NCBI GenBank assembly: GCA_037444665.1
Contig: JBBILZ010000038.1
Coordinates: forward strand, 1-25,629
Length of the DNA: 25,629 nucleotides
Direction: 5' to 3'
Source: a candidate division WOR-3 bacterium
GTDB taxonomy: Bacteria > Hydrothermota > Tepidihabitantia > SM23-42 > JAOAFX01
Part shown: piece after piece, positions 1 to 25,629 of the stretch
Layout: the number at the start of each line of letters is the position of its first letter
Numbering within the stretch: the stretch's first letter is position 1
The notes under the pieces: model-generated
Seen by the model: the letters and a program-made list of their open reading frames with translations, nothing else
Databases searched by the model: none
What the model was told of the DNA's origin: nothing
Position numbers and translations under genes: made by a program

Positions 1-94
1 CAATATACCCGTCAACCACTGGTGCAACCTCACAAAACCGCACCTCAAGGGATTTGTTTGCCGAACATAATAAAAAGATTATTAAAAAATCCAT
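1..94 (-). CDS. 5' end (window-truncated) of a second copy of the DUF5916/CBM9-like outer-membrane protein
   Basis: nt 1-105 match 8840-8944 with one substitution (pos 11); same ATG (92-94) and AGGAGG RBS; reads MDFLIIFLLCSANKSLEVRFCEVAPVVDGYI. Confidence 0.85.
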   Translation of the reverse strand, partial: MDFLIIFLLCSANKSLEVRFCEVAPVVDGYI

Positions 95-439
95 AAACCT
101 CCTTTTCCTGTAAAATTACCATACTTGAAGCCAATAAGCGTCTGAATTCAATTTATATACACTCATTAATAATGTATTCCACAATTTTCATGAAAAAGTT
201 CCAATATATTTAATATTAATAAGACTCCCGGGATCATCTGCAACATTCAAAAATAAACACCAAACCTATTTTGTTATCAATGCTTAGGTATGATGATAAA
301 TAAGCCAATGCAAGATAAGTAAAGAATTTGGTAGGATGTAGAATCAGCAAGTAATGTAAGTAGGAGATTGTAAAGCGCTATCACAAGATCTGTTTTTTGC
401 CATAAAGAAATTTTTGTGTTTGCATTTTTATAATAATTA

Positions 440-1210
440 TTACAATTTTTTCGCAACGATAATCATTCTTTTTCCCCCAACGAAGGGTTTCCTATTATAG
501 TCACTAAACACATCAACAATTTTTAATCCGCTGGTCAACATTAATTCTCTCATTTCAGGATACAAAGTGTAGCGTAGTTGAAAAAAGTATGCATAATGGT
601 CTCCTGTTGCGTTTTTGTTATTAATTTGTTGATATATGTAGTTTACACACAATATTTGCGTATTGTAATTATATCGCAATTCCTCAATTTTCTTAAATGC
701 TATGCCTTTTTTTCTATCAATTATTTTGTATTGAGCATTTTTTTCCCTGAAGGCGAAAGAGGGAATAAAAGTTTCATTTATAAACACTCCATTTTTTTCT
801 AAATGCTGACGAACATTTTTCAACACTTGCAATTGTTCCTCCTTACTAATTATGTGCATAAAGGTGTTAAATACACATATAATTAACGAAAACCTTCTCC
901 TTAAGGTAAAATTCTGCATTTGAGCATGGACCAATTCGATATTTTTCTGAACAGCCTGTGGCCTTTGGGCAATTTTATCTTTCGCAATTTTCAGCATATG
1001 CAGAGAATTATCAATTCCAGTAACTTTTATACCTGCCTCGGCTATTGGAATTATAATTCTGCCTGTACCACAACCCAATTCTAACACTCTACCCTCTTGT
1101 TTTTTGGCATATGCGAGTATAAAAGGGATGTCATCTACTTTGTCGCTGAATTCTATGTCATAAAGATTGGCATAGAAATTATTTCCGTCGCGCATTAACA
1201 AATTATTCAT
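440..1210 (-). CDS. Class I SAM-dependent methyltransferase
   Basis: Motif I VLELGCGTGR, post-I TGIDNS, motif II FSLIICVFNTFMH; 256 aa; directly downstream of the radical SAM gene. Confidence 0.92.
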   Translation of the reverse strand: MNNLLMRDGNNFYANLYDIEFSDKVDDIPFILAYAKKQEGRVLELGCGTGRIIIPIAEAGIKVTGIDNSLHMLKIAKDKIAQRPQAVQKNIELVHAQMQNFTLRRRFSLIICVFNTFMHIISKEEQLQVLKNVRQHLEKNGVFINETFIPSFAFREKNAQYKIIDRKKGIAFKKIEELRYNYNTQILCVNYIYQQINNKNATGDHYAYFFQLRYTLYPEMRELMLTSGLKIVDVFSDYNRKPFVGGKRMIIVAKKL

Positions 1211-1272
1211 TTACACTGATTACGTAAAAGTTCATAATTAAGAAAGTTTCGCCGTAAAATCCGAAATTGATG

Positions 1273-2226
1273 TCACTGGTTCCGAAGCCTATTAAACCAC
1301 GATACAAATTTTTCATTAATAATTTTATCATTAAGTGCCCTTTTGACTAAATTATATAATGAATTGCATCCAGTGTAAAGACCCAAAGAGACTTTCATTG
1401 GAGTTAGTTGGACATTCCTTTTATAGTCCACACTAATGCCAAATGGAATTTTTTGATTATCAAATTTCGCATTTGCGGTATCTTGTACAAATTCACATTG
1501 GTCGTTTTCATGTAAGGCGAATACATAACTTTGGCCAAAGTAATTTCCCAAACATTCAAATTTTTTTTCTATAGTGCTTACTTCTGATAAAAACTCGCTT
1601 TGAGTAATAGATAGAAACTGTTCATTAATTTCGCCTCTGCCATCTTTATCCACTTTGCATATATTAAAAAACCGAGCCCCCATATCTTTGGCTAAAAGCG
1701 CTGTCTTTAAGGCATCTCCAATGTTATGTTTGTTTGACACCATCGTAATTGCAAATTGTATTTTTTTGAATTCCGATAAAATTTTTAGGCCAGATATTAT
1801 TCTATCGTAAGTACCTTGGCCCCTCACTCGATCATTTATTTTAGATTCAGAACCATCTAAGCTTACATATAAATTATGTCTAAATCCAACATCGTATAAC
1901 TTTTGTAATGTGGTTTTTGTTAATAAAGACCCATTCGTACTAATTGATGGTAAAATATTAAGGCTGCGTATATATTTTATTATATTGATAAAATTAGGAT
2001 GCGCAAATGGCTCACCACCGCCCACATATAAAGTCAATACCCCTAACTTTTTAATATCCTTAATTATGCCTACAATCTCAGGAAACGATAAAAATATATT
2101 GATTTCAGGGCTAGAGTTGGAATAACAATGAAGACACCTAAAATTGCAATAACCAGTAATTGCAATATGAGCTCCTCTAAAATATATTTTCTCTTTAATA
2201 GTTACGGTATTTCTGAATGATACCAA
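1273..2226 (-). CDS. Radical SAM protein without a Cys-rich SPASM domain; candidate peptide maturase
   Basis: CNFRCLHC (CxxxCxxC), GGGEPF, STNG and VSLDG motifs; TTG start with GGAG RBS at 2232-2235; C-terminus has only scattered Cys. Confidence 0.9.
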   Translation of the reverse strand: MVSFRNTVTIKEKIYFRGAHIAITGYCNFRCLHCYSNSSPEINIFLSFPEIVGIIKDIKKLGVLTLYVGGGEPFAHPNFINIIKYIRSLNILPSISTNGSLLTKTTLQKLYDVGFRHNLYVSLDGSESKINDRVRGQGTYDRIISGLKILSEFKKIQFAITMVSNKHNIGDALKTALLAKDMGARFFNICKVDKDGRGEINEQFLSITQSEFLSEVSTIEKKFECLGNYFGQSYVFALHENDQCEFVQDTANAKFDNQKIPFGISVDYKRNVQLTPMKVSLGLYTGCNSLYNLVKRALNDKIINEKFVSWFNRLRNQ

Positions 2227-2276
2227 TTTAACTCCAAGATTGGCGTCTTTCGCTTCGTATGGTAAAAAAAGAAGTG

Positions 2277-2311
2277 ATAGGGAGGGATTTTATATATTTC
2301 ACCCTCCCTAT
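2277..2311 (-). terminator. Terminator-like stem-loop between the peptide ORF and the radical SAM gene
   Basis: 10-bp inverted repeat ATAGGGAGGG (2277-2286) / CCCTCCCTAT (2302-2311); CACTTCTTTTTTT follows on the - strand. Confidence 0.7.
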
Positions 2312-2345
2312 TAAATCTCCTTTTAGCCTAACGTATCTCAAATTA

Positions 2346-2486
2346 CTACGGAAGTGGTACATCTCTTCCGCGTTCTGCTGGATCGATACTCCATACATTT
2401 TCATTATTGGTATCGATCTCATTGGGCAAGATAACAACGCCCAATCGTCCCAACAAACCTAATAAATGCTGGAGCAATATCTGCAT
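2346..2486 (-). CDS. 46-aa putative RiPP precursor MQILLQHLLGLLGRLGVVILPNEIDTNNENVWSIDPAERGRDVPLP (not in ORF track)
   Basis: Hand-translated; AGGAGGT RBS 4 nt before ATG; tandem stops TAG TAA; first ORF with a consensus RBS after the sigma54 promoter, followed by a hairpin then rSAM + methyltransferase. Confidence 0.75.
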   Translation of the reverse strand: MQILLQHLLGLLGRLGVVILPNEIDTNNENVWSIDPAERGRDVPLP

Positions 2487-2540
2487 TTTAACCTCCTATG
2501 TCTCCTATGTCTATATTGGTTATAACATTTTTTTATTTTT

Positions 2541-2680
2541 ACCCCGGCCCCCGAGGATTACGACCTTTTTGAAGGACCCTTTTCGCTGCTGATTTTTGTA
2601 GGCAGGTCTTTAATACAACCAGCATCTAAACCCACAAACCAATAACCATGCCTTTTAAACAGCAGGGGTCAGGGCCGGAA
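2541..2680 (-). ncRNA. Putative structured cis-regulatory leader RNA, copy 1
   Basis: 138/140 identical to 5951-6090; nested pairings CCGGCCC/GGGCCGG, GACCC/GGGUC, CUGCUG/CAGCAG, AGGCA/UGCCU; lies between the sigma54 promoter and the first gene. Confidence 0.55.
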
Positions 2681-2730
2681 CAGTCTGGTCTATCTGGTTT
2701 CTCTGGTTTTTTTAGTTTTTCTGGTTTCAT
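2681..2730. repeat. Degenerate 9-bp tandem repeat (e.g. TCTGGTTTC, TCTGGTCTA)
   Basis: Visible 9-nt periodicity; the homologous tract at 6091-6176 is 36 nt (4 units) longer. Confidence 0.75.
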
Positions 2731-2796
2731 AATTCCTCTCTGCCTTTCTTTGCCTTCAGTTACCCTTAATTGCCCTGTCATTTCTATCCCCAATTC

Positions 2797-2890
2797 TTTT
2801 TCGCCTTCTTTAGCCATATTTAGCCCCTTTTCGCCATATTTAGCCCCTTTTCGCCATATTGAGCCCTTTTGAGCCTTTTTTCGCCATCTA
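2797..2890. repeat. 10/20-bp tandem repeat (TAGCCCCTTTTCGCCATATT)
   Basis: 2821-2840 is identical to 2841-2860, flanked by degenerate 10-mers of the form nnGCCnnnTT. Confidence 0.85.
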
Positions 2891-2901
2891 CGGATTATAT
2901 A

Positions 2902-2918
2902 TGCAAAAACCGTGCCAG
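2902..2918 (-). promoter_or_regulatory. Sigma54 (-24/-12) promoter, cassette C
   Basis: CTGGCACGGTTTTTGCA matches the YTGGCACGrNNNTTGCW consensus; identical at 6384-6400 and 13120-13136. Confidence 0.9.
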
Positions 2919-3007
2919 GTGTAAAGTGCTGAAATTTCAAGACTTTGAATTTTTTAGCTGATGGCTAATATCAGTAACTCTAAAACAGTGTCGATTTTCT
3001 TCGGAAA

Positions 3008-3040
3008 TCAACTATTTTCTTCCGGGCAGAAAATAGTTGA
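3008..3040. other. 13-bp perfect inverted repeat (terminator of the 758-aa gene, or an operator of cassette C)
   Basis: TCAACTATTTTCT-N7-AGAAAATAGTTGA; only a weak U-tract. Confidence 0.5.
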
Positions 3041-3086
3041 AGTACTAATAACCATACCATGATTTTCAACTTTTCAAACTATATTA

Positions 3087-5363
3087 TTATCGTATTACTG
3101 ATCTTTTATAGAGCAATAAATTTAAAAAAACAATAACATATAAGCAAGCAGCAATTAAGAAATTGTATTTATAACCAAAATATTGAGCAACAATCATAGC
3201 AAATACGCTACCGAAAACTGACATAATACCATTTATTCCATAAGCAACACCTATATCAGCATTGTGCTGTTTAGCAAACATAGCAATTATCATTGGGAAA
3301 AACATCCCCATTGGAAAACCTATGATTATTGTTATGATACCAACAAAAATAATTTGTAATACTTCATTTATACTGCCTAAGTTTAACATTAAAAAATCAA
3401 TAAAAAGGAATAGTAGTAACCCTATAACCGGCATCAATATTAAAATAATTCTCTTCCTATAATGTATGCTAAATAAGCCACCCAGACTACAGGCAACCAA
3501 AAAACTGAATAACACAACACCAAAAGACAATAATGGCTTGCCTAAAAAATAAATAAATTTTTGAATTATTGAAACTTCCATTAACATAAAACCAGCACCC
3601 AGTAGATAGAAATTTGATATTAATAAATAGTTACCTTTTCTTTTAAGGGACAGCAACATTAAAATTGCCAAAATAGCGGTAATAATACATAAACTAATAA
3701 ATGACCAGTGCGGACTCCTGGAAAAATCAAAGAAGAACGGTTTTTCATCAATTACTGGTTTAATATTAATACCCTCATTCTTCTGCACCCTATTAATAAA
3801 ATACTCTAACTCGCCTAATGAAGCGAATTTTATATCCATTTTTTCATTTACAAAAGGCAGAAATTTAACAATAAGATTTCTTTTAAGAGATTCATTTTTT
3901 ATAGCCTCTGCCATAAGCGTATCTATTTCATTTTTGAAAAATAGTATCAAATATCTGTACGGTGAATCAGTTAGAAAATTCTGAATAATTGCCAGATGTT
4001 TATATGTATCAGACATATTTATACCTGACTCTTGCAAGGCAAAAGTCATTGTGGTGATTGATCGCAAAAGGAATGGATATGTCTCACAAAAAAGTGCAAC
4101 CACACCATTCGGTTTTAAATGATTATAATAATCTTTATACGCTTCTACGGTATGAAGATAACTCTCCGCATAGGGTATTCCAGTTTTTGTAGTTGTATTA
4201 GTCAATGAAAGGCTCAAAAAAATTAAATCATATTTTTGCTTATTTCTCCTTAAAAAATTTCTACCCTCTCCATCCGTAAATTTTAAGCGTGGATTATTTA
4301 ATATATTTCCATTAAAATCTTTGTATTCTTCCAAGATTTTTCTAATACTGGGATTTATCTCTACCGCATCAATTCTATTCATTCCAGCAATTTCACCAAG
4401 GATTATATCAAGCCCACCTCCAGGACCGATACTGAGAAAGTTTTCTTTTAATGTAAATTCAAATGGGAGATAATTAATTGTGTTTTTAAGCCATTTTAGA
4501 TTTTCAAAACCAGCACGAGCATTAAACATAATTGAAGGTGCACCACCATCCACAAAAATTGCCTTTGTTTCTAAGTTATTTCTGTAGATTATGATATCGG
4601 TCCTAAACACATAACTCCAATAGGTCTTTTCAATCCGGGCATTTTTGTTTTTTTGCAATAATTGAACCATTACTTTTCTACCTTGATTTGACGGAATCTT
4701 ATCAAAAGGAATGTCAATGAATTGCGTTTTAATATTAATGAGAAAAAGTATAAATAAAACAACAAATCCAATCGTATAGTTCGGTTTCCTCAATGCCAAT
4801 ATTATGGTAACCAAAACAATTAATTGGTATATCAGGATAACATTTATTGGATTAAATATATTGAGGAGAAATATACTGATCAATACACCAATGCCCGCAC
4901 CAAACAGGTCGGAAAAATACACTACACCAACATAATTAAAAAATAAACGGTAATAAATACTTATAATTATTCCAGCAAGAAGGAACTGCGGCAAGAAGAT
5001 GCATGCCATGATTACCGCGTGAGTTAGTAAGATTGGCAGTAATAGAGGTACAAATAACGGAATAAAAAAAGCAAGACCGTATAATATGCAAATTAATAGT
5101 ATATGTTTCTCCCCTAAATCAAATTTTGATGTTAGCAAACCGCCAAATCCATAACCCAGAAGTGCTATAGAAATAGATAAAAAGATATAATAGTTGCTGA
5201 AGATTAATGAAAAATACCTGGTAATGGTGATTTCAAAGCCTAGACTCGTAAGTGAAATAACAAATAATATTATGCTTGAGTTCAATAGACACATTATATT
5301 TGGTATAGTATTTTGGTTACTTATTTTTTCTTCCCAATACACTGTTATTATTATATCCAACAT
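3087..5363 (-). CDS. Polytopic membrane protein with a central spermidine-synthase-like (class I SAM-fold) domain
   Basis: N- and C-terminal hydrophobic helix blocks (Y-F-S-D-L-F-G-A-G-I-G; LGAGFMLMEV; GFPMGMFFP; YGINGIMSVFGS); central LSIGPGGGLD, DAVEINP, EGRNFL, YDLIFLS; true start may be the later Met (MCLLNSS). Confidence 0.8.
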   Translation of the reverse strand: MLDIIITVYWEEKISNQNTIPNIMCLLNSSIILFVISLTSLGFEITITRYFSLIFSNYYIFLSISIALLGYGFGGLLTSKFDLGEKHILLICILYGLAFFIPLFVPLLLPILLTHAVIMACIFLPQFLLAGIIISIYYRLFFNYVGVVYFSDLFGAGIGVLISIFLLNIFNPINVILIYQLIVLVTIILALRKPNYTIGFVVLFILFLINIKTQFIDIPFDKIPSNQGRKVMVQLLQKNKNARIEKTYWSYVFRTDIIIYRNNLETKAIFVDGGAPSIMFNARAGFENLKWLKNTINYLPFEFTLKENFLSIGPGGGLDIILGEIAGMNRIDAVEINPSIRKILEEYKDFNGNILNNPRLKFTDGEGRNFLRRNKQKYDLIFLSLSLTNTTTKTGIPYAESYLHTVEAYKDYYNHLKPNGVVALFCETYPFLLRSITTMTFALQESGINMSDTYKHLAIIQNFLTDSPYRYLILFFKNEIDTLMAEAIKNESLKRNLIVKFLPFVNEKMDIKFASLGELEYFINRVQKNEGINIKPVIDEKPFFFDFSRSPHWSFISLCIITAILAILMLLSLKRKGNYLLISNFYLLGAGFMLMEVSIIQKFIYFLGKPLLSFGVVLFSFLVACSLGGLFSIHYRKRIILILMPVIGLLLFLFIDFLMLNLGSINEVLQIIFVGIITIIIGFPMGMFFPMIIAMFAKQHNADIGVAYGINGIMSVFGSVFAMIVAQYFGYKYNFLIAACLYVIVFLNLLLYKRSVIR

Positions 5364-5390
5364 ATTGCAGAAATCAAGTAGTTGTTAGAA

Positions 5391-5437
5391 AAATAAAAAA
5401 GTACCGGGGAGTCTTTTTTTATATCTCCCCGGTACTT
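5391..5437 (-). terminator. Intrinsic terminator after the small secreted-protein gene
   Basis: 13-bp stem AAGTACCGGGGAG (5399-5411) / CTCCCCGGTACTT (5425-5437), followed by a U-rich tract on the - strand. Confidence 0.8.
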
Positions 5438-5467
5438 CACCTATTGAATGATTATATGAATTACCGA

Positions 5468-5883
5468 TTAATTGCCAGCATCATTTGGTGGAGGGGGCGT
5501 TGATCTTGTGCATTGAAAATTGTAAGACCCAAGATCCCAGTGAGGCTGCCAGGTATAAGATGGACTCCAATCTGAATATTTAGACACACCATTCTCTACA
5601 ATGTGTGCATAGGCTCTGAATGTTCCTGATTGAAGACCTGTCTCACAGTTTATCAGAAACCAACTATTTCCGCTTGTATATTCGTATGCTGTAGTATCTA
5701 CTGTTCCTGTGCTATACCTAACAACAATCTTTCGGAATTGATTACCCGCCCCTTGTCCCTGACTATTATAAACATATCCATTCAATCCACACTTGGTTCT
5801 GGGATCGTGGTGCTTGTTTGCAGCGTTTAAAAAAATGCAAAACCAATGCACAGCATTATGATTAGGGCAAAGTATTTCCTCAT
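5468..5883 (-). pseudogene. Small secreted protein (~138 aa) frameshifted in a T7 tract at 5829-5835
   Basis: AGGAGG RBS + ATG at 5883 gives MRKYFALIIMLCIGFAFF* (signal-peptide-like); one extra T joins it to LNA-ANKHHDPRTKCG... of the track ORF 5468-5923. Confidence 0.7.
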
Positions 5884-5950
5884 AAAAACCTCCTATGCTT
5901 TTGAATGAAGTATGATACTTCATTCATATCCTAATGCTTTTTATTATTGC

Positions 5951-6090
5951 ACCCCGGCCCCCGAGGATTACGACCTTTTTGAAGGACCCTTCTCGCTGCT
6001 GATTTTTGTAGGCAGGTCTTTAATACAACCAGCATCTAAACCCACAAACCAATAACCATGCCTTTTAAACAGCAGGGGTCAGGACCGGAA
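5951..6090 (-). ncRNA. Putative structured cis-regulatory leader RNA, copy 2
   Basis: Differs from copy 1 at two sites: one in a predicted bulge (5992) and one changing C-G to a U-G wobble on the - strand (6084). Confidence 0.55.
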
Positions 6091-6176
6091 CTGTTTGGTC
6101 TATCTGGTTTCTCTGGTCTATTTGGTCTTTTTGGTCTGTTTAGTCTTTCTGGTTTATTTAGTTTATCTGGTTTCAT
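6091..6176. repeat. Degenerate 9-bp tandem repeat, expanded copy
   Basis: Units such as TTTGGTCTA, TCTGGTTTC, TTTAGTCTT. Confidence 0.75.
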
Positions 6177-6205
6177 AGTTCATTTCTGCCTTTCTTTGCC
6201 TTCAA

Positions 6206-6300
6206 TTGCCATTTTTCCCTTCTTTTCCCTTCTTTACCCTTCTTTACCCCTTTTTACCCCTTTATACATAGCCTTCTTTAGCCATCTTTCGCCTATTTAG
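6206..6300. repeat. Degenerate 10-bp pyrimidine-rich tandem repeat (CCCTTCTTTW, GCCWTCTTT)
   Basis: Visible 10-nt periodicity; positionally equivalent to 2797-2890. Confidence 0.7.
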
Positions 6301-6383
6301 TTAATCTCGTTCCTTCATTTCGTTTTTTTATTTTTTAAACCAGCATCTCAACCCAAACCCAATAACTATCTGGCAAATATATA

Positions 6384-6400
6384 TGCAAAAACCGTGCCAG
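6384..6400 (-). promoter_or_regulatory. Sigma54 (-24/-12) promoter, cassette B
   Basis: CTGGCACGGTTTTTGCA, consensus match. Confidence 0.9.
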
Positions 6401-6438
6401 GTGCAAGGTGTTGAAATTTCAAGAGTTTTAATTTTTCT

Positions 6439-6534
6439 TGTGCCATTTTTGGCACAGAGTTATCCACATTTTTTCCACAAAATCACGCAAACGCAGGACA
6501 GTTCAGCATCTATACGAGTGCCAAATTTGGCACA
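6439..6534. promoter_or_regulatory. Two palindromic putative upstream activating sequences GTGCCA-N4-TGGCAC
   Basis: TGTGCCATTTTTGGCACA (6439-6456) and AGTGCCAAATTTGGCACA (6517-6534), upstream of the sigma54 promoter. Confidence 0.65.
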
Positions 6535-6666
6535 ACCCCCAATTTTTGCCTGATTTTTACCAGCCAAGACGAAAACCCTACGAAATTTCAAAAATTTTGT
6601 TGAAACTTTTGAATAAAAATTTGCTAAATTTTTGCTACACTTTTTGACCTGCTGATTTTTTATTTT

Positions 6667-6771
6667 GTCATTCTGACTCTGAGCGGAGCGAAAGGAAAGA
6701 ATCTGTAATTGAGATTCTTCGCCCGCCACTCTCCGCCACACTTCTTGGCGGATTGGCGGGCTCAGAATGAC
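6667..6771. repeat. REP/RPE-like palindromic intergenic element
   Basis: Ends GTCATTCTGA...TCAGAATGAC with inner AAGAATCT/AGATTCTT and GCCCGCCA/TGGCGGGC stems; GC-rich against an AT-rich background. Confidence 0.7.
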
Positions 6772-6830
6772 AGGTAGGATGTTGCTTGCCCTTTTTGCCT
6801 CCAATGCCTTCAATTGCCCCCAATTGCCTT

Positions 6831-8933
6831 TTAAAAATATACCAGATACTTTGCCTTTATTGCCCCAACCTGATTCTGTAACCTAAGACTGCCATTCTGA
6901 TCTGTGCGATAGTCATTTAAAGCAATATATAACCACGATTTGGGCTTAAAATTATAAGAAAAGAGAAAACCAAAGCGATTGGTCAAAAATTCTGTAGCAC
7001 CAAAGTCTGTGCCCGGTGTAGTAAAGACAAATTCATTGAAGATGCCAAAGGTCATTTTTGGGGTAATCGTAAAATCTATCCTCGGCGTTGCCATGGGCCA
7101 GATCGCAATGATTGTATTTGTCGTATCCCATTCTACCCAGGAATAAGAATCAAAATTTATTGAAACACGGGGCATTATTGTCCAGTAAAACCCATGATAG
7201 GTATTTGCCTGATACCCAAGAAATCCCCGATAATAATTGTAAGAATAACTCACATTACCACCTGCCCAGATATTATAACTTGGACCATTACCCCAGATTG
7301 ATAGATTCACATTCCTTGTAAGATAACTGGTATCTGACTCATAATAAGGCCCTGCCTCAAGCTCCAGATTCCCACCCCAATTATTCCTGAAATTGGGATT
7401 GAAACATATAAATCCAATCCTTGACCAGTCTTTTCCACCTGGTATCCGACCTATCGCACCACCAAAACCAAGCCAGAGATTCCTCATAAAACCTTTTGGG
7501 TAGGTCTTATATGGACCAGTAAAGAATAAAAACTGCCTCACACCTGCCCAGGGCACATATCCAATATCCTTTACATCAAATGAATCTCCTATCCACTGCA
7601 CACTGCCTAAAGTAAGAAAATTCTTAATAAAACCCATATACCCTGAATTGAATGCCCACCCTTTTTTGTTGTCTCTGTCACTGAATGCAGTCTGCATAAT
7701 AAACTGATTCGGACCTGAACGATATGCACCATCAAGACCAATTGCATAATTATATGTATCACTATTTACTGCTGTGCCACTGAAAAGTATGCCTAAGTCT
7801 GAGGCAGATAAAACCTTATACTTTGCCCTCAATACACCAAAGCCACGAGCCGGCTCAATCAGGGTATCATTATGCTTTATCTTATCAGTATATGCACCAA
7901 AAAGACCATAATTCAATCTCTCGGATTTACTTGTTAATTTCAAACCCCCAATTATATCCACAACTTCACTATTGATTGATTTACCTATTCTCCGCGAATA
8001 GAAAATCCGCAATGGCTTAAAGAATCCTGTACCCTGACCAAAGTCTGACATCCGAAAGATATCTGCACCCTCAAGGAAGAATGGCCTTCGCTCACTCAGA
8101 TAGGTCTCATACTGGGTTAAATTCAATGTGAATGGGTCAGATTCAATCTGGGCAAAGTCAGGAAATGCAGTGGCATTGAGTGTGGTCTGGGAAGTAATAT
8201 CCCATTTAAGATTCATACTACCACTGAATTTGGTTTCAGTCTTAACACTATCTTTATCACGGCGCAAAAAACCCTCAGGATAGATTTCAAAATAATAACC
8301 AGTTGCCTGGGGATTGATATTCTTTAATGTGCCAAACTTTGAAACGAGCATCCCCTCTTTCTGTGAGACTTCGGTCCAGTAATCAGTCTCCTGATTTGAA
8401 GAGATATAACGCTTAAAGTTTATTCCCCATTCAGAAAGTCCCTTTTTATAACGAATGGACTTGAATGGTATTTTAATCTCAACTTCATAATGGTCATCAT
8501 AGACTTTTACTGCATAATCCCAGACCCCATCCCAGGAATCGTCCCTTGTCCTGCCGTCATCAAGAACTAAACCATCAGAATATATGCCACTTATATGAAC
8601 GGCAAATGAGTAGGCGGTTGTCTTAATACCAAATGGGTCAATATATAATACAACTGCATCATCATTTGAACTCATCTGATTTACTGGCTTTGAATTCAAT
8701 GTCCAGCATCTGAATGCAACAAATAGGTTATTTTTGTCCTGTAAAAGATAGACCACTGTATTATCGGTTGGTTTTTCTTTCTCATAAGGAAAGGTCTGGA
8801 TAAAATCATAGGTAGAATCTGCATTCTGCCAGATTTCTTCAATATACCCATCAACCACTGGTGCAACCTCACAAAACCGCACCTCAAGGGATTTGTTTGC
8901 CGAACATAATAAAAAGATTATTAAAAAATCCAT
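6831..8933 (-). CDS. DUF5916 / carbohydrate-binding family 9-like putative outer-membrane protein
   Basis: N-terminal hydrophobic signal; P-VVDG...W and SWDGVW...EIKIPFKSIRY (CBM9-like); PDFAQIESD, ERRPFFLEG, FYSRRIG motifs; C-terminal KAKYLVYF beta-barrel-type ending. Confidence 0.8.
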   Translation of the reverse strand: MDFLIIFLLCSANKSLEVRFCEVAPVVDGYIEEIWQNADSTYDFIQTFPYEKEKPTDNTVVYLLQDKNNLFVAFRCWTLNSKPVNQMSSNDDAVVLYIDPFGIKTTAYSFAVHISGIYSDGLVLDDGRTRDDSWDGVWDYAVKVYDDHYEVEIKIPFKSIRYKKGLSEWGINFKRYISSNQETDYWTEVSQKEGMLVSKFGTLKNINPQATGYYFEIYPEGFLRRDKDSVKTETKFSGSMNLKWDITSQTTLNATAFPDFAQIESDPFTLNLTQYETYLSERRPFFLEGADIFRMSDFGQGTGFFKPLRIFYSRRIGKSINSEVVDIIGGLKLTSKSERLNYGLFGAYTDKIKHNDTLIEPARGFGVLRAKYKVLSASDLGILFSGTAVNSDTYNYAIGLDGAYRSGPNQFIMQTAFSDRDNKKGWAFNSGYMGFIKNFLTLGSVQWIGDSFDVKDIGYVPWAGVRQFLFFTGPYKTYPKGFMRNLWLGFGGAIGRIPGGKDWSRIGFICFNPNFRNNWGGNLELEAGPYYESDTSYLTRNVNLSIWGNGPSYNIWAGGNVSYSYNYYRGFLGYQANTYHGFYWTIMPRVSINFDSYSWVEWDTTNTIIAIWPMATPRIDFTITPKMTFGIFNEFVFTTPGTDFGATEFLTNRFGFLFSYNFKPKSWLYIALNDYRTDQNGSLRLQNQVGAIKAKYLVYF

Positions 8934-9085
8934 AAACCTCCTTTGATTGTGAAATACCGAATATCAATTAAACTCCTATTTCTAAACATTATTAAATTTC
9001 TGTCTCGCCAGCATCCCAACCACAACCCCAAACCATCTTTTATTTGTAATACGCAATTTATACAAAAAAGTTTCAATTTATTTTA

Positions 9086-9763
9086 TCATTTAACAGAAAA
9101 CCTACCGTCGTCTGGAACTTTTAAAAACAGACACCCTGCTCCCTTTTCCTTAGTCTCACGGTCAAACAGAGATAAATCAATACGCAAATATTCTTCCCTA
9201 TATTCTTTTCTTAACGCACACTGGATAAGATAACTAATAATTTGCTTACCCTTACCTGCAGATTCATTTACTGAACTGATTTCTAAAATTTCACTTCGCA
9301 CACCGTTGATTTTAATCTCAATATCGTCAGGTAATATTTTTGGTGCAATATCAACCAGCTTCATCTTTTTCACAACATCAACACCACCTTGGTTCTGAAC
9401 TCTTTTAAGACTCATCGGTCTGAAGTAAATCATTATTGACCGAATGGGCGTCTGTGGAATAAATGCATTCATTGCATAAATCTCAAGTCCATCAATGCGA
9501 GGATTAATTTTTAAATCTTTATATGCCGGAACATTCCAAACCCAGTATTCAAGATTTTTGCTCTTATAATCCTTACATGCCATCAGGGCTAAATATGTTC
9601 CGGGTTTAACTAGAATCTTATACCTGCCACTGGCATCAGAATGCGTTTTATAAAGTGTCTTAAAATCGCAACCCATAATCTCAACTTCTGCATCCACAAT
9701 AACTTTGCCTCTAAAATCTGTCACCCTGCCGGAAATTTTAGCAAGTTTTCTCTTCATCACCAT
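9086..9763 (-). CDS. Carboxypeptidase-regulatory-like (transthyretin-like fold) domain protein
   Basis: ISGRVTD...DAEVEI...SDASGRYKILVKPGTY pattern; no signal peptide; start may be 9763, 9760 or 9757. Confidence 0.65.
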   Translation of the reverse strand: MVMKRKLAKISGRVTDFRGKVIVDAEVEIMGCDFKTLYKTHSDASGRYKILVKPGTYLALMACKDYKSKNLEYWVWNVPAYKDLKINPRIDGLEIYAMNAFIPQTPIRSIMIYFRPMSLKRVQNQGGVDVVKKMKLVDIAPKILPDDIEIKINGVRSEILEISSVNESAGKGKQIISYLIQCALRKEYREEYLRIDLSLFDRETKEKGAGCLFLKVPDDGRFSVK

Positions 9764-9766
9764 AGT

Positions 9767-9794
9767 ATTTTATACAAATTTCCCTAAAATCCAA
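9767..9794 (-). promoter_or_regulatory. Possible sigma70-type promoter giving a leaderless mRNA
   Basis: TTGGAT-N16-TAAAAT directly ahead of ATG-GTG-ATG; no SD sequence. Confidence 0.4.
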
Positions 9795-9864
9795 GTGTTC
9801 CATTAATAAATACAAATCTTCACTCGGTTCTTTGTCAAAAGGTTACTTTTGTATCTTTCTCTCA

Positions 9865-11538
9865 CTATGTTGTCTTAGAGTTACAAATTTCTCCATTCTT
9901 GATTTTGTAGACATAATCTGCCATTCTTAGTAGTGAATGCCGATGTGTAGTAATTAATACCGTTCTATTTTCCGCAAGTTTCTTCAACTCCTTCAAAATC
10001 TTATCTTCTGTAGACCTATCTAAGGCTGAAGTTGGTTCATCCATAATTATAATTGGTGGTGATTTAAGAAAGATACGGGCAATGGCAATTCTCTGGCGCT
10101 CACCCCCTGAAAGAGAAAATCCACGCTCTCCAACCACTGTTTGAAAACCGCTGGGCAGTGCCACAATAAATTCATAAAGACCTGCCTTCCTTGTCGCCTC
10201 TTTAATTTCTTCTTCGGTAGCATCTAAGCGGGCAATTTGAATATTCTCATAAATAGAGCGATTAAAGATATAAGTATCTTGCTCCATCAGCCCTATCATC
10301 CTCAACCATTCTTCTAGTTTAACATCATTTAAGTCAACATTATTTATCCTTATTACGCCTGACTCAGGTTTAAGAAATCCCAAAAGTAAGTTAACAAGTG
10401 TAGTCTTTCCAGAACCAGAATATCCCATTAATGCGACTATCTTTGACCTTGGAATTTTTAAATGAATATTATTTAGGATGGGTTTGTGATTATCATAGCT
10501 GAATTTGACTCTTTCAAAGCAAATATATTCAATATTTGTTGGTAAAGGCGAGTATATTTTTTTAATTGGGGATGGTTTGTATTGGCGGAATTCATAAAGC
10601 CTTTCAATTGAAGCGATGGCAGGTTGTAGACCACTTACCAGTACGGATAAACCTCTTAGTGGCGTAGTTGCAGTCATAAAAAGGAGTATAAAACTCATAA
10701 ATCCGCCAACGGACAAACTATTTCGCATAACTTCGTTAATTCCTATCCATATAAGAACTCCCAAAATTGGAAAATATAACAGTGTAGGAATACTAGAACC
10801 AAAGATTATATTCCGCCAAGAAAAATGCCATTGGACCTTTAAGTATAGATAAAGCTGGGAGGCAAAGACTTTTTTTTCGTTCTCCTCTAAACCAAAGGCG
10901 TGAATTATATTTATCCCCTGGAGAGTCTCTTGAATTCTTGCTCCAAGTTGAGCATAATATTCTTGGATCTTTTTAGCCCAAGGGCGTAGCCGGGGCGCGA
11001 TGAAATATAAGTTTAATATAAATAGCGGATATATAGTAAGTCCGATTAGCGCAAGTTTGGAGTTAAGAGAGAGCAAGGACCAAACAAGGAAGATTGCAGA
11101 TAATACCTGACCCAAAGCCATTAAATTTTCTTTACTTATCAATTCCATAGACCCCTCTACATCCTTTAATATCCGCTGGAGTATGTATCCAGATTGTTTA
11201 GAAAAAATAACTGCCGTAGGTATTCCTAAGGAATGATTATAGAAATATTCCCGGAGAGTTTGCTCGATGCGCAGTTTTAATCTTAAAAACAAAATTCCTT
11301 TGAGAATATTAAAACAAAATCCAAAAGTAATTACCACCAGATAAATAATCCCCCATCGCATAAGAACCATTGGTTCTTTGGTATAGACGGCTGCATCAAC
11401 CAATGGTTTAATAAATAAGAAATAGCACATTGTAATAATCTCGGCAGCAATAAAAAGAATGGAAACGATAATAAAGTTTAGCCAAAGTTTATTGAAAAAG
11501 GTTGAGAAATACCAGCAAAGCAGTTTCTTTGCCTTCAT
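9865..11538 (-). CDS. ABC exporter, fused permease + ATPase, without a C39 peptidase domain
   Basis: Hydrophobic N-terminal half; Walker A GYSGSGKT, signature LSGGERQR, Walker B IIIMDEP, H-loop TTHR. Confidence 0.95.
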   Translation of the reverse strand: MKAKKLLCWYFSTFFNKLWLNFIIVSILFIAAEIITMCYFLFIKPLVDAAVYTKEPMVLMRWGIIYLVVITFGFCFNILKGILFLRLKLRIEQTLREYFYNHSLGIPTAVIFSKQSGYILQRILKDVEGSMELISKENLMALGQVLSAIFLVWSLLSLNSKLALIGLTIYPLFILNLYFIAPRLRPWAKKIQEYYAQLGARIQETLQGINIIHAFGLEENEKKVFASQLYLYLKVQWHFSWRNIIFGSSIPTLLYFPILGVLIWIGINEVMRNSLSVGGFMSFILLFMTATTPLRGLSVLVSGLQPAIASIERLYEFRQYKPSPIKKIYSPLPTNIEYICFERVKFSYDNHKPILNNIHLKIPRSKIVALMGYSGSGKTTLVNLLLGFLKPESGVIRINNVDLNDVKLEEWLRMIGLMEQDTYIFNRSIYENIQIARLDATEEEIKEATRKAGLYEFIVALPSGFQTVVGERGFSLSGGERQRIAIARIFLKSPPIIIMDEPTSALDRSTEDKILKELKKLAENRTVLITTHRHSLLRMADYVYKIKNGEICNSKTT

Positions 11539-11551
11539 ATTAAAAAATCAA

Positions 11552-12856
11552 TCAGTTTTCTTTCCTTTTTTCTGCATGCAGAAGTAGTAATTGTTTGAAT
11601 ATATACCGCCAGTAAATACAACCCGACTCGCGATTCTCAGGTTCAGTCTCTCTGCGCCGGGGGCATCCTCCTAAGCAGATAGGAACGATGGGACAACACA
11701 AACACCCTTCAGTCGCCCGCCAATTAGAAAAGATCCATTCTATGGTGCGATTTTTCTTCAAATCTATTCCAGTTTCAATGTTACCCACAGCCTTATCTTC
11801 ATCACCAACATCTTCCCAACACGCATATATTTCTCCGCATGGTCCTATCACCCAGCTAGAAAATTTTTTCCAAATACAACTATTAAAAGAAGGATAAAGG
11901 GCTGGTAATGGTAAATTCAATCGCCTCATCTCCTTTAATATCTTTAAATAATATTGACCAAAATTTGATGTCGTGAATAATGTATCTCCACGGGATTTAC
12001 ATATAGAACCTGCTTTAGAAATGACCTGGCCGAAATTAATCGTCAACCGATCCCAATTCTTTATTGAAGCAGCTAAGTCTTTTAAAAAAGGGAGCATATA
12101 TTTTTCATTCTCTTTATCAATATTTATTCTTAATTTTACCCTGATATCGATTTTATTAGCAAGGATATCAAAAATATTTCGCATTATAATATCATAGGTG
12201 CCAGTTCCATCCTTAAAAGGTCGTCGGAAGTTGTGAATTTCAGATGGGCCATCAATCGTTACTTGTGCATCTGTAATTTTACATAACGAAAAGAAATCTC
12301 TGTCGCATTCTGATATTAACGTTCCATTTGTAACCAACCCAGCGGTATATTTAATATCCCGTTTACTACATTCAGTTTGAATGGTTTGTGATATTTTAGC
12401 AATTGTATCCATCTCTAAAAGGGGTTCGCCTCCATACCAAGTAATGTGCAAAGAGGCTGGATGAAATTCATCTATCTTTTGTAGAATAAAAATAATCACC
12501 TTTTTTGTGATAGAAGCATCCATACCGACATTTTTGTTTGTAGTCGTTTCATAGCAGTAAATGCACTGCAGGTTGCAAAAAAGAGTGGGGATTATTGTGA
12601 AACTGATATTCACTGATGAATATTTCAGTGAATAATAGAGGTGGTTAACATAAGATATTTCATTAAATGCATTCGGCACCCAAAAAAGTCCTTTTACCAA
12701 CTCCTGAATCACTTCAGATGATATGGAAGTTTCTTTTCCTTCTAAAAAGGCAACTATTTTACCATCTATCTTACACAAGGCATTCGTTAACGGATTATAT
12801 GCTAAATAGTTATCTTTACCGAAAGGAATTATTAAATTAAATTTATTTTTTCGCAT
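11552..12856 (-). CDS. Radical SAM/SPASM peptide maturase
   Basis: CNLQCIYC, WYGGEPL, TNG, TIDG; SPASM C...GPCGEIYAC...CLCCPIVPICLGGC...C; ~80-aa N-terminal extension (possible RRE); start placed at MRKNKF (12856) rather than TTG 12883. Confidence 0.92.
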   Translation of the reverse strand: MRKNKFNLIIPFGKDNYLAYNPLTNALCKIDGKIVAFLEGKETSISSEVIQELVKGLFWVPNAFNEISYVNHLYYSLKYSSVNISFTIIPTLFCNLQCIYCYETTTNKNVGMDASITKKVIIFILQKIDEFHPASLHITWYGGEPLLEMDTIAKISQTIQTECSKRDIKYTAGLVTNGTLISECDRDFFSLCKITDAQVTIDGPSEIHNFRRPFKDGTGTYDIIMRNIFDILANKIDIRVKLRINIDKENEKYMLPFLKDLAASIKNWDRLTINFGQVISKAGSICKSRGDTLFTTSNFGQYYLKILKEMRRLNLPLPALYPSFNSCIWKKFSSWVIGPCGEIYACWEDVGDEDKAVGNIETGIDLKKNRTIEWIFSNWRATEGCLCCPIVPICLGGCPRRRETEPENRESGCIYWRYIFKQLLLLHAEKRKEN

Positions 12857-12904
12857 AATGCACTCTTTCTCCCTTTTATGCAAAAATTTTAATCTTTGTG
12901 AGTT

Positions 12905-12947
12905 AAAAAGGTGCCCATGTAAAGAGCATTACTTAACACGGGCACCT
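12905..12947 (-). terminator. Terminator-like hairpin between the Cys-rich peptide and the maturase
   Basis: - strand AGGUGCCCGUGU...ACAUGGGCACCU (one G-U pair) followed by a U-run. Confidence 0.75.
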
Positions 12948-12972
12948 ACCCAATATAAAAATCATCTTCCGC

Positions 12973-13092
12973 CTATTCTACTTCGTATCCAGATCCACCG
13001 AGGCAAAAACAAATAGGCGAACAAAACTCACTACATTTAACACCACATGGCCCGCCTATGGGCGATGATGGTTTTTCAATCCATGAAAGCAT
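12973..13092 (-). CDS. 39-aa Cys-rich RiPP precursor MLSWIEKPSSPIGGPCGVKCSEFCSPICFCLGGSGYEVE (not in ORF track)
   Basis: Hand-translated; AGGAGGT RBS 4 nt before ATG; ATG ~17 nt after the predicted sigma54 start site; CxxxCxxxCxxxCxC; directly upstream of rSAM/SPASM + ABC exporter. Confidence 0.85.
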   Translation of the reverse strand: MLSWIEKPSSPIGGPCGVKCSEFCSPICFCLGGSGYEVE

Positions 13093-13119
13093 TTATACCT
13101 CCTTTCGGAAATTTATATA

Positions 13120-13136
13120 TGCAAAAACCGTGCCAG
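13120..13136 (-). promoter_or_regulatory. Sigma54 (-24/-12) promoter, cassette A
   Basis: CTGGCACGGTTTTTGCA, consensus match; a sigma54 activator gene lies just upstream. Confidence 0.92.
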
Positions 13137-13174
13137 GTGCAAAGTGTTGAAATTTCAAGACTTTTAATTTTTCT

Positions 13175-13293
13175 TGTCTCATCCAGTGAGACAGGTTTTT
13201 TGAAAAATTTCAGCAAAAATCGTGTAAATGCAGGCCGGTTCTGCATTTGCGGGTGTCTCATCTGGTGAGACACCTGTCTCATAAAATGAGACA
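13175..13293. promoter_or_regulatory. Three perfect palindromes TGTCTCA-N5-TGAGACA, putative enhancer-binding-protein sites
   Basis: At 13175-13193, 13254-13272 and 13275-13293; TGT...ACA architecture typical of Fis-type EBP sites. Confidence 0.8.
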
Positions 13294-13473
13294 AACATGA
13301 AAATTTCATTAAATTTTAAGTTACACACGGTAAAACTGTTGAAATTTCATAACTTTTTTCAAAATTCTACGGCAAATTCAGTAAATTTCTAAGGGAAATG
13401 GTTGAAAATCTCTGACCGGGATATCCTTAAGAAAAATTTTAACATTCTATTTTTTTTCTTTTTGTCAGTTTTA

Positions 13474-13517
13474 GGGATTGCCACGCCCGCCGAGAATCGC
13501 GGTGGGCTCGCAATGAC
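13474..13517. repeat. Partial REP/RPE-like palindromic element
   Basis: GGGATTGCCACGCCCGCCG...CGGTGGGCTCGCAATGAC; resembles the right half of 6667-6771. Confidence 0.55.
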
Positions 13518-13556
13518 ACTGAGTATGAATAATGCGGGTTAGACCGAAGGCAAAAA

Positions 13557-15350
13557 TTAGTCACCTACTTTTTTGTTGACTATCTTGAGGTACCGATAGA
13601 GCTGGGCACGGGATATTTTTAGACTTGCACAGGTCTTTTTAATATCTTTATTGTTTGAAATAAAACATTCGTAAATTAACTTTGCTTTATATTGCTTAAC
13701 CTTTTCTTCAATTGACAATGGCTCAATAGATTTTAATCCCAAATCCTCCACACCAATCTCAGACTTTTTACAGAATAGGTATGCCTGCCTTAATATGCCT
13801 TCAAGTTCTCTAACATTTCCCGGAAAGTCATAATTTGTTAGCGCAGCTATTGCCTCCTCAGAGATGCCTTCAACAAAATTCTTAGACTGACTTTTTAACT
13901 TTAAAAATATGTGCCATACCAGTTCAGGAATCTCCTCCTTTCGTTCACGCAGGGGTGGAATCCGAATTGAAGGTGAATAGATACGATAGTATAGGTCTTC
14001 ACGGAATTTTTTATCCCGGACCATCTGCTTTAAGTCTTTATTCGTCGCAAAGATAAATCGCACATCAACTTTTTTTGCTTCATTTGAACCGAGTCTACAT
14101 ACTACCCTGTCCTCAAGCACTCGTAATAGTTTACCCTGAACATCTAAGGGCAGATCACCAACTTCATCTAAGAAGAGCGTCCCCTTATCAGCAAATACTA
14201 TCTTACCCTCACGGTCTGCGCGGGCATCAGTGAATGCACCTTTTTTATAACCGAATAACTCAGCCTCAAAGAGATTCTCAGGAATTGTATTACAATTTAC
14301 TGCCACAAATCTACCAGCTGCCCTTTTACTTTCATTATGAATCGCTGAGGCAAGCAATTCCTTGCCTGTTCCACTCTCACCAATAATCAAGATATTTGAT
14401 TCCTGATGTGCCAGACGTCTTGCCTCTCTTTTTATTGCTTTTAGTCCAATAATATCCTCAAATGTAAATTTTGCCAGTGTACTATTTATCTTCTCACTTT
14501 TTTCAAGTTCCTCCTGCACGAGTTCAAATAAGAATAAATAATTTTTATTATAAGATTTACGCACCACAAGAAAACTCTTTTCCAGTATTTGTGAGTATAT
14601 CACCCGATTTATAATCTCTTGCCTCTGCAATAATTTTTCATCAAAATAACCAGTTATATTGTTCCCTTTTTCTATTTTTAATAATTTCCCTGCACAGGGA
14701 TTGAGATAGCATATCACACCATCCAGGTCTGTCACGACTATGGCAGTATGTAAGGTATTACAAACTGAAATCACAAAATTCCCCTCTAATACATTCTCGT
14801 ATTCTTTTTCGATCAGCATTGCTAAGGTCTGAACCAGGGCAAATGTATGAGGATGACCAATTTTATGAGGATGCACTATTACAATCGTTCCTAATAATGT
14901 ATGATTATTAAAGATCGGCGCACTAAAACACGCACCTTTCTGGAAAATTTTTAGATAATATTCCTTACCGGCAACAAAGACTGGTTTCTTATGTTTGATA
15001 CTGAGGGCTACCGCATTTGTCCCTGCATCCTCTTCACGCAAGGAAACACCTTCAGCTAAATCCATACGAATGCGCTGCCGCAATATTTTATCTGGACCAA
15101 TGACTTTTATAACATAACCTTCACTATCAGTCAAAACTATTATTGAATCACACATTCTAAATATATCACTGCAAATTTTCATATAAGGGAATGCTGAGGT
15201 TATGAAAATTTCATTATCTTTTTGACATTTGATGAGCGCAGAACTGGATAGTCTCCTGGTAAGACGACGCCTATCAGGAGCAAGTCCCATTCTCTGACAA
15301 CGGTCTTTTGATTCAATTATCCATTTTTTCCGCTCATCATTTTTCTTCAT
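13557..15350 (-). CDS. Sigma54-dependent transcriptional activator (AcoR-like: GAF - PAS-like - AAA+ - Fis HTH)
   Basis: I-ES--RC-R-GL and GTNAVAL (AcoR-type N-terminus); GESGTGKE, ELFGYKKGAFTDA, TLFLDEVG, FREDLYYR, FPGNVREL; HTH LKISRAQLYRYLK; AGGAG RBS. Confidence 0.93.
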   Translation of the reverse strand: MKKNDERKKWIIESKDRCQRMGLAPDRRRLTRRLSSSALIKCQKDNEIFITSAFPYMKICSDIFRMCDSIIVLTDSEGYVIKVIGPDKILRQRIRMDLAEGVSLREEDAGTNAVALSIKHKKPVFVAGKEYYLKIFQKGACFSAPIFNNHTLLGTIVIVHPHKIGHPHTFALVQTLAMLIEKEYENVLEGNFVISVCNTLHTAIVVTDLDGVICYLNPCAGKLLKIEKGNNITGYFDEKLLQRQEIINRVIYSQILEKSFLVVRKSYNKNYLFLFELVQEELEKSEKINSTLAKFTFEDIIGLKAIKREARRLAHQESNILIIGESGTGKELLASAIHNESKRAAGRFVAVNCNTIPENLFEAELFGYKKGAFTDARADREGKIVFADKGTLFLDEVGDLPLDVQGKLLRVLEDRVVCRLGSNEAKKVDVRFIFATNKDLKQMVRDKKFREDLYYRIYSPSIRIPPLRERKEEIPELVWHIFLKLKSQSKNFVEGISEEAIAALTNYDFPGNVRELEGILRQAYLFCKKSEIGVEDLGLKSIEPLSIEEKVKQYKAKLIYECFISNNKDIKKTCASLKISRAQLYRYLKIVNKKVGD

Positions 15351-15594
15351 CCATACTCCTACATAAAAATCATAAATTTTTTACCCACCAAAAGGTCCAG
15401 AGCACCCACACTCCAGTATTTTAAAAATGTAACAGTTTAGCCACCCTGAAATTGTAGTTGCTTGATTTATCAAGCCCAAAAAGAGCCCAATGCTCTGCCC
15501 CGATGGGACGAGAGTTCCTGCGGGAAATTGGGCAACTACATTGATTTAATTCCATTCTTCAGAATGGCTAATCTATTATTTAAAACTAATTAAC

Positions 15595-15638
15595 AAAAAA
15601 AGTATAAGACCGTAAGGGACAAGGGTCTTATACTTTTT
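15595..15638 (-). terminator. Strong hairpin with U-tract; likely ATPase-operon terminator
   Basis: 15-bp perfect inverted repeat AAAAAGTATAAGACC / GGTCTTATACTTTTT, ~155 nt downstream of the subunit E stop. Confidence 0.7.
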
Positions 15639-15644
15639 GCCACA

Positions 15645-15672
15645 ATTATATATAAAAAGTGAAAAAAGTCAA
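15645..15672 (-). promoter_or_regulatory. Sigma70-type promoter facing the activator gene
   Basis: TTGACT-N16-TATAAT. Confidence 0.55.
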
Positions 15673-15794
15673 TACCACAAAAAACTGATGGGTTTAATAT
15701 GGAAACAGGAAACTAAAAATTTACATACACGAAATGATACTGCAGTTTACCTGACTTTTATCTTTGCTTAAAAATACATTTACTACATTTTCAT

Positions 15795-16358
15795 TTATAC
15801 AATCCCCAATGTTTTTGCGATAGTAATTTTTAATTCTTCTTTCATCAACTCAGCAATGACATTGAGCGAACCAAGATAGGTCGTCTTCTCTTTTTTTAAT
15901 ATAATACCACCCAGCATATTGTCATCAACCTTTATTTGAAAATTATAACCTTCCTGCGTGCAAAACTTTTCCAGCTGGCTACGGTATTTTTTAAAATCAT
16001 CTGTAGAGAGATAGAGTTCGCCCTGACTCACACCACTATTTTTTATTAATCCAGTAAGAAATTTGAAATAGTTTTTGTGCCCTGGTAATTTTTTTATTGC
16101 GGTTTGTAGCACATCATCAATATGCTTTTGCGTCTCAGCAGTCAGTTTTTTATTATAAAATAATCGCTCCTGGGCAATTGCCCGCATTATCTCTGCGTTT
16201 TTTCTTTTTTCAATTTCATCACCCAGTTTTTTTTCTGCTGCACCAATCTTTTCTTCGTATTCTTTTTTTATCTTTACTATTTCTGCTTCATATTTCTGGG
16301 CAATTGCCTCAGCCTCTTTTTTTGCCTCGTCAAGAATCTTTTCAATGACGCTCTGCAT
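15795..16358 (-). CDS. atpE: A/V-type ATP synthase subunit E
   Basis: Charged helical N-terminus (IEKILDEAKKEAEAI); C-terminal MLGGIIL motif; operon context. Confidence 0.85.
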   Translation of the reverse strand: MQSVIEKILDEAKKEAEAIAQKYEAEIVKIKKEYEEKIGAAEKKLGDEIEKRKNAEIMRAIAQERLFYNKKLTAETQKHIDDVLQTAIKKLPGHKNYFKFLTGLIKNSGVSQGELYLSTDDFKKYRSQLEKFCTQEGYNFQIKVDDNMLGGIILKKEKTTYLGSLNVIAELMKEELKITIAKTLGIV

Positions 16359-16359
16359 A

Positions 16360-16851
<492 letters not shown>

Positions 16852-16905
16852 TTAAAAAGTTTAAGGTAAATGGTTTTCTTCCATAAAAAAGCACTATTTG
16901 CTTCG

Positions 16906-18939
16906 CTACTTAATCTCCACATACTTTGTCTCCATACCAAAGGGCTTGAACATTCTACCACCGCCCGTATAAAATCTGCCAAAGAACTCAATATAATGTA
17001 AACGCATAGTATGAATAAATCCACCCAGTGCGTTTATCACTATATTAAAACTATGCCCGGCAATCAATACTACAATTGTTAGAATAACACCAACAACAGG
17101 AATCTTCAAAACCATCCAGGCAATCATATTTATGGTTATGGCAATCCCACCCGTCACCATACCGAGCGCCATTAATCTTACATAGGAAAGGACACAACTC
17201 AAAAATGAGGTGATGCCATAGAGCGTATAAAGACCCCAGGCAATTCTTCCCAGCACTTTTTTGCTCTGACGAAAACGAACAATGGCAACACCAACCAGTG
17301 CAAAAATAATATACTTGAAAAATGGCGGGAATATCTTCATCAACATTCCTATAACAAATATTACGATTAATGTCCATACACACTGGTCCAGGACCGGCGG
17401 CTTACCAGAACGATTAGAATACAGGATAATACCTGATACTGAGAGCATTATTAGAATCTTTAAAATCGGGGATTTTAATACTGTAAAATAAGCGGGCAGG
17501 CAGATGATGAGCACAAACCAGGTAAAATTTTCAAAGATTGCCCTTGCATATTCCTTATTACGGAGGTCATCAAATACTTCAATGAGCACACCGAGCAAGA
17601 CATGGACATAACCGATACCCAGTGAGAGATAAAAAAATGGCATAGGATTGGTCAGGGGATCAAAGAGCATCAATTTTTTTAAATTTTTGAAAAACCCAAT
17701 GCCAATCAGGTCAAATAGATTTCCTGCCCAGCCACCAACCATACTGCCTGTGAATATGGTGATTATACCACCAGCAAATAGTATCCACAAAAGGCTCTTA
17801 TCACCAGGCACACGGCGCATAAGATAGAGTGAAAACAATGCGAGAAATATTCCATAAATTGCATCGGTAAGGCACAGGGCAAAGAATATGGGAAAGAATA
17901 CAGCAATGAATGGCGTGGGGTCATACTCTTTTTGTTCAGGCATACTATAGAGTTTTATCAACATCTCAAATGGGCTACTCCACCAGGGGTTTTCAATTGC
18001 CACTGGTGGTCTTTCATCGGGCTCAGGCTCAACCTTCTCATAGACGACAAGTTGAAATTCGGTCACAATCCTATTGAGTTTATCAATATCTTTCTTTTTT
18101 ATCCAGCCCTTAATGCAGACTGTAGACGATGTTTCAGGAAGTGCAGAAGCAACAATATTCTTTCTAAACTCATTTTCAATCCAGTCATAAGCCATTTTTA
18201 AATTCATCGTTTCTCGGGCAAGTTCACTTTCTTTTTTATTCAATTCTTCAATACGGCTGACTATTTTTTCAATCTGTTGATTGTATTCTTTCATCAATTC
18301 AGCAGGAGTCTGGTCAATCTCGGGTAATTCTATAATCTCGCAGCCATATTCAATCAACCTGCCTTTAAATTTTTGCAGGTCTGTCTGACGTACAAAAAAT
18401 AATCCGAAGACCTTTGAGCCAATCCGATTTACAATCTCATACGAAAAAGGAATCTCAGTGATAGATTTTTCAATTGTTAATAACGATTCTTCAGATTTTA
18501 TCTGCACGACAATTGTTTGCACCTGCTTGAATCCTTTGAGTTCACTCAATCTGTGTTTTAATGGTGCAAAAGGCGTTAATATTGATACAAGATTTCTTAG
18601 ATTCTGCAACTGGTTGCGCAATGCTTCACGCTCCTGTTTTATCTGCTCAAGTTCACGGGCTGTCCCCTGAAAATCATATTTGCGGATTATCTGTTCAAAT
18701 TCCTGCATGTTCACAGGAATGCGCGGTGGCACAAAATTATCCAGCACTCCTTTTTTCTGATAATTAGAGACCTGGGCTATTGCTTCTTTCATCTTTTCCA
18801 GTTCTTCAGATGAATATATTGGTGTCTCTTTCAATTCAGTAATATGTATTATTTTCAATTTATGCAATCTATTTAGAAATGCATCTTTGATACTTTTATG
18901 GACAACTATTACAACCTTTTCTAATCTGACCGTTGCCAT
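16906..18939 (-). CDS. atpI: A/V-type ATP synthase subunit I (a)
   Basis: YSMP...DPTPF, TDAIYG, LSYVRLMAL (essential Arg), HTMRLHYIEFFGRFY. Confidence 0.95.
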   Translation of the reverse strand: MATVRLEKVVIVVHKSIKDAFLNRLHKLKIIHITELKETPIYSSEELEKMKEAIAQVSNYQKKGVLDNFVPPRIPVNMQEFEQIIRKYDFQGTARELEQIKQEREALRNQLQNLRNLVSILTPFAPLKHRLSELKGFKQVQTIVVQIKSEESLLTIEKSITEIPFSYEIVNRIGSKVFGLFFVRQTDLQKFKGRLIEYGCEIIELPEIDQTPAELMKEYNQQIEKIVSRIEELNKKESELARETMNLKMAYDWIENEFRKNIVASALPETSSTVCIKGWIKKKDIDKLNRIVTEFQLVVYEKVEPEPDERPPVAIENPWWSSPFEMLIKLYSMPEQKEYDPTPFIAVFFPIFFALCLTDAIYGIFLALFSLYLMRRVPGDKSLLWILFAGGIITIFTGSMVGGWAGNLFDLIGIGFFKNLKKLMLFDPLTNPMPFFYLSLGIGYVHVLLGVLIEVFDDLRNKEYARAIFENFTWFVLIICLPAYFTVLKSPILKILIMLSVSGIILYSNRSGKPPVLDQCVWTLIVIFVIGMLMKIFPPFFKYIIFALVGVAIVRFRQSKKVLGRIAWGLYTLYGITSFLSCVLSYVRLMALGMVTGGIAITINMIAWMVLKIPVVGVILTIVVLIAGHSFNIVINALGGFIHTMRLHYIEFFGRFYTGGGRMFKPFGMETKYVEIK

Positions 18940-19241
18940 TTTAGAATAATCTCCTGCACCTTTTCTACTGCCCTGTTTTTTGATTCTTTTATTTTATTAT
19001 TCAATTCTTTACTCATTTTCTTATATTCTTCTTCAATCACTTTGCGCTGTTCTGCAACAATCTTCTCTACCTGTTTCTGACTCTCTTTTATATACTCACT
19101 CCGTTTCTGACTTATACTATCAAGCTTCTGTTGCAGTTCTGCTCTTGTCTGTTCAAGGGTTTGCATTCCTTTTTGTTCTGCCTGTTTTTTTATCTTTTCT
19201 GCTTCTGCCTCTGCCTTTTTAATCTCTTCAATTAAATCCAT
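18921..19241 (-). CDS. A/V-type ATP synthase subunit H/G (peripheral stalk)
   Basis: 106 aa, fully helical and charged (IEEIKKAEAEAEKIK); immediately before subunit I. Confidence 0.75.
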   Translation of the reverse strand: MDLIEEIKKAEAEAEKIKKQAEQKGMQTLEQTRAELQQKLDSISQKRSEYIKESQKQVEKIVAEQRKVIEEEYKKMSKELNNKIKESKNRAVEKVQEIILKWQRSD

Positions 19242-19246
19242 TTTAC

Positions 19247-19867
19247 CTACCTTTTACCAAGAATCTCTTTTACCCGCATTAATCTGGTTAAATCTCCCCT
19301 CTCAATTTCTGATAATTTTAGATTGATATATTTTATCGTCTCTTCAATGGATGGAATAAGAATAAATTCAAGGGCATTTACCCGACGTCTGGTTTTTTCA
19401 ATTTCAATCGCAAGAATCTCTAATGCCTTTTCCAGTTCTGCAATCCTGAGCAGACCTTCAAGCAAGCTATCAATCTTTTTCAGTGCCAGATCAAGGTCTC
19501 CAGATGTGCTTAAAAATCCATAACTGAGTATTGTCCCGGAGATTTTTTTGGTAAACTTTGGAATGCGCACATTAAAGACCCGCTCTGAACTATAATCTAT
19601 TTCAATTTTTTTATTCGCACCCAACAATGCTTCTTCTGTAGTATTTGGTGATTGCTTGCTTGAGGCAAAATAAAAATAGTTGTATGCAGACTGCAGTTCT
19701 TTTTCAACAGTGAGCCTCAGTTCCTGAATCTGTTTTACCAATTCCATTATCTTTCTTATCAATTCATCCTGTTTGTCCTTTAATAGTTTATGGCCACGCC
19801 GGGCAATCACATTCCTGCGCTTCAATCTCAGAAGTTGCATCCTGGTTGGAGGAATATCCAATTTCAT
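19247..19867 (-). CDS. atpD: A/V-type ATP synthase subunit D
   Basis: PTRMQL...RGHKLLKDKQDEL; EIEKTRRRVNALE. Confidence 0.96.
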   Translation of the reverse strand: MKLDIPPTRMQLLRLKRRNVIARRGHKLLKDKQDELIRKIMELVKQIQELRLTVEKELQSAYNYFYFASSKQSPNTTEEALLGANKKIEIDYSSERVFNVRIPKFTKKISGTILSYGFLSTSGDLDLALKKIDSLLEGLLRIAELEKALEILAIEIEKTRRRVNALEFILIPSIEETIKYINLKLSEIERGDLTRLMRVKEILGKR

Positions 19868-19884
19868 ATTATCTCAATTTAATT

Positions 19885-21258
19885 TTATTTTGTATCATAA
19901 TATTTTTTCAGATACTCTTCTCTCACCCTTTTCATCTCTGCTCTTGGCACAAGCCTTAAGAGTTCCCAGCCTAAATTGAGGGTCTGCTCAATGGTTCGGT
20001 TTTCGTATTCATCCTGATTAATGTATCGCTGTTCAAATATTGTAGCAAACTTTAGATAAATCTTATCCGTATCAGAGAGTGCTGCTTCACCAAGAATAAT
20101 GGCAAGTTCCTGTGCCTCTTTTCCTCTTGAATAACAGGCAATCAATTGATTGAATAAGTCTGCATGGTCTTCACGGGTCTTGCCCTTACCAATACCTTTA
20201 TCCTTTAATCGTGAGAGTGATTGCATCACATCCACTGGCGGTAGAATTTTTTTGCGATATAGTGCGCGGGAGAGGATGATCTGACCTTCAGTAATATAAC
20301 CGGTCAAATCTGGAATAGGATGGGTCTTATCGTCCTCAGGCATAGTGAGAATAGGAATCAAAGTGATAGAACCCTTTTTTCCTTTAATCCTTCCTGACCG
20401 TTCATAGACTGTTGCGAGGTCTGTATAAAGATAGCCTGGATAGCCACGACGACCTGGAATCTCTTTTCTTGCCGCAGAGATTTCGCGGAGTGCCTCAGCA
20501 TAATTTGTCATATCACTAAGGATAACAAGAATATGATAACCTTTGGTAAAGGCGAGATACTCAGCAACCGTGAGCACCACCCTTGGTGTAGAGACCCTTT
20601 CTATTGCCGGGTCATCGGTCAGATTCAAAAACAACACAACCTTTTCCAGAGCACCAGTAGTAGTAAAATTACTGATGAAAAAGTTTGCCTCTTCAAATGT
20701 AATACCCATCGCACCAAAAACAATTGCAAACTCTTCACCTTTCTGTAGCACAGTTGCCTGACGCACAATCTGGGCGGCAAGCCGATTATGGGGAAGGCCA
20801 GAACCAGAAAATATAGGAAGTTTCTGACCCCGCACAAGGGTATTAATACCATCTATTGCCGAGATACCGGTCTGGATAAATTCATTGGGATAATCGCGCG
20901 CAGTAGGATTAATTGGCGCACCATTAATATCAAGAAGTGCCTCTGGAACAATATCCGGACCTTCATCAATGGGCCTTCCCAGACCATCAAAGACCCGACC
21001 GAGCATCTTTGATGATACACCAATCTGCATTGTTTTTGCCAGAAACCGCACACGGCAATTTGCTACATCAATGCCAGACGAACCTTCAAAGATTTGAACC
21101 AATGCCTTATCACCATTAACTTCAAGAACCCTGCCCCTTTTCCTCTCACCGGTCTGGGTATAAATCTCAACAAGCTCCTCGTATTTGACACCTTCTGTTC
21201 CTTCAACGAGCAAAAGGGGACCACTTACACTTGCAATACTCGTGTATTCCTTAATCAT
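19885..21258 (-). CDS. atpB: A/V-type ATP synthase subunit B
   Basis: [43 protein letters not shown]. Confidence 0.98.
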
Positions 21259-23027
21259 TTTGCAACTCCTGAAGAAGTTTTATTCAATAATTCATTGAAA
21301 TTACTAATAATTTCTTTTTTTATCTCTTCAATGTGACTTAGATTCTTTTCTTCAATATATTTTGCGCGGGCTATCTTTTCCCGCACCGGCATACGAACAA
21401 TTTCATTGAAAGGCGCACCTTTTTCCAATGCTGAGCGGGCTTGATTATAATAAAATAGACAAAGGTCAAGCATCTTATACTGTTTCAGGAGTGAGGTATA
21501 TGTATCAATTTCGTGAAAGGCATTCTGGTGAAGAAAATCTTCACGGATGGAGCGTGCACCTTCAAGCAATAATCGGTCCTGTGGTGATAATGCATCTATA
21601 CCAATAAGACGTACAATCTCCTGCAGTTCAGCCTCTTCTTCCAGTATCCTCATCGCCTCTTTGGATAGAGCCATAAATCCTGGTGCAACATTATCAAGGT
21701 CATCGCTCAATTCATCAATATAAAGTGAATAAGAATTTAACCAGCTGATTGCAGGAAAATGGCGCTGGTATGCCAGACGGTCTTCAAGGCTCCAGAATAC
21801 CTTTACCACGCGCAGTGTCGCCTGGACCACTGGATCAGAAAGGTCACCACCAGGTGGTGATACAGCACCAATAACACTCAAGGCACCTTCACGCTCAGGT
21901 TTACCAAGGGGCTTTACCCTGCCTGCCCTTTCATAAAATGAACTTATCCTTGCTCCGAGATATGCTGGATAACCTTCTTCACCAGGCATCTCTTCAAGCC
22001 TCCCTGAAATCTCTCTCATTGCCTCAGCCCATCGTGATGTTGAATCAGCCATCAATGCTACAGAATAACCCATATCCCGAAAGTATTCAGCAATTGTTAT
22101 TCCAGTATAGACTGACGCCTCTCTTGCTGCTACGGGCATATTTGAAGTATTTGCTACAAGCACTGTTCTTTTCATCAGTGGTTCACCACTCTTTGGGTCT
22201 TTTAGTTCAGGAAATTCTATGAGCACATCTGTCATCTCATTACCCCTTTCACCGCAACCCACATAAACGATTATCTCTGCATCAGCCCATTTTGCTAATT
22301 GATGTTGAATAACGGTCTTACCTGAACCAAAGGGACCTGGACAACAGGCAGTGCCACCGCGCGCAATAGGAAAGAATGTATCAACCACCCTCTGCCCGGT
22401 GCCGAGAATTGTAGTTGGTGTCAGACGCTGGTTGTATGGTCGTGGTAAACGCACGGGCCAGCGCTGGATAAGATTAAATTCTTTGATGCCATTTTCAGTC
22501 TCTATTTTGTATACTATATCTGTTACCTTAAATTTTCCTTCTTTAATCTCCTTAAGCACACCCGGAGTCCAGGGTGTGCTTAAGATCTTATGAACCACGA
22601 GCACAGTCTCTTTTACTTCACCAATGATATCACCCGGTCCTACCCGCACACCAGTTTTAACCAGTGGTTTAAATTCCCAGATTCTTTCACGGTCAAGGGC
22701 AGGGACTTCTATGCCCCGTGAAATATTTGCACCACTCTTTTCACGAATGATATTCAATGGCCTTTGAATTCCATCATAGATTGATTCAATCAAACCCGGA
22801 CCGAGTTCTACAAAGAGTGGCTGGTCAGTAAGAAATACCGGGTCACCAGGGCCTATGCCTGAAGTATCTTCATAGACCTGAATTGATGCATGGTCTCCAT
22901 CAAGTCCAATGATTTCGCCGATAAGTCTCTCATTACTCACACGCACCACATCATACATTTTTGCCCCAGTTACATTCCGGGCAATGACAAGTGGTCCTGA
23001 AATCTTAAGAATTTCGCCCTGTTTCAT
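21255..23027 (-). CDS. atpA: A/V-type ATP synthase subunit A (catalytic)
   Basis: P-loop [42 protein letters not shown]. Confidence 0.98.
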
Positions 23028-23344
23028 AATTCCTCCAGAAACACATCAGCACCAACTGCTTTTTTAATAATACCCCTGAGCCTTTCAATTGCAATCCTGC
23101 TCTTTGTTTCTCCTGATGAAAATGGAATCAGGCAGGGAAAAGTTTCGGTCTGGTATATTTTTAATACTTCTTTCAATTCATCAGTAAATTCTTCGGTAAA
23201 GAGAATTACCCTTACACCCTGATTAATAAGTTCCATAACTTTCTGTTCTGCCTCTCCTTTTTCAGTAAAACAGACACGCGCACCAGTGGCAAGAAATGGA
23301 AGAATATTCTCTTTTTTTCCCACAATTGCGAGGTCACCAGACAT
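23024..23344 (-). CDS. atpF: A/V-type ATP synthase subunit F
   Basis: LAIVG...F-A-G; C-terminal IKKAVGAD; 106 aa, directly before subunit A. Confidence 0.9.
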   Translation of the reverse strand: MSGDLAIVGKKENILPFLATGARVCFTEKGEAEQKVMELINQGVRVILFTEEFTDELKEVLKIYQTETFPCLIPFSSGETKSRIAIERLRGIIKKAVGADVFLEEL

Positions 23345-24248
23345 CAGGAATACTCTCCTTTAATTCTATGGCAGGGATATTGTATTTTTTCCCCATATAT
23401 ATCTGACGTATCTTTTTTATTTCTGCTTTTCTAAATTCAAAGTAACCGAATAAAGGTTCAATACCAAATGTATAAAATCTTGCCATCTTAAGAAATTGTA
23501 ATTTCATCTCATCGCACAGACATTCCAGTTTTAAAAAAGAACCCTGGGACTTAAGATATGTGCTACCCTGTTCAATCAATTGCCCATATCTGGTATCACG
23601 AAATTCTCTGATTATTACATCAGACGATTTCTTTAAATTCTGAAAAAATTTTTCTTCCGGGATTGTGCCATATTTGATATAAACATGCTTAAAGATTTCA
23701 GCAGGGTTTTCAAATTGCTGGGAACGGAAAAAACTTCTTATATTTTCCAGATCAAAATAGAGTTGAAAATATTCGTAAAAAAACTGAGAGAGCCCTGATA
23801 ACTCATATAATTTTTCACATAAGAATTTATCCAGTTCAGTACAAAGAAGAAAACTATCACGATGTTTAAGATATTCCGCAATAATTGTTACTATTTCAGC
23901 AGAAGATTCCATTTCCTTTGTTTCTATATCGTATAAAAGACTTTCCTCACCATTTTTCAATCTGACCTTTAAGTTATGAATGGCTTCGGGCAGAGATACT
24001 ATCTGTTTTATTTCTGGGTGGAGGCAGTATTTTTCAAAAAATTTTCTTTCTTCTATTTCAACCCTGCCTAAAATCTCAGAAAAATCGCCTGTGCCAGTAT
24101 AGACAGTGTCACTGAGAATGGGTGCAAAATTCTCAATATTCGCCTCAATCAATCTTTCAAAATGGCTCTTTTTTAACAATCTTGCCTCTTTTGCCCTGAC
24201 AATACCATTCACAAAGGCATAGCGCGTATCATTCGTTCCTTCAATCAT
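23334..24248 (-). CDS. atpC: A/V-type ATP synthase subunit C (d)
   Basis: YAFVNGIVRAKEARLL, DLENIR, FGIEPLFGY...EIKKIR. Confidence 0.88.
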   Translation of the reverse strand: MIEGTNDTRYAFVNGIVRAKEARLLKKSHFERLIEANIENFAPILSDTVYTGTGDFSEILGRVEIEERKFFEKYCLHPEIKQIVSLPEAIHNLKVRLKNGEESLLYDIETKEMESSAEIVTIIAEYLKHRDSFLLCTELDKFLCEKLYELSGLSQFFYEYFQLYFDLENIRSFFRSQQFENPAEIFKHVYIKYGTIPEEKFFQNLKKSSDVIIREFRDTRYGQLIEQGSTYLKSQGSFLKLECLCDEMKLQFLKMARFYTFGIEPLFGYFEFRKAEIKKIRQIYMGKKYNIPAIELKESIPDVW

Positions 24249-24260
24249 ATATAGACTATT

Positions 24261-24288
24261 ATTATAATTAAAAAGAAATCGTTGTCAA
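24261..24288 (-). promoter_or_regulatory. Sigma70-type promoter of the ATP synthase operon
   Basis: Consensus hexamers TTGACA-N16-TATAAT, ending 12 nt before the subunit C ATG. Confidence 0.7.
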
Positions 24289-24294
24289 TGCTTT

Positions 24295-25609
24295 TATGCA
24301 GAGTTTCAAGACATGGTATCCACCCCAATAGAATCTTCTGGGTTGAAAAAATAAAAAAATTGATTAATATATATAAATGCTCGGCAAAAAATTTTTTGAA
24401 ATCCAGGAGGCAAACATGACCCCGAAGGAAAATTATTACCAGCGCATTATGGACTCTAAATGCCCCGCCGCCATCCGTAAACAAATCGTAGAATTTCATA
24501 ATACCACTGGGAATATATCTTTCGTTGCCCGAGTTTTTAAAACCACCAGAAAGACTGTCCGCAAGATAATCCGACGCTATCAGCAGGAAGGTGAAGATGG
24601 TTTAAATGACCGCTCCCGACGCCCCCATCGGATACCCCGGGCAATTTCACCCCAGCTTGAGGCAAAGATAATTGCCCTGCGCGAATTTTCCAGGGTGGTT
24701 TGTGGTGGTGAGAGGATAACGGTGCGCTTGGGACAGGAACGGATAAGATGGTTTCTGAGTCAGGAAGGTATAAATATTTCAATCTCCACGATTAATCGTG
24801 TTTTACATAAGCACCATTTGATAAAACCACGGTTAAAGAAGTGGCAGAAGAGGCGGATGATTACTCAGTATCGCAAGAGTTTGAAACCACTTACTTTGTG
24901 GCAAATAGATGTAAAGTATCTGCGGGATGTGCCCAATCTTTATGGGTTAGTATTGGACCATAAAATCCCGGCTTATCAGTATACCGCTCGGGATGTGGCT
25001 ACGGGCACCACCTTCTTTGCTTATGCTGGGGAGTTTTCAATGATTAATTCTATGCGTTTTGTGTGGTTGTTATTAAATCACTTGGCGTTTTTTGGCGTGG
25101 ATGTGAGCCAGGTGGTGATTCAAACCGATAATGGTGCGGAGTTTATCGGTATGGTTTATGCGAAGAAAGATAGTGGTTTTACGGAGATAGTGGAGCGGAT
25201 ATTTAAGGGGGTTCATCGGACGATTCCTGTTGCGACGCCTCGTTTTAATGGGGCAGTGGAGAATTTTCACGATCGGATAGAGGATGAGTTTTATGACATT
25301 GAGAAATTTTCTGGGCTGGGTAGTTTTTTGGGCAAGGCTTATACCTATTCTTTGTGGTTTAATCTTGAGCGGCCAAATATGACCTTTAAGAAGACGCCCT
25401 GGGAGATGGTTCAGACAATGTGTGGTATTAAAAATGTCAATTTTATGAACTTTCCACCTGTGATGCTTGATGATTTAGATATTGATGCCCAATGGATGTT
25501 ATCGGCAAAAGATAGCTTCTTGTCGGAGTATATCAAGCTTATGCCTTTTGTATACCGTAGGTATACAAAAGGCGAATTAACTGGATACCATGTATCCGAC
25601 GGGCTCACA
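24295..25609 (+). mobile_element. IS481-like insertion sequence (exact ends uncertain)
   Basis: Subterminal inverted repeat ACATGGTATCCA (24311-24322) / TGGATACCATGT (25582-25593); right end ...CTCACA at 25609; encloses the transposase; GC-richer than its flanks. Confidence 0.7.
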
Positions 25610-25629
25610 GGTGCACCTTGCCATCCCCC
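24416..25629 (+). CDS. IS481-family-like DDE transposase (no stop within the window, so absent from the ORF track)
   Basis: AGGAGG RBS; hand translation gives an HTH (ISFVARVFKTTRKTVRKIIRRY...GLNDRSRRPH) and DDE motifs WQIDVKY, IQTDNGAEF, NGAVENFH. Confidence 0.9.
   Translation, partial: MTPKENYYQRIMDSKCPAAIRKQIVEFHNTTGNISFVARVFKTTRKTVRKIIRRYQQEGEDGLNDRSRRPHRIPRAISPQLEAKIIALREFSRVVCGGERITVRLGQERIRWFLSQEGINISISTINRVLHKHHLIKPRLKKWQKRRMITQYRKSLKPLTLWQIDVKYLRDVPNLYGLVLDHKIPAYQYTARDVATGTTFFAYAGEFSMINSMRFVWLLLNHLAFFGVDVSQVVIQTDNGAEFIGMVYAKKDSGFTEIVERIFKGVHRTIPVATPRFNGAVENFHDRIEDEFYDIEKFSGLGSFLGKAYTYSLWFNLERPNMTFKKTPWEMVQTMCGIKNVNFMNFPPVMLDDLDIDAQWMLSAKDSFLSEYIKLMPFVYRRYTKGELTGYHVSDGLTGAPCHP

Follow-up and report, generated by a model that had tools for sequence, protein, structure and literature searches.

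The 25,629-nt stretch of DNA analysed here (the window), from a candidate division WOR-3 bacterium of the Hydrothermota (assembly GCA_037444665.1, contig JBBILZ010000038.1), is probably a strain-variable island carrying three cassettes for the expression of small exported products. In the explanation that we favour, the recognition helix of a sigma-54 activator and the enhancer palindromes constitute matched classes, with cassette 3 alone matched to the resident activator, and a structured leader RNA provides a second layer of control in cassettes 1 and 2. The locus is more complex than was described in the earlier note on this DNA, which lacked the enhancer classes, the leader RNA and its upstream open reading frame (uORF). 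All features considered below lie on the minus strand, and the payload genes have a G+C content of 29-33% against 37.7% for the genome.

The three cassettes share a 47-bp promoter block that recurs with no mismatches at positions 2896-2942, 6378-6424 and 13114-13160, and none of 100 shuffled controls yielded a 47-mer match. No further copies occur in the 2.54 Mb genome when up to three mismatches are allowed. On the gene strand the block reads GAAATTTCA-N12-TGGCACGGTTTTTGCATATATA and all three copies are predicted to be consensus sigma-54 promoters, as claimed in the earlier note; in the third, the -24/-12 element TGGCACGGTTTTTGCA occupies positions 13135-13120, preceded by GAAATTTCA, with a predicted start near 13109. 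The genome carries rpoN. Moreover, of the 95 GGCAY-N5-TTGC sites, 8 have GAAATTTC at a distance of 9-23 nt on their upstream side, where its 117 genomic copies predict about 0.07 by chance. The block forms the core of an enhancer-promoter scaffold of about 230 bp which is common to the genus and order, and an alignment of ten regulatory regions from six genomes revealed three palindrome classes at the same positions. The payloads behind this scaffold differ among the relatives as they do here, so that the earlier proposal, in which a conserved scaffold for expression has taken up different payloads, holds.

Upstream from the identical blocks the enhancer sites are dissimilar. Cassette 3 carries three palindromes of the form TGTCTCA-N5-TGAGACA (13175-13193, 13254-13272 and 13275-13293), which occur nowhere else in the genome and are arranged around a central palindrome AAATGCAG-N8-CTGCATTT. 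Cassette 2 carries what is, by its motifs, a predicted foreign enhancer class, with TGTGCCA-N4-TGGCACA palindromes within 6439..6534 (6439-6456 perfect, 6517-6534 with one mismatch) and a DnaA-box-like TGTGGATAA in the same region; among 49 genomes, clusters of this class were found only here and at G009:C62. For cassette 1 the distal enhancer sites are absent, apparently lost, and only a degenerate proximal palindrome, ACTGATATTAGCCATCAG, remains.

The activator, encoded at 13557..15350, is a 597-aa GAF-domain enhancer-binding protein (EBP) with a GAFTDA loop, a Walker A motif GESGTGKE and a C-terminal helix-turn-helix (HTH; ...LKISRAQLYRYLKIV); it matches the Pfam families Sigma54_activat (2.2e-65), AAA_lid_14 and GAF. 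Its description as AcoR-like holds for the GAF/AAA+/HTH layout, which is that of DhaR, PrdR and AcoR, but not for family membership, since it falls far below every NCBIfam cut-off, the top match being PrdR (310 bits against a cut-off of 795). A single full-length orthologue per genome occurs in 24 of the 49 genomes of the order. Comparison of their recognition helices with the palindromes defined three classes, SRAQ with TGTCTCA-N5-TGAGACA, SERQ with ACTGACA-N5-TGTCAGT and SRRT with TGTGCCA-N4-TGGCACA. TGTCTCA clusters were present in all four SRAQ-helix genomes of the genus, and two SRAQ genomes of genus g5 carry sites of this type directly 3' of the activator gene, while ACTGACA clusters were found in none of the six SRAQ genomes searched. 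All eight SERQ/SARQ genomes carry ACTGACA clusters and one of them a TGTCTCA cluster. The sole SRRT genome, G009, contains the only TGTGCCA cluster besides that of this locus. Overall, helix and site classes vary together in 14 of the 15 genomes classified, which are relatives and not independent samples, and also across two sister pairs. In the activator-core tree these sisters of unlike class, G000 (RAQ) with G008 (ERQ), and G010 (RAQ) with G001 (ERQ), are joined with support values of 100/100 and 95/94, respectively. Down to position 13628 the window's locus and that of G008 share 92.8% identity, and their homology ends about 70 nt before the activator stop codon, so that the break lies in the 3' part of the gene encoding the helix, the class of which differs between the sister genomes. 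These patterns argue, on balance, for matched classes of helix and enhancer. Orphan enhancer classes at G004:C88 and G009:C83 suggest that the helix-site code may be looser or that another binding protein may exist, and for G006 no activator orthologue was detected at E <= 1e-100 despite the presence of TGTCTCA clusters and four copies of the leader RNA.

The earlier note placed all three cassettes behind one activator, and this was not borne out as regards the enhancers, where sites fitting the resident helix are confined to cassette 3. A single regulon, in which the neighbouring activator drives every promoter, be it from solution, through cross-binding or through a DNA loop to the cassette-3 enhancer, with the palindrome differences irrelevant, appears unlikely. 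It would accommodate the identity of the core promoters over 47 bp, the presence of one activator orthologue in the genome with a similar helix in none of the other eight EBPs, and the occurrence of non-matching site classes also in G004 and G009; furthermore, EBPs at high concentration can activate without bound enhancers. Nevertheless, it does not account for the co-variation of helix and site classes, the cassette-3 enhancer is 6.7 and 10 kb distant from the other two promoters, and cassette 1 has no distal sites.

With respect to known systems, the arrangement resembles that of NtrC, NifA and DhaR, where an EBP with a Fis-type HTH acts on palindromic upstream activating sequences 80-200 bp upstream from a -24/-12 promoter. 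Here too the -24/-12 element is of consensus type, three palindromes lie about 40-170 bp upstream, and the gene for an activator with GAF sensor, AAA+ domain with GAFTGA-like loop and HTH directly precedes its target. The differences are that an orthologous single-copy activator changes helix class together with the sites between sister genomes, that the promoter bears an additional lineage-wide palindrome, TGAAATTTCA, at about -45, and that the activator belongs, by NCBIfam cut-offs, to no named EBP family.

The payloads are unrelated from cassette to cassette and RiPP-like or secreted, as originally proposed, and the enzyme assignments were all upheld by Pfam and NCBIfam profile matches. In cassette 3, an AGGAGG Shine-Dalgarno (SD) sequence and a leader of about 17 nt precede a 39-aa Cys-rich precursor-like peptide (12973..13092; MLSWIEKPSSPIGGPCGVKCSEFCSPICFCLGGSGYEVE, with the pattern CxxxCxxxCxxxCxC). 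A hairpin with a U-run, predicted to be a partial terminator (12898..12955; MFE -26.8 kcal/mol, z = -6.43), separates it from the gene of a Radical SAM/SPASM peptide maturase (11552..12883; Pfam Radical_SAM, with SPASM TIGR04085 at residues 342-417), and this is followed by an ABC exporter (9865..11538; Pfam ABC_membrane and ABC_tran). Ranthipeptide, sactipeptide, SCIFF, Clo7bot and CefB operons show the same order of short Cys-rich precursor, maturase and exporter, with a hairpin after the precursor. The cassette differs from them in that the maturase matches remain below all family cut-offs (Clo7bot, 9.5e-71, 238.7 bits against 600; TIGR04463, 1.1e-68; CefB, 3.1e-63), no homologue of the precursor was found in the relatives' loci that were compared, and the exporter lacks the N-terminal C39 peptidase domain, aligning to positions 159-689 of the 708 of bacteriocin_ABC. 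It would also be sigma-54-dependent. Direct regulation of secondary-metabolite genes by sigma-54 and EBPs has been described for Myxococcus xanthus (PMC7910581); in the parts of that report considered here the genes are of PKS/NRPS type, and RiPP cassettes, swappable enhancer classes and a leader RNA do not feature.

Cassette 2, which is not a RiPP, encodes a small secreted protein (5468..5883) and a 758-aa membrane protein (3087..5363). The small gene, earlier read as an ORF of about 138 aa, is split as assembled: the signal peptide is encoded in one frame (5883-5827) and the mature part in a second (5842-5468), with the shift in a T7 run at about 5836-5830, so that the SD-linked ATG at 5883 yields MRKYFALIIMLCIGFAFF and then a stop. 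Intact homologues of 126 and 129 aa occur behind the same leader RNA at L057 and L042, and the frameshift could be an assembly error. An intrinsic terminator-like hairpin with a U-run follows (5385..5445; MFE -25.1 kcal/mol, z = -5.22). The membrane protein has a core that weakly resembles spermidine synthase and a C-terminus like that of MFS proteins, with all matches below cut-off (Pfam Spermine_synth 6.2e-4 and MFS_1 6.9e-5; NCBIfam PRK00811 3.5e-7), and a homologue at L058 with 47% identity. In cassette 1, a 46-aa peptide with an AGGAGG SD (2346..2486; MQILLQHLLGLLGRLGVVILPNEIDTNNENVWSIDPAERGRDVPLP) is followed by a third hairpin and U-run (2258..2320; MFE -19.8 kcal/mol, z = -2.90), confirming that one follows every small ORF. 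Then come a compact 317-aa radical SAM enzyme with the motif CNFRCLHC (1273..2226; Pfam Radical_SAM 1.7e-22), whose top NCBIfam match is the mycofactocin enzyme at 94 bits against a cut-off of 265, and a SAM-dependent methyltransferase (440..1210; Pfam Methyltransf_25 2.4e-19; NCBIfam daptide_MTase, 108 bits against 175). By analogy, the hairpins would keep the output of the enzymes below that of the small products.

The small ORFs of cassettes 1 and 2 do not adjoin the promoter but lie about 410 and 495 nt downstream from it, behind a conserved leader of about 400 nt that is also present in a fourth cassette on contig C54. The leader consists of purine-rich repeats, a uORF over 9-nt repeats, and a conserved RNA of 120-150 nt. 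The uORFs lie at 2626..2730 (MKPEKLKKPEKPDRPDCSGPDPCCLKGMVIGLWV) in cassette 1 and, over AAACCAGAN repeats and entering the RNA element, at 6036..6176 (MKPDKLNKPERLNRP...GPDPCCLKGMVIGLWV) in cassette 2, and the RNA elements at 2538..2686 and 5948..6096 (model R1, 167.5 and 167.2 bits). This RNA is previously undescribed and gave no Rfam match; 38 matches were found in 12 of the 16 family genomes, and it is present in 16 of 132 genomes of the class. In an alignment that had been fitted to the model, 95.8% of cells are paired and eight pairs change on both sides, which none of 500 shuffles attained, whereas a single copy folds only modestly better than its shuffles (z = -1.66). The many G-U pairs point to a fold on the sense strand. 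An SD-linked ORF begins about 31-125 nt 3' of the RNA in 26 of 30 copies. A sigma-54 promoter lies 180-343 nt upstream in only 11 of the 30, and we therefore assign the RNA to the payload and not to the sigma-54 system; at least 11 copies have at least 800 nt of upstream sequence devoid of such a promoter, some showing a sigma-70-like one instead. In several copies a TTGACA-N16-17 -10-like pair between RNA and SD could bypass the leader.

It is quite unlikely that the conserved element acts primarily as a gene for a small protein, encoding peptides of 34-130 aa (MKP(E/D)K...(K/R)P(D/E)RP...GSGPDPC...) that would be what is really conserved in the cassette. At 23 of 27 loci the GSGPDPC frame is open and has an ATG upstream, as against 4 and 1 of 27 for the other frames, it continues through the 3' block at 21 of 25 loci, and several copies have an SD-like GGAG before the ATG. 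However, the conserved 3' block falls in frame 2 at 12 loci, in frame 0 at 9 and in frame 1 at 4, and its occurrence in all three frames indicates conservation as nucleotides and not as protein. Moreover, helix P3 covaries, variation within the repeats affects the second codon position (CCA, CTA, CAA, CGA) and not the wobble position, and a 9-nt unit maintains frame automatically. Very unlikely is a selfish or recombinogenic DNA repeat (MITE-like, attC-like or portable homology) that serves payload exchange and has no role in expression, for, although the similarity of cassettes 1 and 2 stops exactly at the element's 3' end, copies are frequently at contig ends, leader-repeat fragments occur without a cassette (C32:120-400 and window positions 6780-6830) and a related strain has the cassette-2 flank joined to cassette-3-type enhancer sites, the orientation and spacing to the SD-linked ORF are fixed in those 26 of 30 copies, the fold is strand-specific through its G-U pairs, and neither target-site duplications nor terminal inverted repeats were seen.

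As a regulatory leader, the element most likely governs how the mRNA is translated or how stable it is. Leader-peptide-coupled attenuators of the tna and trp type, and the stabilising STAB-SD leaders of aprE and cryIIIA, similarly combine a long 5' leader, a short uORF that extends into a stable structure and, upstream, SD-like repeats rich in purines. The present leaders differ from these systems in that the structure is not followed by a terminator, regulatory runs of single-amino-acid codons are absent, and the C and G content of the repeats (299 C against 345 G over 22 loci) is not consistently that of a Rho-loading site.

The scaffold would be the target of this one single-copy EBP. Judging from the workings of the EBP family, a signal received by the N-terminal GAF region would lead the activator to bind the three palindromes and open the sigma-54 promoter. 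Helix and palindromes would be exchanged together by recombination that begins within the 3'-terminal, helix-coding part of the activator gene, and cassettes 1 and 2 are probably spares that are silent or expressed at a low level.

The window spans one entire contig (C38) of a genome (G000) that comprises 2.54 Mb in 120 contigs with 37.7% GC, and the genes of the cassettes and of the activator lie on the minus strand throughout. The three promoter blocks reported in the earlier note are identical over a 47-mer, with no mismatches, at 2896-2942, 6378-6424 and 13114-13160, and none of 100 shuffled sequences yielded a match; a check for a dispersed repeat, allowing up to three mismatches, gave no fourth copy in the genome. 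Its sequence in gene orientation is ...CTTGAAATTTCA-N12-TGGCACGGTTTTTGCATATATA, and it carries the proposed consensus sigma-54 -24/-12 element: TGGCACGGTTTTTGCA, present in all three copies, conforms to TGGCAC-N5-TTGCW, with GG at -24, GC at -12 and exact spacing. A search for rpoN located a Sigma54_DBD match of 157 bits at C30:7362-7820 of the same genome, together with nine strong Sigma54_activat loci.

Other sigma-54 promoters of this genome serve pilin-like and exported proteins, and each has its own palindromes, often with the gene of an enhancer-binding protein (EBP) just upstream. Common to many of them is the palindrome GAAATTTC (TGAAATTTCA), located 9-23 nt before the -24 element, which precedes eight of the 95 GGCAY-N5-TTGC sites versus about 0.07 expected from the 117 genomic copies of the motif. 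It lies before the -24 elements of all three blocks (13148-13156, 6412-6420 and 2930-2938) and may constitute a lineage-specific promoter element or a site for a bending protein. The cassette scaffolds carry a second TGAAATTTCA copy about 215 nt upstream.

Of 61 related genomes, 11 contain a relaxed form of the promoter pattern, at 19 places in all, and ten aligned regulatory regions from six genomes share one layout of about 230 bp. Its parts, in order, are a pair of distal palindromes, the central palindrome AAATGCAG-N8-CTGCATTT, the DnaA-box-like word TGTGGATAA in one or two copies, a proximal palindrome, AAAAATTAAAAGTCTTGAAATTTCA and the -24/-12 element. Identical positions within this scaffold are occupied by different palindrome classes: TGTCTCA-N5-TGAGACA in cassette 3 (9865-13293), TGTGCCA-N4-TGGCACA in cassette 2 (3087-6534), and ACTGACA-N5-TGTCAGT. 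Within the genome the TGTCTCA sites are restricted to cassette 3 and the TGTGCCA sites to cassette 2, and the sole remaining site of the cassette 1 scaffold (440-2942) is a degenerate proximal ACTGACA-like one. One or two perfect TGTGGATAA words, of which there are 62 genomic copies, accompany the conserved AAATGCAG-N8-CTGCATTT palindrome between the distal and proximal sites at 6465-6490 and in five loci from relatives (L015, L026, L028, L029 and L024). Upstream of the cassette 2 and cassette 3 regulatory regions there are REP-like inverted-repeat elements, TGTCATTCTGAGC... and GTGTCATTGCGAGC..., at 6666-6772 and 13471-13520 (minus strand).

The sigma-54 activator encoded at 13557-15350 (minus strand) has the expected GAF, AAA+ and HTH parts (PF00158, 2.2e-65), and its sequence shows GESGTGKE, GAFTDA, LFLDEVGDL and the C-terminal ...LKISRAQLYRYL. 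Its description as AcoR-like holds for the layout, which resembles those of DhaR, PrdR and AcoR, but not for family membership, since it falls far below every NCBIfam cut-off (310 against 795 for PrdR and 257.8 against 551 for DhaR) and no AcoR model stood among its best 25 NCBIfam matches. When the protein was compared with a broad collection of genome contigs, the matches came from many phyla and were all of the generic EBP AAA+ kind (32-52% identity), with no orthologues among them. Among the genomes of the order, 24 of 49 carry an orthologue, each as a single full-length copy.

These activators differ in the recognition helix of the HTH, and the helix classes could be matched to enhancer sites by genome-wide palindrome searches. 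In the four genomes with an SRAQ helix (G000, G010, G007 and G003) TGTCTCA clusters occur in every one and ACTGACA clusters in none, a single ACTGACA site being found in G010; the TGTGCCA cluster is confined to G000, at cassette 2. Two further SRAQ genomes with shorter matches (G022 and G016) show TGTCTCA sites directly after the activator gene, with neither ACTGACA clusters nor TGTGCCA sites. All eight genomes of the SERQ/SARQ class carry ACTGACA clusters, one of them has a TGTCTCA cluster (G004:C88) and none has TGTGCCA sites. The SRRT helix of G009 is accompanied by the sole other TGTGCCA cluster, as well as one TGTCTCA cluster and one single ACTGACA site, and an SRRT-like helix is absent from all eight other EBPs of G000. 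G006 has TGTCTCA clusters, but a search for the activator at E <= 1e-100 gave no orthologue there.

In a tree of the activators, built without the last 45 residues of the protein, the helix classes are interspersed, and sister pairs unite different classes: G000 (RAQ) with G008 (ERQ), supported at 100/100, and G010 (RAQ) with G001 (ERQ), at 95/94. The G000 and G008 loci are 92.8% identical over 15451 to 13628, and this homology collapses at the recognition helix, about 70 nt before the activator stop codon, beyond which the downstream enhancer also differs. Helix and sites therefore behave as one linked module, and recombination would, on this comparison, replace the activator helix and its enhancer sites together. 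In a related strain, represented in metagenome run X2, a contig fuses the upstream flank of cassette 2 (6784-6532) to TGTCTCA sites of the cassette 3 type (13290-13143), and thus the enhancer class at the cassette 2 locus differs between strains; being derived from metagenome contigs, the junction lends weak support to module swapping.

The small ORFs of cassettes 1 and 2 do not adjoin the promoter: they start about 410 and 495 nt away, after a long leader, and about 190 nearly identical nucleotides are common to the two cassettes between promoter and payload. A third leader copy, on contig C54 of the same genome, is located behind a TTGACA-N16-TATAAT promoter; downstream of it come a peptide of 37 aa, a hairpin and a radical SAM (rSAM) gene. 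The leader comprises purine-rich GGC/GGG-AAA repeats of about 10 nt, 9-nt AAACCAGAN repeats opening with ATG, and an element of 120-150 nt, found at 2538-2686 and 5948-6096 in the window. Six copies, aligned with plain MAFFT, were folded with RNAalifold into helices P1 to P3, and a covariance model built from this fold gave 38 matches in 12 of 16 family genomes; among 132 genomes of the class it was positive in 16, all within two families of the order. Thirty element copies were then aligned by fitting to the model, such that 95.8% of cells pair and eight pairs are changed on both sides, and in this fitted alignment none of 500 shuffles reached the observed pairing and slid controls were far lower. 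Its frequent G-U pairs make the fold sense-strand specific.

Downstream of the element, 26 of the 30 copies have an ORF with a Shine-Dalgarno (SD) sequence starting 31-125 nt away; two of the others are truncated by contig ends and for two no ORF was found. Of these ORFs, 16 encode peptides no longer than 76 aa, a large share of which are Cys-rich, and the remainder mostly exported proteins of 126-222 aa; many have rSAM genes downstream. A uORF frame with the motif GSGPDPC, overlapping the repeats and the element, has an ATG and stays open in 23 of 27 loci, compared with four and one for the other two frames. The conserved 3' block of the element falls in frame 2 in 12 loci, in frame 0 in nine and in frame 1 in four, and its conservation therefore concerns nucleotides rather than protein. 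The compensatory changes, together with the fixed orientation and distance to the ORF, are those of a generic structured cis-regulatory leader. A sigma-54 promoter is located 180-343 nt upstream in only 11 of the 30 copies, some of the others having sigma-70-like promoters, and several copies show a possible promoter between the RNA element and the SD.

Several known types of leader were compared with the element. The AAACCAGAN repeats were considered as a possible rut region for Rho: Rho is present and C exceeds G in the three copies of this genome, but over 22 loci there are 299 C versus 345 G. Integron gene cassettes are arrayed beside intI/attI and consist of ORFs that lack a promoter and end in attC; in the present locus the element is on the 5' side of the ORFs, and a promoter of its own precedes every cassette. 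An attenuator of the trp/his leader-peptide type was rejected, as the element is followed on the minus strand by an A-rich stretch lacking a U-run and no terminator-like site was detected there. A CsrA sponge, suggested by the purine-rich repeats, is dismissed because a search of this 99.5% complete genome revealed no CsrA and the repeats are GGC/GGG, not GGA. Rfam gave no match over the whole window at the gathering score, and over 2300-3000 with E <= 10 only three chance-level matches (E = 2.3-5.7). The leader is presented as a candidate new RNA motif, and we infer that it controls translation or the stability of the mRNA, perhaps in connection with translation of the uORF.

Variant forms of the leader region were also observed. 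A (CCTA/CTAC)n run, located just after a conserved sigma-70-like promoter at G000:C54:15600-15640 (minus strand) and in relatives (L039, L048 and L040), belongs to another upstream module that occurs with this leader RNA; because its copy number differs between loci, it is a possible phase-variation tract. The G/U-rich word GGTnATTGGGTTnGGGTTnAGATGCTGG occurs within the long form of the leader RNA, right after the cassette 2 promoter (6338-6369, minus strand) and in a few other 5' regions of the genome (C36:13412, C52:10476 and C22:22568), the C36 copy being able to pair with a downstream CCCAACCCTAACC. In some cassettes of relatives (L017, L021 and L033) the leader RNA is replaced by an alternative payload-proximal module consisting of a TTGAAT-N16-TAGAAT promoter-like pair, a GGGAGAG...CTCTCCC hairpin, a ATTCCGCAAAGCGGAAT hairpin and a G-rich SD.

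Apart from the leader distance and a frameshift in cassette 2, the SD-linked small ORFs and enzyme genes are as first described, and each small ORF is followed, as claimed, by a hairpin with a U-run (z = -2.9, -5.2 and -6.4). A terminator scan with loops of up to 8 nt missed two of these three hairpins and returned a five-pair inner stem of the third, and they were folded directly. Cassette 3 encodes a 39-aa CxxxCxxxCxxxCxC peptide with five Cys, an rSAM/SPASM maturase and an ABC exporter that lacks a peptidase domain. The maturase has the CxxxCxxC rSAM core (PF04055, 2e-13) and, at residues 342-417, the SPASM auxiliary-cluster domain (TIGR04085, 1.7e-12), and the Cys-rich ORF adjoins it. Its nearest models, all with scores under the cut-off, are Clo7bot (238.7 against 600), TIGR04463 (232 against 525) and CefB (214 against 600), and it also falls below those for PapB (125.9 against 340) and SCIFF (78 against 425). 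Cassette 1 carries a peptide of 46 aa together with a compact rSAM enzyme and a methyltransferase whose closest model, with a score below cut-off, is the daptide type. Cassette 2, which is not a RiPP, carries a small secreted protein alongside a SpeE/MFS-like membrane protein of 758 aa. In the assembly a frameshift within a T7 run divides the secreted ORF of about 138 aa reported for it, although intact homologues occur in relatives; contigs from the source run are identical there, and for the related run no indel at this point appears among the matches listed. The related run leaves 9079-12816 uncovered and has low coverage over 1-2670, which was not counted as evidence. Homologues of the cassette peptides were not found in the loci fetched from relatives, and the payloads have a GC content of 29-33% versus 37.7% for the genome.

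Some features of the flanking genes may be recorded. The first 31 codons of a DUF5916 gene (6831-8933) are repeated with 100% identity at 2-94 (minus strand), at the left contig end downstream of cassette 1, and its last 38 codons begin contig C32 of the same genome (positions 1-114), where fragments of the leader repeats come next; it may therefore be that the gene is present in two copies that flank cassettes 2 and 1, or else that the assembly has collapsed strain variants. Between the activator and a complete V/A-type ATPase operon (E, K/c, I, D, B, A, F and C subunits; 15795-24499, minus strand) lies a high-copy repeat of the source and related metagenome runs (about 15430-15580), on which 8-15 contigs fall, with many loose ends at 15427-15429 and 15550-15578. 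The run of this operon begins with an 84-aa ORF (24245-24499), overlapped by an IS481-like transposase gene (24377-25627, plus strand) which continues past the contig end.

The interpretation given in the earlier note, of a conserved scaffold loaded with different peptide payloads, rested on a real observation but was right only in part. Judged from the sequences, the locus most likely comprises one wired cassette, cassette 3, and two that are mismatched or decayed, all on a modular platform. A wider proposal, which we regard as possible rather than probable, is that the lineage makes hypervariable exported peptides from a plug-and-play platform of three layers, combining the activator module, the leader RNA and the post-ORF attenuator. 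In the first layer, the recognition helix of the GAF-type activator and the enhancer sites would form a physically linked module, swapped among at least three specificity classes by recombination; each swap would rewire which cassettes a strain can turn on, leaving mismatched cassettes as a silent reservoir. The new structured leader RNA, with its overlapping repeat-encoded uORF, would then gate translation of the payload that follows, and the post-ORF attenuator would fix the ratio of peptide to enzyme.

Sigma-54 control of natural-product genes is known in Myxococcus for PKS/NRPS genes (PMC7910581). In the openly accessible literature that was searched no account was found of the leader RNA or of sigma-54-driven rSAM RiPP cassettes with this leader, nor of a shared scaffold with swappable enhancer classes or a linked EBP helix/UAS switch.

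If true, the three-layer platform would offer natural orthogonal pairs of EBP and UAS, as well as a new class of RNA linked with RiPP precursors. Matched classes of helix and site that switch between near-identical orthologues represent a rare natural data set on the specificity of Fis-type HTH domains, and they could provide orthogonal sigma-54 switches for synthetic biology. The function of the leader is directly testable because its genetic context, just before small exported products, is clear. For this uncultured lineage, a constitutive activator combined with the matching enhancer class gives a handle for turning on silent radical-SAM peptide clusters, and seemingly identical promoters lying side by side need not belong to one regulon.

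Follow-up and report, generated by a model that had tools for sequence, protein, structure and literature searches.

The locus raises the question whether a short, cysteine-free open reading frame (ORF), a radical SAM gene and a methyltransferase gene, found together near the end of a contig of a candidate division WOR-3 bacterium, form a cassette for the production of a modified ribosomal peptide (RiPP). The window, i.e. the whole stretch of DNA analysed, comprises 25,629 nt (GCA_037444665.1, JBBILZ010000038.1:1-25629). A preliminary description had placed in 440-2486 an ORF for a 46-aa peptide, a hairpin, a gene for a 317-aa radical SAM enzyme and a methyltransferase gene; all of these elements were confirmed in place, on the minus strand, as a 46-codon ORF (2346-2486), an intergenic hairpin (2264-2312), the radical SAM gene (1273-2226) and a gene for a 256-aa class I SAM-dependent methyltransferase (440-1210). 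A distance of 119 nt separates the ORF from the enzyme gene downstream of it; both have the same orientation and lie behind one predicted promoter and leader. The locus most likely represents a rare and strain-specific cassette for a modified peptide of the RiPP type, and the earlier proposal of a new RiPP class stands as a supported hypothesis that we consider somewhat more probable than not.

The arrangement recurs elsewhere. Ten cassettes were compared (two in the window, the studied one included, and eight in sister species), and in all ten a short ORF led by a Shine-Dalgarno (SD) site is followed by a hairpin of at least 8 bp and then by a radical SAM gene; SD sites of the same kind precede the precursor genes in the sister cassettes. 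The earlier reading of the locus as precursor, hairpin and radical SAM gene is therefore backed by nine other cassettes, as well as by coding signals in the ORF (see below). The hairpin that separates the peptide gene from that of the enzyme has a 10-bp, G+C-rich stem (about 2312-2277) with a T7 run 9 nt beyond it, and the intergenic stretch has a predicted folding energy of -35.3 kcal/mol; a terminator scan left the hairpin uncalled because of this distance between T run and stem. The nine other cassettes encode peptides with 1-9 Cys, and enzymes with a long N-terminal extension that have their first cluster Cys at residue 80-305 and, in six of the nine, 8-10 late Cys, whereas in the studied cassette the peptide has no Cys, the cluster is placed at residue 27, and the enzyme is devoid of the extension, of SPASM cysteines and of conserved late Cys. 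The same kind of slot in a sister species carries a different cassette: there, a gene 45% identical to residues 421-742 of the 758-aa gene upstream of the studied cassette is followed by a leader, a gene for a Cys-rich peptide, and a radical SAM/SPASM gene.

The radical SAM gene starts with TTG, with GGAG 6 nt upstream; its frame is open for 21 further codons upstream, none of which is a start codon. The predicted protein belongs to Pfam Radical_SAM (PF04055; 80.8 bits, cut-off 29.5), its cluster cysteines are C27, C31 and C34, and no N-terminal domain is present. Since two full-length relatives have equally short N-termini, the missing domain is a feature of the clade and not a mis-called start, in line with the earlier observation that the protein begins almost at its CxxxCxxC motif. 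Three relatives (35-56% identity) were found among 5.8 billion protein clusters; the motifs CxxxCxxC, GGGEP, STNG and SLDG are intact and invariant in the clade, whose alignment contains 81 invariant columns, including all SAM-binding motifs, and is conserved in the C-terminal part too. No clade member was found in 185,579 species genomes, in which a search with the clade alignment returned only SPASM-type enzymes of 24-37% identity. The C-terminus is a Cys-less SPASM/twitch remnant: neither SPASM model (PF13186, TIGR04085) matched at E<=0.01, and in the alignment with MftC-like relatives the SPASM cysteine block is deleted or replaced, with about 25 columns that include the first SPASM Cys deleted, as the preliminary description had surmised from the missing cysteines. 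The remaining cysteines (190, 225, 244 and 287) are not invariant; C190 and C225 are common to one of the two full-length relatives only, and C244 to none. An invariant non-cluster Cys, as possible hydrogen-atom donor, was looked for in the three-member clade and not found, the three cluster Cys being the only invariant ones.

Among known families, SPASM-branch maturases of peptides or cofactors are nearest in NCBIfam (MftC, ScmE, WgkB, StsB, AlbA and PqqE). The MftC/SPASM branch (TIGR03962) gives the best-scoring families over residues of about 20-200, shares the barrel and likewise has its gene next to a small peptide gene, and MftC-like proteins form the next tier of database relatives after the enzyme's own clade. 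However, the enzyme scores far below every family cut-off (best match MftC, 94.1 bits over the N-half only, cut-off 265), all SPASM cysteines are missing, and an MftB/PqqD-type partner is absent (0 PF05402 matches in the genome). MftC acts on a Val-Tyr peptide end, whereas the candidate peptide does not end in Val-Tyr. An AF2 model of the enzyme (pLDDT 89.7; confident throughout save one loop) was aligned with solved structures using VIA-align; it matched best with two RiPP maturases that have a twitch or SPASM domain, with Z 24.0 for SkfB (PDB 6efn; 261 residues, rmsd 2.9, model residues 16-313) and Z 22.3 for SuiB (PDB 5v1s/5v1t; 274 residues, model residues 6-317). Both alignments include the C-terminal domain, and in the model the C-terminal remnant keeps a twitch/SPASM-like fold; the language-model features of residues 195-317, taken as a lead only, were nearest to SPASM clusters (0.95). 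SkfB and SuiB differ from the enzyme in having an N-terminal peptide-recognition domain (the aligned part of their chains begins at residue 91-106) and auxiliary clusters, in substrates that supply Cys or Lys/Trp partners, and in sequence (15-17% identity).

Prediction of a complex between peptide and enzyme gave a median ipSAE of 0.61 (runs 0.01, 0.61 and 0.70) against 0.01 for the best control, the controls being two unrelated small proteins (0.00-0.01); the mark applied is reached by 116 of 157 solved complexes and by 2 of 215 mismatched pairs. One of the three runs failed (0.01), the peptide's own fold is uncertain, and the runs agree in at least 5% of contacts with a partner pLDDT of 31-55. 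Solved peptide-radical SAM complexes exist (SuiB, EpeE, anSME), so that the pass may partly reflect likeness to these. In the model, peptide residues 21-24, 26-27 and 29-43 contact the ends of barrel strands (92-96, 116-120, 157-161 and 186-190) and the loop 243-249; C190 and C244 of the enzyme are among the contacts, and the predicted error is lowest for peptide residues 31-34. Peptide residues 21-43, centred on Trp32, are thus predicted to sit in the enzyme barrel.

The third gene encodes a class I methyltransferase (Methyltransf_25; 70.3 bits, cut-off 27) that, judged by its relatives, resembles amine N-methyltransferases. Its best NCBIfam match, over 160 residues, is the methyltransferase of the daptide RiPPs (NF041820), at 108.4 bits and hence below the cut-off of 175; among proteins of solved structure, its sequence comes closest to 9sot (102 bits), CcbJ, YunM, the cypemycin N-terminal methyltransferase (CypM, PDB 7wzg), PCZA361.24 and sugar N,N-dimethyltransferases. 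In daptide biosynthesis, the methyltransferase finishes a peptide terminus (10.1101/2023.03.08.531785). The daptide system differs in further genes: the cassette contains no oxidative decarboxylase, aminotransferase or RRE fusion, and no daptide-type decarboxylase or aminotransferase neighbours were found within the window. Six closer relatives of the methyltransferase (61-67% identity) come from contigs no longer than 9.6 kb; none of these was matched to a contig of a clade enzyme, and among the matches listed no methyltransferase relative was found for the 9.2-kb contig of one enzyme relative; the two genes therefore do not represent a conserved unit. A metagenome scan with the methyltransferase returned just 4 loci (24-30% identity), and the pairing of enzyme and methyltransferase was not seen in any other genome or protein set searched. 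Two neighbourhoods with a radical SAM and a methyltransferase gene, in two relatives (G007:C41 and G014:C6), were rejected as counterparts; there, the gene of a short SPASM enzyme is found at 3 kb from that of a broken methyltransferase, among flavodoxin and ferredoxin genes, and the arrangement does not correspond to the studied cassette.

The enzyme and the methyltransferase might instead act on a small molecule or nucleotide, through viperin-, BlsE- or MoaA-like chemistry followed by N-methylation, with the ORF as an unrelated small membrane or regulatory peptide; we regard this as unlikely, though it is the most serious of the alternatives. In a sequence search against solved structures, viperin-like enzymes are at the top (63.8 bits), followed by BlsE, SkfB and MoaA, and a Foldseek search with the enzyme model places viperin first (TMq 0.65). 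Viperins (PDB 6q2p, 9dgw) are Cys-poor small-molecule enzymes of the same size, with a single cluster and no SPASM cysteines, and with Z 21.7 they come within about 2 Z units of the peptide maturases, so that structural likeness to the two groups is tied. The solved relatives of the methyltransferase include sugar and amino-acid N-methyltransferases (CcbJ, DesVI/TylM1 type), the trio of enzyme, methyltransferase and peptide is conserved nowhere in the searches, and the N-half of the peptide has the hydrophobicity required of a membrane helix. The family profiles speak against it: the viperin model (NF038283) is matched with 50.2 bits at a cut-off of 180 (identity to viperins 14-19%), and every higher-scoring NCBIfam model is a SPASM-branch maturase. 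Furthermore, the C-terminal part aligns with the twitch/SPASM domains of SkfB and SuiB and has features near those of SPASM clusters, the setting is the operon layout of the nine peptide cassettes and not a defence or nucleotide context, the cassette has no other small-molecule pathway genes, and the complex prediction passes for the candidate peptide and for neither control protein.

A reading as peptide cassette depends on the ORF being a gene. It starts with ATG, an SD sequence (GGAGG, 2492-2496) is found 5 nt before the start, and an in-frame TAG lies 12 nt upstream of the ATG. The ORF had been described as unannotated, which is not wholly the case, for a protein collection already has a called gene there on the same contig. 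The encoded peptide has no Cys, no Lys and a single Trp (residue 32, in the polar C-half), and its mean hydropathy is 1.53 for residues 1-21 versus -1.14 for residues 22-46, in accordance with the earlier account of a Cys-free peptide with hydrophobic N-half, polar C-half and single Trp. Sites of the type GGAGG-N4-9-ATG (n=529 in the genome) lead into ORFs of 46 codons or more in 75% of the cases, compared with 22% of random ATGs. The codon-usage score of the ORF is 0.192 per codon, which ranks it at the 33rd percentile among windows of true coding sequence (taken in frame from long genes, 0.231 +/- 0.087); spurious ORFs, defined as ATG-ORFs of 40-60 codons in wrong frames (n=2,096), score -0.014 +/- 0.109, with 2.5% of them as high as the small ORF, and the other five frames of the ORF itself score -0.69 to 0.03. 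By its SD site, its codon usage and its position in the precursor slot, the small ORF resembles a genuine gene.

A word search of 5.8 billion protein clusters gave no homologue of the peptide, whose nearest language-model look-alikes (0.81-0.82) are at noise level. A phmmer search of 1.84 billion representatives gave only three long proteins (591-1181 aa; E 2e-5 to 7e-4), which were taken as chance or low-complexity matches. A likeness by eye between the N-terminus of the peptide and that of a 37-codon ORF in another cassette of this genome (L003:1320-1433) was discarded, as BLASTP gave no alignment at E<=100. Co-conservation of the peptide with the enzyme is not demonstrable, since there is no homologue in the databases searched.

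This lack of homologues would also fit an untranslated 46-codon ORF, in which case the operon would comprise the enzyme and the methyltransferase only and the stretch from leader to enzyme gene would be untranslated RNA; members of the leader family precede other genes than peptide cassettes as well, and in one sister cassette (L047) the radical SAM gene follows straight after the leader, with no ORF between. We consider this improbable in view of the GGAGG site at 5 nt, the codon usage in the proper frame as against the other five, and the end of the ORF just before the hairpin, as in the nine other cassettes. A decaying remnant of a normal Cys-peptide/SPASM cassette with a non-functional enzyme, as might be suspected from the full enzyme architecture in all sister cassettes and from the fact that, of 272 genomes searched within the phylum, no other has the cassette, is very improbable, given a stripped-down form that is common to three independent relatives with 81 invariant columns, no frame breaks, and a confident enzyme model.

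The best explanation, in which we place somewhat better than even confidence, is a strain-specific peptide-modification cassette of the RiPP type, and we infer the translation of the peptide, its relation to the enzyme as substrate, the chemistry and the role of the methyltransferase as follows. A sigma-54 promoter, probably served by a GAF-domain activator encoded 10 kb upstream, would give a transcript with a long leader and a folded RNA element, and the 46-residue Cys-free peptide would be its first gene product; the hairpin after the peptide gene probably makes the peptide mRNA more abundant than that of the enzyme. The enzyme would descend from the MftC/SPASM branch by loss of the peptide-binding N-terminal domain and of all auxiliary-cluster cysteines, and its barrel would directly accommodate the peptide's polar C-terminal half, with hydrogen-atom abstraction near Trp32. 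As there is no auxiliary cluster to accept an electron, a redox-neutral outcome is most likely: epimerisation of a residue around 31-34 would be the first choice and a carbon-carbon cross-link to Trp32 the second, and thioether chemistry is excluded by the lack of Cys in the peptide, as had been noted before. The methyltransferase, of the amine N-methylating type, would then methylate an amino group, most likely that of the new N-terminus after leader removal. The full picture is more tentative, and we consider it less likely than not: a new kind of ribosomal peptide, with a domain-stripped radical SAM enzyme that grips a Cys-free core directly and introduces an epimerisation or a Trp cross-link at Trp32 or a neighbouring residue, with an amine N-methyl cap, as one interchangeable payload of a genus-wide system of sigma-54 promoter and leader RNA.

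The peptide epimerases EpeE/YydG (PDB 8ai1) and PoyD are similarly small, act at Cys-independent positions and proceed by redox-neutral abstraction of a C-alpha hydrogen, and such chemistry would suit an enzyme that has no auxiliary clusters. Like the enzyme, EpeE has no separate recognition domain (structural Z 18), while in sequence the enzyme resembles YydG only marginally (25.6 bits, 74 residues). The suggested precedent of the YydG/EpeE type is not an exact one: EpeE has an extended twitch domain with one auxiliary [4Fe-4S] cluster, and its hydrogen donor is Cys223, located on a flexible loop (PMC13012085), and PoyD uses a strictly conserved Cys372 (PMC8326336), whereas the enzyme clade has neither an invariant non-cluster Cys nor auxiliary-cluster Cys.

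To our knowledge, radical SAM peptide maturases have been mined almost entirely via SPASM and recognition domains and Cys-rich precursors. An enzyme that works on a Cys-free peptide and has neither SPASM nor recognition domain would, if confirmed, fall outside those search rules, and would represent bare-barrel chemistry on a peptide that proceeds with no auxiliary electron path. A limited literature search gave no paper on a SPASM-less peptide enzyme of such kind, nor on a leader such as the one described here.

Upstream of the ORF, and also on the minus strand, a predicted sigma-54 promoter and a structured leader RNA would drive the cassette. The promoter (TGGCAC-N5-TTGCA, exact motif match, 2902-2917) contains the elements expected of such a site, GG-N10-GC (TGGCAC-N5-TTGC), and the genome has 20 strict matches, this one included; its 60-nt block recurs in the window at 13113-13172 (95% identity) and 6378-6436 (92%), and an enhancer-binding sigma-54 activator gene (GAF/AAA+; Sigma54_activat, 219.9 bits) is located at 13557-15350. 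The promoter is followed by a GA-rich 5' leader (2685-2900), which is also repeated in the genome and in the sister species, with two repeat arrays of period 20 (2809-2870) and period 9 (2684-2728). An upstream ORF of 34 Lys/Pro-rich codons (2626-2730) begins in this leader. All codon positions of its 3' part are invariant in 19 copies, which argues for constraint at the nucleotide level; it was rejected as the true precursor on this ground, and on the grounds that the leader also precedes non-peptide genes and that the tail is in two frames among the copies.

The GA-rich stretch passes into a structured RNA element (2532-2684) with a long-range outer helix, a CCC/GGG helix and a variable inner stem. 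In the alignment of 19 copies, 96.1% of the cells are paired versus 92.3% in shuffles, and 20 cells have double changes versus 6.4, a number reached by none of 500 shuffles; slid controls were 40-55% paired. A covariance model of the element (R1) scores the copy of the cassette with 159.5 bits and gave 43 matches in 17 of 61 genomes, while Rfam gave 0 matches at gathering score for the whole window and 0 at E<=1 for 2200-3100. The element is a candidate new, previously undescribed regulatory RNA. For 18 leader copies at least 1.2 kb of downstream sequence is available: a radical SAM gene is next in ten of them, nine of these ten with a short SD-led ORF in between, and the other eight precede genes outside peptide cassettes. 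Most likely, the shared promoter and folded leader are used by the genus for many such cassettes, and the two together provide a means of locating all peptide cassettes in this uncultured lineage.

Searches of 40 relatives and of 272 phylum genomes gave no orthologue of the enzyme or of the methyltransferase. Contigs from a second study give a hint that the cassette is strain-variable: five short ones span 375-2193 with 1-2 differences each, whereas a 3,075-nt contig over the neighbouring gene (2894-5972) carries 92 differences and ends at the promoter; the pieces listed do not span the small ORF, and contig depths cannot rank the genes. The earlier statement that the cassette has no protease or transporter is correct for the sequenced part, in which neither was found (an ABC exporter is present, but is part of a neighbouring sigma-54 peptide operon); it cannot be extended to the whole cassette, as the contig ends 345 nt past the methyltransferase gene. 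At this end (1-105, minus strand), a second DUF5916/CBM9-type gene is represented by its SD site and its first 31 codons; it is cut by the contig end, and these 105 nt have 99% identity to 8840-8944, where a 700-aa gene (6831-8933) starts. In the sister-species locus L040, a DUF5916/CBM9-type homologue lies directly 3' of the radical SAM gene, and the cassette may therefore extend beyond the contig.

The cassette lies on the minus strand of a contig that is low in G+C, and comprises, in this order, a 46-codon ORF (2346-2486; ATG start, GGAGG 5 nt upstream, in-frame stop codon 12 nt upstream), a hairpin with a G+C-rich stem of 10 bp (about 2312-2277; T7 run 9 nt behind), a radical SAM gene (1273-2226; TTG start, preceded by GGAG), and, 62 nt after it, a methyltransferase gene (440-1210). 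This order, and the features attributed to the peptide in the preliminary description, were confirmed: the ORF product contains no cysteine and a single tryptophan (Trp32), its N-terminal half is hydrophobic, and its C-terminal half is polar and also acidic; lysine is absent. The ORF had further been described as unannotated, but it is already present as a called gene in the protein collection.

The G+C content of the small ORF is 0.43, compared to 0.32-0.33 for both enzyme genes and 0.377 for the genome. The 2.54-Mb genome contains 529 GGAGG-N4-9-ATG sites, 75% of which open at least 46 codons, compared to 22% for random ATGs. A codon-usage log-odds score was trained on 1,117 long ORFs. The small ORF scored 0.192 per codon (33rd percentile of in-frame windows of real genes, 0.231 +/- 0.087) and its five other frames -0.69 to 0.03; spurious wrong-frame, stop-free ATG-ORFs (40-60 codons, n=2,096) scored -0.014 +/- 0.109, with 2.5% reaching the score of the small ORF. 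No homologues of the peptide were found: a word search of the protein collection returned only the peptide itself, and phmmer, run against 1.84 billion representatives, gave matches to three long proteins only, all unrelated.

The contig breaks off 345 nt past the methyltransferase gene, within a repeat of the start of a DUF5916/CBM9 gene (1-105; 99% identity over 105 nt to 8840-8944, in the gene at 6831-8933, minus strand), with the identity beginning at the Shine-Dalgarno site. This repeat is probably the point at which the assembly broke, and since the contig stops inside it, the cassette is possibly longer than its sequenced part. The claim that protease and transporter genes are missing thus holds for the sequenced part, though the contig ends there and an ABC exporter is encoded in the neighbouring operon.

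For the radical SAM enzyme, Pfam recognised the radical SAM core alone (80.8 bits, residues 23-175). The top NCBIfam models are maturases of the SPASM branch (MftC, 94.1 bits; ScmE, 86.6; WgkB, 81.2; then StsB, AlbA and PqqE), all matched far under their cut-offs and over no more than the N-terminal 175-200 residues. Among 5.8 billion protein clusters, three true relatives were found (331 aa, 47% identity over 96% of the length; 324 aa, 35% identity; a 184-aa fragment, 56% identity), and the tier below consisted of MftC-like SPASM proteins with about 60% of the length covered. In the alignment of the three-member clade, every SPASM cysteine is absent and the segment carrying the first one is deleted; apart from the three cluster ligands, no cysteine is invariant, and the cluster motif sits 13-26 residues after the start in all members. 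Hence, the enzyme lacks the SPASM cysteines and starts almost at its CxxxCxxC motif, both as first described, and the short N-terminus is common to the whole clade. Since the invariant positions include the SAM-binding motifs and many sites in the C-terminal part, the stripped-down form is maintained, not decaying. No clade member was found in the genomes of 40 relatives or across 185,579 species (one genome each).

The AlphaFold model of the enzyme (pLDDT 89.7, pTM 0.88) is less confident only at residues 1-6 and in the loop 244-255. By VIA-align, the model is closest to two RiPP maturases, SkfB (Z 24.0, 261 residues, rmsd 2.9) and SuiB (Z 22.3), for which the alignment extends across the C-terminal domain, followed by viperins (21.7), BlsE, MoaA, PqqE, anSME and EpeE (18). 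Language-model features of residues 195-317 were nearest to SPASM-domain clusters (0.95, 0.94), which is a lead only. We read the C-terminus as a putative remnant of a twitch/SPASM domain without its cluster. Viperin-like enzymes ranked first by Foldseek and by PDB sequence search, yet the NCBIfam viperin model scored 50.2 bits against a cut-off of 180. With this mixed ranking, structure alone does not separate a peptide from a small-molecule substrate, and a small-molecule role of the radical SAM enzyme and the methyltransferase is the main rival explanation, which we regard as rather unlikely. A stand-alone recognition protein of the PqqD type was not found in the genome, which would agree with direct binding of the core peptide but would be equally expected of a non-peptide enzyme. 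Given the observed layout, signals, family descent, domain loss and model-level fit, the best explanation is that the cassette makes a RiPP-type modified peptide, and we consider this reasonably probable. Among radical SAM-modified peptides, the combination of a stripped-down enzyme and a Cys-free substrate is remarkable.

Prediction of the peptide-enzyme complex in three runs gave ipSAE values of 0.01, 0.61 and 0.70 (median 0.61), one run thus being low and the peptide fold uncertain (partner pLDDT 31-55); three controls (two unrelated small proteins, one unrelated enzyme) gave 0.00-0.01. Of 157 solved complexes, 116 reach the ipSAE mark applied, as do two of 215 mismatched pairs; the score obtained here may in part reflect likeness to known complexes, since solved maturase-peptide complexes exist. 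The runs agreed in at least 5% of contacts. Predicted peptide contacts span residues 21 to 43, with the lowest predicted errors between peptide residues 31-34 and the barrel strand ends (92-96, 116-120, 157-161, 186-190) plus the loop 243-249.

If the peptide is translated and is the substrate of the radical SAM enzyme, a redox-neutral reaction would be the simplest outcome of H-abstraction, because auxiliary clusters are absent; in SPASM enzymes, such clusters are proposed to carry electrons or to hold the substrate (PMC13012085, PMC8326336). The known reaction of this kind is epimerisation. Our first choice would be an epimerisation near peptide residues 31-34, and the second a carbon-carbon link at Trp32, both with low confidence in absolute terms. 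Known radical SAM epimerases use a conserved cysteine donor (EpeE Cys223, PoyD Cys372; PMC13012085, PMC8326336), whereas no non-cluster cysteine is invariant in the clade. Two cysteines touch the peptide in the model; C190 is common to one, and C244 to none, of the two full-length relatives.

The 256-aa methyltransferase is a class I enzyme (Methyltransf_25, 70.3 bits) that scores highest in NCBIfam against the model of the daptide RiPP methyltransferase (108.4 bits, cut-off 175). Among solved structures, its nearest relatives are 9sot (an unnamed class I enzyme), CcbJ, YunM, the cypemycin N-terminal methyltransferase, PCZA361.24 and sugar N,N-dimethyltransferases, which place it, by sequence, in the amine N-methylating group. 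It would most likely act on an amine, and because the peptide is free of lysine, the N-terminus exposed after leader removal would be the obvious candidate. Six database clusters with 61-67% identity were found on contigs of up to 9.6 kb, none of which has the same length as a contig carrying a relative of the radical SAM enzyme; a paralogue (33-40% identity) is present in 20 of the 40 relatives and an orthologue in none, nor was an orthologue found at E<=1e-60 in 271 other genomes of the phylum. Within the reach of these searches, the pair of radical SAM enzyme and methyltransferase therefore appears unique to the source genome.

An exact sigma-54 promoter motif (TGGCAC-N5-TTGCA; 2902-2917, minus strand) is located within 860 nt upstream of the small ORF, and its 60-nt promoter block also precedes two more units of the window (6378-6436 and 13113-13172). 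A GAF/AAA+ sigma-54 activator gene is located at 13557-15350. Behind the identical promoter at 13120-13135 lies a plain, classical RiPP operon (9865-13172, minus strand) with a 39-codon Cys-rich peptide gene (12973-13092), a hairpin, a Clo7bot-type radical SAM/SPASM maturase gene (11552-12883; 238.7 bits) and an ABC exporter gene (9865-11538), followed by a CarboxypepD_reg gene (9086-9763), the DUF5916/CBM9 gene and a gene for a 117-aa protein. Upstream of the promoter at 13135, just downstream of the activator gene, repeated palindromes of the type TGTCTCA...TGAGACA (13170-13300, minus strand) are a likely activator binding site. The same palindrome words are found upstream of the promoter at 6399, on a loose contig end from a second study, and none were seen upstream of that at 2917.

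Between promoter and small ORF, there is a GA-rich leader with two repeat arrays. An element at 2532-2684 (minus strand) is repeated at 5942-6094 (minus strand), on another contig of the genome (L003:1490-1643), and in sister species. In an alignment of 19 copies, the flanks are invariant and the middle is variable, and RNAalifold predicted a 12-bp long-range helix, a CCC/GGG helix and a variable stem. On this structure, 96.1% of cells were paired, compared to 92.3% in shuffles and 40-55% with the partner slid; double-sided changes comprised 20 cells versus 6.4 in shuffles (reached by none of 500), at four pairs, all within the variable stem. Among copies, two different reading frames run through the tail of the element, and the invariant 5' strand shows no change at any of the three codon positions, which argues for an RNA and not a protein-coding sequence. 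A covariance model found 43 copies in 17 of 61 genomes. Within the genus, 10 of the 11 genomes carry between 1 and 7 copies; a few neighbouring genera have the element too, and genomes of other families of the class gave no match. Rfam gave no match even at E<=1. We propose the element, of about 150 nt in the 5' leaders of sigma-54-driven operons, as a candidate new cis-regulatory RNA. The cassette is embedded in a lineage-specific sigma-54/leader-RNA system, for which no description was found in the literature searched or in Rfam. A Lys/Pro-rich upstream ORF (2626-2730 and 6037-6177, minus strand), built of a 9-nt repeat in 5 to 8 copies, enters the 5' strand of the leader helix, and it may be translated as a leader peptide, act as an RNA repeat bound by a protein, or do both. 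Fragments of the 9-nt repeat were counted 52 times in a single genome from a neighbouring genus (G022). In three loci of sister species (L033, L037, L040), a second leader type stands in place of the element between sigma-54 promoter and peptide gene, with a conserved hairpin-rich segment and GGGGGTGA at its end, just before the start codon.

Comparison of leader copies (21 distinct, 18 with at least 1.2 kb of downstream sequence) revealed a radical SAM gene within about 500 nt after the leader in 10 of the 18, with a short, Shine-Dalgarno-led ORF between in nine of these; the other eight precede genes for secreted or unknown proteins of 126-210 aa, or short ORFs without an enzyme. The leader family therefore also drives genes outside peptide cassettes, as in a third promoter-leader unit of the window (5468-6436, minus strand), which carries as its payload a gene for a 151-aa protein that contains 5 Cys and matches neither Pfam nor NCBIfam models. 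Ten cassettes were compared in detail, two from the window and eight from sister species (strict sigma-54 motif upstream in five of the eight). In all ten, a Shine-Dalgarno-led short ORF is followed by a stem of 8 bp or more and then by the enzyme gene, so that the order of precursor, hairpin and radical SAM gene recurs in nine cassettes other than the one first described. In these nine, the peptides contain 1-9 Cys, and the first cluster Cys is at residue 80-305 of the enzyme, which would leave room for a recognition domain; six of the nine enzymes have 8-10 late cysteines. The cassette under study departs from them in all three respects: its peptide has no Cys, the cluster of its enzyme is at residue 27, and no late Cys is conserved.

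Upstream of it, a gene at 3087-5363 (minus strand) encodes a 758-aa polytopic membrane protein with a central spermidine-synthase-like domain (weak matches below cut-off). In a sister species, a gene 45% identical to the C-terminal part of this protein (residues 421-742) stands ahead of a leader, after which come genes for a Cys-rich peptide and a SPASM maturase, i.e. the same kind of slot with a different payload. Contigs of the second study give a hint only that the cassette is strain-variable. Another leader-driven cassette of the source genome (L003, contig C54, 1-1643) comprises a 37-codon ORF (one Cys, Gly-rich end) and the gene of a radical SAM enzyme that is at least 387 aa long, carries its cluster near residue 54 and has only a few late Cys. 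The window also contains a V/A-type ATPase operon (K, I, D, B, A, F, C by Pfam) and an IS481-like transposase gene truncated at the end of the contig (15795-24248 and 24377-25627).

Follow-up and report, generated by a model that had tools for sequence, protein, structure and literature searches.

In leader-peptide attenuators of the pyrBI/pyrL type, and in those of trp and his, a ribosome on the leader ORF competes with the formation of a hairpin. In Mycobacterium tuberculosis ppe2 a B12 riboswitch is combined with an upstream ORF (uORF) and termination-reinitiation (PMC11260477), and iraD is under the control of CsrA via a coupled upstream ORF (PMC5574718). The window analysed here, i.e., 25,629 nt of contig JBBILZ010000038.1 (assembly GCA_037444665.1) of a candidate division WOR-3 bacterium, holds two copies of a conserved RNA hairpin module that lies inside a small, presumably translated leader ORF; the module is found in the leaders of peptide, secreted-protein, and radical SAM operons. 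Like the pyrBI/pyrL, trp, and his leaders, these leaders have a small ORF running through a leader hairpin; unlike in those systems, no U tract or terminator stands behind the hairpin, there is neither a conserved antiterminator alternative nor a conserved run of regulatory codons, and the leader ORFs are long (30–150 codons). With ppe2, going by the account of its leader (PMC11260477), the locus shares a structured RNA and an upstream ORF whose translation bears on the next gene; however, there a known B12 aptamer acts on the uORF from outside, whereas here an unmatched fold lies inside the ORF. The likeness to iraD, as far as its leader is described (PMC5574718), is that the stop of the upstream ORF overlaps or abuts the main start, CsrA binding the iraD leader far upstream; for factor binding the likeness extends to a factor that is here only proposed, no CsrA gene having been found in the genome, and the conserved site is a long hairpin inside the ORF, in contrast to the GGA motifs at the ORF start of iraD.

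The features of the two loci, in order of position, are:

440-1210: methyltransferase gene of the copy A operon
1273-2226: radical SAM gene of the copy A operon
2346..2486, minus strand: 46-codon gene next behind copy A, for a precursor-like peptide, its ATG preceded by AGGAGG
2542..2680, minus strand: structured element copy A (covariance model R1 match 2538-2686, 145.7 bits; fold; pair counts)
2626..2730, minus strand: leader ORF A, starting with the ATG at 2730 and 34 codons long (sequence; frame analysis)
2683..2728, minus strand: 5-unit tandem array of 9-nt repeats (AAACCAGAN type), which makes up the N-terminal part of leader ORF A (tandem repeat finder)
2797..2887, minus strand: purine-rich tandem repeats of 10/20 nt, lying between leader ORF A and its promoter (tandem repeat finder)
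2902..2917, minus strand: sigma-54 promoter (-24/-12 elements) of leader A (genome pattern scan; 69-nt repeat family D3)
5468..5923, minus strand: gene after copy B, homologous to small secreted proteins
5952..6090, minus strand: structured element copy B, with 2 differences from copy A (R1 match 5948-6096, 148.4 bits; alignment)
6036..6176, minus strand: leader ORF B, 46 codons, with frame and stop as in copy A (sequence; frame analysis)
6093..6173, minus strand: 9-unit tandem array of 9-nt repeats, which makes up the N-terminal part of leader ORF B (tandem repeat finder)
6187..6294, minus strand: purine-rich tandem repeats of 10/20 nt, lying between leader ORF B and its promoter (tandem repeat finder)
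6384..6399, minus strand: sigma-54 promoter of leader B (genome pattern scan; repeat family D3)

An earlier note on this DNA had drawn attention to the near-identity of 2541-2680 and 5951-6090, and alignment indeed gives only 2 differences in 140 bases on the minus strand, within a longer repeat of 198 nt (2528-2725 vs. 5938-6135, 93% identical; repeat finder). The 140-base duplicate is real: a folded RNA module, not catalogued before, that precedes peptide-antibiotic-like and secreted-protein genes in an uncultured bacterial order. On the gene-sense strand it folds into a long hairpin, composed successively of the P1 5′ strand, the P2 5′ strand, a variable P3 hairpin, a 6-nt bulge, the P2 3′ strand, a conserved bulge of ~22 nt, and the P1 3′ strand. 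The stems named in the earlier note recur in the minimum-free-energy fold of the minus strand (-48.9 kcal/mol vs. -41.2 kcal/mol for the plus strand), and the two differences between the copies are as compatible with it as had been claimed: C/U in P1 turns a C-G into a U-G pair, and A/G falls in the 6-nt bulge. The single-sequence fold z-score is just -1.66 and, therefore, one sequence by itself is no proof of the fold, the support being given by homologues. In a MAFFT alignment of 17 copies, 92.5% of the cells are paired, vs. 39–58% with the partners slid, and 6 pairs are changed on both sides; over the alignments the paired cells amount to 91–95% (30–59% with the partners slid). The covariation test among homologues that had been called for revealed 6–8 pairs changed on both sides in P3 and a covariation score that none of 500 shuffles reached. 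P1 and P2 are nearly invariant across the copies, and the U-G pairs of P1 are compatible with the gene-sense strand only. P3 varies in length (about 24–83 nt) and shows clear compensatory changes; REP-like inserts occur in some P3 stems.

The genome contains three copies rather than the two counted previously, the third, on another contig, being 81% identical. Covariance model matches place the element in 18 of the 49 genomes of the order, with 1–7 copies each, and in none of 144 genomes sampled from the rest of the phylum; the ~60 distinct copies span two bacterial families. The earlier failure to place it in a known class was borne out by the proposed comparison with Rfam: a search of the whole window against Rfam 15 gave no match at the gathering thresholds, and at E up to 10 the interval 2450-2960 yielded two chance-level matches only (both E 1.7, far below threshold). 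Full-text literature searches, which as word searches cannot prove absence, returned no description of the element. The evidence thus supports a cis-located structured RNA that is conserved and strand-specific, shows covariation, and has no counterpart in Rfam.

Multiple copies, often at contig ends, in a genome rich in REP-like hairpins and mosaic repeats, and with REP-like inserts in some P3 stems, could also be those of a selfish MITE- or REP-like repeat that merely tolerates its position. We consider this extremely improbable: a co-oriented start follows in 44 of the 50 copies, most of them at one fixed distance (34 of the 44 at 36–68 nt), which is not the scattered, orientation-independent arrangement named beforehand as the mark of a MITE, P3 has undergone compensatory changes, and the frame is kept open. 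The phage and plasmid collections contain no match to the element, and a phage or plasmid origin was accordingly rejected. Integron attC sites are bounded by R''/R' core sites of the GTTRRRY type. Such an identity was likewise dismissed, as inspection of the aligned ends revealed no R''/R' core and the copies stand behind promoters and leaders, not as stacked cassettes.

Upstream of the element, at ~230 nt (copy A) and ~300 nt (copy B), lie two near-identical sigma-54 promoters. REP-like hairpins and mosaic tandem repeats are also abundant in the genome. A duplex between the 9-nt repeats and the GU-rich P3 loop performs barely better than shuffles (fractions 0.037, 0.040, and 0.363); this pairing was rejected for its marginal energies and because the two features do not co-occur across the copies. 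CsrA was rejected as partner of the purine-rich repeats, its gene not having been found in this genome.

One frame is open across the entire element, the 5′ strand of the hairpin reading GSGPDPC, which the earlier note had missed. Its proposal of a novel cis-acting RNA holds with respect to conservation, strand specificity, structure, and covariation; however, a small ORF traverses the element, which would therefore not be untranslated. The variable stem contains 8, 63, and 70 stop codons in frames 0, 1, and 2, respectively (50 copies), frame 0 being stop-free in 45 of the 50, and the 3′ conserved half contains 3, 17, and 15 (45 copies). The upstream open stretch has a median of ~110 nt in frame 0 vs. 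~25–35 nt in the other frames. An ATG with a Shine-Dalgarno-like sequence is present in 26 of the 50 copies and an ATG without such a sequence in 13 more; an in-frame start codon is absent in seven, three of which are cut by the contig end. One copy has an in-frame 3-nt deletion, and the distance between element and leader start varies from 12 to over 300 nt. Ribosomes, therefore, appear to traverse the element as part of a small leader ORF. The overlap of leader ORF and hairpin, as in an attenuator, is indicated by the depletion of stops in one frame together with the start codons, translation being presumed.

Leader ORF A, for which an alternative in-frame ATG at 2817 would give 63 codons, covers the 5′ strand of the hairpin and ends at a TAG in the P3 loop. 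The leader stop lies in this loop in both window copies, 139 nt ahead of the main start in copy A, and coupling is, therefore, not general. Over the copies, the leader stop falls between -20 and +21 nt relative to the main start in 21 of 33 (31 of 77 control frames), and leader stop and main start overlap as ATGA in 6 of 33 (5 of 77 control frames), a modest enrichment among copies that are mutually related.

The open frame, the start signals in 26 of 50 copies, and the adjoining radical SAM peptide maturases would also be consistent with a genuine gene for a small protein or precursor peptide, with GSGPDPC conserved, the rest hypervariable, and an mRNA that is incidentally structured. However, outside GSGPDPC the leader peptides ahead of orthologous genes are unrelated, neither Pfam nor NCBIfam provided a family for four of them, and the 3′ conserved bases, including the A run, are read in all three frames (frames 0, 1, and 2 in 25, 10, and 10 of 45 copies). 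Distant copies alter GSGPDPC (e.g., GFGSDTCG) yet retain the pairing, and in 57 distinct aligned rows its synonymous sites are invariant barring the paired C/U position of P1, the few other synonymous changes being restricted to the most divergent or decayed rows. A peptide gene is, for these reasons, improbable, and we infer that the leader codons count as an open frame and not for the peptide encoded.

The large bulge carries a conserved run of 5–7 A followed by G or T, with purine-rich sequence ahead and a small alternative hairpin after it. A -1 frameshift cassette of the dnaX type consists of a purine-rich stretch, an A run ending in G, and a nearby hairpin. The element resembles it in having all three close together, and frameshifting at the A run, or translational bypass, could in principle be stimulated by the hairpin. 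Unlike in dnaX, however, the A run stands in any of the three frames with respect to the leader ORF, and neither a heptamer in a fixed frame nor a conserved second frame behind it was found; the match to an Rfam frameshift element is weak (24.6 bits vs. a threshold of 88) and falls mostly on A-rich sequence. Recoding is, therefore, highly unlikely. A bacterial SECIS, which has an in-frame UGA shortly ahead of its hairpin, was discarded, as the sole conserved UGA (in CCUGACC) lies outside the open frame.

A co-oriented Shine-Dalgarno sequence and start codon were called downstream in 44 of the 50 copies, and the element-to-start gap of ~55–70 nt given earlier for the window agrees with the 55 nt (copy A) and 68 nt (copy B) found here, with AGGAGG ahead of the start. 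The gene next to the end of the leader frame encodes a small Cys-rich precursor-like peptide, a secreted protein, or a radical SAM maturase. In the gene after copy B the signal peptide (ATG at 5883) is out of frame with the remainder, the two frames meeting at a run of 7 T; a homologue with an intact N-terminus is found behind another copy of the element (L110). The downstream operons, which had been called unrelated, are not so in kind. Over the copies, the operons behind the element encode precursor peptides of Cys-rich and NHLP-like kinds, radical SAM maturases, and small secreted proteins, and many of these operons have sigma-54 promoters. The leaders that hold the module are driven by sigma-54 or sigma-70.

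The fixed gap to the downstream start (36–68 nt in 34 of 44 copies) is what might be expected of an RNA processing or stability element, with the duplex cut by a double-strand-specific RNase or protecting the mRNA downstream; such an element would set the coding part apart from a repeat-rich leader. The hairpin would suit such a role, with ~26 nearly continuous paired positions in its 5′ strand and asymmetric bulges, the two conserved ones included, confined to the 3′ side. This would, however, leave the open frame through the whole element unexplained, and we regard it as quite unlikely, although a stabilising role, suggested in the earlier note too, is conceivable.

No terminator-like site was found after the element on the minus strand, where P1 is followed by A-rich or mixed sequence. 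A terminator/attenuator model was rejected on this account, neither a U tract nor a mutually exclusive antiterminator being present. The earlier suggestion of antitermination thereby loses the terminator to be overcome. A loading or recognition signal for processive antitermination, e.g., by a specialised NusG paralogue of the RfaH, LoaP, or UpxY type, would agree with the position of the element at the head of multi-gene operons and with the single NusG paralogue that the genome encodes besides the housekeeping NusG. However, such paralogues occur in 46 of the 49 genomes of the order and the element in 18, which makes the paralogue a doubtful partner; its gene adjoins a sugar epimerase gene and is near no copy of the element, and translation through the element would unfold the signal, all of which makes antitermination very unlikely. 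Masking of the Shine-Dalgarno sequence was rejected too, as its predicted accessibility is independent of the element (mean unpaired 0.44 in the presence of the element, 0.43 when its 5′ strand is blocked, and 0.50 in its absence; 38 copies). The main genes own strong Shine-Dalgarno sequences and, therefore, may not need coupling. A near-consensus sigma-70 promoter lies between element and gene in 11 of the 50 copies, mostly of one secreted-protein group, and mRNA starting from it would lack the element; as a general feature such a promoter was rejected because it is confined to these 11.

Our preferred reading, held tentatively and at somewhat less than even confidence, is that the element is a cis-acting RNA gate within a translated leader ORF, which would tie downstream expression to the ribosome traffic on the leader. 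Ribosomes on the leader ORF would melt P1-P2-P3 and reach the leader stop, usually no more than about 20 nt away from the main start codon; leader translation would keep the long leader covered and might pass ribosomes to the main gene. Without translation of the leader ORF, or with ribosomes held at the hairpin, the module would fold, and its sequence-invariant helices and two conserved bulges could offer a docking surface to a putative factor, i.e., a protein, a small ligand, Rho, or an RNase, which would lower expression. For antitermination, a terminator, Shine-Dalgarno masking, or a mobile element no evidence was found.

A narrower form of this gate, a translated riboswitch in which an aptamer-like hairpin inside the ORF binds a signal or protein, gates the leader ribosomes, and so sets the output of the regulon, is conceivable but rather doubtful. 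Invariant core helices and junction bases with a covarying peripheral stem of variable length are the typical layout of an aptamer, the element resides in the leaders of functionally similar genes, and a riboswitch acting on a translated leader is on record for ppe2 (PMC11260477). The conserved core and covarying stems generic to riboswitches are thus present, whereas an expression platform is not. A riboswitch-like aptamer for a small molecule or second messenger, in which the ligand stiffens the fold and thereby holds or frees the leader-ORF ribosomes, we judge unlikely: no known class matches, there is neither a terminator nor sequestration of the Shine-Dalgarno sequence, the position inside an ORF at 12 to over 300 nt from its start is odd, and the downstream genes hint at no ligand.

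Structured leader RNAs and leader ORFs are each known, but a covarying conserved fold kept in frame is unusual. Under the preferred reading of a gate within a translated leader, the element would unite operons of this uncultured order in one post-transcriptional regulon. At about 110–140 nt the module is short, and it is portable, which makes it directly testable in a laboratory host, and it could help to find or switch on peptide natural-product clusters in this lineage.

The two copies of the folded RNA element in the window, and the small leader frames that run into them, lie as follows.

2542-2680, minus strand: element copy A
5952-6090, minus strand: element copy B
2626-2730, minus strand: leader ORF A
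6036-6176, minus strand: leader ORF B

An earlier note on this DNA described 140 nt with 138 identical positions, folding on the minus strand into one long irregular hairpin with which both differences were compatible. Our alignment indeed contains two differing positions in those 140 nt, i.e., a C/U in the outer helix that turns a C-G pair into U-G and an A/G within the 6-nt bulge, while a repeat finder extends the similarity to 198 nt at 93% identity (2528-2725 vs 5938-6135). Folding reproduces the hairpin, at -48.9 kcal/mol on the minus strand vs -41.2 kcal/mol on the plus strand. Measured against shuffles, the single sequence has a z-score of only -1.66; its fold alone therefore proves nothing, and the comparison of many copies carries the argument. 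Their common layout is, from 5' to 3':

P1 (outer helix), 5' strand: UUCCGGUCCU
P2 (middle helix), 5' strand: GACCC
P3: variable hairpin
6-nt bulge of C-GNRA-A type
P2, 3' strand: GGGUC
Conserved bulge of ~22 nt: CCU-NN-AAAAA-R-GUCGU...
P1, 3' strand: GGGGGCCGG

Base pairing in three alignments of the element (the two model-fitted ones are biased towards the structure by construction; the copies are mutually related, so that all counts overstate independence)
MAFFT, not structure-fitted, 17 copies: 92.5% of cells paired; slid partners 39-58%; 6 double-sided pairs, all in P3
Model-fitted, 31 copies: 90.9% paired; slid partners 36-59%; 15 double-sided pairs
Model-fitted, 37 distinct copies: 94.9% paired; slid partners 30-56%; 7 double-sided pairs

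The observed covariation score was reached by none of 500 shuffles in each of the three alignments, and with the compensatory pairs in P3 the covariation called for in the earlier note is present. P2 has no pair changed on both sides and is thus uninformative. Variation in P1 is mostly one-sided (U-G, U-A, C-G), double-sided changes such as C-G to U-A being confined to the copies that are most distant. Because the U-G pairs of P1 would be C-A mismatches on the opposite strand, it is the gene-sense RNA that folds. The variable region of P3 spans ~24-83 nt and has interchangeable inserts, including a GU-rich module, small hairpins and REP-like hairpins; approximately eight decayed copies have no P1 3' strand. 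REP-like inverted repeats (TGTCATT...AATGACA type) also occur between genes in the window (6670-6780 and 13480-13545, minus strand), and in other genomes some copies carry related hairpins as P3 stem inserts.

A property of the element overlooked in the earlier note is a reading frame that runs through it. The leader frames of the window open at ATG 2730 (copy A) and 6176 (copy B), cross 9-nt repeats and then enter the hairpin, whose 5' strand they read as GSGPDPC. Frame counts were made on 50 of 62 distinct copies, those with both anchor motifs, and the remaining 12 were left out. In the variable stem, 8 stop codons fall in the leader frame, compared with 63 and 70 in the two alternatives (1 vs 37 and 31 in the first 21 copies), and in 45 of the 50 copies the leader frame has no stop there, even though the stems vary in length and sequence; in one copy, compared with its relatives, 3 nt are deleted without a change of frame. 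Across the 3' conserved half, the 45 copies still open contain 3 stops in the leader frame vs 17 and 15, the 3' motif falling in the leader frame in 25 copies and in the two control frames in 10 each. Upstream, the median open stretch is ~110 nt in the leader frame vs ~25-35 nt in the others. As to starts, an ATG is accompanied by a Shine-Dalgarno-like sequence in 26 of the 50 leaders and lacks it in 13; 4 have only TTG or GTG, and 7 have no start codon (3 of these cut by a contig end). Leader peptides encoded before orthologous genes are unrelated outside the GSGPDPC motif, and four leader peptides matched no family in Pfam and NCBIfam. In distant copies the motif is altered and its base pairs are retained; its synonymous sites are invariant in 57 distinct aligned rows, the exceptions being a C/U position that is paired in P1 and a small number of changes restricted to the most divergent or decayed rows. 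We conclude from these comparisons that selection maintains the RNA fold plus an open frame and not a protein, and we infer from the frame and start-codon patterns that the leader frame is probably translated.

A co-oriented Shine-Dalgarno sequence and start codon follow the element in 44 of the 50 copies, 36-68 nt away in 34 of these 44.

Genes downstream of the element
Small peptides of at most 81 codons: 23 (many Cys-rich, some with an NHLP-like leader, several preceding radical SAM maturases)
Proteins of 100-222 residues with signal-peptide-like N-termini (by eye): 13
Maturase-like: ~6
Unclassified: 2

In 33 copies the leader frame has met no stop by the end of P1. For 21 of these the stop falls between -20 and +21 nt relative to the main ATG, compared with 31 of 77 control frames (the other frames of the same sequences), and ATGA stop/start overlaps occur in 6 of 33 vs 5 of 77; this suggests coupling between leader and main frame, a modest signal from related copies. 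Both leader frames of the window end early, stopped by a TAG within the P3 loop. The gene that follows copy B (5468-5923, minus strand) has its signal peptide (5827-5883) and mature part in different frames that meet at a run of seven T (~5829-5835). A misassembly, a pseudogene or a tract prone to slippage may lie behind this; intact homologues are present after other copies of the element. A GC-rich hairpin with a T-rich tail (2278-2320, minus strand) between a 46-codon peptide gene and a radical SAM gene is likely a leaky terminator, which would determine how much precursor is made relative to enzyme.

The genome of the window contains a third copy on another contig (81% identity over 182 nt), with a leader of the same kind behind a sigma-70-like promoter. 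R1, a covariance model of the element built from 17 copies, has matches in 18 of 49 genomes of the order (1-7 per genome); with the window's own genome left out, its family has matches in 11 of 15 genomes, another family in 6 of 31 and one more in 0 of 2. Among 151 genomes sampled evenly across the phylum, R1 matched 5, all five within the order, and none of the 144 sampled genomes outside it. The invariant 5' motif was also sought in public metagenome contigs, where it occurs at 52 loci; with 9 genome-contig loci, these make 61 sources with 42 R1 matches at E <= 0.001. Nothing similar was found in phage and plasmid collections. Rfam 15, the comparison proposed in the earlier note, gave no match for the window at gathering thresholds and only two chance-level matches for the element at E up to 10.

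Three known arrangements come closest. In classical attenuators the leader ORF passes through a hairpin. A translated leader under riboswitch control acts by termination-reinitiation in Mycobacterium tuberculosis (PMC11260477), and CsrA control can operate via a coupled upstream ORF (PMC5574718). The element is outside all three: its fold matches none of the known aptamer classes, no terminator follows it, and it is located within the ORF. Structured leaders that carry a leader ORF are already known in general; word searches of the full-text literature found no description of the element itself.

Near-identical sigma-54 promoters precede both window copies (2917-2902 and 6399-6384), and a third (13135-13120), with no element behind it, drives the first three of the following genes, the activator gene lying just upstream.

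12973-13092, minus strand: 39-codon Cys-rich peptide
11552-12883, minus strand: radical SAM/SPASM maturase
9865-11538, minus strand: ABC exporter
13557-15350, minus strand: sigma-54 activator (GAF/sigma-54)

The best NCBIfam matches of the maturase are Cys-rich peptide maturases, all below cut-offs, and this looks like a modified-peptide cluster without a copy of the element. Three TGTCTCA-N5-TGAGACA palindromes lie just upstream. The three promoters share their core and ~45 nt upstream and differ in their upstream palindromes (e.g., GTGCCA-N5-TGGCAC twice before leader B; regions 6440-6560 and 2965-3060, minus strand), which suggests different activators. Under a strict pattern, and with many loci cut off, a sigma-54 promoter lies in the upstream 600 nt of 16 of the 50 copies; in 11 of 50 a near-consensus sigma-70 promoter directly follows the element, mostly before one group of secreted-protein genes.

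The 9-nt and 10-nt repeats of the window leaders are not specific to the element: a pattern search located arrays of the 9-nt unit at 25 genomic sites, of which 3 adjoin it. They are embedded in intergenic mosaics of short tandem repeats (9-nt AAACCAGAN, 10-nt purine-rich, GTAG-type and other units; in the window at 2797-2887, 6187-6294 and 6790-6830), and some arrays start with the Shine-Dalgarno-plus-ATG module of the window leader ORFs. The GU-rich module of ~30 nt that forms the P3 loop of the window copies also stands alone just after the leader B promoter (6338-6369, minus strand) and elsewhere in the genome (contigs C14, C36, C43, C57, C77 and C82) as the 5' arm of long hairpins whose 3' arm is CA-rich. 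These end just before Shine-Dalgarno sequences, one seemingly after an L7/L12 gene (by eye), and may represent a second, separate leader RNA family. The window also holds a 116-nt direct repeat (96% identity), of which one copy (8840-8955) covers the start of a DUF5916/CBM9 gene and the other (1-116, at the left edge) is probably the start of a paralogue.

With regard to mechanism, antitermination had been considered in the earlier note, with NusG paralogues as candidate factors. One paralogue does exist (174 residues, G000:C5:26903-27427, i.e., L079 1465-1989, in the window's own genome), beside an NAD-dependent epimerase gene; however, it is present in 46 of the 49 genomes of the order and linked to no copy of the element. 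Together with our finding no terminator after the element, this weakens the antitermination idea. The predicted accessibility of the main Shine-Dalgarno sequence is unaffected by the element. The genome has a Rho gene, and we found no CsrA gene in it. Pairing of the repeats with the GU-rich loop is marginal at best, and programmed frameshifting at the conserved A run is unlikely, the run not being held in one frame.

The element thus combines a conserved sense-strand fold, a frame open through that fold and a fixed position before genes for peptides and secreted proteins. We tentatively consider it a translation-linked gate, a reading to which we assign somewhat less than an even chance. Fold and ribosome would compete for the leader: when translated, it would be unfolded and covered by ribosomes up to the main start; without translation, it would fold and present its invariant helices and bulges to some factor.

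Follow-up and report, generated by a model that had tools for sequence, protein, structure and literature searches.

A putative three-gene RiPP operon with a Clo7bot-like maturase and a sigma-54 promoter in a candidate division WOR-3 bacterium

A 25,629-nucleotide stretch of DNA (the window) from an uncultured subsurface bacterium of candidate division WOR-3 (GCA_037444665.1 JBBILZ010000038.1:1-25629) carries on its minus strand genes for a 39-residue precursor peptide, an rSAM/SPASM enzyme and an ABC exporter, in that order, behind a sigma-54 promoter and adjacent to the gene of a GAF-domain activator (Table 1). This arrangement, described in an earlier note made from the sequence alone, was confirmed here. 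It is probable that the three genes form a RiPP operon working in the following way. The GAF activator would bind three TGTCTCA-N5-TGAGACA palindromes and open the promoter upon an intracellular signal; the mRNA would begin some 17 nt upstream of the precursor ATG, and a hairpin after the 39-codon gene probably raises precursor message over enzyme message. The W-I-E-K-P stretch of the peptide would dock, in beta-strand form, on the rSAM/SPASM enzyme through the latter's RRE-like N-terminal domain; the enzyme would then modify the C-x3-C-x3-C-x3-C-x-C core, most likely through intramolecular Cys-sulfur-to-carbon thioethers. Export would proceed through the peptidase-less ABC transporter, the short leader being retained or else removed by a protease encoded elsewhere, and the product would most likely act as a secreted competition or signalling peptide. 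Judged by sequence comparison, the operon is a rare new branch of the widespread Clo7bot-like superfamily, and it probably represents species-specific cargo plugged into a genus-conserved regulatory platform.

Table 1. Positions of the operon and its regulatory elements, counted from the first letter of the window
Feature	Position	Strand	Basis
Sigma-70-like promoter of the activator gene, TTGACT-16-TATAAT	15645..15672	-	consensus scan, 11/12 matches; consensus match only
Sigma-54 enhancer-binding protein (EBP), 597 aa	13557..15350	-	Pfam, NCBIfam
Enhancer palindrome 3, TGTCTCA-N5-TGAGACA	13275..13293	.	exact palindrome
Enhancer palindrome 2, 21 nt from palindrome 3	13254..13272	.	exact palindrome
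Enhancer palindrome 1, 79 nt from palindrome 2, with the -24 box about 40 nt downstream	13175..13193	.	
Promoter-proximal module: palindrome TGAAATTTCA and TCAA-N4-TTG (IHF-like) stretch	13136..13165	-	
Sigma-54 promoter TGGCAC-N5-TTGCA, predicted start ~13109	13120..13135	-	
Precursor peptide, 39 aa: MLSWIEKP putative docking motif, SSPIGG linker, core PCGVKCSEFCSPICFCLGGSGYEVE	12973..13092	-	
12-bp G+C-rich hairpin followed by U5, between precursor and maturase genes	12904..12947	-	
rSAM/SPASM maturase, 434 aa, N-terminal RRE-like domain	11552..12856	-	ATG common to all homologues
ABC exporter (TMD + NBD), 557 aa, without C39 peptidase domain	9865..11538	-	
Segment of ~6.8 kb missing from the closest sister species, G116	6787..13628	.	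blastn colinearity of L134 with the window

Precursor peptide and surrounding segment

The precursor ORF translates as MLSWIEKPSSPIGGPCGVKCSEFCSPICFCLGGSGYEVE, with Cys16/20/24/28/30 (spacing 4,4,4,2), no Asp, and GG at 13-14 and 32-33, all as the earlier note had stated. Its Shine-Dalgarno box, AAAGGAGG, ends 5 nt upstream of the ATG. A single homologue was found among 1.84 billion representatives: P0121, a peptide of 38 aa with 79% identity to the precursor (E 1.3e-13). In this homologue 30 of 39 columns are kept, including all five Cys, the MLxWIEKP of the short leader and the GYEVE of the tail. GG13-14, although present in the precursor, is AG in P0121 and is a weaker feature than had been implied. 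The leader amounts to little beyond a putative docking tag of 8 N-terminal residues.

Besides the operon, the segment of the window that is missing from G116 contains two further genes, one with a CarboxypepD_reg domain (9086..9763) and one of the DUF5916 type (6831..8933). The 225-aa protein encoded by one of these two had no relative in 98 related loci.

Maturase, superfamily and predicted modification

The maturase has the features of an rSAM/SPASM enzyme. Its CxxxCxxC motif (C94/C98/C101) and seven SPASM cysteines (C327, C346, C385, C388, C394, C398, C413) do not vary among 104 relatives, and it matches the SPASM profile TIGR04085 (47.6 bits; cut-off 27) as well as PF04055 (51.3 bits). Close relatives are few, with five among 5.8 billion clusters and all others at most 34% identical. 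The AF2 model (pLDDT 93.5) has, N-terminal to the barrel, strands at residues 8-11, 16-21 and 26-31 and helices at 32-38, 47-55 and 66-78; the Pfam PqqD/RRE domain found no match in the protein. By both fold and sequence, the best PDB matches are CteB (5WHY/5WGG), a thioether synthase from Clostridium thermocellum, and then anSME. The CteB match covers the full length (Foldseek E 2e-19, TM 0.67-0.70; sequence E 6e-26), and the two systems have in common an rSAM and SPASM fold with two auxiliary clusters and, putatively, an RRE. However, identity in the structural alignment is 16-18%, and the SCIFF signature is absent from the peptide, which shows no sequence relationship to SCIFF.

The earlier note had likened the system to the Clo7bot-type family and had proposed a profile search against NCBIfam models as a check. 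In this search the Clo7bot maturase family TIGR04334 was indeed the best match, in an end-to-end alignment (12-439 on 2-435 of 440), but with 238.7 bits against a cut-off of 600. The maturase was likewise under every other curated cut-off: TIGR04463 was second (232 bits; cut-off 525) and CefB NF038107 third (214.1 bits; cut-off 600), and other matches included PapB-type NF047865 (125.9 bits; cut-off 340), the SCIFF maturase TIGR03974 (78 bits; cut-off 425) and RumMC (51.7 bits; cut-off 720). True Clo7bot maturases, used as positive controls, scored 823.8 (L102), 726.6 (L105) and 714 bits (L086), and the maturase is about 30% identical to such members. The peptide was without a match in NCBIfam. 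Neither it (E up to 10) nor P0121 (E up to 1) matched the Clo7bot precursor profile TIGR04333, on which four peptides from true Clo7bot loci scored 27.9-52.5 bits (cut-off 31), and there was no match to CefA NF038108 or to the SCIFF precursor family (six Cys in forty-five).

The likeness therefore holds at the level of the superfamily, through the top match to TIGR04334, an [FWY]-I-x-K-P leader and CxxxC spacing, but not at the level of family membership. The N-terminal motif is MLSWIEKP here, MKFIKKP in Clostridia and MKWIEKP in locus L049, each time before a Cys-rich core. It was suggested previously that homologous maturases, if the reading were right, should have Cys-rich ORFs beside them; ORFs with the pattern M-x(1-2)-[FWY]-[ILV]-x-x-P and at least three Cys, at most 2.5 kb from the maturase, were found on the same strand in 51 of 98 related loci (93 ORFs), against 2 of 98 on the opposite strand (4 ORFs). 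The commonest Cys spacing in these precursors is CxxxC (100 of 370 gaps). Clo7bot members, like the present system, have precursors beginning MKFIKKP or similar, CxxxC-rich cores and peptidase-less ABC exporters alongside; they differ in having tandem precursor arrays, where a single copy is present here, and in their clostridial hosts, where here a sigma-54 promoter and a non-Firmicute genome are found. The TIGR04463/CefA-CefB systems also have a short N-terminal precursor motif (MEYIVQP in locus L012, a weak CefA match), but the Cys-every-fifth pattern of CefA contrasts with Cys at every fourth residue here. A scan of species genomes confirmed 571 Clo7bot-like relatives in Acidobacteria, Ignavibacteria, Clostridia, the gut genus Collinsella and others.

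Modelling of the complex suggests how the leader may be recognized. The peptide and maturase gave a score of 0.83 (0.83, 0.82 and 0.83 in separate runs, with at least 45% of contacts in common and a partner pLDDT of 46-47) compared to 0.02 for the best of three controls. The mark thereby passed had been attained by 116 of 157 solved complexes and by 2 of 215 mismatched pairs. This pass may, however, stem from likeness to CteB, which has been solved with a leader bound in a complex that the modelled docking resembles. In the model, peptide residues 1-12 dock on the N-terminal domain of the maturase, in confident contact with enzyme residues 18-31, 49-57 and 73-80, with the leader on enzyme strand 24-31. 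The core was not confidently placed, as low-error contacts came from residues 1-12 only.

The predicted modification is most likely the formation of intramolecular thioethers from the Cys sulfurs to carbons of neighbouring residues. In sactipeptides the Cys sulfur is bonded to the C-alpha of the acceptor, and in ranthipeptides to its C-beta or C-gamma. Hairpin sactipeptides such as thuricin CD and subtilosin A have donor Cys at i and i+4, as in the precursor here. Unlike these, the peptide has only nine residues after its last Cys, too few for one acceptor per Cys in a hairpin, and the maturase is far from the AlbA-/RumMC-type families. The PapB/freyrasin ranthipeptides also have repeated short Cys-containing core units and an rSAM/SPASM maturase. 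With no Asp in the peptide and no Glu four residues after any Cys, PapB-style Cys-X3-Asp/Glu rings are impossible as such, in agreement with what was said previously of CxxxD links; the specificity of PapB is reported to be Cys/Asp or Cys/Glu (PMC9413430). With its 9-residue tail, the compact (C-x3)3-C-x-C core would be at odds with both the hairpin of sactipeptides and the Cys-X3-Asp topology of ranthipeptides.

A RiPP system with a non-thioether product, in which for example F23, F29 or Y36 would carry C-C or C-O cross-links, or residues would be epimerised or side chains rearranged, and the Cys would form disulfides or serve as metal ligands, is unlikely. The Foldseek matches of the maturase include enzymes of other chemistry, namely TigE 8VPO (TM 0.70), SuiB, PqqE and the epimerase EpeE, and cyclophane-forming maturases are among its weaker NCBIfam matches; moreover, P0121 keeps F23, Y/F29 and Y36 or has conservative replacements for them. 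However, only Cys is constant in the cores of 82 unique superfamily precursors, the best structural and sequence match is a thioether synthase, and every one of the top curated families consists of 'Cys-rich peptide' maturases.

Sigma-54 promoter, activator and enhancers

The promoter element, TGGCACGGTTTTTGCA, is a full sigma-54 -24/-12 consensus, and the standard spacing from such a promoter to its start places the predicted 5' end so as to leave a 17-nt UTR, as in the earlier note. The genome has rpoN and 25 sigma-54 consensus sites, compared to 0 for the reversed pattern. Together with upstream dyads and an AAA+ EBP bearing a GAFTDA loop, these elements make up a predicted sigma-54/EBP promoter. 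The conserved module just upstream, whose TCAA-N4-TTG stretch may be IHF-like, stands in front of three of the window's sigma-54 promoters and of one more on another contig (labelled C39). Downstream, a 92-nt region (12884-12975) around the hairpin folds at -28.8 kcal/mol (z -4.08, with 1 of 200 shuffles as good); the hairpin, which the consensus scan also picks up, may be a terminator-like attenuator or a transcript-stabilising element.

The activator contains Sigma54_activat (Pfam, 219.9 bits), a GAF domain at residues 63-182 (31.8 bits) within an N-terminal sensor part, and a C-terminal Fis-type HTH with the recognition helix ISRAQLYRYLK. It resembles activators of the NtrC/DhaR/PrdR type in this GAF, AAA+ and HTH architecture and in having two to three dyads 40-175 nt upstream of TGGCAC-N5-TTGCA. 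It differs from them in falling below the cut-off of every named regulator (the best NCBIfam matches are PrdR, with 310 bits against 795, and DhaR-like) and in its predicted target, a RiPP operon. No paper linking sigma-54/EBP control to a RiPP cluster was found in the literature searched. Such control, called unusual in the earlier note, is seen here but recurs: a sigma-54 consensus precedes the maturase at 10 of 98 related loci, in about six independent lineages, and the enhancer/promoter module also stands before other rSAM peptide operons in the genus.

Exact TGTCTCA-N5-TGAGACA palindromes occur three times in the 2.54-Mb genome, all between the activator and precursor genes, and a sister species (L142) has the identical 79/21-nt spacing. 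Two to three exact palindromes were present in all four genomes whose activator orthologue has the SRAQ helix (G000, G114, G118, G120) and in none of five same-genus genomes with a SERQ helix (G115, G116, G117, G119, G123), counts that are not independent because the genomes are kin. G116 and G125 instead have CTGACAT-N3-ATGTCAG pairs beside the activator gene, and the activators of G000 and G116, 91% identical overall, differ at 8 of 23 HTH positions. Two genomes depart from this pattern: G122, whose helix is SRRT, and G124, which has the helix SARQ and a CTGACAT site next to the activator gene, contain one TGTCTCA-type palindrome each at another position; in G121 the orthologue is broken by a contig end.

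That the GAF activator serves the next sigma-54 locus, with another factor binding the TGTCTCA palindromes, has a rather low probability. In G116, which lacks the operon, the 91%-identical orthologue lies directly before a locus matching window positions 6787-6123, and the palindromes of G122 and G124 occur without an SRAQ-helix orthologue at the activator position. Against this stand the covariation itself, the start of the palindromes 264 nt past the activator stop codon, the presence of the SRAQLYRYLK helix in only one of the nine EBPs of the genome, the activator beside the operon, and the different palindromes (GTGCCA-N4-TGGCAC) of the promoter at 6384-6399. Control of the operon by the adjacent activator is the reading we prefer.

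All 15 of the other genomes from the family have a conserved copy of the activator gene, and no close orthologue of the maturase or peptide was found in 271 other genomes of the phylum, so the activator is not private to the operon. In sister species, the activator and promoter module also occur at different rSAM peptide operons, which they are predicted to control. A more tentative reading, possible but doubtful, is that one conserved GAF activator encoded next to the V-ATPase operon, an enhancer that switched in step with the recognition helix (SRAQ with TGTCTCA-N5-TGAGACA, SERQ with CTGACAT-N3-ATGTCAG) and a portable ~55-nt promoter module form a genus-wide plug-in platform, recurrently coupled to unrelated rSAM peptide cargo, and that the cargo here is the founder of a new thioether-peptide subfamily.

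Export and role of the product

In the exporter, the alignment to bacteriocin exporters begins only at about profile position 159, so that a C39 domain is lacking, as had been noted earlier; a peptidase-less exporter is the rule in the Clo7bot-like superfamily. A profile search that gave matches in control genomes did not find the C39 peptidase PF03412 in this 99.5%-complete genome. With the first glycine pair not kept in P0121, the system departs from double-glycine/C39 export.

It seems very improbable that the modified peptide is instead an intracellular cofactor-like or redox/metal-binding peptide, comparable to the PQQ and mycofactocin precursors, with the ABC transporter moving some other substrate. 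With five Cys within 15 residues the peptide could be a metal ligand, and NCBIfam and Pfam profiles recognised no immunity gene or protease in the operon, in a genome without the C39 peptidase. However, the exporter gene begins 13 nt past the maturase stop and ABC exporter genes accompany 44 of 98 related loci. Cargo that differs from one sister species to the next under a shared regulator is, moreover, what competition peptides show rather than cofactors. That the 39-codon ORF arose by chance, or that the cluster is a decaying remnant, is already close to refuted: the ORF is unannotated and the maturase clade very rare, but a conserved homologue with all five Cys, together with the strand preference of the leader motif in related loci, puts the precursor beyond chance, the ORF has a strong Shine-Dalgarno box, a consensus promoter and the superfamily leader motif, the catalytic Cys are all intact, and the frames of all three genes are open.

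In summary, Clo7bot-like rSAM/SPASM systems are very widespread, and our literature search found neither a paper describing what their enzymes do to the peptides nor a bench study. The operon described here offers a compact test case, with one short precursor, one enzyme, one pump and a clear docking motif, in which the model of leader recognition is directly testable. Its predicted dependence on sigma-54 and a sensor-bearing activator has seldom been described for RiPPs, and the DNA specificity of that activator can be read from natural covariation of helix and enhancer. Activator-enhancer pairs of this kind could serve as orthogonal switches, and the signal sensed by the GAF domain, if found, would tell when uncultured subsurface bacteria deploy such peptides.

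The operon, its peptide and its exporter

Four genes lie in a row on the minus strand between 9865 and 15350, encoding a sigma-54 activator, a precursor peptide, a radical SAM/SPASM protein and an ABC exporter (see the table of features). The peptide is as the earlier note had read it, MLSWIEKPSSPIGGPCGVKCSEFCSPICFCLGGSGYEVE, with cysteines at positions 16, 20, 24, 28 and 30, GG at 13-14 and 32-33, and no Asp. No Pfam or NCBIfam family matched these 39 residues, even at E 10. When 1.84 billion representatives were searched in full with HMMER, exactly one relative emerged, a 38-aa peptide (E 1.3e-13, 79% identity) that keeps the MLxWIEKP start, all five cysteines, E22-F23, S25-P26 and the GYEVE end, with G13 changed to A. 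There was no significant match in 271 other genomes of the phylum (best E 0.01). The top match in the ESM Atlas was a 39-aa cluster (0.90); lower matches (0.79-0.84) were to putative Bacillota sactipeptide/bacteriocin precursor families and are leads only.

Alignment of the ABC protein to peptide-cleaving exporters begins only at about profile position 159; the N-terminal part of the profile is missing and the C39 peptidase domain is thus absent, as had been proposed. ABC genes are found beside 44 of 98 related loci, which carry maturases about 30% identical to this one (19 loci from the phylum, one from a metagenome contig and 78 from species genomes). In 27 of the 29 ABC proteins that align over a long stretch, at most 26 residues are added at the N-terminus; the remaining two have Arg/Pro-rich extensions (132 residues in L066 and 74 in L038) that look like over-extended ORFs in GC-rich DNA. 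With so few extra residues, and with no C39 domain found anywhere in the 99.5%-complete genome, peptidase-less export is the norm of the family. C39/double-glycine processing was rejected, given that the domain was found neither in the exporter nor in the rest of that genome.

Coordinates of the operon, its control elements and the neighboring features
Feature	Position	Strand	Remarks
Start of DUF5916 gene, duplicate	2-94	-	first 31 codons, left edge of the window
Radical SAM protein and class I methyltransferase	440-2226	-	radical SAM protein of 317 aa
Small ORF, first copy	about 2626..2730 (candidate frameshift stretch 2558-2680)	-	MKP(D/E)KL...SGPDPCCLKGMVIGLWV
Sigma-54 promoter	2902-2917	-	16-mer identical to that of the operon
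TGAAATTTCA palindrome	2930-2939		
Small ORF, second copy	6036..6176 (candidate frameshift stretch 5968-6090)	-	MKP(D/E)KL...SGPDPCCLKGMVIGLWV
Sigma-54 promoter	6384-6399	-	16-mer identical to that of the operon
TGAAATTTCA palindrome	6412-6421		
GTGCCA-N4-TGGCAC, twice	6440-6533		
REP-like elements, one indel border	about 6700-6780		
DUF5916/CBM9 gene	6831..8933		first 31 codons at 8840-8933(-)
CarboxypepD_reg-domain gene	9086..9763		225 aa
ABC exporter	9865..11538	-	557 aa; start 13 nt past the maturase stop
Radical SAM/SPASM maturase	ORF 11552..12883	-	ATG at 12856, the start used by every homologue; 434 aa
Hairpin and U5	12904-12947		12 bp, G+C-rich
Precursor peptide	12973..13092	-	39 codons
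Sigma-54 promoter of the operon	13120-13135		TGGCACGGTTTTTGCA
TGAAATTTCA palindrome	13148-13157		
TGTCTCA-N5-TGAGACA, site 1	13175-13193		exact
AAATGCAG-N7-CTGCATTT palindrome	13226-13248		between sites 1 and 2
TGTCTCA-N5-TGAGACA, site 2	13254-13272		exact
TGTCTCA-N5-TGAGACA, site 3	13275-13293		exact
REP-like elements, other indel border	about 13480-13535		
Sigma-54 activator	13557..15350	-	597 aa
V-type ATPase operon	15795-24248		
IS481-like transposase N-terminus	24377-25627	+	continues past the right end of the window
TGAAATTTCA palindrome, contig C39 of the same genome	19243-19252		
Sigma-54 promoter, contig C8 of the same genome	27538-27553	+	grouped with the promoters at 2902-2917 and 6384-6399

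The maturase and its link to the peptide

The CxxxCxxC motif of the maturase (C94/98/101) and its seven-Cys SPASM motif are both invariant across 104 aligned relatives. The NCBIfam search that the earlier note had suggested gave, for the enzyme, matches only far below cut-off, the best all being "Cys-rich peptide" maturases: Clo7bot TIGR04334 (238.7 bits against a cut-off of 600), TIGR04463 (232 against 525), CefB (214.1 against 600), the geopeptide maturase (167 against 400), FlmE/OhkG (163 against 500), PapB (125.9 against 340) and the SCIFF maturase (78 against 425). The likeness to Clo7bot raised in that note holds for the superfamily-type leader motif and the CxxxC spacing, but not for membership of the family. 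True Clo7bot controls scored high (714-824 bits for maturases and 27.9-52.5 bits on TIGR04333 for MKFIKKP peptides), so the models work and the present pair lies outside them. Membership of the CXXX-repeat family TIGR04115 was likewise rejected (85.5 bits against 350), and every curated membership test run placed the operon outside the family concerned.

The enzyme is rare. Five close relatives (73, 68, 67, 63 and 55% identity) were found among 5.8 billion protein clusters, all of them single-member metagenome clusters, and the next in identity stood at 33% or less. Neither 272 genomes of the phylum nor a scan of one genome per species across 185,579 species yielded a relative above 34% identity; the species scan confirmed 571 relatives, and the best 80 of these 571 are 27-34% identical. 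Among the matches listed in a metagenome scan there was one distant maturase locus, at 30% identity.

An AF2 model of the maturase, built from the 104-row alignment, reached a pLDDT of 93.5. Ahead of the barrel it has three strands and three helices, the predicted layout of a RiPP recognition element (RRE). The top Foldseek match over the full length was the thioether synthase CteB (5WHY/5WGG, E 2e-19, TM 0.67-0.70), followed by anSME, ChlB, TigE and SuiB; CteB is also the top PDB match by sequence (E 6e-26).

The pairing of such enzymes with such peptides is not confined to this operon. ORFs starting M-x(1-2)-[FWY]-[ILV]-x-x-P, with at least 3 cysteines, on the maturase strand and within 2.5 kb, were present in 51 of the 98 related loci (93 ORFs, 82 unique, one to eight per locus), counts that overstate independence because many of the loci are kin (about a dozen are near-identical Collinsella loci, and L017, L031 and L041 form a single cluster). 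Applied to the opposite strand, the test gave 4 ORFs in 2 loci, from similar numbers of candidate ORFs per strand (2205 against 2233). Of the 82 unique ORFs, 37 have F at the aromatic position, 29 have W and 16 have Y, and the next residue is I in 57 and L in 23. The first cysteine usually falls at residue 13-23, and at 16 in this peptide. Among cysteine spacings CxxxC leads with 100 of 370 gaps, and CxxxCxxxC occurs in 25 of the 82; a Wallbacteria locus (L049) has five tandem peptides starting M(K/N)WIEKP.

Complex prediction for maturase and peptide scored 0.83 (0.83, 0.82 and 0.83 in the single runs), while the best of three controls scored 0.02. The mark reached by the pair was attained by 116 of the 157 solved complexes and by 2 of the 215 mismatched pairs. 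At least 45% of contacts are common to the runs, and partner pLDDT is at least 46. Confident contacts join peptide residues 1-12 to enzyme residues 18, 21, 24-31, 34, 49, 52-57, 73, 76-77 and 80, all in the N-terminal domain; the core peptide was placed without confidence. A CteB-leader complex has reportedly been solved, so the high score may reflect that likeness. The model supports a docking mode and does not show binding.

Promoter, activator and enhancer

The peptide gene is preceded by a AAAGGAGG box, ending 5 nt before the ATG, and by a full -24/-12 sigma-54 consensus, TGGCACGGTTTTTGCA. The usual -24/-12 spacing puts the transcript start near 13109, in agreement with the 17-nt UTR proposed earlier. 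The genome encodes rpoN; the sigma-54 consensus occurs in it 25 times and the reversed pattern 0 times. A search of sequencing runs for the stretch listed no RNA run and one DNA run, which may be its source. Between the peptide and maturase genes, a hairpin is followed by U5; folding of the 92 nt that surround it gives -28.8 kcal/mol (z -4.08 relative to shuffled sequence), and a consensus scan picks up the hairpin too. In four of the genome's sigma-54 promoters the TGGCAC box is preceded, at 11-12 nt, by the palindrome TGAAATTTCA, against 0 for a control pattern; this palindrome may be a shared co-regulator site or an IHF-like site.

Upstream of the promoter stand three exact TGTCTCA-N5-TGAGACA palindromes, the only copies in the 2.54 Mb genome. 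A different palindrome, AAATGCAG-N7-CTGCATTT, lies between the first two. The activator combines a GAF domain with an AAA+ domain, in which the loop reads GAFTDA, and with a Fis-type HTH. The HTH helix ISRAQLYRYLK is found only in this one of the nine enhancer-binding proteins (EBPs) of the genome. Full-length orthologues (56-92% identity) occur in most family genomes, usually after V-ATPase genes, and the activator was matched in all 15 other family genomes. Where the helix reads SRAQ (the window's own genome G000, and G114, G118 and G120), there are 3, 2, 2 and 2 exact TGTCTCA-N5-TGAGACA sites genome-wide; where it reads SERQ (G115, G116, G117, G119 and G123), there are 0 in each. Three genomes fit this pairing poorly: G122 (SRRT, 1 site), G124 (SARQ, 1 TGTCTCA site elsewhere and a CTGACAT site beside the gene) and G121 (helix not seen at a contig end, 2 sites). 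In G116, the closest sister species, two CTGACAT-N3-ATGTCAG palindromes, 79 nt apart, and a sigma-54 promoter directly follow the activator gene; the same pair and promoter occur in G125, an SERQ genome of another genus that lies outside the genome-wide palindrome counts. The G000 and G116 activators are 91% identical overall, yet 8 of the 23 HTH-segment positions are different, and helix type is therefore no simple reflection of relatedness. From this comparison the activator is taken to bind the three palindromes, a proposal with good though indirect support.

The earlier note had called sigma-54 control unusual. The promoter and EBP module are indeed present here, but beyond the genus 10 of the 98 related loci, from about six independent lineages (including Ignavibacteria and a Saccharicenans MAG), likewise have a sigma-54 consensus 40-502 nt ahead of the maturase start, on the same strand, with a shuffle expectation of about 1 site in the whole 809 kb; 8 of the 98 loci encode an EBP. 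Such control thus recurs in environmental members of the superfamily. Among the papers listed in literature searches outside subscription journals, none linked sigma-54/EBP control to a RiPP cluster.

Two further sigma-54 promoters of the window, together with one on contig C8, can be grouped with that of the operon; in the two of the window the 16-mer is identical to that of the operon, and a module some 55 nt long is shared as well. The upstream palindromes of these two differ (GTGCCA-N4-TGGCAC, twice at 6440-6533). After each promoter come 170-200 nt of A/G-rich repeats (units GGCGAAAA / GGGTAAAGAA) and then a small ORF. Both small ORFs stop 8 codons past CCL, at C UGU UUA AAA GGC, which holds a U_UUA_AAA slippery heptamer, and the -1 frame runs on to ...KRHGYWFVGLDAGCIKDLPTKISSEKGPSKRS*. 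That frame belongs to one ORF in an intact paralogue on contig C54 and in sister-species homologues (L144:2042-2284(-), L162:1366-1752(-)) directly upstream of Clo7bot-like radical SAM proteins. The pair may represent either programmed -1 frameshifting or a frameshifted pseudogene present in two copies. Farther downstream, after the 2917 promoter and its small ORFs, lie a second radical SAM protein, with best matches of the mycofactocin/ScmE type (below cut-off and covering only about residues 15-255), and a methyltransferase, possibly another peptide-modification operon. The duplicated start of the DUF5916 gene indicates that a paralogue follows the methyltransferase gene. At the other end, the IS481-like transposase N-terminus (HTH_32, LZ_Tnp_IS481) adjoins the V-type ATPase operon.

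Exchangeable cargo and proposed function

Between 16833 and 13628 the window and G116 run colinear, at 93-96% nucleotide identity; G116 then resumes at 6787, so that it lacks about 6.8 kb including the operon. The indel also contains the CarboxypepD_reg-domain and DUF5916/CBM9 genes. REP-like "gtcattgcgagc / gtcattctgagc" elements are seen at both borders. A GC-skewed foreign island was rejected, the GC of 0.34-0.38 being close to that of the flanks. Elsewhere in the genus, by sequence comparison, these palindromes and this promoter module drive different cargo: a SCIFF/PapB-like radical SAM protein (L143), a 45-aa Cys-rich peptide with another radical SAM protein (L147) and a Clo7bot-like radical SAM protein (L142). 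In G116 itself, what follows the activator gene (L134:3800-4791) is a different peptide cargo at the same place. Besides the CTGACAT-N3-ATGTCAG palindromes and the shared promoter module, this stretch has an A/G-rich leader, small ORFs and the beginning of a protein whose N-terminus is RRE-like.

In summary, the operon would work like the Cys-rich RiPP systems Clo7bot, TIGR04463 and CefAB, while its structural likeness is to CteB/SCIFF. A literature search for "Clo7bot" found nothing, and one on the TIGR/CefB families did not find the TIGR accessions. The available part of PMC12703449, the source behind the FlmE/OhkG model, has the arginases of "DD(I/V)LF" precursors as its subject, not the radical SAM enzyme; that of PMC10288494 does not treat the maturase family. 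The enzyme class and gene order are already familiar; the operon represents a rare maturase/peptide clade, has one short precursor and comes with a documented control module of sigma-54 and EBP.

In the mechanism proposed, a signal at the GAF/sensor region would let the activator open the sigma-54 promoter, and the hairpin would leave precursor message in excess. The WIEKP tag would dock on the RRE, as modelled, and the enzyme would join cysteine sulfurs to carbon atoms of nearby residues, as suggested by the likeness to CteB and by cysteine being the only constant of the cores; the ABC pump would then export the product. The acceptor residues and ring pattern cannot be predicted. With nine residues after the last cysteine, the peptide is too short there for a sactipeptide hairpin. 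Cys-X3-Asp/Glu units are absent, and PapB-type CxxxD rings, already set aside in the earlier note for want of an Asp, are rejected on the same ground. Cargo that varies among sister species under one regulator is reminiscent of bacteriocin loci and suggests that the peptide serves in competition or signalling. The minimal leader and the natural covariation of helix and enhancer make this operon a good experimental entry point.
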